Positions 1 to 64,000 of a DNA stretch of 64,000 nucleotides are shown here, piece after piece (the first letter of the stretch is position 1; the number at the start of each line of letters is the position of its first letter). This stretch comes from Bugula neritina (Eukaryota > Animalia > Bryozoa). Made by a program: the position numbers and the translations under genes. The stretch lies in the NCBI GenBank assembly GCA_964035545.1, contig OZ037767.1, forward strand, positions 15,318,998 through 15,382,997. Reading direction: 5' to 3'. A model generated the notes under the pieces. It saw only the letters and a list, made by a program, of their open reading frames with translations, searched no databases and was not told the DNA's origin.

Positions 1-648
1 TGCACCACCTGCAGGCTGTGTCAGCAGCACTTCTCTACTCATCGCCGTTTGCGCGTCCATGTACCGCAACACTTCCTAACCACCCTCTGTCCCTGTGGTG
101 AATTCAGTTACCACAGGGACTACATCCTCAGACACCAGCGCACCATGGAATGACACGTGGGGCACCTATATGATGTGGATCAATACAACTTCCACACCTT
201 CCTCAACCTAATAATGCCTTTCATTAAAGACCTCCCCCGTTTCGAGCGACTGAAACAAGGATTCCCATCCCCTCGCCTCATCACTCATGTACCGTGTCCG
301 AAACCCCCCAGACACAGGAAATCTGCAAAGCCACCCCACTCTCCTCCAGCACAAACTGTACCTCGACCCACCACCCTACCATGAGTCCTGCTCCAAAGAG
401 TCGAGATACCTCGAAAACGACGCTCCTCCTCTCCCGTTTCTGTACAACCTTCTACTAAACGCCGCTGGCATTCATCCTTCCCAAAACGGCATGCTTCCAC
501 TGCTCGCAATTTAAAAGAAGTTGAACTCCGCATATATGACTTGGAGGCTGAGGTTCAACGATTAACCCCCAGAGTGGATGCCGCCGCCTCAGAGCTTAAA
601 ACTCTCAAAGCCTCCATGGCTCTACTCAAGCGAGGTGACCAGGATTGA
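1..648 (+). pseudogene. Retrotransposon accessory ORF remnant: C2H2 zinc finger + CPCG motif + basic Ser/Pro-rich segment + coiled coil
   Basis: Frame +1 reads CRLCQQHFSTHRRLRVHVPQH (C-x2-C-x12-H-x3-H), then FLTTLCPCG...YDVD...LIMP...RNLKEVELRIYDLEAEVQRLTPRVDAAASELKTLKASMALLKR. In-frame TGA at 151-153 and 382-384. Collinear with ORF 47290-48105. Confidence 0.8.
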
Positions 649-989
649 ACCCTTGACAACAGTATTCCCCTTCTCCACTTCTTCCGACCATCCACACCTG
701 CAGGTGGTGACAATCTCTCTCTCTCCACGCTCACCCCTCTCCCGGCCGTATCTGATCTCGGTGCTACATGATCTCCGTATGTGGATATTGTTTATATTTT
801 TTATTTCTTATATCAACACGTAGTTTAGCTCAATAATGTGTAAATTCCTTTTGAGAATATGTCCACCTTACGTTATATTTCTGATGTTCAGATCTTATAT
901 TTTTGGTTTTTTTATTATTTTGTTTTATGTTTTTTTTTTTTGTTGTTGGGTAAATATCAGGAAGGTATGCTTCCTGCTGGGGGGGGCGG

Positions 990-1264
990 TGTAATGGGGC
1001 GTGGTTTACGCGTCAAGCGCACGCCCTGCCAATCACAGAGAGTGATAGATGACAATTGTATTAAGCCAAGCAGAACAGTAGTAGTTAGTTAGCGTGTACT
1101 TGCAGCGATGTAAAGTAGCAATTACAGTGATACTTATAGATATTTTCATGTTCTATTTTATGGTTTATAATAAAGTTTACAAACGAAACTACAGTCGAAT
1201 TGCCTGTGACTAAATGCTAATTGCTCACTAGAAAGCCCACATAATCATTGTGCATCGCACAACA
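990..1264 (+). repeat. 3' LTR of element G1 (275 bp)
   Basis: Starts TG directly after the PPT, ends CA, contains AATAAA near 1168, followed by ATAT. Confidence 0.8.
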
Positions 1265-2630
1265 ATATTCAACAATCTTAGCAATTTATGAAACTGTTCA
1301 TGTAAAATCTAAATTTAAAATTTTTTTTCAGTATTGCTGTAATTCTCCGTATAAGTTTTGTTAGTTTGTTGAAAATTCATCTTTTTGTATACCTATAATA
1401 CTTTAAACAAACATTACATATGACTTGAATATTGATTAGTGCTACATGAATTAGCTTAGGACTTGTTTGACAAAGATCAAATTCAATAATTAAATTATGT
1501 GGTGAATATTGGACTATGATATGTTCAAATTTGTTTTATTATTTTAAAACTTGTTTGATTTCATGCAAGTCCAACATTTTGGCCTATAATGTAAACGAAC
1601 GGTTTTTATCATATCAACAAAGCGCTTAATGCAATAATTACATTCTTAGCAAAATGGCAACATGTGTTAATTTGATTTTTAAAAAACTGTAACAATAAAC
1701 ATTTCCTTGATAGCACTTTTGCAATATAGAATATTTAGTTTAAATTGCGGTACCTTGTATGAACTGCGGTAGACATTATATGAATTAGGTTTTGTTTATA
1801 CCTTAATGATTTCCAGTCAGAAATTTAATTTGGCAGCGTTGAAATTTTTCCATTAGGTTGCATTGCATTATTAAAGTCACTCGTAAACATTTTTGTACTG
1901 TGATAACTTAATCGGCCGAGTTCAAAATAACAATCAAAAGGATTAATAACTCTTTGTAAACATCATTATTTAGTTATGACTTGAGTGACTATAGATGACA
2001 ATTCAATATGTTTATAATTATATTGTCAATGCTTTCCCAATTATCGCTTTTATGTTGTCAGCTTTATTAATTTAGGACGTTTACAAAGGAAGTCAAATTG
2101 CAACTTTCTTCTATAATATTATAGTAACATACTCTGATTACAAGTCTATGATCTAAACTGCGAAATTTTATGGTTACACAGTTTGTGAATTCAAGTTGCA
2201 TGGCAGGAACAAACATATAACAACTTTTAGAATATATGCTTGCCCATTAATACTGGTCTTATATAATTATTACTGGTCTTACAAAGCAGGTTCTATTAAA
2301 CTTTAGTTACGCTCCAACTGACTACTAACTGCCCTGTATGGCTTAATACAATCGTTATTTATAACTCTCTGTGATTGGCAGGGGGTGCGGGTGACGTGTA
2401 AACCACGCCCCATTACATTATAAAGCGGGTTCTATTAAACTCCTCCTTAATTTATTACTAATCCTATATAATACCAGTCTTCTTAAAATAAGCTGGTCCT
2501 ATAATACTGGTCCTATAATATACTAATCCTGTATTACCTACAATATATAGGCCTATAGTAAGCTGGTCCTATATTACTTATATAGTCCTACATTACTGGC
2601 CCTATTTAATAAACTTATCCTATATTATAT
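1265..2630. repeat. Segmental duplicate of intron 2 of paralogue E (direct copy of about 61741-63000)
   Basis: Long collinear similarity, e.g. gtattgctgtaattctccgt...ttagtttgttgaaa and cttaatcggccgagttcaaa. It includes the degenerate actggtcctata tandem array. Confidence 0.9.
2303..2417 (-). mobile_element. Truncated LTR fragment related to the G1 LTR, inverted
   Basis: Reverse complement reads TGTAATGGGGCGTGGTTTACACGTCACCCGCACCCCCTGCCAATCACAGAGAG..., matching 990 onward. Absent from the paralogous 62xxx segment. Confidence 0.8.
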
Positions 2631-2775
2631 TATTTTGGAAAAAAGTAACTATGTTATAATGGCAAAAGTACTATACTTATATATTTTCTAGTACATATAT
2701 ATGCTCATTAAACCATAATTTTTATTCAAAAAAAATGTTGACATGAATATTAATCAACCCTGCTGGTATTTCAAG

Positions 2776-4420
2776 GTCACCCTTACGCTGGTTTGCAGAC
2801 GGATAATACTTGTTTCTGTGGAAGTGAGTCTGACAAGTATGGAATCGGTGAAAAAACGAGCTGCCAAGACCTTTGCAAAGGAAATACCAGTCTGATATGT
2901 GGAGGAGGCTGGAGAAACAGCGTCTATAAAATAACTGGAAAAGGTGAATAAAAAATGAACTCAAAATTAATATTGAACAATTATATTTCAATGCAAATAA
3001 GGAAAATAAAAATATTTTTGATGCTTATTTACTATTATTTTAAAGCCTAAAAATTTGTATATTTGTACCTAAATTTTAATAAGATTTTAATCGTAAAATA
3101 TGCTTAGATTTAAAGTCACTTCAACAATGTATCAAACAGCTGAATTTTGTTCAAATTATATATACTGTAGAAAAGAATGAATCTAGCCAAAGTGTACCAA
3201 GACCCATTCGCTATGTCGGCAAAATTGAAGTTGGAGAAATGACTGATGACATCATATCCTTTATTGAACATCCAACTGATTCTACTAAAATAATGGCAGC
3301 TACATCAAAACAACTTGTAGAGATCAATCATCATGGAGACTGTACAGTAGTAGCTGGTGTGCAGCTGCAAAGTTGTTTGCATACGCAAAACTCACTTTCA
3401 TTTGCTTCCATCAGCCATATTGTTTATGCTCACTTCACTGATCTGAATTTACATCACTTCCTGTTTAACAAGTCTGTCATTTTGGTGGCTGATGAAGGTG
3501 ACCATTGCATTAAATTCTTTGAATTTCAACAGAAACCTTTGTTCTCTAATCTTCAAACCTACAAAATTGGCAATTGTGGACTTCCACAAGTATCCCCTTT
3601 GTTAGCTGATAAAGTTCGACACTTTAGTGAACCTCAGGCAATCATGCTGAATAGCCCAAAACATCTTTCTCTGTACCATGACTCTGAGACTATTAGACTG
3701 GTTGTTAACTGTGTACTGACTGAAGTATACTCTGTTATTGTTAGTATCTATCCAACTCACACTGTAGCATATGAGTACAGTGGACACCCTGGGTACGTTA
3801 TTACCGACATGTTAAATCATTTTGATTTTCCAATGATGAAATCACAGGGATTTAGCAGTGTGGAAAACAAAAGTGATTTAGCAAAGGTTGATTTGCATAT
3901 TGAGGATAATCTTGGCACATTAATCGGGGTTTATTTTTATTTTTGTGAGTCAACTATTAGTTCAGAAGTTCCCAGACTGTTAGTTGATTTGCCAACAATA
4001 TTAATGAGTGGTAAAACTCAATATTTGGTTTACAATCATACTAGTCAGGAGCTGTTCATACGGAATTTACAAGTGTTACATCTTCCTCTGGAAGCGGAGT
4101 CTAAACTGAGTCAATATACTGTAGCACGTGATTCTCTCATACTCTACAGTCAAAGCCTGAAAACATTTTATTTCACAAAGAAATATTCTCAATATCAGAG
4201 AGTTAGTGAGAGTCAGTGTAGTCAGTCTACTATACAAAAGTTACAGGTGAATGGAGCTGAATCTTGTGCTTATGTCTGCTTTAAATATGGCGACCTTTGT
4301 GTTTACTTTTCATTCAATAGTGCAGACAACTTCTGTTATATTCATAATGAGGTCAGCAATACTAGTTTCATTACTACTCCAGGTTTCTACTGTTACACAT
4401 CTTTAAATTATATACTTTAA
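2776..4420 (+). pseudogene. WSC - NHL-like propeller - PAN/Apple paralogue A, 5'-truncated (exons 2776-2943 and 3171-4420; no exon 1)
   Basis: Exon 2 HPYAGLQTDNTCFCGS...CQDLCKGNTSLICGGGWRNSVY is the WSC C-terminal half, with AG/GT phase-1 splice sites. Exon 3 is open and contains ILVADEGDHCIK and a PAN-type ESCAYVC..CVYFSFN..CYIH..CY. Homology to D stops at about 2632, inside intron 1. Confidence 0.8.
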
Positions 4421-5059
4421 ATGTTTAAACAATTTGTTGGTTCTTTTAACAACGATATTATATCCCAATTTTAATTTAGTAAGTTATCACACAAATAATA
4501 ACTTATTGAATGAGTTTTATGCAAAGAACATAATATATTTCTGATGCTGGTAACATTTACAATTATATTTATGTTTACAGTCTAATATCTATGTTTCGTA
4601 CAATATTTTACACGGAGAGAAATATTAGTGCAGAGCTTGCACTAAAGTTGTTCAAAGAGCCTTTTATTGTCGGTATAACCTGCACCACACCTCTAATAGT
4701 TGTTAGACCTGCACTTATTTTGATGAAATTGAAAATTAATCCAATTAGTGTGAGCTGAAAAATATTTTGTAGTAGCTCTGAAACCACTTAGTTGTTAAGT
4801 CAACCCTACTTTTCACAGGTATTACGTAATCATCATCCCTAGGTCTGAATGAAGCTAAACAGTAGTTGATAGGAGCAGGAAGTGAGATCAATGCTACAAC
4901 TACATATGTTCAAGCAAAATTTTATTTACATAAGAGTTATGGAACAATTGGCAGTTGTTCATCTGACAACATTATTTGTTCACATGTGCACTAATGATGA
5001 TCAAAAACCTTTATAGGAAGCTAGGATAGAGTAGAACCCTACATTTGGGTCATTTCAAT

Positions 5060-8000
5060 AGACCATGTAAAACTCAGCCAATCAGCAAAGTGTACCAGGT
5101 CAATGTTCTACCATTGTAACTGATATAAAATTCTGCAAGTTCAATTGCAAAATGCTTGCCTCTAAAAGCTAGTTGTGCAACTTTTTTTTCATGCATTATT
5201 TAATTTCATATCTTAAATTGATGACTCTTGAAATGATTTTTTAAAATGTCTAAATTAAGTGTTCATAAAATGCAATTGAAAATTGCATGTCTAAAAAAAT
5301 GACCTGGTACACTTTTGCAACGTAAGGCCAATTATTACATAACTGCCAGCTTAGTAGTTATTTGTTGTTGCAACTTGAATGGGTTATTGTTTAGCCTTGA
5401 AAGCTTGTAGCAAACGTCTGTGAATTTGGTACATGACTTTGATTGGTTGGTTTTTGAATGGCCCCTTAGTATAGCCTCTGGATGGCTGGGTAGTGTAGAC
5501 TCCGCCTACATCTAGCTAATGTACAGTAGCCAATCCACAGTAGTATTACAAAATTTCTGTTTAAGAAATGAAATATTCTGGTCATTTGTTTTGTACTTTA
5601 CAATAGTAAATATTCTATTCAACTGGAATTTTGTTGTATGTAAGCCATGGGAACTACTAAGAGGTTAAATCAACCACCCATGCTGATAATATTGTAGCTC
5701 GCAGTAATAGCAAGTCTACACCATATAAATATACACATAAGCTATTATGTGCAGCTTATGAATGCTGAAATGATCCCATTTCTTACCTTCAATTTGAAAA
5801 AATTGTATTACATATTCTGCCACTTCTGCACCGAGTATGTGTTTTCCTTTTAAATTTTGAAAATAGTAGTTAGTTTCTGCAGCAGTCAACTGCATCCACA
5901 ATCAACAATTTAAGCTTTCAAATAAACTATAAATATATGAAATATTAGTGTGGAAACAATGTAATTTATTTATTGCTATGATGAAAAATTACAAGAATAT
6001 TATATAAAAGCTAGATATAGATTTCTAGTAAAATGGCACAGGTAAAAATAACACATTTTTACTTCAAATTCTAAACTTCATCAGTCACCAATGGTGGCTG
6101 TAGATTGCAGAGAGCACAGCAGACTATCATAATCATTTGGGTTACCAACGCACTAAAGCATATAATGTAAGACGCACAAAAAATATTGGTTTCAATGAAA
6201 CATGTGAAAGAAACAAACAGAAAAGTTTTCAAGAGAGTCAGCTGATATAGAGCAACAGAACTCATCTGACAGCCATCCTCATAGTCAGACTTCATCAGAA
6301 GTAACTGAGTTACCAGAATCATCAACTACTCAGAAAAGAAGATCTGCACATTCTATTGATAGACGAAAAGCAAAAGTTGGAAGAAAAAGCAACTATTAAA
6401 AAAGTAAAAGTTTTTAAAACTTTCACCACTACAGATGAGCAAACTAAATTTTTTACTGAAATACCTACACATTCTTTATACTTTTCTTTAGCAAGGTAAT
6501 AAATATTATTTTCTTATTGCAAAGATATACTATGGTATATTACAAATAAACAATGCAAGTCTCACTATGCTAAAATGTGTACATTATTGATTAAGTTTGA
6601 TGTGTATTAAAACTGTCATTTTAATTAAATTTGTTGCAGTGTGAGTGCATCATTCATACATTTTTTATTAAAAATTTTGTTTTATGTAAGATATTCACAA
6701 ATACCACAGTGGTCATCTGTATGCTTTGACTTATTTAGTTTAGGGTTTTATTTAAACAAGCAGCAGTATTTTATTTGTGGACAAATTGACTCATTTTCTC
6801 CAGGAGAAGTAAATTGTTTTGACCTAAATTTTCCTTGGCTATTTTAAAGCTTATCAAAAATAACCTCCTAATCTAATTATTAGCTGAAACTAACTCAGTG
6901 TTTAAAACTAAAATGGTTTACACTTGTTACTAGTTTCACTTACTCCCAAAATTGTTAAATGCTATTCTAAAGATAATATGGGTTTGAATTAGTTATAGTA
7001 TAATTATAAAATGAAGTAATTGTTTGTACACAGTATTTGTTTAAACTCATGACTTCATTCAAAGCCTGTATTCATACAACTAGCTTATTATGTACTATTA
7101 CAGTATTACATAACACATGTTGACACACATTACAAATTCTGTTTGGATGGTGATATATTGGGTCAGGCCTTCAGCTAGCAGTTCTTGAACTTCATAGTTG
7201 TTGCAAAATATAACTGAAGCTACTTACCGGAGGGTAAAAACTGCTGAATGAATACAAGCTTAGCACAAAATTTATTTAGCACATACATTATAATTTGAAT
7301 CATAATTTAATTTTCATTCTTTATTTACTATACTTAGATTTATATGTCCGAAGATGAAAGTTCTCACTCTCAGAAATAAGTTAACAAGGCAAGGTGAACT
7401 TTTATTGGCTTTGATGAAGCGGCGTCAAGGTTTACAGTTTTAAATAATTGCTGGCCTTTTTTATATCTCTAGATTGCTAGCAAGCAAAACCTTCAAAGAC
7501 ACATTAGATATTTTAGCAAGAGAACTACACAATCTAATACATTTTCTACCAAGAGAGAAGCTGAACATCACTCTGAGCTTTCAAAGCCAATATGCTAACA
7601 TTAGGTGCATTATAGACTGCACAGAAATATTAATTTGTAAGCCTCAATCAAAGCTGGCTCAATCTTTAACATGGAGTGAGTGTAAAAAGATCAACACCAT
7701 CAAGTATTTGGTTGCAATTACACCCAGGGGCACTATCTTTCAAAATTTGAAAGGAAAACACATTCTTGGTGCAGAAGTGGCGGAATATGTAATACAATTT
7801 TTAAAAATTGAAGGTAAGAAATGGGGTCATTTCAGCATTCATAAGCTGCACATAATAGCTTATGTGTATATTTATATGGTGTGGACTTGCTATTACTGTG
7901 AGCTACAATATTACCAGCATGGGTGGTTGATTTAACCTTAGTAGTTCCCATGGCTTACATACAACAAAATTCCAGTTGAATAGAATATTTACTATTGTAA

Positions 8001-8537
8001 AGTACAAAACAAATGACCAGAATATTTCATTTGTTAAACATAAATTTTGTAATACTACTGTGGATTGGCTACTGTACATTAGCTAGATGTAGGCAGAGTC
8101 TACACTACCCAGCCATCCAGATGCTATACTAAGGGGCCAATCAAAAACCAGCCAATCAAAGTCATGTACCAAATTCACAGACGTTCGCTACAAGCTTTCA
8201 ATGCTAAAGAAAAACCTATTCAAGCTGCAACAACAAATAACTACTAAGCTGGCAGTTATGTAATAATTGGCCTTAAGTTGCAAAAGTGTACCAGGTCATT
8301 TTTTTAGACATGCAATTTTTAATTGCATTTTATAAACACTTAATTTAGACATTTTAAAAAATAATTTTAAGAGTCATCAACTTAAGATATGAAATTAAAT
8401 AATGCATAAAAAAAAGTTGCACAACTAGCTTTTAGAAGCATGCATTTTGCAATTGAACTTGCAAAATTTTATATCAGTTACAATGGTAAGACATTGACCT
8501 GGTACACTTCGCTGATTGGCTGAGTTTTACATGGTCT
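5060..8537 (+). mobile_element. ISL2EU/PIF-Harbinger-type DNA transposon derivative with about 800-bp inverted arms
   Basis: Termini AGACCATGTAAAACTCAGCCAATCAGC / GCTGATTGGCTGAGTTTTACATGGTCT. Inserted after AT; the empty site is at 17481-17500. Arms 5060-5867 and 7732-8537 are inverted copies. Confidence 0.85.
6418..7737 (+). pseudogene. Truncated ISL2EU/Harbinger-type transposase (HTH + N-terminal part of the DDE_Tnp_4-type catalytic domain)
   Basis: Exon remnants TDEQTKFFTEIPT (about 6430), ELLLALMKRRQGL...IS (about 7400) and IRCIIDCTEILICKPQSKLAQSLTWSECKKINTIKYLVAITPRGTI. One internal stop; cut off at 7737 by the inverted arm. Confidence 0.8.
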
Positions 8538-8581
8538 AATAGACCATGTAAAACTCAGCCAATCAGCAAAGTGTACCAGGT

Positions 8582-8941
8582 GCTTCCCAGTTAGATGCTA
8601 TTTATACATTTACGTGCAATTTATTTGAATACTATTGAAATATATGTGTATTTAAATAAATTTGAGGCAATTGCTTTTTATAATTGGCACACAAATAAAT
8701 TTCTTTGCTCTGCATAAACCTATTAATTTTACATTTTCTATATTTTTTTTTTTGAAAAAATGTTATTATTAATGCATTTAATGCTTTTTTTCAACACAAA
8801 TATGGGAAAATTCAAATATTATCGCAAATATATCCTATTAATGGTTATTTTATGTTTAGCAATTAATATAAAAGTTATATAAGGGTATACAGGTATATAA
8901 TACTTAGTACCAAAACAAAAAATACAACCTAACTGGGGAGC
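8582..8941. mobile_element. Small MITE-like element (second copy 17495-17856; related inverted copies just upstream of exon 1 of B and D)
   Basis: Ends gcttcccagttag / ctaactggggagc form a 13-bp imperfect TIR. The internal sequence resembles the reverse complement of about 14860-15020 and 32990-33155. Confidence 0.5.
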
Positions 8942-11900
8942 ATATAAGTGGAATGAAACTCCTTCAACCTACTAGCTGTTTATGATTTCGAAATATTTTT
9001 GAACCCAAGACTTTTTCAAATAGCTTTTTACCAGACTACTATTAAACATTGCCCCACTCCGTTTATCAAAGACTTAAGTTGAATTTATCAACAAAAAATT
9101 TCAACTGGACATATCTCTTGCATGGGTAGTTTAGGCTTCACTAGTCAATTTCATTCATGGAAAGGAAATAGCCAACTAATTTAAAATGTGTGTAAAAGAG
9201 AGATCAGGGAGATGCACCATTTAACTCCAATGTACTCAGTTGTCAGCAAATGTGTTTCAAACAAGAAGCTTAAAATTAACAATGAAACAAGCTACTGAAT
9301 AGTCAATTGTGGATCAAGTGAACCACTTCAAAAGCCTTGTGTAAACTACCTGGTGGAACAAAAGAAGATGTTGCATAACAGAGCTATAGTAAGGAAATAT
9401 TTAAATTGTAATTCAAAGGCAAGAAACTGGCTTACCAAGCATCGAAAGAGCAAAACAAAGGTTATTACATAACAGCACAAGGTTTTCATTCATGGCTATT
9501 GACAGAAGAAATATTCTGCAGGCATAGTGAACACCAGAGGCTCAGACTAAGAGGTTGTGCTTTGAGATTCAGTAAATTTGTGCTTCCAAACAACTTCACA
9601 ACATGGAAGACATTGAATCAGTTAATCACCAGGGTAAAGATTGCAGCTACCTCTCAGAGATAGAAGATGATCACTTTCTTTCAGAGTTAGGAACTAAAGT
9701 TGTTATTGCAATTTGCAGCAAAGGGTAAGCTCAATCATTTGCTTAACATTGTCATTTGCTATCATAATGACAGTATGAGTATGACTATTGCTATAGACAG
9801 ATAATTGAATTTGTGCAACTATAAATTTTAAGAGACCACATTGACTGATATTTCCCAAACTACTCTATTCCTATATCAATTTGATACGCCTGTTCCTGTA
9901 ATCATTTATTTCTAAAAAGTTTAGTGTTTTATTTCAACGTCATCTTCTAACAATTTGTGCCAAATAATGCAGTTTAGAAGCCTACAAGTAGTTATAGGCC
10001 TTAAGCAACTGCCAAGCTAACTTCTTGTTTTATACTTTATAGCTAAGTACCAAAATGCCAAGTTTAGTGGTGAGTTGGCAAAGTTGATAAATACAAGAAC
10101 ATTTTATTAACTTCCGTACCACCAGTTTATTTCCTTATTTATTTTTGCACAGCACAATTAAATGCTGAAATAGAAAAAGATGTTTAAATAGCAATATTTC
10201 TCTTGGTAGTACTGTATTTGTTTTTCAGTTTATAGACATACTGAAACTCATTTCGATATAAGAGGCCCATATAAAATAACAAATAATCATCTTGAGTTTT
10301 TTACGGGAACACAATTACTTTTTATAGTCCCGACTGTTTCAAAGCATTCATTCATCATAATGCAGTTTCCATTCAGCTAATGAGTTTTAAGCTTGCCATA
10401 ATTTAAATTTGTCAGATTTAATAGCTTAGAAAAGCGATGCTTTATTTGGTTATAACTGTTAAGTGAAACTGTTGAGTTAACTGTTATAACTGGACTGGTA
10501 AAGTAGCATTGCTAATCAACTTCATGCTAGGGGTGTGTAAATAGTATCCACAAAATACTGTGATTGCTCTTTTTGACATTCCTTGAACTCAATGTGCATT
10601 AATTATGTCTGAATACGCTATGAGCAGAGCGCCAGACATGTAATGGAAATCAGTGATTGTGTCAGAAGTGGTGGTATTTATTAACGGATGGTATTCACTT
10701 GTAACTTTAAGACAGGATCAAATGCTGTATTTCAGGTGACCATTACAGCTTATTTGGTCACAATGTTGCTCATTGTGTAAATCTTAATAGTGACTACGTA
10801 TTCATCTCCAGCCATTGTTATATAATGCCTTAAATACTGTATCTCCGCTGTGAGGTGGTTCAAAATGACATTTCTGAAACTTGTTAGTTGCCCATTTTCA
10901 TGGACCAGCCATTTGCATGGGCAAGATTGCAAGTGTGTGCCTGTTTGTATACTAGTGTTCATTTTCTCTGGCCCATAGAGAGCAATTCATGTGGGTAAAG
11001 TTCATGCTTCTAACATTTTTGATTGTTGGAGTATATTTTAGGCTTTACAGCTATGAGCTGTTTTAAATCTGTCTCACTACAAACTGGTCAGGTGCTTATG
11101 GTTTCTTGCTGTACGCATTATTAAACCTAGATATATCTCAACTCTCAACAATCGTGCCTACCTGTACAATACACAGCTGTTGGTTTTGAAAAACCCAGAT
11201 GTATGTGACTCATTTACCAGTAGAGCATTTGCACATAGAATTCTTGAGGTTTTCAAAGTCCAAGTAAGTGCCCGTTTTCGGCCTACTGGTGTTGAGCTTC
11301 AAATACATGGACATCAGCAATAGTTTACTACCTCTGTTATGCAACAATTTATGTTGGGAGTTAATCATATATATTTACTTTCCAGCTGCATTGCCTAAAG
11401 TTTTTTATCATTCCGCTGTACAAGTTATGGTATTGGTAAGCTGCAGAATAAGGCCGTCTAAAAGAAGTGCATATAAAAACTGTACACGGTAGTTTACTAA
11501 AGCTAAATCATTGAATGATTGCTAGTTATTTTCTATGAGTGAAGGAGGGAGTTTATTATCTGCAGAAAATTGAATAAGTTTATAGGAGTATATTAGTAGT
11601 AACACTAGGATGTAGACTTGCTATTACAAGCTAAAATATATACAGCAGAGAAGGTTGGTAGTTCCCATGGCTTACATGCCATAAAATCCTTGCTGAATAG
11701 CTTATTTACTATTGTGAACAAAAGGTCTGTAAACAGAATGTTAGTATAATACTACCCTGTAGCTTGAGCCATGTAAATGTAGACAGAGTGTACAATATTT
11801 AGGCCATCAGATATGCACTCATTAGAATTTCAAGTTTGCATGATGTTAAGGTAGAATTTGTTGTCTCTCTTACACTCTATGGTTCATAAGCTATTTGCTG

Positions 11901-14900
11901 CTGTTTCAAGATCTTATGGGTCCAGTTACATATTTCTGCAGAGTTATCAAAAAGTGGTTTGATCACTTGTTTCACTTATTAACAATGTTGTTATTTTAGA
12001 GCCACTTCTTGTGTGATATGGATTCTATAGCCACTCTCCTCTCAGTAACTTGCTCGATCTCTTGGCGATCTCACTTGTGGGACAACCTACACTAAGCATT
12101 TAATGCATTGTCATATTCAAGAAGTGTCTGAAGTGAAATCTAAGCCACTGGTAAGGTTGTATATATGTGTTTGATAGATGCAAGATAATTTTGTAGTTGC
12201 AGCAGCAGTTGTTCTGGCTTCAGTGTTAAGGAAGAATGTTTCATCATAGTTTAGCTTTAGCTTGTAATTAGCAGGAAAGTTAAATGCTTCACATATATTT
12301 TTCAGAAATGTTGTTTCTGCAAATGGTCATGTTCAACAACTTTTCATGTTTACAAGCGCCATTTGAAACACCATTTTCGACAATCCACACTTGCATTGTC
12401 TGGAGATGCTGATATCCCAGAAGTGTCTAGTTTTCCAAGTGCAGGTGAGTAATCTTCAGTCCTCCAATTGTTATTAATTCTTTGAATAAATTAGTGATAA
12501 TCCAAAAGTATAAGACAGGTCTGATTTTACCTGATACTATGAGCTATATGTAATGAAAAGGCACTTATCTTAACGTTGTTATAGTTGACTGCTTTATTTA
12601 AATATTATAGAGGCTGCTTTTTAGATGGTTCAGAGAAAACAGATATGTCCGCTACCTGATGATTAGTTTTAAAATAAATATAACAGCAGTAGCAGATCAA
12701 ATGCCTCAGATATTTTAGCCTACAACAAAACTGATTGATTGATTTATATAATAATATCTTTAAATTTTCTGCACAAACTTATATATGTATTTACATACAT
12801 ATTTACACTAGATGTTCATCATGTATTTCATTTTTCACGATATTGCAATGGTATAAGCCATAAGGCAAGGGCGATCAACTTTTTTTGAGCGAGGGTCACA
12901 GAAAAAGAATATTTAACGGTGAGGGAGGGCTACATTTTAGACTTTAGTTTAAGCTAGGGGTCATATAGTGCATGACATGCAGCACCAACATGTTGCTTTA
13001 TTCCACATTCTAATGAATCATTATACGGTTAAGTCCAAATAGTTACTGCAGGATGTATGTTTTGTATAGCATGTGTATAAATAAGACATTTAAAAAGTAG
13101 ATTTTGCTTTAATTTATTTATACACATAAAATAATTTTAGTTTTATGTCTTTAGGGGCCAAATAAATGTAGGCTGGGAGCCCTGGGGAAATGCAGCTGTT
13201 AGACAGTATAGTAAAATAAACATTTTCACTCTACAAGACCCATACCAGTTGAATTCTGCTAACTAACTGAAGATGATGTGATCCAACAACCACTGAATGT
13301 ACTTTATAGCTAGATAGAACACAAACTGTTGTATGCTGGGAAGGCATTTATACTATTCAGCTGCCCAGTCAACCAACTTCACAATGCCTTTCATATGTAA
13401 CACATTTTGTCACACTATATATGCCCACTGTAGTTTTAATTATATACATTTTCTTTTAGACTGATCCTACAATAATCTTCAACTTCTTCACGTTAAGGAA
13501 GTGAAAACAAAATTGGGAAAAACTATAAAACCATACATGTACAATTGATTTCAAATTTTCCATTTCCCTCAGGCTTCCTCCAAAGGCTACAAAGCAAGCT
13601 GATTGAACATTGCAATTAACAGTCTCATGATTTAATACATCTATATTGCTATTTTAGATAATCTGTTGGAAGACTCTGCTGTGCCTATTCCCGTAGATAA
13701 CCCGTTTCAAGAGCCGTTTAGTGGTTAGTATTTAGGCTGAGAAATAGACGCATAGTGGCAAAGTTATTTTGTTTTAAATGATATTTAGTAATTGAAACAA
13801 AAAATTTTGCAAAAGACTTTTTGACATATATATGTGTTCTAGATGATTTATTATTATAGGAGATTTAAGAAGCTCCTCTGCTTGATTACAAGACTTCTTG
13901 TGCATCAGCAATCAAATAATTTTCTTCCTAATTATTTCTTAGTTATGTAACGTTATGTACGTTTCACCTTCCAGGTGTGACATTCTACATTTTAAGTTCT
14001 ACATTTCGTATTCTAAATACCGTATCATATTAGAGGTAATGTTTTATACATTTTAGTAAAGTGATCGTAATATCACAGCTTTGCACTTGAAGTATAAATT
14101 TTATAAGAATATAACATGTTATAAAATTAGTTGGGTGATGAAGTTTGAAAATGTACAATATAGCATGAAGTTTTTAATTATTCTAGTATTGATGAGCCAT
14201 GAGTTTATTTTACAAGTTGTTTTTATTATGAGCTGATACATTTTTTATAAGCTGTAAAAGTGTTAGGATTGTTAGAATAACAAAAAAATAGTTTTTCTCT
14301 GTAAATTATTAAAACGAGATCTTGAAATTATTAATTTAAAGTTTTTTAGGAGTTTATTCAAACTTAATATATAGTTTTAGAAAATAGGTTTAATAGTTAT
14401 CATCATGTTTAACTTGGAAACCAAAAAAACTTTTATTTAATAATACATTTCAAAATGTTAAGATATTATTCTTTACTAAAATGCCTATACTGTATAAGGT
14501 AATAACATTTTGCAAATTGTCATTAGCAGATGACAAATGAAATACCAATACGTTCTTATTTACAGTATAATGGTTTCATCCCAGCTTGATATAGACGCAA
14601 TTTTTTATTTTGGTACCATATAGTTATATAGTAATATATTATAGCTATAATATATATACCTATATAACTGTTGTATTGATTGCTAAATAGCTAAAATACT
14701 AATAGCCATATTACAATAGGTAACATGAATTATCTGAAATAATGTTCTAATTTTCACAGATTTGTGTGGGACAGAAAATAGTATAATAGACATTAATAAT
14801 AGACATTACCTTTAATTAATGACTATACTCATTAACTAAATATCTGTTCAAACAAGGAGCAAAATGTATTCAAAATTGATGTTAATGCAAATCAAAGAAA

Positions 14901-15079
14901 TTAATAATGTGCTAAATATGTGCTTCATTTAAATATACATATATATTTCAATAATATTAAAATAAATTGCACATAAAATATATATTATACCAAAATAAAT
15001 AATTAGCGTCTAACTGAGAAGCGTCTATCTAGGATAACACCAAAACAAACTGTTTTTATTACTACCAGCTGTCTAGAAG

Positions 15080-15236
15080 ATGCATCAATATCTGATGTGT
15101 ATAGCACCGGTTCCTATAGTTTATGGTTCAGTGTACATGGGTTGTTACAAGGACACCTCAACTAGAGCTCTACCATTGAGGTATGATTCTAATGACATGA
15201 CAGTCGACCTTTGTATTGGCTACTGCATTTACAGAG
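15080..15236 (+). pseudogene. Paralogue B: orphan exon 1 (signal peptide + WSC N-terminal half); exons 2-3 deleted
   Basis: MHQYLMCIAPVPIVYGSVYMGCYKDTSTRALPLRYDSNDMTVDLCIGYCIYR is nearly identical to D exon 1. At about 16278 the intron joins directly to the 3' flank normally found about 35 bp after the stop codon. Confidence 0.85.
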
Positions 15237-15497
15237 GTTAGTATTCCATTCACTTACTAAGTTGATTTTTTACAATATAGTGAAATTACAACCTATGAAG
15301 CAGAGCTAATAAATTAGCCATCAATTTAGGAGTAACTCACAATATCTTGAAACTTCAAAGGAATTGCAATTATCCTGACATAAGATTGCTACATACTTAT
15401 ACGTAAAGTAATTGCTGTGCTTGCTTTAAAGTTTAGACATTTTACCTGAGCTACAGGTATTTAAATAGGGCCATGCAGTTGGTATCTATAGCATAGT

Positions 15498-15665
15498 AAG
15501 TCGCAGTGGTCTAGGGGTCAGAGTGTTTGCCTACAAGTAAGCACAAAGTAATGAGTTTGAGCCCCATTGTAAGGCAGTCGTGATGTTGGGAAGAGCATCC
15601 AGTCATAATTGCTCCTGTGCCTCATATGAATAAGTCTTAAGCCAGCTTTAACAAAAACCCCTTCT
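15498..15665 (+). mobile_element. tRNA-derived SINE in intron 1 (also at about 33638-33803)
   Basis: A-box-like gtggtctagggg and B-box-like gagtttgagcc, followed by a ggaagagcatccagtcataattgctcc body. Does not fold into a complete tRNA. Confidence 0.55.
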
Positions 15666-16278
15666 ATCAGAGATCTTCTCATAGGTATGGTGACTATAAA
15701 CTTGTGTGAGTTGGTATATATTAGCATGTGTGCACATAATAATATATCCAAAAAAACTTGCATGTCGCAATATATATTGAATATCTATATAACTTTGAAA
15801 TCTATAGCTAACTAGTTGTTTGATTGGCTATAAATATCATATTACAGTAAATTATTTAAAGTGAATTGATTATATCAAATTAATATGTTAGCAAGCATAA
15901 AGTCAACTAATATTATTAATCGCCTTAGTTGTAAACTGATTCAACAAATGTAAATAAATCAATAGAGAAAGTTTATGCATAAAAGCAATTAGCTGCTCGT
16001 AATACTTTTTCAGTAAATCTAAACATTATACATGTTCAGAAACTGCTTTTTTAAGTTTACTTAATTAATAGCAAGTATAAACATTTTGTTATTTATATAA
16101 ATGCTATGATCTTAAGTTTATCAGAGGATAATTCAATTATGCAATTATTTGACTAGTCCTAAAAAAAAATTATGAATATTAAAATTAATTGAAGAATACT
16201 CAAATAATAGTTTATTATTCAAAGTTTTATTCATATTAACTAGAAGGCACAGCTCTCTATCACTATATAGCCATGATA

Positions 16279-17039
16279 CTATACCCCAATTTTAATTTAG
16301 TAAATTATCACACAAATAATAACTTATTGAATGAGTTTTCTGACAAAGAATAATAACTTATTGATTGGGTTTTCTGTCAAAGAACATAATATCTTTCTGA
16401 TGCTGGTAACATTTACAATTATATTTATGTTTAAAGTATAATATCTATGTTTAGTATAATATTTTAGTTATGTTGACATTTATGCTATAGCTGTTGGGAA
16501 TTTAATAAACAATAATCTCGGTTCTACAATGAATTTTATCCCAATATATAAGTAAATATACCATTTTAATCAAAAAAGGGAGAACAATAATCAATTAAGG
16601 TAATTGAAAGGGCACAACAGAAACCTATATTATATGAAATGGTCAAAAGAGGACAACTCTAGATAATCATAATATCCCAGTGATAATTTCACTTATTGAC
16701 TGCAAATGCATATTATTTGTCTGATCAAACAATAAAAAAAGTCAATGACTATACGTTTTTAATATAAACAACAGCCATGTCTGTGTTTTACTAAATCAGC
16801 CAATCAAATATTTGCTGAAGTAGCATTCAATTCTCTTAACTAACTAATTATATTATCTCGTCAGTTTAAAACTCTAAAGAAGCATCCAATATTTTGAAAG
16901 ACTAGATAATGAGTGCTTCTACTAACATGTGACAGCATAAACTCTCATTGGTATCGCTGACTGTATTATTATACTGAGTGAAAAACATTGAGGCACTAAA
17001 ATAGTGAACTTTTTTACACTCAGCTTTATTTGATATCTG
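16279..17039. repeat. Duplicate of the 3' flank of paralogue D (about 36252-36995)
   Basis: Collinear from cccaattttaatttagtaaattatcacac to cagctttatttgatatctg, where the EnSpm terminus begins. Confidence 0.9.
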
Positions 17040-20000
17040 CACAGAGAGAAATATTAGTGCAGTGCTTGCACTAAAGTTGTTCAAAGAGCCTTTTATTGCC
17101 GGTATAGCCTGCACCACACCTCTAATAGTTGTTAGACCTGCACTTATTTTGATGAAATTGAAAATTAATCCGATTAGTGTAAGCTGAAAAACATTTTGTA
17201 GTAGCTCTGAAACCACTTAGTTGTTAAGTCAACGCTACTTTTCACAAGTATTACGTAATTATCATCCCTAGGTTCTAATGAAGCTAAACAGTAATTGATA
17301 GGAGCAGAAAATGAGATCAATGCTATAACTACATATGTTCAAGCAAAATTTTATTTACATAAGAATTATGGAACAATCAGCAGTTGTTCACCTAACAACA
17401 TTATTCGTTCACATTTGCACTGATGATGATCACAAACCTTTATAGGAAGCTATAGGATAGAGTTGAACCCTACATTTGGGTCATTTCGATTGGTGCTTCC
17501 CAGTTAGATGCTATTTATACATTTTACGTGCAATTTATTTGAATACTATTGAAATATATGTGCATTTAAATAAATTTGAGTCAATTGCTTTTTGTAATTG
17601 GCACACAAATAAATTTCTTTGCTCTGCATAAACCTATTAATTTTGCATTTTCTACATTTTTTGTTTTTTGAAAAAATGTTATTATTAATGCATTTAATGC
17701 TTTTTTTCAACACAAATTTGGAAAAATTTAAATATTGTTGCGAATATATCATATCAATGGTTATTTTATGTTTAGCAATGATATGAAAGTTATATAAGGG
17801 TATATAGGTATATAATACTTAGCACCAAAACAAAAAATACAACTTAACTGGGGAGCATATAAGTGGAATGCAACTCCATCAACCTACTGTTCATGATTTG
17901 GAAATTTCTATGAACCTAAGATATTTTCAAATAGCTTGTTACCAGACTACTATTAAACATTGCCCCATTCCGTTTATCAAAGACTAAGGCTGAAGTTGAA
18001 TTTATTAACAAAAAAGTTCATCTGCACATATTATCTCTTGCATGGGTAGTTTAGGCTTCACTAGTCAATTTCATTCATGGAAAGGAAAGCCAACTAATTT
18101 AAAATGTGTGTAAAAGAGAGATCAGGGAGATGCACCATTAAACTCCAATGTACTCAGTTATTAGCAAATGTGTTTCAAACAAGAAGCTTAAAATTAATAA
18201 CAAAACAAGCTACTGAATAGTCAAGTGTAGATCAGGTGAACCACTTCAAAAGCCTAAGTAACTTGGGTAAATTACCTGGTGAAACAAAAGAAAACATTGC
18301 ATAACAAAGCTATAGTAAGGAAATATTTAAATTGTAATTCAAAGGCTAGAAACTGGCTTACCAAGCAGTAACAAAGCAAAGCAAAGGTTATTACATAACA
18401 GCACATAGTTTTCATTAACGGCTATTGACAGAAGAAACATTCTACAGGCATAGTGAACACCAGAAGCTCAGACTAAGAGGTTGTGCTTTGAGATTCAGTA
18501 ACTTTGTGCTTCCAAACAACCTCACAACATGGAAGACATTAAATCAGTTAATCACCAGGGTAAAGATTGCAGCTACTTCTCAGAGATAGAAGATGATCAT
18601 TTTCTTTCAGAGTTAGGAACTAAAGTTGTTATTGCAATTTGCAGCAAAGGGTAAGCTCAATCATTTGCTTAACATTGTCGTTTGCTATCACAATGACAGT
18701 ATGCATGAGTATGACTATTGCTATAGACAGATAATTGAATTTGTGCAACTATAAGTTTCCAGAGATCACATTGACTGATATTTCTCAAACTATTCTAATC
18801 CTATATCAATTTGATACGCCTGTTCCTGTAATCATTTAAAAAGTTTAGCGTTTTATTTCAACGTCATCTTCTAACAATTTGTGCCAAATAATGCAGTTTA
18901 GAAGCCTACAAGTAGTTATAGGCCTTAAGCAGCTGCCAAGCTAACTTCTTGTTTTATACTTTATAGCTAAGTACCAAAATGCCAAATTTAGTGGTGAGTT
19001 GGCAAAGTTGATAAATACAAGAACATTTTATTAACTTCCGTACCACCAGTTTATTTCCTTATTTATTTTTGCACAGCACAATTAAATGCTGAAATAGAAA
19101 AAGATGTTTAAATAGCAATATTTTTCTTGGTAGTACTGTATTTGTTTTTCAGTTTATAGACATACTGAAACTTATTTCGATATAAGAGGCCCATATAAAA
19201 TAACAAATAATCATCTTGAGTTTTTTACGGGAACACAATTACTTTTTATAGTCCCAACTGTTTCAAAACATTCATTCATCATAATGCAGTTTCCATTTAG
19301 CTAATGAGTTTTAAGCTTGCCATAATTTAAATTTGTCAGATTTAATAGCTTAGAAAAGCGATGCTTTATTTGGTTATAACTGTTAAGTGAAGCTGTTGAG
19401 TTAACTGTTACAACTGGACTGGTAAAGTAGCATTGCTAATCAACTTCATGCTAGGGGTGTGTAAATAGTATCCACAAAATACTGTGATTGCTCTTTTAGT
19501 TTTTGGCATTCCTTGAACCCAATGTGCATTTGTTATCTCTGAATAAGCAATGAGCAGAGCGCCGGACAAGTATTTTGCAAAAGACTTTCTGGCATATATA
19601 TGTTTTCTAGATGATTTATTATTGTAGGATATTTAAGAAGCTCCTCTGCTTGATTACAAGACTTCTTGTGCATCAGCAATCAAATAATTTCCTTCCTAAT
19701 TATTTCTTAGTTATATAACATTCACACTGCTATATATACTTGTTTACCAGCACTTATTATTAATTCACAGCTTAGATTTGATTTTAAATGGTGAAAGTAC
19801 CAATTATGTGTATATACCATAGCGTGTCATTTTAAAGCATAGTTCTTCTGAAAATAATAAAAGTTGCTTTACTTGCAAGCTGGTGCAGGCAATGATGTGA
19901 GTCAGATGCCGCCAACTGTTCTGCCAACTTGTACCTCAGTAGAACAAAGATCCTGTCAATCAGAGGCAGCCATTCAGTAAGTTGCTCATTTGAATATATA

Positions 20001-20124
20001 TAGATAAAACTTTTATTCAGGCTTTCTCTTCAAAGTTATTTATTTTTACACTTCATGAACTTAACCATATTCAGGCATACAAACAAATTACTGCATTCAT
20101 TATATAGGGCATTCATTGTATATA

Positions 20125-20134
20125 CGATATATAT

Positions 20135-20174
<40 letters not shown>

Positions 20175-20178
20175 TATT
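20125..20178. repeat. (TA)n microsatellite
   Basis: Direct reading. Confidence 0.95.
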
Positions 20179-20181
20179 CAG

Positions 20182-23100
20182 CTGTCTCTTGAACTGTTTG
20201 TAAAATATTTGTATGGGCTGTTTTAGGTTCCTTCTCAAGTTGTATGAGAAAGGGGACACCGCACGCACTCAAACACAACAAATAGTTGAATCATCTGAAG
20301 CTTTGTTACAGATGACAACAGCTTCTATTCGTAGAGATGTCGATGATTTAGTTAGGAAAATTGGCACGAACCACATTGAAAAGGTCACTACTTTGAATAA
20401 GACACTCTATAGCACTACACTGACATTCGAAGGTTTAGAGACAGATTTTAAAAGGATTGTTGAGATTAAAAAGCGAGACTTGACCATGCCACAGAGGTAC
20501 CTGGTAGGTAATAAAGAAAATTCTACAAAAGATGGCACTAAAATTTAAACTCCATGCCACGCCCAGTATGTGCCCTTTACTCAAACCCTTTCTAAGCTAA
20601 AAGTTACATCACCAATTCCTACGTTGATGGTGATATAATAGGTTTTGCTGATGGTAGTCTCTATAAAAATTCTAACTTTCTTCAACAACATCCAGATGCC
20701 CTTCAACTGGCTCTATACAATGAGGACATAGAGCTGGCAAACCCTTTAGGTTCGAAAGCTGGTATTCATAAGCTTTCCATGTTTTATGTCTCTGATCTCA
20801 AAGGACTTGGTTATTCAAAAATTATAAAACCTCTCTTTACAGACTTACAGAAGCTAGAGCAAGGTGTTCAAGTAAGCTCTGGTGATTCAGGTACAAGGAC
20901 TATTTAAGTGATGCTCGTCCAGCTTATAGGTGACAATCTGGCGGCTAACTAATTACTAGGCCAGCTTTTCCGCTCAGCACTATTGCAGATTCTGCTATAT
21001 GGCTTTCGATTAAACAAAACATGCCGTGGAAAGCTCAAAAGACCTGCTGAAAAGTCAGGAACAATTCACTGTGCTGATGTGGCTGCAGTGGAGCAGGACG
21101 TTGATAATTATAAACACACTGGAGTTAAGCGATCTTTAATCCTTGACCAGCTGCAGAATTTCTCATCAATAGAAAGTACAGTACCTGACTGCTTGATTTC
21201 CTAGAATGAGTTTGTAAAACTGAACTGTCACTTATTCTAACTGCTCTGGCTGAGGAGAAGCTGCTTTCTCTTGAAATCCTAAATTCACGAATTAAATTAT
21301 ACAATTATGGGTGAGATATCTCAGGTGTATAAATAGAAGAGAGAATATCTTTTATATAAGATGAGAATGGGATATAGATCATATGGGTTTCAGTGCTCAA
21401 TTGTTGGAGTTATAAAAAAAACCTCTTAGCTGGATGGAAATTGCTCAAAATAGCAAGTTGATATTGTATGCACTTTTACTAATGTTGAGCTTTATATAAT
21501 AGGAAGCAGTTATAGAGTATATTGGCTGGCTATGTAATGTTAAGTGCATCATGGGTGTTGTAAGTTGGGTGTTGAAGGTGATGTTAGAAATTGAAAGTAG
21601 AAGTATAGTTGAAGTTTAGACTCGCTGCTGGGATAGGCTATAATTATAGATGAGTTTTGGGTTTAGGTTTTGTAGTGAGAAATATATTTGTACGAAAAAG
21701 TGGGGATGGTTTGAGTAGAATGTTACAGTTGTATGTAGTTTTGGTTGCTTTCTTATCAGAATAACTTGTTAGCACCATGCAAATGATTTTATTGTAAATT
21801 GTTTCTTTTAAAGTTGAAACTATAAACATTTTCTGAATTATTTTGTACTTTTTGTGCAAATCATCTGACCTTTCTAACAAGCCTATGACAACACTATCTC
21901 GGGACAAAATCAAGCAGACAGCAGCAGCAACTTGGTGTTTAATAAGACTGTTGCCATTTTTTGTTGGACACCTAGTTCCTGAAGAAAACAAGTATTGGCA
22001 TTTATATCTCTTACTCCGAGATGTCATGGATTTGATTCTTGCACAAACTCTGACAATAGAGAGTACATATGCCATGGAAGCCACCATTGCACTCCATCAT
22101 TCAGTTTTTCTTGAGGTGAGGCTTCAGTTGTGCACATGAATGCATACTAAGGATTGATTAACAATTTTGCACCACTTCCATATATATAAAGATGTGTAGA
22201 ATATAAGTACTGAACTTTTTGTTGTTGTTTAAAACTGAAAATTTATTGATTATTGGTTTGCAGACTATTCCAGAAAGAAATCTTTCTCCAAAACACCATT
22301 TTATGACACACTACGGAGAAGCGGTCAGAAAGCATGGCCCATTGATCACATATTGGTGTATGCGCTATGAGGGAAAGCACAGGATGGCTAAATCAATTGC
22401 TGCTACATCATGTGTGCAATAAAAAATATTTATTTGTTAAGCACAATATAAATAGTGTGTGGCTTGTTAGTCATAAACTGGTAATGTTGTCGCATTCTCT
22501 TGTGTTCTATGAAAAGAATACTTTTTGACTTTTACTTAGTTTTGCAGAAGTCGTGTGTGAAGCTCATGTTAAAATGTTTTTGGGTTCTTTTTGTGCAACT
22601 TAGTTTATTTTATAGTCTATACACAAATAGTTCTTGCCATAAAAAAAGCAGGGCTACATGACCACACTCCCACTTATAAAAAAGTTTAAATTGTTGTTCT
22701 TTTAAAGTAAAAGAAAGCTGATGCAACTCATAATCAAGAGAGGATAACTCTAGGATATAACACTGATGGTGATCATATAGATTGAAAAAAGCTTTTGTGC
22801 AAGATGAAATATATTTTTTATTGACACATTGAAAAAACTTGGGCATATTGTGTGCTTCCCCCCACCTGATACAATAAAGTTTATTGTCAAGTTCAATGGG
22901 TGGTGATATGCTTATGTGCTGAAAATGAAGTGACTTACTATATTGCATGACCTGGTTTGATTTTATGCTCCCAGCAGCATGTGTTTCTAACACAGTTAAA
23001 TAAATCGATCAAGTTAATGTCTTTGAGCAGTCGTCTAATAGTTTGGGCTTGTTATAGACAATGGAATTATAACACACTATACTACCTATAATATAAAGGG

Positions 23101-23659
23101 ATAAAGCCTATCTAGTATCTAGTGAGGATTGCAAATGCACTCTCTTTTTTTCACCATGCAAGTGCAGTTTTTTCAGAACTTGCATTATCTTGCATTTTTC
23201 GAACTATTGGGTCGTTTCATCAGTGTGCATGATGTTAGGAGGATTTGCTAAATATTTACTAATATTGAGTTATTGATTTACTTTATTTGCAGGCAATTAC
23301 CGAAATGTTGCCAAGACTGTAGCCGAGCGCTATCAACTCCAGGCATTTGCAAAGGCTCATCTTTCTGATTATTCTAATGATAGTCGCCCTCCACGTAAAA
23401 GGGGGATGTCATCTTTATTGAAAACTCTAGAGGAGAGCCTTTATTTGGGTTATTGAAAAACTTCACCGAGCCTAGCATGTGTTTGGTTCAAATGCTGGAC
23501 ACTATATATAACAGTCACTATCATGCCTATGAAATAATTGAACATTTAGATGAAACAAGGTTAATATGCATCACTGATGTTTCGATGCATGAACCATTGC
23601 AAATTCAAAAATCTTATGGGGGCAAACATTTTGTTTGTCCCAAATGTGTACTTTGCTAG
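20182..23659 (+). pseudogene. Animal EnSpm-type transposase, multi-exon, with stops and frameshifts
   Basis: Motifs FADGSLY, LALYNEDIELANPLGSKAGIHKL, LIGDNLAAN, KIKQTAAATWCLIRLLPFFVG, SPKHHFMTHY..HGPLITYWCMRYEGKH and GNYRNVAKTVAERYQ occur in the expected order. Confidence 0.85.
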
Positions 23660-24376
23660 GTGTTATATTCTCTACAATTTAGGCTTGGATATTAACTGCA
23701 TCAACTTCATCAGAAAGCAAAATAATAAACAAAGCCACTTTTATGTTGTGTTAATTTGCAGTTATTATATGTTTATGCTGTAGAGACTACACTCAGTTGA
23801 GGGCTAAAAACTAACTTATATTTGTAAATCTTCATCTTATATATATACAGAATATGACATCATACAGTTGCCAAACACTATCTGATTCATGCAGTAATAA
23901 TAAACAACTCTATTGCATGCAGTAAACATTCAAAACATTACAACCACTTTTATTCTATTTTATGCAGGTATATATGTATACTTATGCATATTTTGTAATT
24001 CATTAATTTATGGGATTTAATGCATAAAATAAAATGAAAGTAACTTAATATTATAATATGCTTAGATGAAGTTAATGTAAGCTTACTGTAAAATTAAATT
24101 AGTCAACCGAAGTTGTCTCATTTGTGTGAGGGGAAAACTTCTACTGTGATGGTTGGAGCCTCTCTCAACTCTGCTTTATCTCATACAGGCAATAATAGCT
24201 AATAATGTATTATTTACTTTCTTCAATTAGCCATATAGTTATATTATTATTTTTATAGAGTGGCCATGGTGTCAAGTATAGTCTATATAGTAATCATTGA
24301 CTGCTGTGTGTTTAAAATCTTGCTCAAAACTGTATGTAAAGCTGTTTATTATAAGTAAATATTTTTGTAATAATTG

Positions 24377-24389
24377 TATATATATATAT

Positions 24390-24468
<79 letters not shown>
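24377..24468. repeat. (TA)n microsatellite
   Basis: Direct reading. Confidence 0.95.
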
Positions 24469-24470
<2 letters not shown>

Positions 24471-24738
24471 AGTGGTTGTCAAAAAAATTAGTAAACTCCT
24501 ATACTCATGTCAAGAAAAAAACTCTAAATGATACTTTATATTACAAGCATGGCATATCTACAATTACCCACATTATACTTTACCATTTTAACTGACTGCT
24601 AATTTTTTTTGACAGGCCGCAGAAAAGCAACTCAGTTGTGTTTTGGGTTGCAAGTTTAAAGTAAAATTTTGTGTTGTATGCTATTAGAAAAATTTCCCAT
24701 CATGATTCTCTTAGTCAATAATTTATGAAGGGCTTTAA

Positions 24739-25506
24739 AGGATTGCTCTATCTTAGTTTATTACAATCACATTATAATTATGAACTATAATCTAATGTGT
24801 ATGCAAACAATTGTGACTTTGCAAAGGGATATATGCCTAGAAAACAGCTTTTCAAAATTCCAATTTTGAGGGAGGTAAAATTTTCAGCCATGAAAAAGAA
24901 TAGCCTAATACGTGACAAATGAACGCCAGTAACTATGCTGCACGTGCTAACAATAACGCTAGTATTCAAGGTTGCTGAGCGCAACATCAACCAATAACGC
25001 TCAAGCAGTTACAGTGCGCTATATAGGTCAGCTTTGGTGCGCCAGTAATATTGCACAATCTGACCTAGTTTAGATCGATCGCAGGCATTCATCCTAAAGA
25101 ATGCATGTTTTTGCAATGCTTTTTTCTATGTTTACAAGCAAAATATGGCCTAATGTTATCACATACATGTTATTTAACATGTCAAAAAACTATAGATTGA
25201 GATAATTCACATTTGCACTTCTATAAATATACAAATTACGAGCTGAAAGATCACATCTCACAGTCATATTTCTATAGTTATTCATTTGTATAGTCACGTG
25301 ACCAGCAGGAATGCTGGCGCTGTTACGTCACATTTCCCAGCTCATTTCAAAATTGGCGTTTTGGCTGTTACCAATCTACACCCTCAACTTCAACTAACTT
25401 TTTCTGCCTTTGGTCAAATGCTTTTTGTCAATGCATGCTTAGAAAAACACAATATTATGTGTGTTTGACCTAAATTGCCATTTATTAGACAAGATAGAGC
25501 AATCCT
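24739..25506. mobile_element. Kolobok-type non-autonomous element (768 bp) nested in the EnSpm element
   Basis: Perfect 16-bp TIR AGGATTGCTCTATCTT / AAGATAGAGCAATCCT with TTAA on both sides (24735-24738 and 25507-25510). AGG termini with TTAA fit Kolobok better than piggyBac (CC termini). Confidence 0.8.
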
Positions 25507-26967
25507 TTAAGGCTTGCTGGGACAATAACTTATCACTTCAGCTGCAATAAAAACAAATCATTGCGCTGAATAAAATAACTGTAGCTGAGACCACTTTTAT
25601 GACTTCCATTGATACTCGGTAATGGCCACAGCTGCACTAAAGACTATTCAATTTGGCTATAAGAAACAGTGCAGTCTGGAACACAATGTAGCGTTCAAGG
25701 ACCATCACTTTATTGTTCACCCTACCCTAACTACTAATAGAGCTTTGTGACCATCATTAGTGCACATATGAATGAATATTGTTGTTAGGTGAACAACTGC
25801 CAATAGTTCCATAACTCATATGTAAACAAAATTTTGCTTGAACATATTTAAATGTAGCATTGATCTCACTTTTTGCTCCCATCAACTACTGTTTAGCTTC
25901 ATTCAGGCCTAGGGATGATGATTATGTGATACTTGCGAAAAGTAGCGTTGACTTAACAACTAAGTGGTTTCAGAGCTACTACAAAATATTTTTCAGCTTA
26001 CATTAATTGGATTAATTTTCAATTTCATCAAAATAAGTGCAGGTCCAACAACTATTAGAGGTGTGGTGTAGGCTATGCAGACAATAAAAGGCTCTTCGAA
26101 CAACTTAAGTGCATGCTGTGCACTAAAATTTCTCTCTGTGTATAAGCAAAACATATTATTATGAATATCGATATAATTATTATTATAATGGTGTTATAAC
26201 ATTGACATATATAAAATAATATAAATATTGACTATTTACATTATTTCAGGTTAATGTTGAAACAAAGATTATACGTAAAGATATTACTTTTATAGTTGTT
26301 TTTCATTACTTGGTGTATCTATTATGACAAGATGCATTGAAATTATTCACCCACTCTCAGTTACACAACAACTTTATCAAAACAGCAGGGGAATCACAAT
26401 GAAACAAGATACCAACATTTTATCATCTATTAGCATGAAATATTTGACAAAGTTAAACATTATCAGACATATTCAAATGTTTACTGTCACTATTAGCATG
26501 AATATAGATTTTTCCTACTTTTTATGACACTAATAGCATGAATTATCTTTGTATTCTGTATTTATTTATTATAAATAATGCATCTACTTTACCAATTTTC
26601 TATATCCGACGATCTTGCTCTTATAACACACTTTACGTTATTTAATAATTGCAAAGTAAATATTATAAGTATATATCTCTTAAGTTGCAGACACTTTAAA
26701 CTGTAAGAACAAAGTTTTCAACATGGAAATAATGAGGAAAAATCTATAAATGAAAATTTTTGTTGTATGTGGGCATTGTTATAGACTCTTCCAATAAGTT
26801 CACTTCGTAAATGCTACAACAATAGGTTAGTAACAAATTTTATTCGTTTTATAGTGGAATATCATTTTCTTAAATTACATAATTCGAACAGTTTTATTTT
26901 TCATGTGGTATATAGCTGATTAAAGCACTACATAGAGCTGAGAAGCTCTGGATTTTAGTGAAATTAG

Positions 26968-27218
<251 letters not shown>

Positions 27219-27255
27219 TTGAAGTAAACAAAGAATGTGTTATATCAGAGTAGAG

Positions 27256-29834
27256 ATGAAGAATATTCTAGAAGTATACGCTCTGATTCTCCTGATACAT
27301 GTGACTACTTCAGAATACATGGGATGTTATAAAGATGAAATAGAGAGAGCATTGCCTTTAGTTACTGAAATTACTAACATGGCAATAGACTTTTGTATAG
27401 GCTACTGCATCTATGGAGGTAAAGATAATACGACGTAAATCTGTTTTTCTATTTAATATATTATGCCATAATTATATAAACTTTATCAGATATGTGATGT
27501 ATTAAAATTGTGATTCTTTTACATCAATTATATGACTAATATTACCTTTTTCTCAAACATAATAAGCATATAATAATAATATTATATTATATTCCTAAAC
27601 AGCAATTATATTTTTATTATGTTGCTCTCATCCAGTTATATAATACTTATGGCATCTTGATATTTAATTATTCTTGTACAGCAACTATATAAACATTATA
27701 TAATTCTTGTATAGTAATTATAAAAATGTTACATCATTATTTTATATTAGATATATAAAGATTATATCATTATTCTATTGTAATTATATAAATGCAATCT
27801 GCTTATTTTAGGCCAGATGTATGCTGGTTTGCAAGATGGCAGACAATGCTTCTGTGGTACAACCTTTGACCTCTATGGAGCTCTAGACGAATCAAGTTGT
27901 AGCAGTAGTTGCACGGGAAATGCGAGTCAGATATGTGGGGGAAGTTGGGCAAACAGTGTATACAGAGCACTGTCAGGTAAGATGAGAAAAATGAGATGAG
28001 ATGAGATAAAATGAGAAAAGTTTATTAGGTAATACATGAAATTGGAACTTTTTAATCGTCACAAGACTTATCAAATTTTATTTAACCAAGTATTTACTTT
28101 TACAGACGATTGTTATTCTAAAAAAATGGCTGATAGGGAAATAGCTTTTGAAGAAATATTAAAATAGTTAAACTCAATTAAGAAAGTTTGAATTATTTGA
28201 CCTTACTTCTGACAAAAAGTATTAATACCATGAATTTTTAATTATTAACAACAAATAATTTGTTTAATCTATAGCTACATTGTTTAGTTTATTTCCACAC
28301 TCTTAAGTAAGTAACAGTATGGTATAGTACAGTATATAACATGTTTTTTGTTAACTCGGGTAAAATTTTTGTAACTTTTTGATACATTATAATAACTTTG
28401 CTCTTTTTGATATGCTAAATAAATGTACATATCTTTATTATGTTCAAGCTTGCTAACCTAAATAACTATGTATGTTTTAAGATATATGTAATACATATTT
28501 ATTTATTTAGTAATATTTACTTCTGTGTTTTTATGAGTTTCTAGAATCATACTTTTATTGTTAAATTATTTATTATTATGCTATTTTTAGAAAATGTCAA
28601 AACACGAAAAAACAAACCCGCAAACTTAGTTCAAGTCAGAAATATTGAAGTTAGAGAAATAAGTGATGACATCATATCCTTTATTGAACATCCGGCTGAT
28701 TCTACTAAAATAATAGCAGTTACATCAAAACAATTTGTAGAGATCAATCATCATGGAGACTGTACAGTAGTAGCTGGTGTGCAGCTACAAGGTTGTGCTT
28801 ATAAATCAAATGGGTTTTACTTCTTCTCAATCAGCCATTTTATCTATGCCCATTTCACCAAACTGAAAGTCTCTCACAGTCTTTTCAACAAATCAGCCAT
28901 TTTGGTTGCTGATGAAGGCAATCACTGCATAAAGTTTCTCATTCTAAAAGACTTATCATCTTTTATGTTTGACAATTCAATAAATGACTACCATGTTGGT
29001 AAGTGTGGATCTTTTAAAAAAGAACTTTTGACTGAAAATCTTCAAAATTTAATTGATCCTAAAGAAATGGAGCTGAACAGCCCAAAACATATTTCTCTGT
29101 ACCATGACTCTGAGACTATTAGACTAGTTGTTAACTGTGTACTGACTGAAGTATACTCTGTTATTGTTAGTATCTATCCAACTCACACTGTAGCATATGA
29201 GTACAGTGGACACCCTTGGTATGTAACTGATGTTTCTGAAAATCTCTATTGGCCATTATTTTGATCAAAAGGATTGAAAAGTCTTTCAGCTGATAACAGC
29301 ACTTCAATAAACCAAATCCTTATCATTAATGGGAGTTACTCAACTACTGCAAATTATTATTGCGATTCCAGGAACAGTTCTGCTATTCCCAGACTGTTTC
29401 AAAGTTGGCCTCTAGTAATTGCAAATGGTGAATTGAAATCCCTGGTTTATAATTCGACAAGCAGTGAACTCAAACTAACTAACATAAATATTGCTAATCT
29501 TTCTACAAAAACACCCCCTGAGTTTAACCTGTTCACTACAACAAAGGAATCCAATCATATTATTCTCTACAGTCAAAGCCTAAAGAAATTTTATTATGCA
29601 AAGGCATTTTCTCGCTATCAGAAAATTCCGGAAATGTCTTGTAGTAAATATGTTATAGAAAAAGCAATTGTGGGTGGACCTGAAAGTTGTGCTTACATCT
29701 GCAGTAAATATGGTAGTCAGTGTGTTGCTTTTTCTGTTAATAATTATGATAATTCTTGCTACATTCATGGCCACTTTGACTTGGCCAATGCCTACATATC
29801 TAATGACTCAGCTTGTTATTTATCTATATCATAA
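27256..29834 (+). pseudogene. WSC - NHL-like - PAN/Apple paralogue C (exons 27256-27418, 27812-27976, 28591-29834) with one in-frame TGA at 29262-29264
   Basis: Signal-like MKNILEVYALILLIHVTTS, then YMGCYKD..RALP..FCIGYC / YAGLQDGRQCFCG..CGGSWANSVY (WSC). All introns are GT-AG phase 1. ORFs 28578-29264 and 29274-29834 are in the same frame. Confidence 0.85.
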
Positions 29835-29997
29835 TTATAACATATAATTGCATAGTTGAACACCACTTTCTGATGACAACATTAGTGATGCTTTACTCTA
29901 ACTTATGTTACTTTTTAATAATCATAATTATATTATTTTCATTCACTTAAATATTTTATGGAAATGATACACAGTGGTTTTTAAAAATTATATGTCC

Positions 29998-30103
<106 letters not shown>

Positions 30104-30529
30104 TACTATATATACAGAGTCTGTACTATTTATTACAGACGGTAGATTGCTATATTATATTTGTGTATCAACAAATCAATAAAATAAAAATCGAAGATAT
30201 TGTTTATTTGAAGCTTTTTTGGAAATTTATTATAAATATTTGTAGGTTGTGTAATTACTGTTCTATAAATGATATTTATAACAGATGGTTTTATTATAAT
30301 TTTTAGGTGACATTGTTTTAAAGAACATAATATGTATTAATTCAATCAAATTTATTTGACTCACAAGAAAATGCAGCACAATTATTTGTGAATTAAAAAC
30401 TTCTTATTAAATAAAGATTGAGTAATAACCAAATCAGTATATTTTAACTATTGATATACTTATATAAGAGAGTAAGTTAAACAGAAACGTTCATCTTTGC
30501 ACAGATACTTGCAAGAATATCTATAGTGT

Positions 30530-30874
30530 ATATAGAACTTTATAGATATAGAAAAGTTATAGATATAGAATAGTTATAGATATAGAATAATTATAGATAT
30601 AGAATAGTTATAGATATAGAATAGTTATAGATATAGAATAGTTATAGATATAGAATAATTATAGATATAGAATGAGTATAAATATTAAACAGTTATAAAT
30701 ATAGAATAGTTATAGATATAAAATAGTTATAGATATAGAATGGTTATAAATATAGAATAGTTATATATATAAAAGATATAATTATAGAATTGGTATAAAT
30801 ATAGAATAGTTATAGATATAGAATAGTTATAATTATAGAATAGTTATAAATATAGAACAGTTATAAATATAGAA
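30530..30874. repeat. 17-bp minisatellite (ATATAGAATAGTTATAG)n, about 20 units
   Basis: Direct reading of tandem units. Confidence 0.92.
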
Positions 30875-33223
30875 GTGCTGCAGTCAATAATTTAAACAAC
30901 TTTATACAAACACATTATTATATTATATATACACAAACATTCACCAGATATATTTAATAATTTATGATGCACATGGTCAAACATGCCATTAATATTGCTA
31001 ATATTTGCTTATAAATACAATCATACTAATATTGTTTACATAAGAGCATTTGTTGAAAAGAATGGTAATAACAGTTATAAAAGACAATTGAAATTTTTTA
31101 CTCGGTTATGTAATATACTTTGTTTATCTGTTTCTTTTAATTACCAAATATATAAAATAAAATCTTATTGAACAGAAAGTTGTTTACTGTTTTACAAATT
31201 TGTTTTCTTATGATCAATAGGTTTTTCTACAATTTTTAAATCTGTAAAACAAAAATTTTTAGATTTAATAACTAAATATTAAACAGTGTCTGTTTATTTT
31301 AATCAATCTCAAGAAACTTAATTATAGGTAAAAAGTAAATTATTAAAAAGTGAAAAATAATTGCCAAATCCAAGATACGTCAATTCAATATTACATGTAA
31401 ATTTATAAGACAAATGACTTTCTGTTTTTGATAATAGATTTTTTTGTTTCATGATACAAGCTCTTTCGTAAAAAATGCTTTTTATAGTTATTAATATATT
31501 TTAACAAATGATTGCAATTTTAAAAGTGGTCAAATTACTGCAGCTGCTTGGCTTCAGTGAAACAACTCTTAATTGTTGCTTAAAGCTAATGGGCTTTGAA
31601 ATTATGTTTGTTATAGAAGGATTATTATTGTAAATATCTAAAGAAGCTTGTAGAGTAAGACTTAGTGCCTTGTAATTAAATATTATTTTACAGATATCCT
31701 AAACACTGACATATAACTCACAACAAAAAAGGTATTCTTTCATGTTAGAATATTGGAAGTGAAAAATATTGAATAATTTTTAATTTTTAATATAAACAAA
31801 ACATGGAAGTTTACTAAACATTTAAAAATTTTAAGCTACAAAGCAACACTAAGTGCAACAATTTCAGACCAGCTATAGAGATTAAATCTTGAAGACTAAA
31901 ATTATCCAATCTTGTCAAGATACTAAAATCAGGTATTATGATAAATACATATATATACCTACATTTAGCTTTCTATGTTTCACCCCTTACATACAGTTTA
32001 TAGGCTTTATGATTTATAAATTTTATTTTATTTTCCACATTTTACACTCTATATTTTATATTCTGATTTTTTATATTGCATATTTAGTATTTTATGCTCT
32101 AAGTTTCACCTTCCAGGTGTGACATTCTACATTTCAAGTTCTACATTTCGTATTCTAAATATCGTATCATATTAGAGGTAATGTCTTATATATTTTAGTA
32201 AAATGATCATAATATCACAGCCTTGCACTTGAAGTATAAATTTTATAAGAATATAACATGTTATAAAATTAGTTGGGTGATAAAGTTTAAAAATGTACAA
32301 TAATATAGCATGAAGTTATTAATTATTCTAGTATTGATGAGCCATGCATGAGTTTATTTTACAAGTTGTTTTTATTATGAGCTGATACATTTTCTATAAG
32401 CTGTAAAAGTGTTAGGATTGTTAGAATAACAAAAAAATAGTTTTTTCCTTTAAATGTTAAAACGAGACCTTGAAATTATTAATTTAAAGTTTTTTAGGAG
32501 TTTATTCAAACTTAATATATAGTTTTATAAAACAGGTTTAATAGTTATTATGTTTAACTTGAAAAACAAAAAAACTTTTATTTAATAATAAATTTCAAAA
32601 TGTTGAGATATTATTCTTTACTAAAATGCTTATATTGTATAAGGTAATAACATTTTGCAAATTGTTATTAGCAGATGACAAATAAAATACCAATACGTTC
32701 TTATTCACAGTATATAATGGTTCCATCCCAGCTAGATAGACGCTATAACTTTTTATTTTGGTACCATATAATTATATAGTAATATGTACCTATATATATA
32801 TATAGCGATATAACTGTTTTGTTGATTGCTAAATAGCTAAAATGCTAATAACTTTATTAGCTAACATGAATTATTTGGAGTATTATTCTAATTTTCACAA
32901 ATTTGTGAGAGACAAAAAACAGTGTAATACAATAACAATAGACATTACATTTAATTATTGACTACCCATTCACAAAATATCTGTTCAAACAAGAAGCAAA
33001 ATATATTCAAAATTATTGTTTATGCAAATCAAAGAAATTAGTAATGTGCTAAATGTGTGCTTTATTTAAGTATATATATATTTTTTAATAATATTAAAAT
33101 AAATTGCACATAAAATATATATTGTACCAAAATAAATTAGTAGCGTCTAACTGAGAGTTGCTATATATATCTAGGATAACACCCGAACAAACTGTTTTTA
33201 TTAACAGCAGCTGTCTATAGAAG

Positions 33224-36215
33224 ATGCATCAATATCTGATGTGTATAGCACTGGTTCCTATAGTTTATGGTTCAGTGTACATGGGTTGTTACAAGGACAC
33301 CTCAACTAGAGCTCTACCATTGAGGTATGATTCTAATGACATGACAGTCGACCTTTGTATTGGCTACTGCATTTACAGAGGTAAGTATTCCATTCACTTA
33401 CTAAGTTGATTTTTTACAATATAGTGAAATTGCAACCTATAAAGCAGGGCTGATAAACTAGCCATCAATTTAGGAGTACGTCACAATGTCATGAAACTCC
33501 AAAGGAACTGCAATTATCCTGGAATAAGATTGCTACATACTTATTCTTAAAATATTTGTGCTTGCTTTAAAGTTTAGGCATTTTACCTGAGCTACACGTA
33601 TTTAAATAATGTCATGCAGTTGGTATCTAGCACAGTGAGCCGCAGTGGTATAGGGGTCAGAGCGTTTGCCTACAAGTAAACGCAAAGTAATGAGTTTGAG
33701 CCCCATTATAAGGCAGTCATTATGTTAAGAAGAGCATCCAATCATAATTGCTCCTGCGCCTCATGTGAATAAGTCTTAAGCCAGCTTTAACAAAAACCCC
33801 TTCTATCAGAGATCTTCTCATAGGTATGGTGACTATAAACTTGTGTGAGTTGGTATATATTAGCATGTGTGCACATAATAATATATCCAAGAAAATTTGC
33901 ATGTCGCAATATATATTGAATATCTATATAACTTTGAAATCTATAGCTAACTAGTTGTTTGATTGGCTATAAATATCATATTACAGTAAATTATTTAAAG
34001 TGAATTGATTATATCAAATTAATATGTTAGCAAGCATATAAAAGTCAACTAATATTAATAATCGCCTTAGTTGTAAACTGATTCAACAAATGTAAATAAA
34101 TCAATAGAGAAAGTTTATGCATACAAGCAATTAGCTGCTTGTAATATTTGTTCAGTAAGTGTAAATATTATACATGTTCAGAAACTGCTTGCTTAAGTTT
34201 ACCTAATTAATAGCAAGTATAAACATTTTGTTATTTATATAAATGTTATGATATTAAGTTTGTCAGAGGAAAATTCAATTATGCAATTATTTGACTAGTC
34301 CTAAAAAAGTTTATGAATATTAGGATTAATTGAAAAATACTCAAATAATAGTTTATTAATTTCAAAGTTTTATTCACATCAACTAGAAATCACAGCTCTC
34401 TATCACTATATAGCCATGATATATTTGCTAAAATTTTGGGAAAAAGTAACTATGTTATAATGGCAAAATTGCTACTTATATATTTTCTAGTACATATATA
34501 TATGCTCATTAAACCATAATGTTTATTCAAATAAAATGTTGACATGAATATTAATCAACCCTGCTGGTATTTCAAGGTCACCCCTACGCTGGTTTGCAGA
34601 CGGATGACACTTGTTTCTGCGGAAGTGAGTACGACAAGTATGGAGTCGGTGAAGAAACGAGCTGCAGAGACCCTTGCAAAGGAAACACTAGTCAGATATG
34701 TGGTGGGGGCTGGAGAAACAGCGTCTATAAAATAACTGGGAAAGGTACATAAAAAATGAACTCAAAATTAAAATTGAACAGTTATATTTCAATGCAAATA
34801 GGAAAAATAAAAATATTGTTGATGCTTATTTACTATTGTTTTAAAGCCTAAAAATTTGTATATTTGCACCTAAATTTTAATAAGATTTTAATTGTAAAAT
34901 ATGCTTTGATTTAAAATCACTTCAACAATGTATCAAACAGCTGAATTTTGTTTAAATATATACTGTAGAAAAGAATGAATCTAGCCAAAGTGTACCAAGA
35001 CCCATTCGCTATGTCGGCAAAATTGAAGTTGGAGGACTGACTGATGACATCATATCCTTTATTGAACATCCAACTGATTCTACTAAAATAATAGCAGCTA
35101 CATCAAAACAACTTGTAGAGATCAATCATTGTGGAGACTGCACAGTAGTAGCTGGTGTGCAGCTGCAAGGTTGTTTGCATACGCAAAACTTACTTTTATT
35201 TGCTTCCATCAGTCATATTGTTTATGCTCACTTCACTGATCTGAATATACATCACTTCCTGTTTAACAAGTCTGTCATCTTGGTGGCTGATGAAGGTGAC
35301 CATTGCATTAAATTCTTTGAATTTCAACAGAAACCTTTGTTCTCTAATTTTCAAACCTACAAAATTGGCAATTGTGGACTTCCACAAGTATCCCCTTTGT
35401 TAGCTGATAAAGTTCGACACTTTAGTGAACCTCAGGCAATCATGCTGAACAGCCCAAAACATCTTTCTCTGTACCATGACTCTGAGACTATCAGACTGGT
35501 TGTTAACTGTGTGCTGACTGAAGTATACTCTGTTATTGTTAGTATCTATCCAACTCACACTGTAGCATATGAGTACAGTGGACACCCTGGGTATGTAACT
35601 GATATGTTGAATTATTTTGATTTTCCAATGATGAAATCACAGGGATTTAGCAGTGTGGAGGGCAAAAGTGATTTAGCAAAAGTAGAATTGCATATTGAGG
35701 TGAACTTTGGCACATCAATGGAGGTTTATAGTTATACTTGTGAGTCAAATATCAGTTCAGAAGTTCCCAGAGTGTTAAATGATTTACCAACAATATTATT
35801 CAATGGTGAAGTTCGGTATTTAATTTACAATCAGACTAATCAGATACTGCTAATACCACCTATACAAGTTTTAAATCTTCCTCTGGAAGCAGAGTCTAAA
35901 CTGAGTCAGTATACTGTAGCACGTGATTCTCTCGTACTCTACAGTCAAAGCCTGAAAACATTCTATTTCACAAAGAAATATTCTCAATATCAGAGAGTTA
36001 GTGAGAGTCAGTGTAGTCAGTCTATCATACAAAAGTTACAGGTGAATGGAGCTGAATCTTGTGCTTATGTCTGCTTTAAATATGGCGACCTTTGTGTTTA
36101 CTTTTCATTTAATAGTGTAGACAACTTCTGTTATATTCATAATGGGGTCAGCAATACTAGTTTCATTACTACTCCAGGTTTCTACTGTTACACATCTTTA
36201 AATTATATATTTTAA
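33224..36215 (+). CDS. Secreted WSC - NHL-like beta-propeller - PAN/Apple domain protein, paralogue D, intact (exons 33224-33380, 34577-34744, 34969-36215; 523 aa)
   Basis: ATG plus hydrophobic leader, WSC cysteine pattern split over exons 1-2, GT-AG phase-1 introns, open 1572-nt spliced frame, NHL-like TVVAG..F.SI..ILVADEGDHCIK..IGNCG..LNSP, and a C-terminal PAN cysteine pattern. No transmembrane segment seen. Confidence 0.9.
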
Positions 36216-37649
36216 ATGTTTAAACAACTTGTTGGTTCTTTTAACATCAATTTTATATCCCAATTTTAATTTAGTAAATTATCACACAAATAATAACTTA
36301 TTGATTGAGTTTTCTGACAAAGAATAATAACTTATTGATTGAGTTTTCTGACAAAGAACGTAATTTTTTTCTGATGCTGGTAACATTTACAATTATATTT
36401 ATGTTTACAGTGTAATATCTATGTTTCGTACAATATTTTAGTTATGATGATATTTATGCTATAGCTGTTGTGAATTTCATAAACAATAATATCGATTCTA
36501 AAATGTATTTTATCTCAAAATATAAGTAGATATACCATTTTAATCAAAAAGGAAGCCATAATCAATTAAGGTAATTGAAAGGGCACAACAGAAACCTATA
36601 TTATATGAAATGGGCAGAAGTGGACAACTCTAGATATTCATAATATTCCAGTGTCAATTTCACTTATTGACTGCAAATGCATATTATTTGTCTGATCAGC
36701 CAATAAAAAAGTCAATGACTACGTTTTTATTATAAACAAAAGCCATGCCTGTATTTTACTAAATCAGCCAATCAAATATTTGCTAAGGTAGCATTCAATT
36801 CTCTTTACTAACTTATTATATTATTTCGTCAGTTTAAAGATGCATCCAATATTATAAAAGATAATGAGTGCTTCTAATAACATGTGACAGCATGAACTCT
36901 GATTGTTATCGCTGACTGTATTATTACTAAGTGAAAAACATTGAGGCACCAAAATAGCAGTGAGCTTTTTTACACTCAGCTTTATTTGATATCTGTATAG
37001 CTTTAACACATTATATATATAATATATATTTAGATGATGTAAATGATGTAAATTTATCACTGGAACCCATGCATGCAAGATAACAAACAATATGTATGAG
37101 GCAAAATTTAAAAATATGATGAAGTAATTTAGCGAAGCAGTAACAAAATTAGTATAATATAATAATTGATATATATAGTAAGAAATATTGTTATTGTGGG
37201 CTATAATAAACTATTTTAGAATTGAACTAATTCATGTTATATATTCATAAATTAATCAAGCTCTATATTATATATAAGATATAACAGCCTAATTGTTACA
37301 CATAATTATGCTATTCGTTATGTAATTCAAGATGCTTTCTTTGATAATTGTATGGCAAAAACAAACACTGTATATAATAATGATATGCTGTATCAACTTT
37401 TATAAAACAATAAAAACTAATAATATATAATATAAAGTAATATAATATATAATCAACCAAATCAGGTAAAACCTAAACAATAATAAAGTCTAAAAAAGTT
37501 TGTCAAAATACAGCACAAAGATATTACAAAGTATATTTCCTTGCTATATCATGATAGTACATGGCTGCATGAATAGAATCTATTACCAGTTATAATTTAC
37601 TTGATCATAACGTCTTAAAGCTAATAGTACATGCAGCTTATATAACCAG

Positions 37650-40600
37650 TTAGAATGTCAACGTAAGTGAGGCAAAGACATGTGTTGAAGAATTATTCAC
37701 TTGTTTTTCTTCATTCCAAAAATGGTAAGCTTTTTTCACTTTTGACCAATCAGTGACTGCTTCACATAAATCGCCAAGCGCAGACAAGCCTCCTTTCTTT
37801 GCCTTGTCCATCCATTGTCCAATTATCTGAAATTTATATTATGTGGGAAGTTTAAATAAAAATGCATTATAGTACCAATGTTTATATATCATTATAGAAA
37901 AAATATTATAAGATTGTAATACTAGCACTTGTTTTGTGGCTTCTATGAAACATAATTATTAAGCAACTGGCAAAAACGTTTTTTATGCTATAGTTATTAA
38001 AAACTCGGCAAAAATAATCAAATTATTTCTGCATGGTCCTATACTTTGTATACTATGTTATATATAAAAATGTATAACGCTATAAACTTCAATTACAAGA
38101 AGATGTTTATATGTTAATACAACTCAACTTTGTAACATGACACAAAATATGAGCCTGTTTAAAATAAACACCGTGAGGTGGTGTTAAAGCTAATGCTGAT
38201 AGTTGCATAGTTTTCAATACAATAATTCTTGTTTATAGAAAGTTCTTGTGGCATTATAACAGCACAACTTTAGATGTTAGGTTTATACTACTTCTAGAAA
38301 TCACAAAAATCAATGCCTGTAAACAAAAGTACGGTTGTTGCTTTTATTATGATATAACTAGGATATGTAAGTTAAAAGTCTACCTCATCTAGTTTATCTT
38401 TATCCAGTACATTCAGGTAGTAGATGTATCTGAATCTGTCAATAGTTTTACGACATTTCCCTGTTGGTTTAAGAGCATCATGTATAGACTTGGCTCTTTT
38501 ACTAGCCAGTTGGTTATGTACGTATTCCATCAACTGTACAGCCTGTTCAGGTGTTTGTACTGCAAGGAACACAGGATAAAATATTTACATATTAAGCTAT
38601 GAGAAGATATGAGTATTAGTATTATATCTCTGCTATAGGAGATAGTACTGAGAGTAATATAACAGCTGGTCATATATATCAAACTCTAGAGTTGCCTTTT
38701 CATCTCATATATAGTAAGAGTTGTCTTATCTCAGTATATATAGTAAGAGTTGTCTTATCTCATTATATATAGCAAGAGTTGCCTTTTCATCTTATATATA
38801 GTAAGAGTTGTCTTATCTTATTATATATAGTAAGAGTTATCTTATCTTATTATATATAGTAAGAGTTATCTTATCTTATTATATATAGTAAGAGTTGTCT
38901 TATCTTATTATATATAGTAAGAGTTATCTTATCTTATTATATATAGTAAAAGTTATCTTATCTTATTATATATAGTAAGAGTTGTCTTATCTTATTATAT
39001 ATAGTAAGAGTTGTCTTATCTAATTATATATAGTAAGAGTTATCTTATCTTATTATATATAGTAAGAGTTGTCTTATCTTATTATATATAGTAAGAGTTG
39101 TCTTATCTTATTATATATAGTAAGAGTTGTCTTATCTTATTATATATAGTAAGAGTTGTCTTATCTTATTATATATAGTAAGAGTTGTCATACCATATTG
39201 GAAACTTGTTGCAGCATTAGGAGCTGACAAATCTTGGCCAGCCTGCTTGTCACTGACTCTTTCTACAAAATACACAAAAGTCATGCATGCTATCGTAATG
39301 GGTAGCCTCAAGATATAGGAAACTTTATAAATACATGTTAAATTAAAATGTAAATAGAATGTTACAATTTTATTCATGATTACTGTAATTTATTCTAACA
39401 AACCTGTAACCAGTGTTTTTTGGTTCTCAACAAATATTGAGAATGGCACATCTACTAATCCAAGTCTGAGAGAGTCAGAGCATCTTGATTTATCTAAAAT
39501 GATATAATAAAGTTTTCAAACAAAGGATTACCTACTGAAGATCCTCATTTATTTACTTTTACACGTTATGAAACAATTTTAAGTAATGTAATAAGCTGAA
39601 TAATATGGTCATTGAGATTCAGCCATATATATTACAATATTGAGCACGGATACTATGCAGTATTTGCAGTGTTGGTTTACCCAGCAGTCCCCTGTGATGT
39701 AATGGTAACAGTCTGTTGCAAGTTGGAGGTCTCGGGTTCGAATCCCACTGAGGGCAAAAGTTTTATAAGCGATTTCCACCTTTTTTGTAGTATAGTAGCA
39801 CTCCGGGGGAGTTGAGATGCCAAAGGAGCAATTGAAGACTGAAAGTGTAGAAGAAGGGCCAGTGGAGTTCTTAAGTACAAAGTGGGAAGTAGCGCTCTAG
39901 TTTACTCAGGGCCCTCTGTGGTGTATAGTAGTTGCACGCCTTCTTGCAAGCTGGAGTTCTCGGGTTTGAATCTTAGTGGGAGCAAAACTATTTTACAGTA
40001 TTTCAATTTTTAATAAAGTTTCTAAGTTAGGTTATTAGCAGATTATAATAACTTTTTGTAACATATAATACTTTTTTCAGTTTAAAATTTTAAAGTCTAA
40101 AGTCTAAAGTCTGAATTTATTTATTTTTATACTTTTACTATATACAATCACACATATGCACATTACCTTCATCAACTACACGACACAATACACCAGTTTC
40201 ACAGTCTTCCTTTATGCAACGTCTGAGATCTCCAATAGTCATGTGATCTTCAAATGAGTAGACTGTGTTCTCTCCCTGAACTTTTACAGTTACTTTACAG
40301 TTTTTCACTTTACCTGGATGAAAAACCCGTCACATGATCACATAGCCAACTTTAATCTTAGCGTAATTACACATCAACAATGTAACAAATAGGTATGTTT
40401 AGAGGCGCACACGCAAGTAACTTACTCTTGAATGGCCCATCTGATCTGGTAGGAAGTGAAACTGCTTGGTGTACCGATACAGTAGCAGGTATATCTTGAT
40501 GTGGTGCTGCAACCGCTGCATCTATTAGATAAGGAACCTCAGTTGACTGCGCCATGTTCTCCATTGTGTTTTCTGCTGACACATGTTCATGCGGCGCTTC

Positions 40601-43545
40601 AAGACCTGAAAAAGCTTGGTGTGGTGCCACAGTGTTTAACTGACTCAGTTGTGATGATCCTGTATCTGACATTAAATCATGTGAGAGAGTTATAGTCGAC
40701 TGAGTTGGTACTTCAACTGTAAAGATAATACAAATAAAATTCTAGCTATTATAAATTTTGAGGATATTGATTCACAAAAATAATCTATTCAGTAAAAAAT
40801 ATTAATATATTATGGCAGTCAATTACTATTTGTTCAACAACTCAATAATTATTTTATAATTTTCAACATTAAGGACAAATAAATTTTTATAGTAAACTGC
40901 AAGAATCAGCAAAGACTACCAGACTATACCAACTTATATAACTTACATGCAGTCCTTTGATATTTATTTGAGGGTAAAACTGTTATAGCAGGTTCTGCAG
41001 ATCTTTTGTTGTGTGAAACTTTGTTTGTTTGCTTTTTCAAGTCAAAAACTTGAATAAACGAATTGCTTTCTTGTGCGAAATCAATAACAAGAGAATTTGC
41101 ACTACTTTTAAATTTTAAATCAGATTTGTGTTCATTTTCTATTTCCCTGTTTCTAAAACTTCCTTTCTGCATTTGTACTTCTGGTGGCGCATTGTTAGGA
41201 AAGTTGGAAATTGAAGGTGGTGGCTGTTTGAACTGAGTGTCTGCTTCTCTGTGGATGTTGCTGTCACCATTCAAATGCGAAGGGTTTGTGGATGGCATGT
41301 TGAAAGATGGAGGGTTAAATAGAGACCAGTCCTTTGAATGGTTGAAAGATGGGGCATCAAATTGAGGAGGCTGAGATGGTAAGTTGGTTGTGAAATTCTC
41401 TGATCTAGGAAACCGCTGTGGTTTTGATGGTGTGGGTAGATACGGCATAGAAAAAGAACCATCAGTATTGTTCAGTGGCTGAGCATGCATGTGTTGTGAA
41501 GGGAGTTGAACCCAAGGTGGCTGAAGATGGATCAACTGTGGCGCCGTTTGAAAATGAGATGGTTGTCTTAGGTGTGGTGGTTGCAGCCAGTGCCGTGTAG
41601 AAGTTGGTTGATGTGGTAAGCCTGGCAATAACTGTGGAAACTCACCACTCTGCAAAGGATGGTGACATGTCTGCTCTTTCCAGAAATCTGCATTTAGAGA
41701 AATGTTAAACATGTATAAAATAAAATATGTGAACGGGCTATATTGGGCTTTTAAATTTATAGATTATTGCTATAGGCACTTAAATAGTATGAGTACAAAG
41801 ATTGATTACAGCAAAATGTTACATACGATTAAATGTTTTAGTTTGTGGGGTAAATAATTGTAATATAATTTACTTTTTAAAATTTTTCAAATTAGCAATT
41901 TCTTAGTTGCACGCATGGGTGATGGGGGGAGGGGCACAACGGTCATATGGGTACAAAAAGCCAGTCAAATTGTGAGAGAACTTATTGACTTAGAGTATTG
42001 TGAGTTTTTTTAATAAAAAGATACGGACATAATGGCCGGAACCGGGAAGTTGTGAAAGAGATAAAAACAACCAACTGATTATACTTATAATAGTCAACTG
42101 GTTTAGCATTTAGACAAGAGATTATTGAACTAGTTACTCAAAAACCAGAGGAATGAGAGCAAAAAACTCAACGAGCGGCTCGTTGTGCCCCCCTCCCGTA
42201 ACTCCTATTTATTATGGAATATTAATTTCATTCTTTTGCATTAGGTATGCATCATTTCTAAATTTCAGCAACGCATCCGTATTTGTTTTAAGAATAGTCA
42301 AATTGCACTCTTTTATTGACCTGATTTGTTTAATTAAAAAATGATTTATCTAGCCTATTGTTGCCTGTGACAAAGCATATTGAAAAAAATTCTGTCTTTA
42401 TCCAATTATGCTTTTTAGTCATTGGAAACATTTATTTAGCATGCTACTTAAATCATAGATGGAGAATATAAAAGCCTATCTTTTGAAACTTTATTATTTA
42501 CTTTCCATTTTTGCATGAGATTTCTTTGTACTGCTAACATAACACGATTATTTTATTTTAAGGTTAGTTGACCCAAACTAAAAAAGTTTTGTTAAAAGTA
42601 AGTAAGTCTACCTGGAACTTGATTTGTTGCATCAGCTCTTTGTTCTGTAGAGGTAATTGTATGGGGTCCAAATGTTTCATTATTTACACCAACATCTAAA
42701 GGTATTCTTTCTGCATGGTTTGATATATTGAAATGTTTTAGCTGCTGCTCTGCTGTCAGCTGACTCATCAAAAGAGTGAGAATCTCTGTTTGGTTAGTCT
42801 TAGCTGCTTCCTGTATCACTGTATTACCATCTCCATTCTGTATCTTGAGTAGCTCTACCTTCTGTTCTACTGATACACCATATAGTAGACATTTGATGAT
42901 GTCAGAATCTCCTCTGCATGCTGCATAGTGTATAGCATAAGACTCAGTTGTCTTGAGTAGCTTTACCTTCTGTTCTACGGATACACCATCTAGTAGACAT
43001 TTGATGATATGAGTATACCCTCCCTCTGCTGCAATTTCTATAGTTGTGAACCCTTCTCCATTCTCTATCTTGAGCAGCTCCACCTTCTGTTCTACTGATA
43101 CACCATCTAGTAGACATTTGACGGTGTTAGTATGTCCTCCCGATGCTGCATTGTGTATAGCTGTATCATCTCCACCGTCCTGTATCTTGAGTAGCTCTAC
43201 CTTTTGTTCTACTGATACACCATCTAGCAGACATTTGATGGTGTCAGTATGACCTTTCTTTGCTGCACAGTGTATCGCTGTACTATCTCTACCGTCCTGT
43301 ATCTTGAGTAGCTCTACCTTGTGTTCTACTGATACACCATCTAGTAGACATTTGATGGTGTCAGTATACCCTTTCTCAGCTGCCCAGTGTATTGCATCAT
43401 ATTCCTCACACAACAGTTCATATCTTTCTTCTAATGATATGAAAGGAAGGCACTTCTTCAGCTCAGTCAGAATATTTCCCTCATCATCTCTATCTCTAAT
43501 ACTAATGAGTATTTGAGTAAACTTTAGCACTTCATTCTGATTCAT
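37650..43545 (-). CDS. Ankyrin-repeat protein with Pro/Gln-rich linker and helical C-terminal domain (exons 43545-42612, 41687-40947, 40716-40426, 40313-40167, 39493-39404, 39262-39194, 38559-38384, 37826-37650; 874 aa)
   Basis: About six ankyrin repeats (TAIHxAAxxGHTDTIKCLL). All seven introns are GT-AG with compatible phases, giving a 2625-nt open spliced frame ending in TAA. Confidence 0.85.
38687..39189. repeat. 29-bp minisatellite (TTATATATAGTAAGAGTTGTCTTATCTTA)n, about 17 units, filling intron 6 of the ankyrin gene
   Basis: Direct reading; head-to-tail units with no spacers. Confidence 0.95.
39687..39984 (+). repeat. Pair of tRNA-like (SINE-head/pseudo-tRNA) units at 39687-39756 and 39911-39984 in intron 4 of the ankyrin gene
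   Basis: B-box GGTTCGAATCCC / GGTTTGAATC, A-box-like TGATGTAATGG, and shared loop TTGCAAG. Stems are imperfect. Confidence 0.65.
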
Positions 43546-46500
43546 TTTAACTGACCTTTTAGTTTTAGTAAGAACTCTCCATCTTTAGCAGCTCTTCAAA
43601 TAGACTAATATGCTAGACTAGAAAACTCTACGATACACAATTACAATGTCTATCCTCAGACTATATATAATATTATTACTAAATTATAACTTTTTTTTTC
43701 ATTTTAAGCTCTAAACTTTCACACGTGTATAACAGTAGTCGTTAACTTTTTGTAAATTACTAACCAGAATCTTCTCAATATGGCGTGCCTACTTGTGTAG
43801 CGCTTATCTATCAACTATAACTATAACTAGCCTGTACAATATGCAGTTCCGTAGTACAGGGAATTCGCGAGGAAATAGATGGGAAATTCCATTCACTCCC
43901 ATTACTCATATTATTTAGGCAGGACTATGATTTTTGGCCTGTCAACAAACGTTAGGTAACACGTCAAAGTGGAGAATACTCATAGAAACTATTATAATTA
44001 ATGGAATAAGACAACACAACTCATATTACTCAGCCTGTAGCATTCTGTAAATAATACGGCCTGACGCATCTGATGTTGTACTAACTACCAGGCAGTGGTT
44101 GTAGACAGTCATGCTATACAAAATTATAACATGCTTACATAAGCTGTTCATAATATAAAATTTGGAGTACACTGACAAACACAAATACCCAATTGGTAGA
44201 AGCTTAGTCTATATTCTAACACAGTTTTTAGACTCCTTTAAAAATGCAGCTTGTGTTAGGATATCAAATAATTTGCTTTTCTTGAACTTGTTCCCAATTT
44301 CTGTTCTATTAATATTACATTTATACATTGTACACTATCTATGCTTTATATATTATATATCATGCTATGCTTTATTTTACTATAAATGCATTGATATTTG
44401 CAATATCTATATTATTGAAACTTATAAGTACACTATTCGTATGCTGTCAACACCCTATAAGATTTCATTGATATATTACATAGTATGAATAACTTAATAG
44501 CAGAGGTTGGCTGTATCTGTTGTAGGTTCTGGCCGTGTGACTTTCAGCTGCCATGACAGCTACAGAAATGCACTTGGCGCTGCTTTTGTGGAAATAAAAA
44601 CCCCAAAGTTTACTAGGAAGGTATTTACCACAAAAACATGCTCCGCATACCTGTTATAGTGTTCAAAGTTATGTTTTTATGTAAATTGATATAATATTTT
44701 TCATTACCTTTTTTGGTTTCAATTACTATATATTTGAATTTTTGCAAGCTTGTAGTGCAATTATGGAGCTAAACTGTGTATTTTACTCAAATAACTTGCA
44801 GGTACAACTAGACCCTTACTTCGAGGAATCTATCTGTTATGTGTGCAGGATCAGTTTGGGGCCCTACTTTTGCAGACATCCAACGTGCTCCAAGGTAACA
44901 CAATTCCTCGATTATCTTGAGGAAAATTAGCTTTGCTTCTAAACTAAGAGAAAATATATTTGACAAGTATAAGTATTTAATTATTTAATTTAAGTTTTTA
45001 TTTAATTTAATTTAATTATTTAATGCTATAAAGTTTTATAAGACTTTTTAGCAGCTCAAGATTTGCTCATAAAATAAATTTAATAATCTTGAAAGTGCAA
45101 CTGCTATAATTGTTACCATAATTTATGTAATTATGATATATTATCTGTTGGTTAGAATAGACTTTTTCATTAAGAAAATCTTTTGGCATGTCACTTTTCC
45201 AAATTTACTGCAAACATGGTCATGAAAAATGTTGCTGCATGAGAGGTATTAGAATCTCACTTAGTTTAAGTTGTTGAATATTTTAAAGAATAGTTTTTAA
45301 TATACTGTAAAAGCATTAGTATAAGGTACAAGATTATTAATAGTAAATTAACATATAAATGCATTATTGATAATAAAAAATCTTCAACATATCAGACTTT
45401 GAAAAAGCATTACACTGCATGGCAATTATTTATTTGTCTGACTCCGCTAACTTTGCAATTATATTTTTAATAAAATTGTTCTGGTTTTATTCTCCCAGTA
45501 CTTCTGTGAACTTTGTTGGCGCTGGCAGCACGCTGACTTGGGGGAAGGAGCTCAGGCTCATCATCCTCTTACCAGAAACTCTAAAAAGAGTCGTGGTTTC
45601 TCAGAAGGAGGCTCTAGAAATGGCATTTAAATACGAAACTGTTGCATATATCTTATATGGAAGTTATGTTTAGTGTCTCATTGTTGTTTGCTCTTGTTCT
45701 GTTTATTTTGCTGTTTTGTTTGCTGCTATATTTTTCCAAGCTTTTTTTTTTAAGCCAGTGGTTTTAAGTAAAACTTCCTTTATTTCCTGTTTTAAATCCT
45801 TGCTTAGTAAACATCAAAAACAAACAAAAAATGATTAAAGGCTCCCTATAGTAAAGTGCGTAGATTTTAATAATTTAGTGAAGGCTGTTTGAAGGTATTA
45901 GAGCTGTTTATTTGCTAGTCTTAGGGGCGTAGTTTTGTATTTTGTAGAATAATATTGCCCGTTATATTATATTAAACATAAATAAAAAAATCTCTCACAT
46001 AAATCATTTGCCAACAATTAAATCTGCACCCAATACTTGAATAAGATCATAAGGAACTATATATAGTATATATATAGGCACACTGTTGAACCAACGGTGC
46101 TTCATTGTTACTCAAACACATTTGTGATGGCTGCTGTCTTTTTTGGTCTCTTGGGGGGGTCATCCAAGATTTTTACTTTTTAATGTGGATGAATAGAGTA
46201 GGACTTTGTGATCACATTGCACTTTAAATTTTTAAAATCAGTCAACTAGAACCAGAAATATGCCAGGTTATACACACAGCGGTCCACAACAAACGACTTT
46301 TATTATTGCGAGTAATTAGCAGTCAAAGTTCGGCGACTCAAAATTGTACTAAATTAGTTGTTTATCTACCTAGCAACAGTGTCTTCAATTAGCTCCATCA
46401 GCCCAAAAAATAGTTACCAGGGATGGTTTTTTATGCTGATTATGAAAATATTAATTTAAAATTCATATCTGCAATATCTTAATCATTATTTCAGAGTTGA

Positions 46501-46692
46501 TTTCAATATAATGAGAACATTTTGATGATCATCCTGAGAGATTAATACTACAATGCCACCGTGGTTTCATGATGAAATCTAACTCTTTTGTATCACTGTT
46601 GTCACTAAGTTCATCTTTACTATAATCACCACTACTCTTCAGTCCTTGTCCTTAATTTTCAATGTAGAAACATTCTTTTAAATTGTTAATAT

Positions 46693-46997
46693 TGTTAAGT
46701 TTTTCAGATTTAGGGTTGATGTGCTATCCAGAGAGTCTATTTATTTGCTATAGAACTGCACCAGGATAAGTCGAGTGAACGAGTATATTTTACACACAAT
46801 TATACATTACAAAAACGATACATTATATTCAAACAAGTTACACATCTAATCTATTTGACACTCTAGCTTCGACTGCCTTAGCAGCGGGAAACTGTAACTG
46901 CTGCTAACTATCAAACACGCTAATTGGCTATCCATTGTTCCGGGTCAATTACGCGACCCTACATGTTGTGCTGCTGGTAGTTCCACGAACCACCACA
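46693..46997 (-). repeat. 3' LTR of G2
   Basis: Direct repeat of 59317-59621 (three substitutions seen); preceded on the minus strand by PPT ctggtgggggcgg. Confidence 0.97.
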
Positions 46998-47289
46998 CCG
47001 CCCCCACCAGCAGAAAGCCCTCTTTCTGATATATATATAAAAAAACATTCATTAGTAACTACATACATCAGTGGACAAAAATAATACATAATATACAGGA
47101 AGAGACATAATAATAGGCAGAGTCATTATAACAATCTGTTACCTACAATTGACCAGCTATAGACGAGGAATATCGGCTAGCTGTGGTATTAGACAAGGAA
47201 TAACCTGTCAAGCAGTCAAGCATTTGCACGAGGTCCTGGGTTCCCCCAAGAGGATGAATTTGCAGATTATTCCGGCAGCAGAACCAGAG

Positions 47290-48105
47290 TCATTGTTGGG
47301 CACGCCGGCGCTTGGCTTGGCAGGTACGCAGTTTCCGTTTCATACGGCATACGGATCCCTTTAGCTGGAAGAGTCCTGTGGTAGTATTAAGTAGATCTGG
47401 TGCCAGCTGGGTGAATTCTTCTTGTAATCGTAGGAGGCGTTCTTTTACTGTGGCTAGGCGGACTGGGTCTGGGGACGGTGTCCGTCTGCGGCGCAAGGGG
47501 GGACTGGGGGACCTGGTTCGTCTCTTCGTCGGGGTAGGGGAGATCTCTCCTTTTTCTGGATATGTAATCTCCTCGGGGGTGTATGTAATTTGAGGGCGGT
47601 CAGACACCAACGGGGATTGTTGGCGGGCGTTGTCTAACACACGTTGGAACCCCGAGGACAGAACGGCTAACAGCATGGCCTTCTTCACCAGAGGTCGTAT
47701 AAGTGTGACGAACTCCGGGTATAGCTTAGCGTCGACCACGTAGTTTTCTCCAGGAAAACAGCCCGTCGCTCGATGTCTGGTGACGGGGTAGGGATACACA
47801 TCATTGTACCCGCAGGGGCAGAATGTTAGTAGGAGATGAGCATTGACGTGTAGTTTAAGGGAGCGGTGAGAGGCGCATTCTTCACCACAGATCTGGCATC
47901 TCGTCCGTCCACTGGACCCCCAGGCCGTTTCTATTTCTTCTTCTGTTTGTGGAGACACCCACCGCCAACGGCGGCGTAGTGGCTCAGGCCGGTCACCACT
48001 AGCATACTCCTCCGGATGCGGAGCGGGAAGTGTTCTATCCCGTACCCTGGTTGTAGCGGGTCGAGTGTAATCTGAAAAAGTTTCAACAGTGTTAATACAG
48101 TACAC
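47290..48105 (-). CDS. Retrotransposon accessory ORF3: C2H2 zinc finger, CPCG/H/C motif, Arg-Ser-Pro-rich segment, coiled coil
   Basis: CQICGEECASHRSLKLHVNAH, LTFCPCG, KRRTRSPSPPLRRRRTPSP, and heptad LATVKERLLRLQEEFTQL. Sense to pol, between IN and PPT. No ATG start; a splice acceptor tttttcag at 48072 is possible. Confidence 0.8.
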   Translation of the reverse strand: MYCINTVETFSDYTRPATTRVRDRTLPAPHPEEYASGDRPEPLRRRWRWVSPQTEEEIETAWGSSGRTRCQICGEECASHRSLKLHVNAHLLLTFCPCGYNDVYPYPVTRHRATGCFPGENYVVDAKLYPEFVTLIRPLVKKAMLLAVLSSGFQRVLDNARQQSPLVSDRPQITYTPEEITYPEKGEISPTPTKRRTRSPSPPLRRRRTPSPDPVRLATVKERLLRLQEEFTQLAPDLLNTTTGLFQLKGSVCRMKRKLRTCQAKRRRAQQ

Positions 48106-48385
48106 TGCCGTGTTGTCAGCTTGAATAGCTTGGCAACTCCTAATTCAGTTACCTCGTAGAGATTTATGGTAGTGAATAGTCAGATAGAACACGTATTGCA
48201 ATGAGATTATAAAAATCTCTAAGTCAAACTGAGTTCTTACTACGGTATTTCACTAACCTATCTCCAGCTCGGTTGACTCAGTGAGTCAGAGCTGAGCGAT
48301 GCAATCTAGTTTCGTATTAAGATATAGTTAACTCACCCCACGATCTGTTGTCGTAAGACATACTGAATGTGTGAAATGGTTTGAA

Positions 48386-50387
48386 CTAATGCTTAGAAAC
48401 ACGTCTACTCCTGACTGCATCAGCGTATGAAAAGATCGAGCAACGTGGTTGGGGTGCGTGATTAAGACTTTGTGCACCCGGCGGATGAATTTTGTTTCTC
48501 TTTCCGCCGATACAAAAGTTGATATTTCCGTGGTGTCGACAACTCCGACACTTGCTCGATACTTTTCTCGTACGGTTTTCCCCTAGACTTTCATACACGC
48601 CGCTTTTAACGCAGTCGCATATGAAGTCCTTCAAGTATGCGGGGGGTTGCCTCGTACGCTGTCCCCTTTCTAGGGGGGCTGACACGCTTGCCGGTTCGTT
48701 AGTAGGGGCCTCTAATGGCGTCTCTACTTCGCCGTCAGCGGTCACCTCTTCTTGTTCTCCGGATGGAGCCCCTCCCTCCGTGGGGGTTTGCACTTCCGGA
48801 ACCGGTTCGGTTTCTGGAAGTGATGGAATTAGACTTGGCGGTGGCGGACACGCTTCTGTTGATAAAAGCTGCCGCTCCTCTCTCACCAAGTTTTCTTCCC
48901 GCGGTATGACCACTTCGTATTCAGGTCCATGCCGCCGTCGCCCGCGCGTTGTTGTCTGCTTCCTGGGCTCTAACAACGGGGGGGCTTCTCCCACTCCGTC
49001 GGGGCTAGCCCAATACGGTTTCAAGCGAGACTCATTCTGGATAGACACCTGTCCTGAGCGCTCAATCTTGTACGTATGATTGGGCATAGCCTCGACGACC
49101 ACGTAGGGGCCTACGAACTTAGGCTTCAGTTTATCAGCCTGTCCGCGACGCCTACGGTAATTGACCATCCACACCTTATCTCCCATTTGGTAGAGAGGTG
49201 GTTCATCGGAATCTTCGTGCCGCACCTTCCACTGCTGTTGGCGCAGTATATCGTGTGCGGCCTTCATCCGTTCCACTAGTTCACTGGCATACCCCGTGAA
49301 CCGAGTTGTCTTGCTCTGGAACGTGATAGGTGAGATGGTCAAGGACACGAGTCTCTCTCTCGAGCATCAAGAGGTTTGGGGTCTCACCAGTACTGGTGTG
49401 TGGGGTGCTACGGTATGCACGCATGACTTGCGGCAACACCGTATCCCATTCCTCTTGACCTCGTCCAAGGAGGAGACTCCGGAGTGCATCACCTAGCATC
49501 CGGTTGTTGCGCTCCACCACCCCGTTACCTTGAGGGTGGTAGGGGGTGGTCCTGCTCTGATTTACTCCCCAGAGGTGACAAAGGTCGCTCATCAGTTGAG
49601 ACTGGAATTGAGCGCCTTGATCAGAGTGTATCTGTTCGGGGAGCCCAAAATAACAGAAAACATGTTGGTCTAGTGCCCTGGCCACTGTTGGGGCTAACGC
49701 ATCTGGGATAGCCAGAGCATCCGCCCACCTAGTAAAGTGGTCGGTTAGTACTAAGATCCAATTATTGCCTCTGGGGGTCAGAGGCATGGGTCCGACCAGG
49801 TCTACAGCGACTACTTGCCAGGGCCTACCAGCATATAGCCTCCGCCGTCCTGCTTCACCAGGGGGGCGGCTATGCTTACTGGCCTGGCAGATCTCACACT
49901 GTTTGACTCTGAGCCGGACGTCACGCTCCATTTGTGGCCAATACCACCGGAGTCGTAATTTGGACATCACTCTCTTGACCCCTGCGTGGGCCTGTTTGTG
50001 AGTATCCCAAATCAACTCACGGCGGATGGCCGTGGGGCAGACTACCCTCTTCCTTTCCGGGTGTCTGCCGCTGGCAGCTAGAGAGATGGTTAGTAACCCA
50101 TCCTGCTCGATCCGCAGCGAGTCCCAACGCTGACAGTATAGCCGGAACTCGGCGCATCCCTGTCGTATGCGTTCCTCGCTGGGTCGTCGCCCTTCCCTTT
50201 TGGCCCGGTATATGTCTGCCACGACTCCAGGCAGCTCTTCTTGGAGCTTCTTCAGCTCTCGAACATTACCGGCCAGTACAGGGTTGGCGCGGAGGTTTTG
50301 TACATCCTCCGGGGACTCATCAACTCTTTGCCTGAGTTGACCTTGATCCCAGTCAAACGGTGCTCCGTGATGAGCCAGCGTCTCCAA
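48386..50387 (-). pseudogene. pol: Gypsy integrase, split by a frameshift near 49290
   Basis: HHCC (HKQAH..CEIC), DDE (VAVDLVG, HSDQG, VERNNR), and GPY/F motif KPKFVGPY in the next frame. Confidence 0.92.
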
Positions 50388-50448
50388 CTCGGATCGTGGG
50401 GGACCTCCATCCCTCCTCTCGATGTTGAGACACTGTTTGCAACCTCCG

Positions 50449-53019
50449 TCAAGGTCGGCGACTCAACCCATCTGCATTGCTGTGTCTCTTGCCCGGTCGA
50501 TGTTCGATCCGGTATGAGAATTCAGCTAGGATTTCGAGCCACCGGGCGACCTGACTAGAGGGCTCTGCTCTCTTGCACAACCAGATCAGCGAGGCATGAT
50601 CCGTACGCAGCCGGAACTTCCTGCCATATAAGTATGGTCTGAAGTGCTTCACTGACTTTATTACTGCCAGCAGCTCTTTGCGGGTAGTGCAGTAATTTCG
50701 TTCAGTGGGTGAGAGAGACTTGCTGTAGTAGGCTACTACTACTTCTCGGCCTTCCTGCACTTGTGACAGCACAGCGCCAACATTTTGGTCACTGGCGTCC
50801 GTGTCGAGGATGTACTCCAGAGTGGGGTCTGGGTAGGCCAAGATGGGCGCCGTTAGTAGGCAGCCCTTGAGGCGGTCGAACGCTTCTTGTTCGACTGGGG
50901 TCCACTGCCACGTCACTCCCTTTGCGGTGAGCCGGTTTAACGGCTGTGCTATGCCCGCAAAGTCTGGTATGTATTGTCTGTAATACCCTACCAGCCCCAA
51001 GAAAGCCCGGAGTCCGGTCAAGTCTTGGGGGGTGACCCAGTCTTCTACTGCCCGTACCTTCTCGGGATCCGTTGCCACGCCATTTCGACCGACAACGTGC
51101 CCCAGGTACTTAACCTCTGGCTGCAATAGAGCGCACTTAGAAGGCTTGAGCTTAAGACCGGCACCTCGGAGTCTCTCAAAGACCTCCTGCAGACGACTGA
51201 CATGTGTCTCGAAGTCTGGGGAGATCACGATGACATCATCGAGGTAGATCAGCAGTGTCTTCCAATGGAGCCCGCTGAGGACTTGCTCCATCAGCCTCTG
51301 GAAGGTGGCTGGGGCGGAGGTCAACCCGAAAGGCAGCACCTTCCACTTCCACAAACCGTCCCGTGTGATAAACGCCGCTTTCTTTTGGGCGTCGGGACTC
51401 AGAGGAACTTGCCAATAGCCGCTTAGCAAGTCTAACGTACTGAAGTACTTGCTGCCAGCTAGGGCGTCCAATGACTCGTCAATACGAGGTAGAGGGTAGG
51501 CGTCCTGTATGGTTACGCTATTGAGTTTGCGGTAATCTACACAGAACCGCCAACTGCCGTCTTTCTTCCGGACCAGTACGACTGGTGAGCTCCACGCGCT
51601 ATGGGCGGGCTCTATCAGTCCCTGGTCCAGAAGATCCCGTACTTTTCGGCTAACCTCCTTCTCTTTCTCCAGCCCCAGCTTGCGTGTGGGCTGCCGGACA
51701 GGGACTGTCCCTGCAGTCAGCGGTATTTCGTGTCTGACAATTCCAGTCAGTCCCACGTCATGCTCTCCGCTGCTGAACACATCACCGTAGTCGCGTAGTA
51801 ACTTAGCCATAACTTGGCGTTCTCTGTTACTCGCGCAGCTGCTACAGGCTGTGTCATACAACTCCCGGAGATGTGCGGGGACTGCCCCTCGCCCTTGACT
51901 AGGGCACTGAGGGAGTGCCTCTGTCGCATCACCCAGCGACGGGCCTACGTCTTCCTCCTGAACAGAGTGAAAACGGCCCAGCATCGACCCAGCCGGGAGC
52001 TTGATAGGCTCGGTAAAGGGGTTGACGCACTGCACTAAGATCTCCCCTTGCTCAGTCAGTTGATTCAGACTGCTGGCAAGTTGGATCTTTTCGTGCGCGC
52101 CTTCAACTACCCCAAGTCCAGAGATCCGGCTATTATTCACCCTGCAGTGAATGGTAGCCCGGGAGCGGCCTGGTATGATACGGTTGCGTACCACTTGCAC
52201 ACCTCCCACTAGAGGGCGGCCGAACTTGTCGACGCAGGCGAGTTCCCTCCCGGACATCATCATTGCAGATCTGCTAAAATCTATGTGACATCCGTGCCTT
52301 TTTAGGAACGGCATCCCGAGGATAGCATCCTCCTTGAGCTGACTGACGATGAATGTCTCTTGGATCGTTTGATCACGGACTCGTCCCGTCAGCTCAATTA
52401 TACCATAGAAGGGAAGGCACGACCCGTCAGCTAGGGTGCCGTATTCCCCTTCGTATGATTCCATCTCGCCCCTGACCCTAGCACTGAGGGTGTCGAAGAG
52501 TTGGCGGCTTAAGAGGTTTGTGGTACAGCCCAAATCAATGAGGAACGTAACAGCTTTGCCTTCCAGTTTACCGGGCAAGAAATAGCTGTTCCAATGGGGC
52601 TGCACCTGAACTCTCTTTTCAGGCCTTACTCTCGCAGGGAGTACCTCCCTCGCTTTGGGTCGCGAAGGAGGTCTCTTGGGGCGGTGGTAGGTAGGCTTCA
52701 GGGGTGCCGAGGCTAGATTCCCGGCTACCTTTGTGGGCTCCGATCCAGATTCTTGGACTTGTAGCCCTGTGAATCTGTTGTGAAGGGGCATAGAAAAGGC
52801 AGCCGCGGGGCGAAGCCCCTTGCTGGTCCGTCGTGGCTGTTGCCACTGTTGGTTGCCAGTACGCGGTACCCGTCTGGGTGACCTGCGTTTCTTCTTCCCT
52901 GGGGGTTTCATCGTCGGCCCGCAGGAGGTGGGAACATCTGCGGGCCGCGGTAGTTTAACCCCTGATTTAGGAAGGGACAGTATCGGCGGAAATGCCCTTG
53001 ATTTCCGCACTCCCAGCAA
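50449..53019 (-). CDS. pol: Gypsy pol: aspartic protease, reverse transcriptase, RNase H (premature stop before integrase)
   Basis: FLIDLGC (non-canonical D-L-G), WRFCVDYRKLN, LPFGL, YLDDV, LDTDAS, KELLA, TDH, NADGLSR. Confidence 0.95.
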   Translation of the reverse strand: MLGVRKSRAFPPILSLPKSGVKLPRPADVPTSCGPTMKPPGKKKRRSPRRVPRTGNQQWQQPRRTSKGLRPAAAFSMPLHNRFTGLQVQESGSEPTKVAGNLASAPLKPTYHRPKRPPSRPKAREVLPARVRPEKRVQVQPHWNSYFLPGKLEGKAVTFLIDLGCTTNLLSRQLFDTLSARVRGEMESYEGEYGTLADGSCLPFYGIIELTGRVRDQTIQETFIVSQLKEDAILGMPFLKRHGCHIDFSRSAMMMSGRELACVDKFGRPLVGGVQVVRNRIIPGRSRATIHCRVNNSRISGLGVVEGAHEKIQLASSLNQLTEQGEILVQCVNPFTEPIKLPAGSMLGRFHSVQEEDVGPSLGDATEALPQCPSQGRGAVPAHLRELYDTACSSCASNRERQVMAKLLRDYGDVFSSGEHDVGLTGIVRHEIPLTAGTVPVRQPTRKLGLEKEKEVSRKVRDLLDQGLIEPAHSAWSSPVVLVRKKDGSWRFCVDYRKLNSVTIQDAYPLPRIDESLDALAGSKYFSTLDLLSGYWQVPLSPDAQKKAAFITRDGLWKWKVLPFGLTSAPATFQRLMEQVLSGLHWKTLLIYLDDVIVISPDFETHVSRLQEVFERLRGAGLKLKPSKCALLQPEVKYLGHVVGRNGVATDPEKVRAVEDWVTPQDLTGLRAFLGLVGYYRQYIPDFAGIAQPLNRLTAKGVTWQWTPVEQEAFDRLKGCLLTAPILAYPDPTLEYILDTDASDQNVGAVLSQVQEGREVVVAYYSKSLSPTERNYCTTRKELLAVIKSVKHFRPYLYGRKFRLRTDHASLIWLCKRAEPSSQVARWLEILAEFSYRIEHRPGKRHSNADGLSRRP

Positions 53020-53323
53020 AAACTGACTGTTTCTCCCTGTGGCGGCGCCGGTGGCCGCATGGGCTCAGGGGCGGTACTCACTGGGGTTTATGGTGTCAGA
53101 GTTGCTATCAGCTTGGCTAGCATGTCTGTCAGTTGAGTGACTTTCGATGCCGTCGCCAACTGGGACACGGCAGCCGCGGTGGGGGTTTCCTCCCCTTGTC
53201 CCGCGGCCGTGTCCGCGCGGTCTATCTCCACTTGACGGGAGCTTCCGCGAATTTTATGCATTTGATTAGCTAGGAGGTAAGCTTCCCCCTCAGTCAGAGC
53301 ATCTTCAACGGTGGTGACTCCCC
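52908..53323 (-). pseudogene. gag: gag, C-terminal part, with CCHC zinc knuckle
   Basis: GVTTVEDALTEGEAYLLA continues HQFLAR from 58746; CWECGNQGHFRRYC near 53020-52980. Contains one frameshift and one stop. Confidence 0.85.
52915..52959 (-). promoter_or_regulatory. Putative gag-pol -1 ribosomal frameshift signal
   Basis: Heptamer G TTA AAC (52959-52953) in the gag frame, 5-nt spacer, and a perfect 10-bp stem CGGCCCGCAG/CTGCGGGCCG. Pol is in the -1 frame and gag stops at 52910-52908. Confidence 0.75.
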
Positions 53324-56300
53324 CACAGCTTGATTAAGGTCATCCTTCTACTGAATCAGTAATTTCATTGCTCCATTATAATTATATATGAAACAGTGCC
53401 CCACTCATAACTCGACTAATTTTGAGGCTAGAATCAAAATTCAAAAACCATCTTGTAAATATTTTGCTGTTCTATTAGAGGCTTTTTTAAAATCTTCACT
53501 TACCCAACCCGTTGCATTTTTATGCTCCAAAAACAGTCAAAAATTGCCCATTTTCGCATAAAAAAACATCGTCTCAGTGCCCCACGAATTATTCAATTCC
53601 CAAGCAACACATCTCTGCAAAAATTGAAATATAGGGTTATAAGATATTTGTCTATTAGAGGCTTTTTAAAGTTTTCAGATAACCTAAATAGAATTGGTGT
53701 AAACGTGTAATTTATACACTGATTTTATTAAAAATTTTACATCTCGCTTAGTCTGCACGCTTGGCTGAACACGGTAGAGCTGCGCTGCATTGTAGCCATC
53801 ATAATGATTACAGGGAGCTTATGCGGCCTACGATCCATGTTTAACCAAAGGGTTAAAGTTCATCTCTGCAGTAAACTGCGGTATGGGTAAAAGGCGGTAT
53901 GAGGCTGGTTATTATATTATAATAGCTAGTAGTTGGAATCTTGGTGGTTGCAATATTGTTGTACTGCCTATAGACCCGAGGCTGTACAATGCGCAATCTA
54001 CCCTGAATCTAGATTTCAGTTGTATTTATATGAAGCAGTTTCTGAAGCCTGCGCACATTTCTTGCTTTGACTTGTTTCTTTCTAGTGCAAAGCAGTTTAG
54101 TAATACAGCCTGTATGATAACCCAGACATCTTAGGATGCTAGTGAGAGTTAAGGCCACTAAATTTTATGCCTTTTGTGTGTGATTTCAATGCAAATTTGT
54201 TGTTCTGTAGAGTAATCTAAATTATACTAAAAATATATCTGTAACCAAACTCACTGTATTGTTATTTTAAAACATTAACTTTTTTTCAGAATCTACAAAA
54301 TTGTTGGAGAGAATTCTTAGTCAATTGAATAGTAACTGCATAACTTTCTTTCAACAATAGTAGTAAAGTCTTATCAGCTAAGTATAATAAGTATGAGGTA
54401 TGTGCAGTGATGAGGGTATTGAGAAATTAAACCCTGCATTTCGTATTATTGGGCCTATTACAGGCGGTGAGATGCAGCTTAAAAAGTTTAGAGAGAATTC
54501 CGACATGTTACCAAATTAGAATTTCTTTAAAAAATTTAAGAATTTAGGCTGTTGAAGCTTTTCTGCTTATATCGCACCTACCAGACAACTTTGTTTATAA
54601 TATTATGGTATTAAAATTCTGGTATTAAAATTCTGGTAGCTTACAATTAAATAAGTCAGTTCTGATTGATAAATAGTGCTTGCACGTAGGAGGCTTGTTA
54701 TATGTAGCAGGCTTGCAATAGCAGTAAGCCATTTTGCTAATGGCTCTGGCAGTGACCATGCAAGCCATTCATAGGCAGTGACAAGGTGCTGCTATTTTTA
54801 GCTGAAATGAGCTCATGGTTTGAACTTAAATGCCCAACTAGACTACTCGTCAATAAGGAGCAACTTAGGCAGGTTATTTTATATTGCAATACGGTTTTAA
54901 TTACAATTAGCTTTAAATAGCCAATTATGTGACCAGATTCAGCATGATGTAATATAAATGGGTATTTAATTTCACAATTTCTTTTGGACCTAACTGAATC
55001 TCAAATAACTGTAACTATGGGGTTCTATAAGCATTTGAGTACAAGTTTCTTTACACATATACTACTCATTTCCTTTACTGCTTACACCAATTCATAACAT
55101 TGGTAGCTAACTATAGGTAGTGCACTTTCAGCCTACTAGCTTAGTTATAATAGCTTCACTGCGGTTTCAAGCTAATGCCAGTAGCAGACATTGGAATAGC
55201 TTGTTTGTATTGAAGATGTGACTTCTAATCTAATTAGGTTATAACTAAAGGAGTGGAGTGTAGTTGTGGTATTATGAGGGGGTGTTCAAAGTTTTATCAA
55301 GTTTTTAAAATAATAGTAAAATAAATAAATAAGTAAATAATAATCTATAAAACAATAGGTTTTATTTTACATATAAATGACTAAAACGTATGCTATCATA
55401 ATGCTTTCAAAAAAGCACATAGAACGTTTATTATAATTCACATTCACCCCCCCCCCGAAAACCTACCCTAGTCATTCCAAAGCTGCAGTGCACTGTCCTC
55501 AAACAAACTGCTCTGCAAAATATCATGCGTAGCTGTAAGCGTTACTTATCTTGCCCGATTGGATATGTTCCTAGTAAAAGCTAGCTCGGTAAATAAAAAA
55601 TTCGATGTTAAAACGCAGTCTGTGAAGTGAACTTGCCAACTGGCGGTGGGAATATCATTTCAAAATGGAGTGAAAAACGTCTTTTACCTCTCAAACCTAG
55701 GATGAAAGAGTGTACTTTGATTAACTTTAAGAGTTTAACTTCAAGGGTAAGTGAGTACCACTGCTTCCTTCAGCAAATTCGCATATTTCATATTGCTTTC
55801 AAGCAATAATATATTTATTTTTAATTAATTTTATAGGATTTGTATAGTTGTACTATTAGTATTACAGTAGACCTATACTGCGTATTATATCTATTATTAA
55901 TATTATATTCATATTCATATTATTATTATTATAGCATTGCACAGTATAACTAAACTTCAAAATTGAGTTTTATATTCATAAAAAAGGCATAGTATAATAA
56001 GAATGCATTGATGGTAGAACTATTACTAAGACTGTAAGACTAGATCAAAATTCAAATTGTCAGAGTTCATTTTATCATTAATGATTATGTAAGAAAAATG
56101 GCCAAATTTATTATTGACTCACTTTTTTCTCCAATTATTTAGAGTGCTGTAGTTGAGTAGGCACATAGAAAATATAGTTTTGCACTAAAAATCTTCTGTT
56201 TAGTAACTCTCATTGTACCACTACTTGCATACCAAACTACATTTACTGTGAGTGACCAACTTAAAATACATTATAAGCATATGTTTCAAAATAATTGGAG

Positions 56301-58745
56301 TCATCACGGCAATCATATCTACTAAGAAATTATTTGAAAAATACAATTTCAAGGGAGCATCCAACCTAATAGTAATTGTAATTATGAGCTGTGTTTTTTA
56401 AAAAGTTACCAGCAGGCAGCTTTGATCTGATTACAGTATAGGTAGATTTTACAAAATATAGATTACTATAGTACTATAAACTGTGGTGTATGAACATGTT
56501 AATTCAAATTCAAAATGTTGCAAATTACTTTTCAATGTATTGAGAAAACTGCTATTTATATTTTTAGATTGAGTTCCAAAAACAAGTGGGCTACTAGATG
56601 ATTAGGTTTTGTCAAAGAAATGCTATAGCATGTATACTCAGGACATCCTTTCTATGTCAGCATCAGCTCTTAGGATCTTTAAATTCTCTACTCTTGCAAG
56701 ACGATATATTTTTATGTTAAAAAGCATAATACTCTACAACTGACACCTATATATCAAGACTCTATCTGCAAAAATAGGACTTTTATCAACGGATATAAAA
56801 ACTAAAATTATTAATATTTGACAAGACTAATCACCCCAGCAATGTGCCTTTTAGTTAGGCTTTTGCAGCTTGAATTTTTATAGATTCTGCTTTTCTACAA
56901 AATCAGTTTTGACATTCAATATTGTAATGTATGTTTAAAAAAGTAATTAGGAAACTAACTTATTATTTCCCCCATGTTTGTAATATACTTATTGGATGTA
57001 TTGCTATAAAAAGGCCTGACTTATTCCTTCACAATAGTACACAGCTGTTACAACTTCTGCATGTTTACATTATTTATTGAACTTGCTACTTTTATGCCTG
57101 ACCATACGTATATATATTATATTATGTTTGAAAATCCACAAGGATTTTAGTTTTCATCTTTAGCAATGGCTATCTGGTGTTAACTTGAATAAAACTGGTT
57201 GATTTGTTGCATATGCCTAAATTATTAAGTCAATTCTTGTTATGGAATATTATAACTGCAGCATCAGAATAATGGAAAATGCATTGCTAATTATATCTGA
57301 GCTGATTAACTGACACCTATCAGGCCGGAAACAAAACTGAATTCACTGGACATCTTCTTTCATCTTAAGGAGGTTTTCTCTTCAAATTTTCAATTCTTGC
57401 CTAGCTAAGATTAAAACTATTCATCTTGGATGTTTCACTCAGGCAAGCATAGTGTCAGTCAGTCTAACTAGACGCAGCATTTTCTATTAGATGCTAAATT
57501 TAGAAACATAAAATAGTTGATGATCTTGGCTCTGAGTTGGTATACAGCAAGCCGATGATATCATGCTTGAGTGAACACTGAGCAGCTATGATAACCAACT
57601 ATTGATAGTAGCTGCCAGGAGTACAAAAGAGCCCAGTTGTTAGCTGGCCTCAAATTTATTTCTCAGTGCAAGGCAACAAGATACAGCTCATAGCCAATTT
57701 TTGGACATTTAGCTAGAAGCCATTTAGGCTTGATTGGACCTTTTAAAGTTTAGACTGCATGTATACAACAGAGAGCAAATAGAATATATTTAAAGCACAG
57801 GCTCACGGTCTAACCTTTTATATAGTTCCAAGTTCCAACTCACTTCAACACTACAAGTGTTGATTAATGCTTATACTAATGTACAATGGGACCACAAAAG
57901 TGCCTACTGGCTATATTTGAAACTTGCAGCAATCAAATCCTTTACCCAAACCATCTAAACTCAAAGTGGCCACACAATATTCTGCATATCTGATCTTTAC
58001 AACTACCAACAAAATCTCACACATGACTATCTGACCTATAAGCAAGTCTCTTTACTATTCTAAGCTATTGTGCTGAGTCTGTAATTGATTGTAATAGTTT
58101 AGCACTGAGAAGTGTTTTTGCAACTAGAAGAGGATTTTAATGATGAAGGAAATTTTGGCTTTAAGTTAGTCAATGGTAGTGAACAGAAAGATTATTAGTC
58201 TAGCCTAAAAACATTATGCTTTGAGAGAAGAGCATCTCTAAATTATTTGTTACGGCTGCCTTTTACATTATTTAAACAATATCTGCATTAGAATTTCGAA
58301 AGTTGTAGTCAAGCCTGTAATTATTAAAAACTTTATTAGACTAGGCAAATGGATGAATATTGAGTTAGCTTTAGCATTTAGCTTGCTTCCATAATCTATA
58401 GAATAGTTTTACATGGTTTGTTGAAAAAGAAGTTACGAAAATTATCTTCCTTTGTACATCAAGTACATTGCACATGAAACGAACCACTGGTCTCTTGTAA
58501 TAATAATAATGAGGTGATGCTGAGGTTAGCAATGACCACATACTTGCTCAATAGATTGTTGCGATGGTTGTAATGCGAACAGGTGCAGCCCTAGCTAATT
58601 TGATGATCTGTTGGCAATTGTTCAATCTCATGCTAAATTATGACAAGTAGGCAATACGCATGCCGCCCACAGAGCAATAACAACTAGGAACTGAGACTAG
58701 ATTATGAGATGATATTTTACTGGGGATGACCTTAACTATGCTGTG
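53324..58745. mobile_element. Non-autonomous EnSpm/CMC-type DNA transposon (5422 bp) inserted in gag
   Basis: Imperfect 22-bp TIR CACAGCttgaTTAAGGTCATCC / CACAGCatagTTAAGGTCATCC and 2-bp TSD CC. Removing it restores the gag frame FLAR|GVTT. Confidence 0.88.
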
Positions 58746-59285
58746 CCTAGCTAGAAACTGGTGGTGGAGACCCAGATCGTCGACAGATGCTATGAAAGCG
58801 TCGAGGGTATACCTCTCGCGGTTGACTGGGGGCAAGTCGCTGTACGCGATCTGTGCCAGCTTCATGACCGCGGCGGCGTGCTCCCGCAGCGGGGTGCGGG
58901 GATCACGCCGCAACCTCTGCAATCGGGCCCTGGCATCTGTAGCAGAGAGGCCGAAGCGGGCCCGCAGAGAAGCAAAGATATTATCAATGTCTACGCCCAG
59001 CCCATAAGGCTTGGCTTTGTCTATCAATGCCATTCTAAGCTTCAGCAAGGCCACCCTAGGGGGCCACTGGGCGACATCCATTACGTCGCTAAACTCTTGG
59101 ATAAATTGTTCCACCTCCTCTTCACCTGTGAAGGTGGGCGCCTCTAACCGGTAGCGGTCTTCAGTTAGTTCTCGCGGAACCCTTCGCTCTTCTACTACAT
59201 GGTTAACAGGCATTGTCTCTACAGCATTGTCTCTACGCTCACCTTCTATTGCCGGTGGTTGAGTTCCAGCATTTTCAGTCTCCAT
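58746..59285 (-). CDS. gag: gag, N-terminal part (capsid-like), interrupted by DNA transposon
   Basis: ATG 12 nt after the PBS; LEAPTFTGEEEVEQFIQEF..W..LRARFG..ARLQRLRR..AY..DAFI. Confidence 0.88.
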
Positions 59286-59297
59286 CTTGGATGCACT

Positions 59298-59315
59298 ATC
59301 CCACTGCTGCCACCA
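59298..59315 (-). promoter_or_regulatory. Primer binding site complementary to tRNA-Leu 3' end
   Basis: TGGTGGCAGCAGTGGGAT, 1 nt inside the 5' LTR; complement ATCCCACTGCTGCCA-CCA resembles eukaryotic tRNA-Leu(AAG/TAG) ends. Confidence 0.85.
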
Positions 59316-59316
59316 C

Positions 59317-59621
59317 TGTTAAGTTTTTCAGATTTAGGGTTGATGTGCTATCCAGAGAGTCTATTTATTTGCTATAAAACTGCACCAGGATAAGTCGAGT
59401 GAACGAGTATATTTTACACACAATTATACATTATAAAAACGATACATTATATTCAAACAAGTTACACATCTAATCTATTTGACACTCTAGCTTCGACTGC
59501 CTTAGCAGCGGGAAACTGTAATTGCTGCTAACTATCAAACACGCTAATTGGCTATCCATTGTTCCGGGTCAATTACGCGACCCTACATGTTGTGCTGCTG
59601 GTAGTTCCACGAACCACCACA
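59317..59621 (-). repeat. 5' LTR of G2
   Basis: Direct repeat of 46693-46997. Confidence 0.97.
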
Positions 59622-60345
59622 ATATCTGTTATCTATTAACTTGCAGCGCGATCTAGTCGCCATGTTTATTATTAGTAACAATTCTCAGTCAAATTATACT
59701 TAACTACGTTGCGCTCTACACTACGCCGCTATTTTAACTATTGTTAAAGGTCGCGCTATTATACTCTAATCACGTGACCAGCTTGCCAACTATGGAATGG
59801 CTCATTAAAACACCAATCATTCATAAACCATAGCAGATATCACAAAACTGATTGGACAGCTGGAAAGAGCACATGTTAATTGACTATTAAACATTAAAAG
59901 CTGAAATTGACCTATTTATGACAACTATAGATAAAACCCCTTATAACTAACAATAGCGAATAATGCCAAGAGACCAAAACTGACGGGAGCCATCACATTT
60001 ATTTCTCTTTTTTAATGAAAATGATCGGTAAAAAATATTCAGATAGTTTACAAAAAACAGCAAAGCTCAGAATTCACAATAATATTTATATTCCATGCCA
60101 GATGCATTACATAATACTGTTTATTGAATATGCATGTTGTATGTCGAGTGTTGATTACCAATATAAATGGAATACAAAATCAGATCTATATATCATATAC
60201 CTAAATATTAAGAGTTATATACAGTTAGCTCAAAAGTATATAAAGAGATATTACAGAAGAATAAAATGAAACTTTTGTTTAAAGAAATTAAAAAGAACGT
60301 TTCAATATATAACTGTAAAAATTAGTTTCAAATCTAAGATAAGTT

Positions 60346-63300
60346 CTAAACGAGCGCATAGCAAGTAGAACTTGAAGAATTTTCGAACACAACTGAAACC
60401 TCATTATGAATATAACACTTAGCTGTAGAGGTTATTGAAAATGCTGCACAATTTTCATATTGCACACTGCAAGCGTAGGCACATGATTCTATTGAGAGCT
60501 GTTTGAAAACCCCAACAGATTTACTGCTACACATGTGATCAGGTAACGCTGAGAATCTTTTATGCTTTGGATGACTCATGTAGTAAACAGTTTGAGAAGT
60601 TTTGCTGTAGACGAGGAAATTATTCTCAGTTGATGTGGCGGATATGAGGTCAAGGTCAGTGTTCAGACCAATCACCACAACATCTACTAATCCAACATGG
60701 CCGCTACTCACTTTAAATCTCTTCAGTTTTCCTTTGTTTACAATCAGCTGTTGCCCATCCACAACAACAGGTATGCAATTGTTGCTGCACTCAAAGCTGA
60801 CAGTGTTGGTGTTTCTGTGAACTGAAGATTTAGCTTCGCATGTTTTAATTTCACCCGTAAGTGAAACAACTCCAAATGAATGAGCTGTTGGATAATGAAA
60901 GTTGTTGGCAAAACCAGTTATAAAACCAAACTGAACACCGTAGTAGCCATGTATAATAAAATACGAGGGATAGATGTTTACCATCACGGAATAAACATTA
61001 TTGTTTTTCACACAATTAATTATTAGTCGAGTGACGTCTGCAAAGTATAAAATTGCCAGGTGAGTTGGTGAATCAAGTCTAATGTCAGAGATTCGAGAGT
61101 ATGTTTGATATGCAATGAGGGTACCTGCTTCACCGCATTTACCAATCATAGCATAGTTTACATTTAGTAGGTCAGCAAGATCTATTGCTTTTATACAGTG
61201 CTCTGATTGGTCGGCGACAAAAATAAATTGTTTCTTGTGAGATTGTAAATGGCTGAGTTTAGACAGGTTTGCAAAAATAATATGACTAATTGAGGTAAAT
61301 GTGTAGGAATTTTGCATATAGGCACAACCTTGTAGCTGCACACCAGCTACTACTGTACAGTCTCCATGGTGATTGATCTCTACAAGTTGTCTTGATGTAG
61401 CTGCTATTATTTTAGTAGAATCAGTTGGATGTTCAATAAAGGATATGATGTAATGATCAGTCATTTTCTTGACCTCAATGTGACTAGTGACCTGGTAAGG
61501 AGTGCTGATTGGACCATCTGCCGAATCAATTATTAAACTTTGACCTACAAATAGGTACACATTGTATAAAACTCAGGTAGGTTTTATATATCTGTAAAAA
61601 CTGCTGATGGAAAAGCTTTTTAAACGGACTAAAGTATTGTTTTTTATCAGGGCACAAGGGCAATTATGACTAACATGCGTTACCAATACAGTATTTATAA
61701 CAGGAAGTTGCTGTTTATAACCCATATATATAGTAATAATATATTCAGCAATTTTAGCAATTTATAAAACCAAATTGAAGAATTTTATCCTGCAGTATTG
61801 CTGTAATTCTCCGTAAGTTTTGTTAGTTTGTTGAAACTTCATCTTTTTGTATATCTATAATACTTTAAACAGACATTACATATGACTTGAATATTGATTA
61901 GCGCTATACATGAATTAGCTTAGGACTTGTTTGACAAAGATCCAATTCAATAATTAAATTATAATTATGTGTTAAATATTGGACTATGATATGTTCAAAT
62001 TTGTTTTATTATGCTAAAACTTGTTTGATTTCATGCAATTCCAACATTCTGGCCTCTAATGTAAATTTGAACAATTTTTATCATATCAACAAAGCGCTTA
62101 TATAATGCAATAACTACATTCTTAGCAAAATGGCAACTTTCGAACGTGAGAAAATGAGTTTATTTGATTTTTAAAAAACTGTAACAATAAACATTTCCTT
62201 GATAGCACTTTTGCAATATAGAATATTTAATTTAACTTGCGGTACCTTATATGGACTGCGGTAGATATTGTATGAGTTAAGTTTTTTTTATACTTTAACA
62301 ATTTCTAGTCAGAAATTCAATGTTGCAGAGTTAAAATTTCTTCAAGTTGCATTGCATTATGAAAGTCACTCGTAAAAAAACTTAATCGGCCGAGTTCAAA
62401 TTAACAATCAAAAGGAGCAATAACTTTTTGTAAACATCATTATTTAGTTCTGACTTGAGCGACTATAGATGACATTCTAATATGTTTATAAATATATTGC
62501 CAACGCTTTCCCAATTATCACTTTTATGCTGTCAGCTTTGTTAGTTCAGGACGTTTTCAAAGGAAGTGAAATAGCAACTTTCTTCTATAATATTATAGTA
62601 ACATGCTCTGATTACAAGTCTATGATCTAAACTGCGAAATGTTATGGTTACACAGATTGTGAATTTAAGTTGCATGGCAGGAACAAATATATAACAACTT
62701 TTAGAATATATGCTTGTCTATTAATACTGGTCTTATAAAACACCAGTCTTATATTACTGGTCTTATAAAACACCAGTCTTATAATAATTACTGGTCTCAT
62801 AAAGCTGGTCCTATTAAACTCCTCCTATAATATAATACCGGTCTTCTTAAAATGAGCTGGTCCCATAATACTGGTCCTATAATATATACTGATCCTACAT
62901 TACCAGCTATAGGCCTATAGTAAACTAGTCCTATATTACTTATATAGTCCTACATTACTGGTCCTATATAATACAATAAACTGGGCCTATATAATACTAG
63001 TCCTATAGTGTTGGTGCTACAATACTGCATGGTTTTATAATAAGCTGGTCTCATAGTACTGGTTCTATTAAAATGGCTCCATAACATTGGCCCTATCACC
63101 CACAATATATCTATAAAAATAATTGATTTATATATTATATATAGCTGAATAATTAGTATATCATAGTTTATTATAAATAGAAACAATAACAATTAATTTG
63201 AAGGACAACTGTTTATAAACCAATCACATTACCTGGGAAAGTATTGTAGATACTGTTCCTCCATGTTCCACCACACATTTGACTACTGTTCCCTCCGCAT

Positions 63301-63814
63301 GCTCTACGACACTCAGTTTCCCCTACTTCACCATATTTGCTGTATTCAACACCACAGTAACACTGGTCAGTAGATTGTACTCCTGCATATGGCTGCCCTG
63401 AAATTAGTAATTTGCTAATTGATCTTTATAAATATAACAACACGATAAATCACAAAACACAATTTTTTTGTAGTTCAGCTACAATTGGCAGATTCAAGCT
63501 TATATTCCTTTGTCGTGTTAAAATGGAAGAATACTGAAATCGATGAAAATTAAAAATGAACGTTTTCAAAGAATCAACATCATTATCGGGTATAGTAGGT
63601 TCTTACACAATACTTTTGGTATACTGCAGTTATTTTTGAAAACAGTTATAAAAAGATTTACCTTGCATAGTGCAGTAGCCAATACAAAGCTCTACGGTCA
63701 TGAAATGAGTAAAAAATGCTATGGGTAAGGCTCTGTTCCTAGAGTCCTTGTAACAACCAATCAGCTGGTTGAGAGTGTACACCAGATGCCAACACAGCCA
63801 GAGTTGCAGAAGCA
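60346..63814 (-). CDS. WSC - NHL-like - PAN/Apple paralogue E, divergent (exons 63814-63662, 63397-63233, 61544-60346); start codon not visible
   Basis: LLQLWLCWHLVYT leader, LIGCYKDSRNRALP..LCIGYC, QPYAGVQSTDQCYCG..CGGTWRNSIY, open exon 3 with IFVADQSEHCIK and ESCAYACSVQYENCAAFSI..CYIH; same intron positions and phases as D. Confidence 0.88.
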
Positions 63815-64000
63815 CTTAAATTATACAACTAAATTAGTCAATGTTTTGTAAAAAAAAGTTTGAACTAACAGACGCAAGTATTTAAAAAAAAATATAATTT
63901 AGAATTAAAAGTTTTGAATAGATAAAATTAAAGCAAAATATAAAAACATAAAATATTCACATTGTAAGTTAAAACATATTTAAAAAAAATAAAATTTAGA

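Follow-up and report, generated by a model that had tools for sequence, protein, structure and literature searches.

[quoted passage not shown] In the secreted fungal AA5 copper radical oxidases, an N-terminal PAN_1 or WSC domain serves as a PAN-fold binding module beside a seven-bladed catalytic propeller whose copper site has a Cys-Tyr cofactor; the fungal WSC module binds xylan and chitin/beta-1,3-glucan, and that of PorAlcOx is a tether to chitin, glucan, or xylan (PMC11611005). Among animal WSC proteins, Kremen1/2 (Kringle-WSC-CUB) are membrane receptors. PAN/Apple modules are found in the N domain of HGF and plasminogen and in apicomplexan microneme proteins, and in characterized proteins modules of these kinds bind chitin, beta-glucan, xylan, galactosides, or proteins. 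NHL propellers are known from Brat and other TRIM-NHL proteins, which are cytoplasmic RNA binders, and from NHLRC2 and PAL. To our knowledge, Bryozoa are poorly studied and have no characterized immune, recognition, or cuticle-matrix gene families. In another colonial marine invertebrate, Hydractinia, the Alr genes form tandem clusters having pseudogenes and segment exchange, and encode membrane-bound proteins of the immunoglobulin superfamily (PMC9546547).

We analyzed a 64,000-nucleotide stretch of Bugula neritina DNA, hereafter the window, by comparing it against itself with tblastn and blastn and by translation of its exons. Five related units, copies A to E, were found to have a three-exon, phase-1/phase-1 layout in common, with the introns of all units in phase 1 and at homologous positions. 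The similarities between units are far above chance (tblastn E values of 1e-60 to 0). An earlier sequence-only reading had proposed five paralogues of identical exon-phase structure lying between 2776 and 63814, and the proposal was borne out, both ends coinciding with exon boundaries. On balance, we think it likely that this bugulid tandem cluster encodes bryozoan-restricted, secreted WSC-propeller-PAN proteins of a lectin-type binding nature, which evolve by duplication, decay, and gene conversion.

Copy D (33224-36215, plus strand) is intact, with an ATG, GT-AG introns, and spliced exons giving exactly the 523 codons previously assigned to it. The first exon (33224-33380) contains the ATG and encodes the signal peptide and N-terminal half of the WSC domain, the second (34577-34744), bounded by splice sites, encodes the C-terminal half, and the third (34969-36215) encodes a linker, a predicted six-bladed NHL-like propeller, and a PAN-like domain. 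Copy C, also on the plus strand, has an exon 1 (27256-27418) with an ATG, a hydrophobic leader, and a match to WSC profile positions 1-35, followed by exon 2 (27812-27976) and exon 3 (28591-29834). Exon 3 is broken at codon 334 of 523 (29262-29264), where a single TGA lies in frame; the orthologue of C from a sister species (L004) has CGA there and is open. Copy E lies on the minus strand (exon 1, with the leader and WSC N-terminal half, at 63662-63815; exon 2 at 63233-63397; exon 3 at 60346-61544) and is open throughout its 505 codons, with exon 3 having approximately 36% amino acid identity to A, C, and D outside the conserved block I described below. At the family start position, C, D, B, and the orthologue L001 have ATG; E has GTG instead, with a TAA in frame before it. 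The description "apparently intact", given before to two copies, is therefore secure for D only, and D is the sole demonstrably complete copy within the window.

The remaining two copies, both on the plus strand, had been regarded as fragments. Copy A consists of exon 2 (2776-2943, with an AG acceptor and GT donor) and exon 3 (3171-4420, open, 415 codons, 90% identical to D in amino acid sequence), and no exon 1 was found within positions 1-2632 of the window. Homology of A to D ends at 2632, where there starts a repeat also present in intron 2 of E, and A may have been truncated by the edge of the window and by inserted repeats, in which case it would not be a true fragment. Copy B, in keeping with the earlier description, is an orphan exon 1 (15080-15236) encoding the signal peptide and N-terminal half of the WSC domain; its ATG and GT donor are intact, and its product differs from that of D exon 1 by one amino acid. 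It lies in a duplicated unit (13958-17039, plus strand) in which the 5' region and intron 1 are fused to the 3' flank, exons 2 and 3 having been cleanly deleted at a microhomology junction. The flanks match D by blastn, with 13958-16278 aligning to 32100-34421 at 91.5% and 16280-17039 aligning to 36254-36995 at 90%.

The complementarity of A (exons 2 and 3) and B (exon 1), with intron 1 breakpoints within about 15 bp of one another, could be taken to mean that the apparent birth and death of genes is in part an assembly artefact, A and B being halves of one gene that was misassembled or left as uncollapsed haplotypes. We consider this very unlikely, as A and B have separate copies of the 3' flank (93% identical), the B junction is a microhomology deletion, and the A junction adjoins the repeat also found in the E intron. 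With about 8% divergence from D and distinct structures, A and B are taken to be real paralogues.

The WSC domain is split by the phase-1 intron between exons 1 and 2. When the exons were searched singly rather than joined, exon 2 alone (profile positions 40-82) surpassed the gathering score of 27.8 bits for Pfam WSC (PF01822) in copies C (43.5 bits), D (39.7), E (36.4), and A (32.4), and the exon 1 part, matching profile positions 1-35, scored 23.2 bits in D and B. Translated D has all eight WSC cysteines, three from exon 1 and five from exon 2. An extracellular WSC domain with this eight-cysteine pattern is a likeness to Kremen1/2 and other animal WSC proteins; the WSC domain is, however, the sole module in common with Kremen, which has Kringle and CUB domains and lacks a propeller. 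A short signal peptide was called by eye. No hydrophobic stretch of the membrane-span type was detected, the 19-residue Kyte-Doolittle maximum being 1.77 and lying within a beta-strand. A complete gene is thus predicted to encode approximately 520 residues comprising the signal peptide, the WSC domain, a variable linker of approximately 25 residues, the propeller, for which a count of six blades is approximate, and a PAN/Apple-type domain.

The middle region had been proposed to form a propeller, and structural and profile comparisons both support this. An AlphaFold2 model of D exon 3, built with 32 sequences (pLDDT 79.6, pTM 0.78), is a roughly six-bladed beta-propeller spanning exon 3 residues ~12-336, the blade count being read from ~26 strands of the predicted model, with blades 4-5 at low confidence (pLDDT 45-70). 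All 50 of the Foldseek PDB matches listed were propellers, at probabilities of 0.99-1.0. The best TM-scores were to the NHL domains of Brat and NHL-2 (for Brat, a TM-score to target of 0.53-0.56 with an rmsd of about 7.5 A). Sequence profiles matched the NHL domain of Brat (E 1.2e-4), TRIM2/3, and NHLRC2; hhalign against NHL gave a probability of 58.7% (E 9.4e-5) spanning blades 1-2 only, and bacterial and protist NHL proteins matched in 5-6 stretches at a VADxxxHCI motif. The Pfam NHL (PF01436) cut-off of 20 bits was not reached, and the highest-scoring repeat, in C, gave 13.8 bits (E 0.064). The region is, as modeled, a cysteine-stabilized beta-propeller having NHL-like blades 1-2. It would resemble the NHL propellers in its approximately six predicted blades, the VADxxxHCI motif, and the alignment of blades 1-2 with NHL repeats, but recognizable NHL sequence is limited to about two blades and falls below the Pfam cut-off. 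In contrast to the TRIM-NHL proteins, the bryozoan propeller would be extracellular, disulfide-rich, and situated between WSC and PAN domains.

PAL and virginiamycin B lyase were also among the Foldseek matches, and the architecture is analogous to that of the fungal AA5 oxidases, which likewise are secreted and join PAN_1 or WSC modules to a propeller (PMC11611005). The proteins could then be carbohydrate-anchored enzymes, in which a catalytic propeller like those of PAL, virginiamycin B lyase, or lactonases is tethered by WSC and PAN. We hold this to be the least probable of the readings weighed here. Among the 32 family members, no metal-binding or catalytic residues are conserved as a set; invariance or near-invariance in the propeller is limited to cysteines, Gly, Pro, Phe, and a single Asp belonging to the NHL motif. 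The order WSC-propeller-PAN, the other type of propeller, and the animal lineage also differ from AA5, and the resemblance is one of analogy rather than homology.

The C-terminal region narrowly missed the 21.4-bit gathering score of Pfam PAN_1 (PF00024) in D (19.6 bits) and A (20.4 bits), and E gave no PAN match. PAN_1 was nonetheless matched by 20 of the 32 family members at E <= 0.01 (best 4.2e-6), and the family profile matched the PAN (N) domain of HGF at E 8.2e-4, in addition to microneme PAN proteins and plasminogen, in support of the initial PAN assignment. Six cysteines of the module are invariant among six close members, and in the model of the whole of exon 3 the PAN-like region (~340-410) has strands and one long helix. 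The module match and six conserved cysteines are features in common with the PAN/Apple adhesins, but the bryozoan PAN is a single terminal module joined to a propeller. With a WSC domain above the cut-off, a propeller model, and a PAN-like C-terminus, the three-module secreted architecture that had been suggested is upheld.

When 1.84 billion representatives were searched with a profile, 31 matches were returned, of which about 25 are family members. Named relatives were all from B. neritina and Watersipora subatra and are annotated as "hypothetical" or "uncharacterized"; none of the 31 matches was a named family member from outside the bryozoans. The family thus has no characterized member, in agreement with the earlier impression that its architecture is unlike that of characterized proteins, and it is apparently bryozoan-restricted as judged by the database matches. 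Close relatives of the window copies were found only in JGI contigs, and none was found as a protein derived from a spliced transcript. B. neritina has a second cluster of at least five copies with the same layout (WSC exon 1, WSC exon 2, large exon), and in the most distant relative (contig L007) two WSC exons are followed by one large exon. In a sister species, genes of the A/D, C, and E types are each matched by a one-to-one orthologue, and in the tree A and D together are sister to the L001 orthologue. These one-to-one relationships indicate that turnover has been modest, the A/B/D triplication alone being recent. The clustering, pseudogenes, and patchy variation from which birth-and-death evolution had been proposed are real.

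Divergence among the copies is unevenly distributed along the gene. Block I, corresponding to blade 1 (35046-35174 in D, plus strand), is near-identical in DNA sequence across copies A, C, D, and E and three orthologues, with 5-9 differences per 129 nt in every pair, a star-like pattern, and a pS of 0.07-0.13 versus about 0.77 elsewhere (P 1e-14). The DNA of blade 3 is near-identical among A, C, and D, while that of blades 4-5 is divergent. Between A and D, identity drops to 79-85% in the variable region encoding blades 4-5 (35583-35945 in D, plus strand; pS 0.25, pN 0.13), compared to 93-99% in the adjoining intron and exon. Nei-Gojobori estimates of dN/dS ranged from 0.3 to 0.55 across all regions and pairs (orthologues, 0.31-0.54; A-D, 0.46), and none, blades 4-5 included, exceeded 1. 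The pN/pS of blades 4-5 was about 0.45-0.55, and their pN between orthologues, about 0.09-0.11, was not above that of other non-block regions.

Because the variable patches are elevated at synonymous sites also, they indicate a mosaic produced by recombination or gene conversion, and the regional pattern fits mosaic gene conversion. The dN/dS values, together with three subfamilies having one-to-one orthologues, make no case for diversifying selection; on these estimates coding selection is purifying to relaxed, not diversifying. The patchy hypervariability noted in the sequence-only reading is therefore real, but it involves synonymous and non-synonymous sites alike and has no sign of diversifying selection. 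Local duplication generated the A/B/D triplication (91-93% identical) after the split from the sister species, and copies have decayed through deletions, inserted repeats, and a point nonsense mutation. Gene conversion over short tracts appears to have homogenized blade 1 in all copies and blade 3 in A, C, and D, with old, divergent patches remaining in exon 2 and blades 4-5.

These patterns bear on whether the cluster functions in immunity, symbiont recognition, or allorecognition as a diversified system, in which the variable blades would confer specificity, be maintained by selection, and be shuffled among paralogues. In its favor, the genes are tandemly clustered and include pseudogenes, and their mosaic of conserved and divergent segments is consistent with exchange between paralogues; there is a second cluster in the genome, the domains are of the binding type, and the host is colonial and passes on a bacterial symbiont vertically. 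The B. neritina genome and symbionts have been described (PMC7576161). Such a system is nonetheless unlikely given that dN/dS was below 1 everywhere, even for blades 4-5 between orthologues, that the divergent patches are elevated at synonymous sites, that three subfamilies are one-to-one orthologues across species, and that the proteins have neither membrane anchor nor signaling domain. The resemblance to Alr extends to the colonial marine host, tandem clustering, pseudogenes, and segment exchange, but the folds are unrelated, and every pairwise dN/dS here is less than 1. More improbable still is a specific scheme for bryozoan self/non-self or symbiont recognition in which blades 4-5 and the C-terminal half of the WSC domain carry specificity reshuffled by short-tract conversion, blade 1 docks a common partner, and orphan exons like B act as alternative first exons or conversion donors.

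The products are most likely soluble extracellular lectin-like binding proteins. From their domain families, the WSC and PAN end modules, both of the PAN fold, would bind polysaccharide or glycoprotein surfaces, with microbial walls or the chitinous cuticle of the animal itself as candidate targets. The propeller may add a further face, of which blades 1 and 3 are invariant and blades 4-5 specific to each subfamily. It is a lesser possibility, and in our view a rather unlikely one, that the proteins are structural or adhesive or belong to the cuticle matrix, with WSC and PAN as anchors in the chitinous cuticle or in a larval or adult adhesive and the propeller as a scaffold. The products are secreted, cysteine-rich, and lineage-restricted and their genes tandemly duplicated, all frequent traits of invertebrate matrix proteins, and the WSC domain of characterized fungal proteins binds chitin/beta-glucan (PMC11611005). 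Against such a role, the proteins have no low-complexity or repetitive matrix-like regions, and subfamily-specific blades beside a strictly conserved blade 1 suggest specific partners rather than bulk matrix.

This analysis delineates a secreted, lineage-restricted family in which known binding modules are placed in an order undescribed for any characterized protein. It provides a usable structural model and a clear case of a propeller gene in which conversion has acted blade by blade. Roles in immunity or allorecognition are hypotheses, and the genes provide candidates for glycan binding, for microbe or symbiont recognition, or for the biology of the cuticle in Bugula, from which the bryostatin symbiosis is known.

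Gene units were defined by self-comparison of the window together with splice-site reading and translation exon by exon. This confirmed five units, as the sequence-only reading had proposed, and its claim of an identical exon-phase structure also held, both introns being phase 1 in every copy. Unit D (33224-33380, 34577-34744, and 34969-36215, plus strand) was complete, with an ATG, GT-AG introns, and the 523 codons previously read for its protein. Unit C (27256-27418, 27812-27976, and 28591-29834, plus strand) had the same 523-codon layout and was indeed the copy with a nonsense codon, a single TGA at 29262-29264 (codon 334); this codon is CGA in L004, the sister-species orthologue of C, whose frame stays open. 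C lies between two long (AT)n/(TA)n microsatellites (26970-27219 and about 29974-30110), the first stopping 37 bp short of the start codon, and the L004 contig ends in a similar tract.

The description of two copies as intact held fully for D and in part for E (63815-63662, 63397-63233, and 61544-60346, minus strand), which is open over 505 codons with an ambiguous start. At 63813-63815 on the minus strand, E has a GTG following an in-frame TAA; C, D, B, and L001 (the sister-species orthologue of the A/D type) have ATG at this position. An undetected 5' exon could be spliced to an AG slightly upstream of the GTG. The ATG is also missing at that site in two of the four E-related B. neritina copies (the L005 minus-strand copy and the second L006 copy, both from a second cluster in this species), and in these E-type copies the start has been lost repeatedly or, alternatively, an exon further upstream is used.

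Two units had been taken for fragments, which is accurate for B, comprising just exon 1 (15080-15236, plus strand), and less certain for A, in which just exons 2 and 3 (2776-2943 and 3171-4420, plus strand) were found, each open. No exon 1 of A was detected when positions 1-2700 of the window were searched, and it may lie outside the window. Homology of A to D stops at 2632, abutting a repeat also present in intron 2 of E. This repeat of ~1.4 kb, probably a transposable element, occurs at 1265-2632, directly upstream of A's truncated intron 1, and at 61741-62999, within E's intron 2 (79-85% identity between copies), and in part on L003, a sister-species contig. The B unit (13958-16278) consists of D's 5' region and intron 1, followed by a short-microhomology jump to D's 3' flank. 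The A and B breakpoints each lie no more than ~15 bp from a single point in intron 1. The 3' flank of A contains a PIF/Harbinger-like DNA transposon remnant (5059-8538) with inverted terminal repeats of ~810 bp (5059-5867 versus 8538-7732, with 95% identity) and, at 7474-7935, a truncated DDE_Tnp_4 ORF; it is an insertion when compared with B's flank, in which 17490 and 17492 are adjacent.

The window contains spliced genes and is AT-rich (25-37% G+C) except for a G+C-rich Ty3/gypsy-type LTR retrotransposon on the minus strand (46693-59621), the interior of which reaches 54% G+C versus ~30% in the host. Its two LTRs, each of 305 bp (46693-46997 and 59317-59621), share 99% identity. The minus-strand ORFs include a gag-like ORF (58638-59285), a protease, reverse transcriptase, and RNase H ORF (50449-53019), an integrase ORF (49281-50387), the integrase C-terminal SH3 part (48386-49348), and a further ORF without assigned identity (47290-48105). 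Pol is thus broken into separate ORFs, and ~5.6 kb of lower-G+C DNA, possibly a nested insertion, separates it from gag. Also on the minus strand, an ORF of 317 aa (42592-43545) matched ankyrin repeats (Ank, 2e-29) and consists of 117-nt units in tandem (39 residues each) with 79-84% similarity to one another. It adjoins a Pro/Gln-rich ORF (40924-41712, minus strand) with no Pfam match, and the two may be exons of a single gene. At 38688-39189, a 29-bp unit is repeated in tandem 17.3 times with 93% matches.

The exons were used as separate queries, and domain scores therefore apply per exon, with no single WSC score across exons 1 and 2. The exon 1 product begins with a hydrophobic leader followed by WSC profile positions 1-35. 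Exon 2 covers WSC positions 40-82 and by itself scored above the Pfam cut-off (32-44 bits versus 27.8), and the two parts combined contain the eight WSC cysteines. No hydrophobic span suggestive of a membrane anchor was seen in the product.

With exon 3, Pfam returned a weak NHL repeat and a near-threshold PAN_1 match at the C-terminus (19.6-20.4 versus 21.4 bits). A six-sequence profile matched the NHL domain of Brat (E 1.2e-4), NHLRC2, and TRIM3 around the motif ILVADEGDHCIKFF, and hhalign against an NHL-repeat protein aligned blades 1-2 (E 9.4e-5, probability 59%). An AlphaFold2 model from an eight-row alignment had a pLDDT of 33 and was discarded; the model built with 32 family members reached a pLDDT of 79.6 and a pTM of 0.78. 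Its ~26 predicted strands at residues 12-336 are interpreted as six blades of four strands each, the N-terminal strand closing the ring, and a sheet-plus-helix module follows the propeller at residues 340-410. All matches listed by Foldseek against the PDB were beta-propellers, the top TM-scores to target among them (0.52-0.56) being to the Brat and NHL-2 NHL domains. Positions 331-390 of the 32-sequence profile matched the PAN domain of HGF (E 8e-4), microneme PAN/apple proteins, and plasminogen, and PAN_1 was matched by 20 of the 32 members. The proposed order of WSC, NHL-like propeller, and PAN is thereby supported, the fold being a predicted one and the scores for NHL and, in D, for PAN lying below the Pfam cut-offs.

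The closest relatives were JGI contigs carrying in their names AY690838, under which the mitochondrial genome of Bugula neritina is deposited. As these align with the window at 78-85% identity with introns and flanks included, they represent orthologous loci of a sister lineage and place the window in a bugulid bryozoan. A word search returned three JGI orthologues and no other relatives. Since the claim of a restricted family depends on missing relatives, a full profile search with the propeller region alone was run against 1.84 billion representatives. Approximately 25 of the 31 matches were family members of roughly 400 residues, and the remainder were generic NHL-repeat proteins in which one motif was matched five or six times. 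The only named members were hypothetical proteins from B. neritina, of which two share a 78-kb contig, and an uncharacterized protein of Watersipora subatra in which the WSC domain is contiguous with the propeller; the others were metagenome contigs. The most distant, on contig L007, keeps both WSC exons, located 5' of the large one. A word search with the Watersipora protein returned the query itself and one WSC-only match. Scans of metagenome contigs with protein patterns and with a conserved 29-nt pattern gave no match, the collection evidently being without Bugula samples.

The B. neritina contig carries the second cluster in this species (L005 and L006; VXIV02002990.1, 1389-22279 and 48220-69107). 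This cluster has at least five copies, which lie in both orientations and include several frameshifts or truncations, and it adjoins a neurotransmitter-gated ion-channel gene. Clustering with pseudogenes, suggested earlier, was confirmed. Rather than a conserved single-copy family of many phyla, this is a multi-copy, clustered family that is confined to bryozoans as far as named sources go.

Nei-Gojobori estimates for exon 3 put dN/dS at 0.31-0.54 in the three pairs of orthologues and at 0.46 between A and D. Taken together, the data show a cysteine-rich protein of secreted type with three modules, which purifying to relaxed selection has maintained in two or more lineages. Divergence along exon 3 was strongly patchy. 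Block I, in blade 1 (D 35046-35174, encoding DIISFIEHPTDSTK...GVQLQGC), differs at 5-9 of 129 nt in any pair of seven sequences, paralogous or orthologous, whereas outside it the synonymous sites of E versus A, C, and D are near saturation (pS 0.77; P 1e-14). In block II (blade 3), C resembles A and D (pS 0.10 versus 0.60, P 1e-8) and E does not. A and D are 93-99% identical in intron 2 and over the greater part of exon 3, but differ more in exon 2 (pS 0.29) and blades 4-5 (79-85% identity, pS 0.25, pN 0.13), where their divergence equals that of either copy from the orthologue in the other species (synonymous sites, Fisher P 8e-6).

In the divergent patches, synonymous sites are raised as well and pN/pS is ~0.5; the mosaic is therefore best explained by exchange among paralogues, through short-tract gene conversion or recombination, rather than by positive selection. 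The reported patchiness was real, but gave no sign of diversifying selection. The star-like pattern of block I fits homogenization until roughly the species split, and the second-cluster copies, with only ~72% DNA identity to the window copies in this block, fall outside the conversion group. DNA-level constraint on block I is a possible alternative. An RNA structure was not supported, there being no Rfam match anywhere in the window and a block I fold no better than shuffles (z 0.39). In a quick maximum-likelihood tree, A and D were sister to L001, the C type came next, and the E type grouped with the second B. neritina cluster. This placement indicates that the subfamilies predate the species and that only the A/B/D triplication is recent.

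An enzyme is unlikely, since no catalytic residue set is conserved among the 32 family members. An immune or allorecognition system is a hypothesis of low probability, and the selection data lean against a diversified recognition system. Proteins or carbohydrates are the ligands of PAN/apple modules. The WSC domain is structurally a PAN-type module (PMC5014086), and that of a fungal oxidase binds xylan and chitin/beta-1,3-glucan (PMC11611005). Given these properties of the modules, we favor a lectin-like protein for recognition or bridging, the main alternative being a cuticle-matrix or adhesive role. We found no paper describing this WSC-propeller-PAN family; its domain arrangement is new and the family is lineage-restricted, its component modules are known, and its database entries are uncharacterized proteins. 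As a soluble, lectin-like binding protein, it would attach to glycan surfaces through both end modules, and its propeller is invariant in one half and specific to the subfamily in the other.

Follow-up and report, generated by a model that had tools for sequence, protein, structure and literature searches.

Concerted evolution of tandem arrays by gene conversion and unequal crossing-over is familiar from rDNA, histone, globin, MHC and opsin genes. Conopeptide precursors form a secreted multigene family of a different kind, whose members are mosaics of constant and variable parts with conserved synonymous sites. A further case is the zebrafish NLR-B30.2 family, in which conversion among clustered genes is partial and limited to particular domains; the conversion tracts are short, and parts of the genes escape (PMC4852459).

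Our analysis of a gene array in a bryozoan close to Bugula neritina indicates a comparable patchwork at a finer scale. The stretch of DNA that we analysed, which we call the window, is 64,000 nucleotides long and corresponds to C3:15318998-15382997 of genome G000, C3 being the window's contig; a second lineage, sp2, is used for comparison. The genome as a whole is 216 Mb in size and AT-rich. We propose, with a probability of roughly 0.8, that a short segment present in four genes of the window (block 1) is an interlocus gene-conversion island, limited to a conserved segment of an otherwise divergent exon.

The islands, the array and a second lineage

Block 1 is 132 bp (44 codons) long. A blastn search of the window with positions 28665-28796 returns four copies, namely the query itself (copy C) and three further ones with 93.9-94.7% identity to it (E 1e-55 or better), and beyond these four no match in the window rises above chance. 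Copy C, on the forward strand at 28665-28796, is of the type that we call beta and encodes the first predicted propeller blade. Copies A (3245-3376) and D (35043-35174), both on the forward strand and of type alpha, differ from C at 7 and 8 positions respectively and from each other at 5. Copy E, of type gamma, lies on the reverse strand at 61324-61455 (the blastn match ends at 61454), differs from A, C and D at 7-8 positions and carries a 3-nt insertion at the 5' edge of the block. An ungapped recount of the four copies gives 5-8 differences per pair, or 93.9-96.2% identity. The initial annotation, which had described a near-identical cassette in A, C, D and the inverted E, was thus right in its coordinates and identity, while its 5-7 differences per pair need widening to 5-8. 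It had also held that outside the block C matches A and D only as protein; this does not hold, since C aligns with A/D at the DNA level over ~600 bp at 78%. A and D are 91.6% identical across 2 kb, non-coding DNA included, and are thus recent duplicates, so that the identity of their two blocks is by itself unremarkable.

A genome-wide search finds block 1 in at least 30 places at 92-100% identity, all of them within C3:15.149-15.878 Mb, an array that spans 730 kb on the window's contig. Two distant copies of the block, with 75-77% identity, lie on contig C1, and the figure of 82% obtained for the block of one copy (L030) is the effect of a 16-bp deletion. Three beta copies have an identical block 1. 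Averaged over 30 genomic copies, pairwise identity is 0.93-0.955 within the block against ~0.65-0.75 elsewhere in the exon, with sharp edges; the same edges are seen in the JGI metagenome contigs of sp2. The flanks sort the copies into the three types alpha (A and D), beta (C) and gamma (E), and the array is ordered as triads of gamma (reverse), beta (forward) and alpha (forward), with about ten repeats; a single copy excepted, the gamma genes are on the opposite strand. Among copies of one type, synonymous divergence (pS) in the rest of the exon is ~0.09-0.13.

A protein search with a distant member of the family returns the same alpha, beta and gamma copies, none of them lacking the block. 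It adds members whose block has diverged, two in the array (epsilon) and two on C1 (delta), as well as single family copies on contig C2 and elsewhere on C3. Since this independent search returns the same set, searching with the block did not skew the choice of copies.

The second island, block 2, is ~150 bp long and ~97% identical between C (29072-29222) and A/D (3646-3796 and 35444-35594), all three on the forward strand. It was absent from the earlier list of features. Between alpha and beta copies block 2 is 91-99% identical, with third-position identity of 0.75-0.98, while gamma copies are only 41-74% identical to alpha or beta. Block 2 is homogenised between alpha and beta only. The two islands thus have different sets of partners, which makes patchy homogenisation a property of the family rather than of one special element and suits a general process of copying that depends on homology.

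Several cryptic species go under the name B. neritina. Only one named relative is found, a protein of Bugula neritina that is annotated as hypothetical and has 86% identity to the copies on C1 of G000. Three unnamed proteins are encoded on contigs of the JGI metagenome samples 3300002729 and 3300003318; the DNA of these contigs is 80-85% identical to the array copies in coding and non-coding parts alike. The JGI metagenome contigs together with the NCBI contig constitute sp2, which we take to be the same or a sibling species. It supplies one orthologue each for alpha, beta, gamma and delta, on four contigs in all, G000 being represented by a single assembly, and the orthologue comparisons between G000 and sp2 involve loci L031, L033 and L034. 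Scans of the metagenome contigs with protein and DNA patterns yielded no further sp2 copies.

Gene structure and the predicted protein

Block 1 starts 75 nt into a terminal exon of ~1.25 kb, which in most copies is open for 405-445 codons. In gene C the terminal exon, which codes for the propeller and a PAN-like end, lies at 28591-29834 on the forward strand. It contains an in-frame TGA at 29262-29264, so that gene C is probably a pseudogene or a null allele. Upstream on the same strand lie exon 1 (27256-27418), with a start codon, a short hydrophobic signal-like peptide and the N-terminal half of a WSC domain, and exon 2 (27812-27976), with the C-terminal half (PF01822, 43.5 bits against a cut-off of 27.8), whose splice phase is compatible with exons 1 and 3. 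Gene D, also on the forward strand, has the same layout: exon 1 at 33224-33380 with a start codon, signal-like peptide and N-terminal half of WSC, exon 2 at 34577-34744 with the C-terminal half (40.6 bits, cut-off 27.8), and an open terminal exon at 34969-36215. The splice phases fit in both genes. For gene A we find, on the forward strand, an exon with the C-terminal half of WSC (2776-2943) and an open terminal exon (3171-4420, 416 codons from the acceptor), and no first exon within the window. Gene E, on the reverse strand, has an open terminal exon at 60346-61544, the C-terminal half of WSC at 63233-63397 and the N-terminal half at 63662-63812, the 5' end of the last being approximate; this N-terminal exon has no in-frame start codon, and a further exon therefore probably lies beyond the window.

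The domain assignments differ in their strength. In the WSC searches each exon was scored singly and unjoined: exon 2 of C and D matches profile positions 38-82 above the cut-off, and exon 1 matches positions 1-37 with 15-25 bits, below the cut-off when taken alone. For the terminal exon there is a single Pfam match to the NHL repeat (PF01436), at 13.7 bits against a cut-off of 20. At the C-terminus, 60 residues of A and D score 18.7 and 19.5 bits with PAN_1 (PF00024), for which the cut-off is 21.4; PF00024 finds no match in E, and the cysteines of this PAN-like end are invariant throughout the family. When modelled with AlphaFold on the basis of 19 family members, the terminal exon comes out all-beta and made of four-strand units (pLDDT 68.9, pTM 0.65). 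Foldseek matches this model to propellers of several kinds (BamB, WD40, and the NHL propellers of Brat and TRIM71), at a query TM of only 0.33-0.39. The nearest clusters in the ESM Atlas are rotifer proteins with NHL and PAN, with scores of 0.83-0.85, which is below the level from which the search tool itself would rank them as more than a lead. Taken together, the genes probably encode a secreted protein with a signal-like peptide, a WSC domain, a beta-propeller with an NHL-like motif and a PAN/apple-like end. In the model, block 1 corresponds to residues 11-54 and block 2 to approximately residues 146-196, each comprising four strands; each island thus covers one whole predicted blade of the propeller.

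Divergence, trees and rival explanations

We counted synonymous and non-synonymous differences (pS and pN) by the Nei-Gojobori method on a codon alignment. Between types within G000, block 1 has a pS of 0.07-0.13, compared with 0.52-0.81 for the rest of the exon (gamma pairs being saturated there); the corresponding values of pN are 0.03-0.06 and 0.35-0.50. Block dS and flank dS, similarity of which had been named beforehand as speaking against conversion, thus came out unequal. In a sliding window of 10 codons, third-position identity is 0.81-1.00 within block 1 and mostly 0.0-0.6 outside it, and the edges are sharp.

The comparison of orthologues presents a different picture. Between G000 and sp2, pairs of the same type have pS of 0.07-0.17 in the block versus 0.18-0.25 in the rest, and the delta genes, which serve as an unconverted control, have 0.10-0.16 versus 0.23-0.25. 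Orthologues differ at 3-5 of the ~30 synonymous sites of the block, as unconverted delta does. The drop in pS across the block is therefore at most about two-fold in orthologues, as opposed to six- to ten-fold in paralogues. Within the block, paralogues of anciently split types match as well as orthologues or better, while in the rest of the exon the paralogous types are three to four times more different than orthologues are. Since block pS is near normal in orthologues and collapsed in paralogues, the deficit is specific to paralogues. Pooling the four comparisons between lineages, which are not independent, we find synonymous differences at 13 of 121 sites in block 1 against 174 of 800 in the rest, and this roughly two-fold lower value may reflect a mild extra constraint on the nucleotides of the block. 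A reduction of that size is too small for constraint to account for the pattern among paralogues. Moreover, delta differs from alpha, beta and gamma in the block with pS of 0.53-0.57, even though the blade is kept as protein (pN 0.20 versus 0.5 in the rest), and epsilon has a block pS of ~0.8; distant members thus retain the blade with high synonymous divergence, indicating that the codons of the block are free to vary. We also considered hypermutation or fast evolution of the flanks. This is ruled out by the orthologues, whose flanks diverge at an ordinary pace (pS ~0.2, pN ~0.09, pN/pS ~0.4).

The trees agree with this contrast. For the rest of the exon, alpha, beta and gamma form clades with support of 100/99, 95/99 and 100/100, each including its own sp2 orthologue, and a tree in which sp2 alpha has to group with sp2 beta is rejected (p-AU 5.6e-9, at a cost of 568 log-likelihood units). 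The trees of block 1 and block 2 are star-like polytomies in which the types are mixed; sp2 beta joins sp2 gamma in the block 1 tree (support 87/85), and in block 2, holding alpha together gives p-AU 0.049. At the level of single sites, three substitutions in block 2 set all 19 alpha and beta copies of G000 apart from both sp2 alpha and sp2 beta, two sites in block 1 have a state common to sp2 beta and gamma, and a site two codons upstream of block 1 has a state common to sp2 alpha, beta and gamma. These lineage-specific common states comprise few sites (three in block 2 and two to three in or at block 1) in three or four sp2 sequences. Some 25-30 sites of block 1 vary in all; within G000, 2 are fixed between types and 8 are polymorphic for alleles that recur in at least two types. 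Three linked beta states, all inside 13 nt, occur in the gamma copy L017. A run-length test of the Sawyer type on polymorphic sites is significant for four of the five pairs (p 4e-4 or less); we give it little weight, since few sites of the block are polymorphic and for one pair the longest run lies in the conserved PAN-like motif. The collapse of pS in paralogues alone, the block trees that lack type clades and the states common across types all support the interlocus conversion that the initial annotation had suggested, and the participation of the inverted gamma genes bears out its suggestion of conversion across an inversion.

Other features of the exchange were looked for as well. Favoured exchange between neighbours is rejected, as block divergence is uncorrelated with genomic distance (Spearman rho 0.00, permutation p 0.38, 242 inter-type pairs), and nothing here points to neighbouring genes having exchanged sequence very recently; of the "recent" conversion proposed earlier, the conversion is supported, and very recent or neighbour-biased events are not. 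GC-biased conversion leaves no signature here, since GC3 is not raised in the islands (0.20-0.24 in block 1 versus 0.28-0.32 in the rest), and the block 1 value also lies below those of the unconverted delta and epsilon genes (0.35 and 0.57). The idea that the block serves as a constant anchor for the shuffling of variable segments is without support: there are no chimeric genes, the 5' and 3' flanks being of the same type in every copy. In copy L026 homology begins exactly at the block edge, but this is not a recombination breakpoint, as a Gypsy element ends there and truncates the copy.

Could the 130 nucleotides themselves be functional, and held by selection on the bases, for instance as the target of a small RNA through which the whole array is co-regulated, as a splicing enhancer, as a structured RNA or as DNA to which a protein binds? 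Such a function, which the initial annotation had offered as the alternative to conversion, would suit the joint conservation of synonymous and non-synonymous sites, the edges that are sharp and alike in two lineages, the halved inter-lineage synonymous difference and the start of the block so close to the beginning of the exon. However, the block folds no better than shuffled sequences (z 0.30 on the forward and 0.09 on the reverse strand), the window contains no Rfam family at gathering thresholds and no tRNAs, and all five other reading frames through the block, antisense included, are closed. Constraint would moreover predict that those sites which are free to change are saturated and type-specific, while 25-30 sites vary and yet only 2 are fixed between types. 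The synonymous sites do change between the lineages, as they do in unconverted delta, a further island with just two of the types as partners would call for another such element, and constraint cannot yield lineage-specific states that are common across types. We therefore regard a function of the nucleotides as very unlikely to be the explanation.

A closer relative of our preferred reading is that the block was copied once or twice among the three genes of one ancestral triad, shortly before the array was amplified, its present uniformity being inherited and exchange having ceased. The between-type pS of the block (0.07-0.13) is indeed about that found within types in the rest of the exon (0.09-0.13), and the independence of block divergence from genomic distance fits as well. 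Against this, the block of sp2 is equally homogenised and yet has its own states across types, and eight block sites share alleles across types within G000, where the short beta-like tract in the gamma gene L017 is also found. We consider such a one-off replacement unlikely; it is, in any case, a difference in tempo and the same mechanism. To the remaining alternative, that assembly or polishing collapsed the reads of many paralogues to one consensus over the block, we give almost no credence. The repetitiveness of the array and the identical blocks of three beta copies would fit such a collapse; however, a comparison of 26 copies distinguishes at least 19 block sequences, the variants track local groups of duplicates, the flanks are unique, and independently assembled short-read metagenome contigs of the other lineage show the same block with the same edges.

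Proposed mechanism and comparison with known systems

How could two short segments stay alike in genes that have otherwise drifted so far apart? The gene-conversion reading starts from three old gene types which, with the islands excluded, are saturated at synonymous sites and have each their own orthologue in sp2. Sequence would have been copied repeatedly and non-reciprocally from gene to gene within two blade-long segments, with block 1 presumably exchanged among all three types, inverted gamma genes included, and block 2 between alpha and beta only. Such copying would reset synonymous and non-synonymous differences together. We suppose that the two blades, being conserved as protein throughout the family, diverge slowly and so remain a substrate for homologous pairing. 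Two factors, singly or together, may then place the edges of the tracts: homology breaks off abruptly in the flanks, and selection may act against making the variable parts uniform. Since sp2 has a homogenised block together with its own states across types, homogenisation must have taken place on both sides of the split, at which time the blocks already resembled one another; the process is thus recurrent, however slow. Much of the homogenisation may predate the amplification of the array.

A more ambitious interpretation, which we think rather improbable, would give the islands a purpose, either as the two constant blades of a recognition array or, for block 1, as a shared nucleotide handle of 130 nt. 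As to the former, the constant blades may dock some 30 proteins to one common partner while the other blades and the PAN-like end diversify, perhaps for self/non-self, gamete, larval-settlement or symbiont recognition in a colonial animal; conversion would then be the means by which a constant/variable architecture is maintained. As to the latter, the constant stretch may be, for example, a small-RNA target through which members of the array are co-regulated or chosen among.

More generally, the case represents a known process, not a new mechanism, in a previously undescribed gene family. Its interest lies in its being a clean example, in which conversion tracts appear pinned to ~130-150 bp, one structural repeat each, and to have stayed so since before two lineages parted, even as the remaining sequence of the exon became saturated with changes, and in which inverted genes take part. 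The family itself, lineage-restricted, previously unnamed and arranged in repeated triads, combines WSC, propeller and PAN in a group of animals, the bryozoans, whose genomes are little annotated. As a practical corollary, leaving the islands in an alignment of this family would lead to wrong trees, wrong dS-based dates and wrong orthology calls.

The closest proteins by language-model features, the rotifer NHL and PAN proteins, have the same domain order as the bryozoan terminal exon, but their clusters list no WSC, and the likeness comes without an alignment or an E-value. The conopeptide precursors resemble the present genes in that a segment conserved at silent sites adjoins fast-diverging coding sequence in a secreted multigene family. 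However, the conserved piece in the bryozoan is an internal structural blade rather than a signal or pro-region, and since the variable parts evolve between orthologues at an ordinary rate (pN/pS ~0.4), there is no sign of targeted hypermutation. In classical concerted evolution, as here, paralogues are as alike as orthologues or more so, and lineage-specific substitutions are common to paralogues; the difference is that in the bryozoan only ~10% of the exon is affected, the remainder being divergent with clear orthology. As in the zebrafish NLR-B30.2 family, old groups of paralogues that lie in clusters have become uniform over part of the gene and have diverged elsewhere in it, and in both cases conversion is deduced from a contrast in synonymous divergence together with conflicting trees (PMC4852459). 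Unlike those of the zebrafish genes, the bryozoan islands are much shorter, ~130 and 150 bp within one exon and one predicted blade each, they homogenise a conserved scaffold rather than the putative recognition part, and they include inverted genes, in a family of the WSC-propeller-PAN kind.

Epsilon members inside the array

Two family members of the epsilon type, the distant type whose block is diverged, lie inside the 730-kb array of block-bearing copies (L046, G000:C3:15418491-15419324, and L047, G000:C3:15896248-15897081), and yet both lack the homogenised block, with a synonymous difference per site (pS) of about 0.8 relative to the other types. Location within the array is therefore not sufficient by itself for a copy to join the conversion network.

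Variation and integrity of individual copies

Among the alpha copies, which are otherwise 95-100% identical, identity falls to 0.82-0.89 in two short stretches of the terminal exon, at 3863-3947 and 4004-4064 in copy A and in the same columns of copy D. The alpha copy L030, on the minus strand (G000:C3:15726631-15726746), matches D at 95% identity over its whole length, but a 16-bp deletion within block 1, the 132-bp near-identical segment near the start of the terminal exon, breaks its reading frame.

In the beta copy C, the terminal exon carries a single in-frame TGA at 29262-29264 and is open over the rest of its length. Unlike C, its near-identical twins elsewhere in the array, L001 and L003, are open. 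Copy C is probably a pseudogene or a null allele, or else the TGA is a base error. Upstream of the same gene lies an (AT)n microsatellite (26975-27215), which spans about 240 bp and whose 3' end is about 40 bp before the start codon.

We looked for the first exon of gene A within the 64-kb window and did not find it, and hence the gene may have lost its 5' end, or this exon may be located before the window start. Upstream of gene A lies one copy (1265-2632) of a repeat of about 1.3 kb, the second copy of which (61741-62999) falls within the long intron of the gamma gene E; the two have the same orientation and are 79-85% identical.

Mobile and tandem repeats between the genes

Between genes D and E we find a full-length LTR retrotransposon of the Gypsy type (46693-59621), whose two LTRs, each of 305 bp (46693-46997 and 59317-59621), are 99% identical to one another. 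Its minus strand carries protease/RT/RNase H and integrase ORFs, and its GC content is 50-56%, as against about 30% in the surroundings. Elsewhere, the alpha copy L026 is truncated by an end of the same Gypsy element, and the break coincides precisely with the 5' boundary of block 1.

Tandem repetition occurs at two further places in the window. An ankyrin-repeat ORF of 317 aa on the minus strand (42592-43545) contains DNA tandem repeats of about 80% identity at 42798-43397, and a separate tandem array (38688-39199) consists of copies that are 89-95% identical and are offset by multiples of about 29 bp (87, 145, 203, 290 bp and so on).
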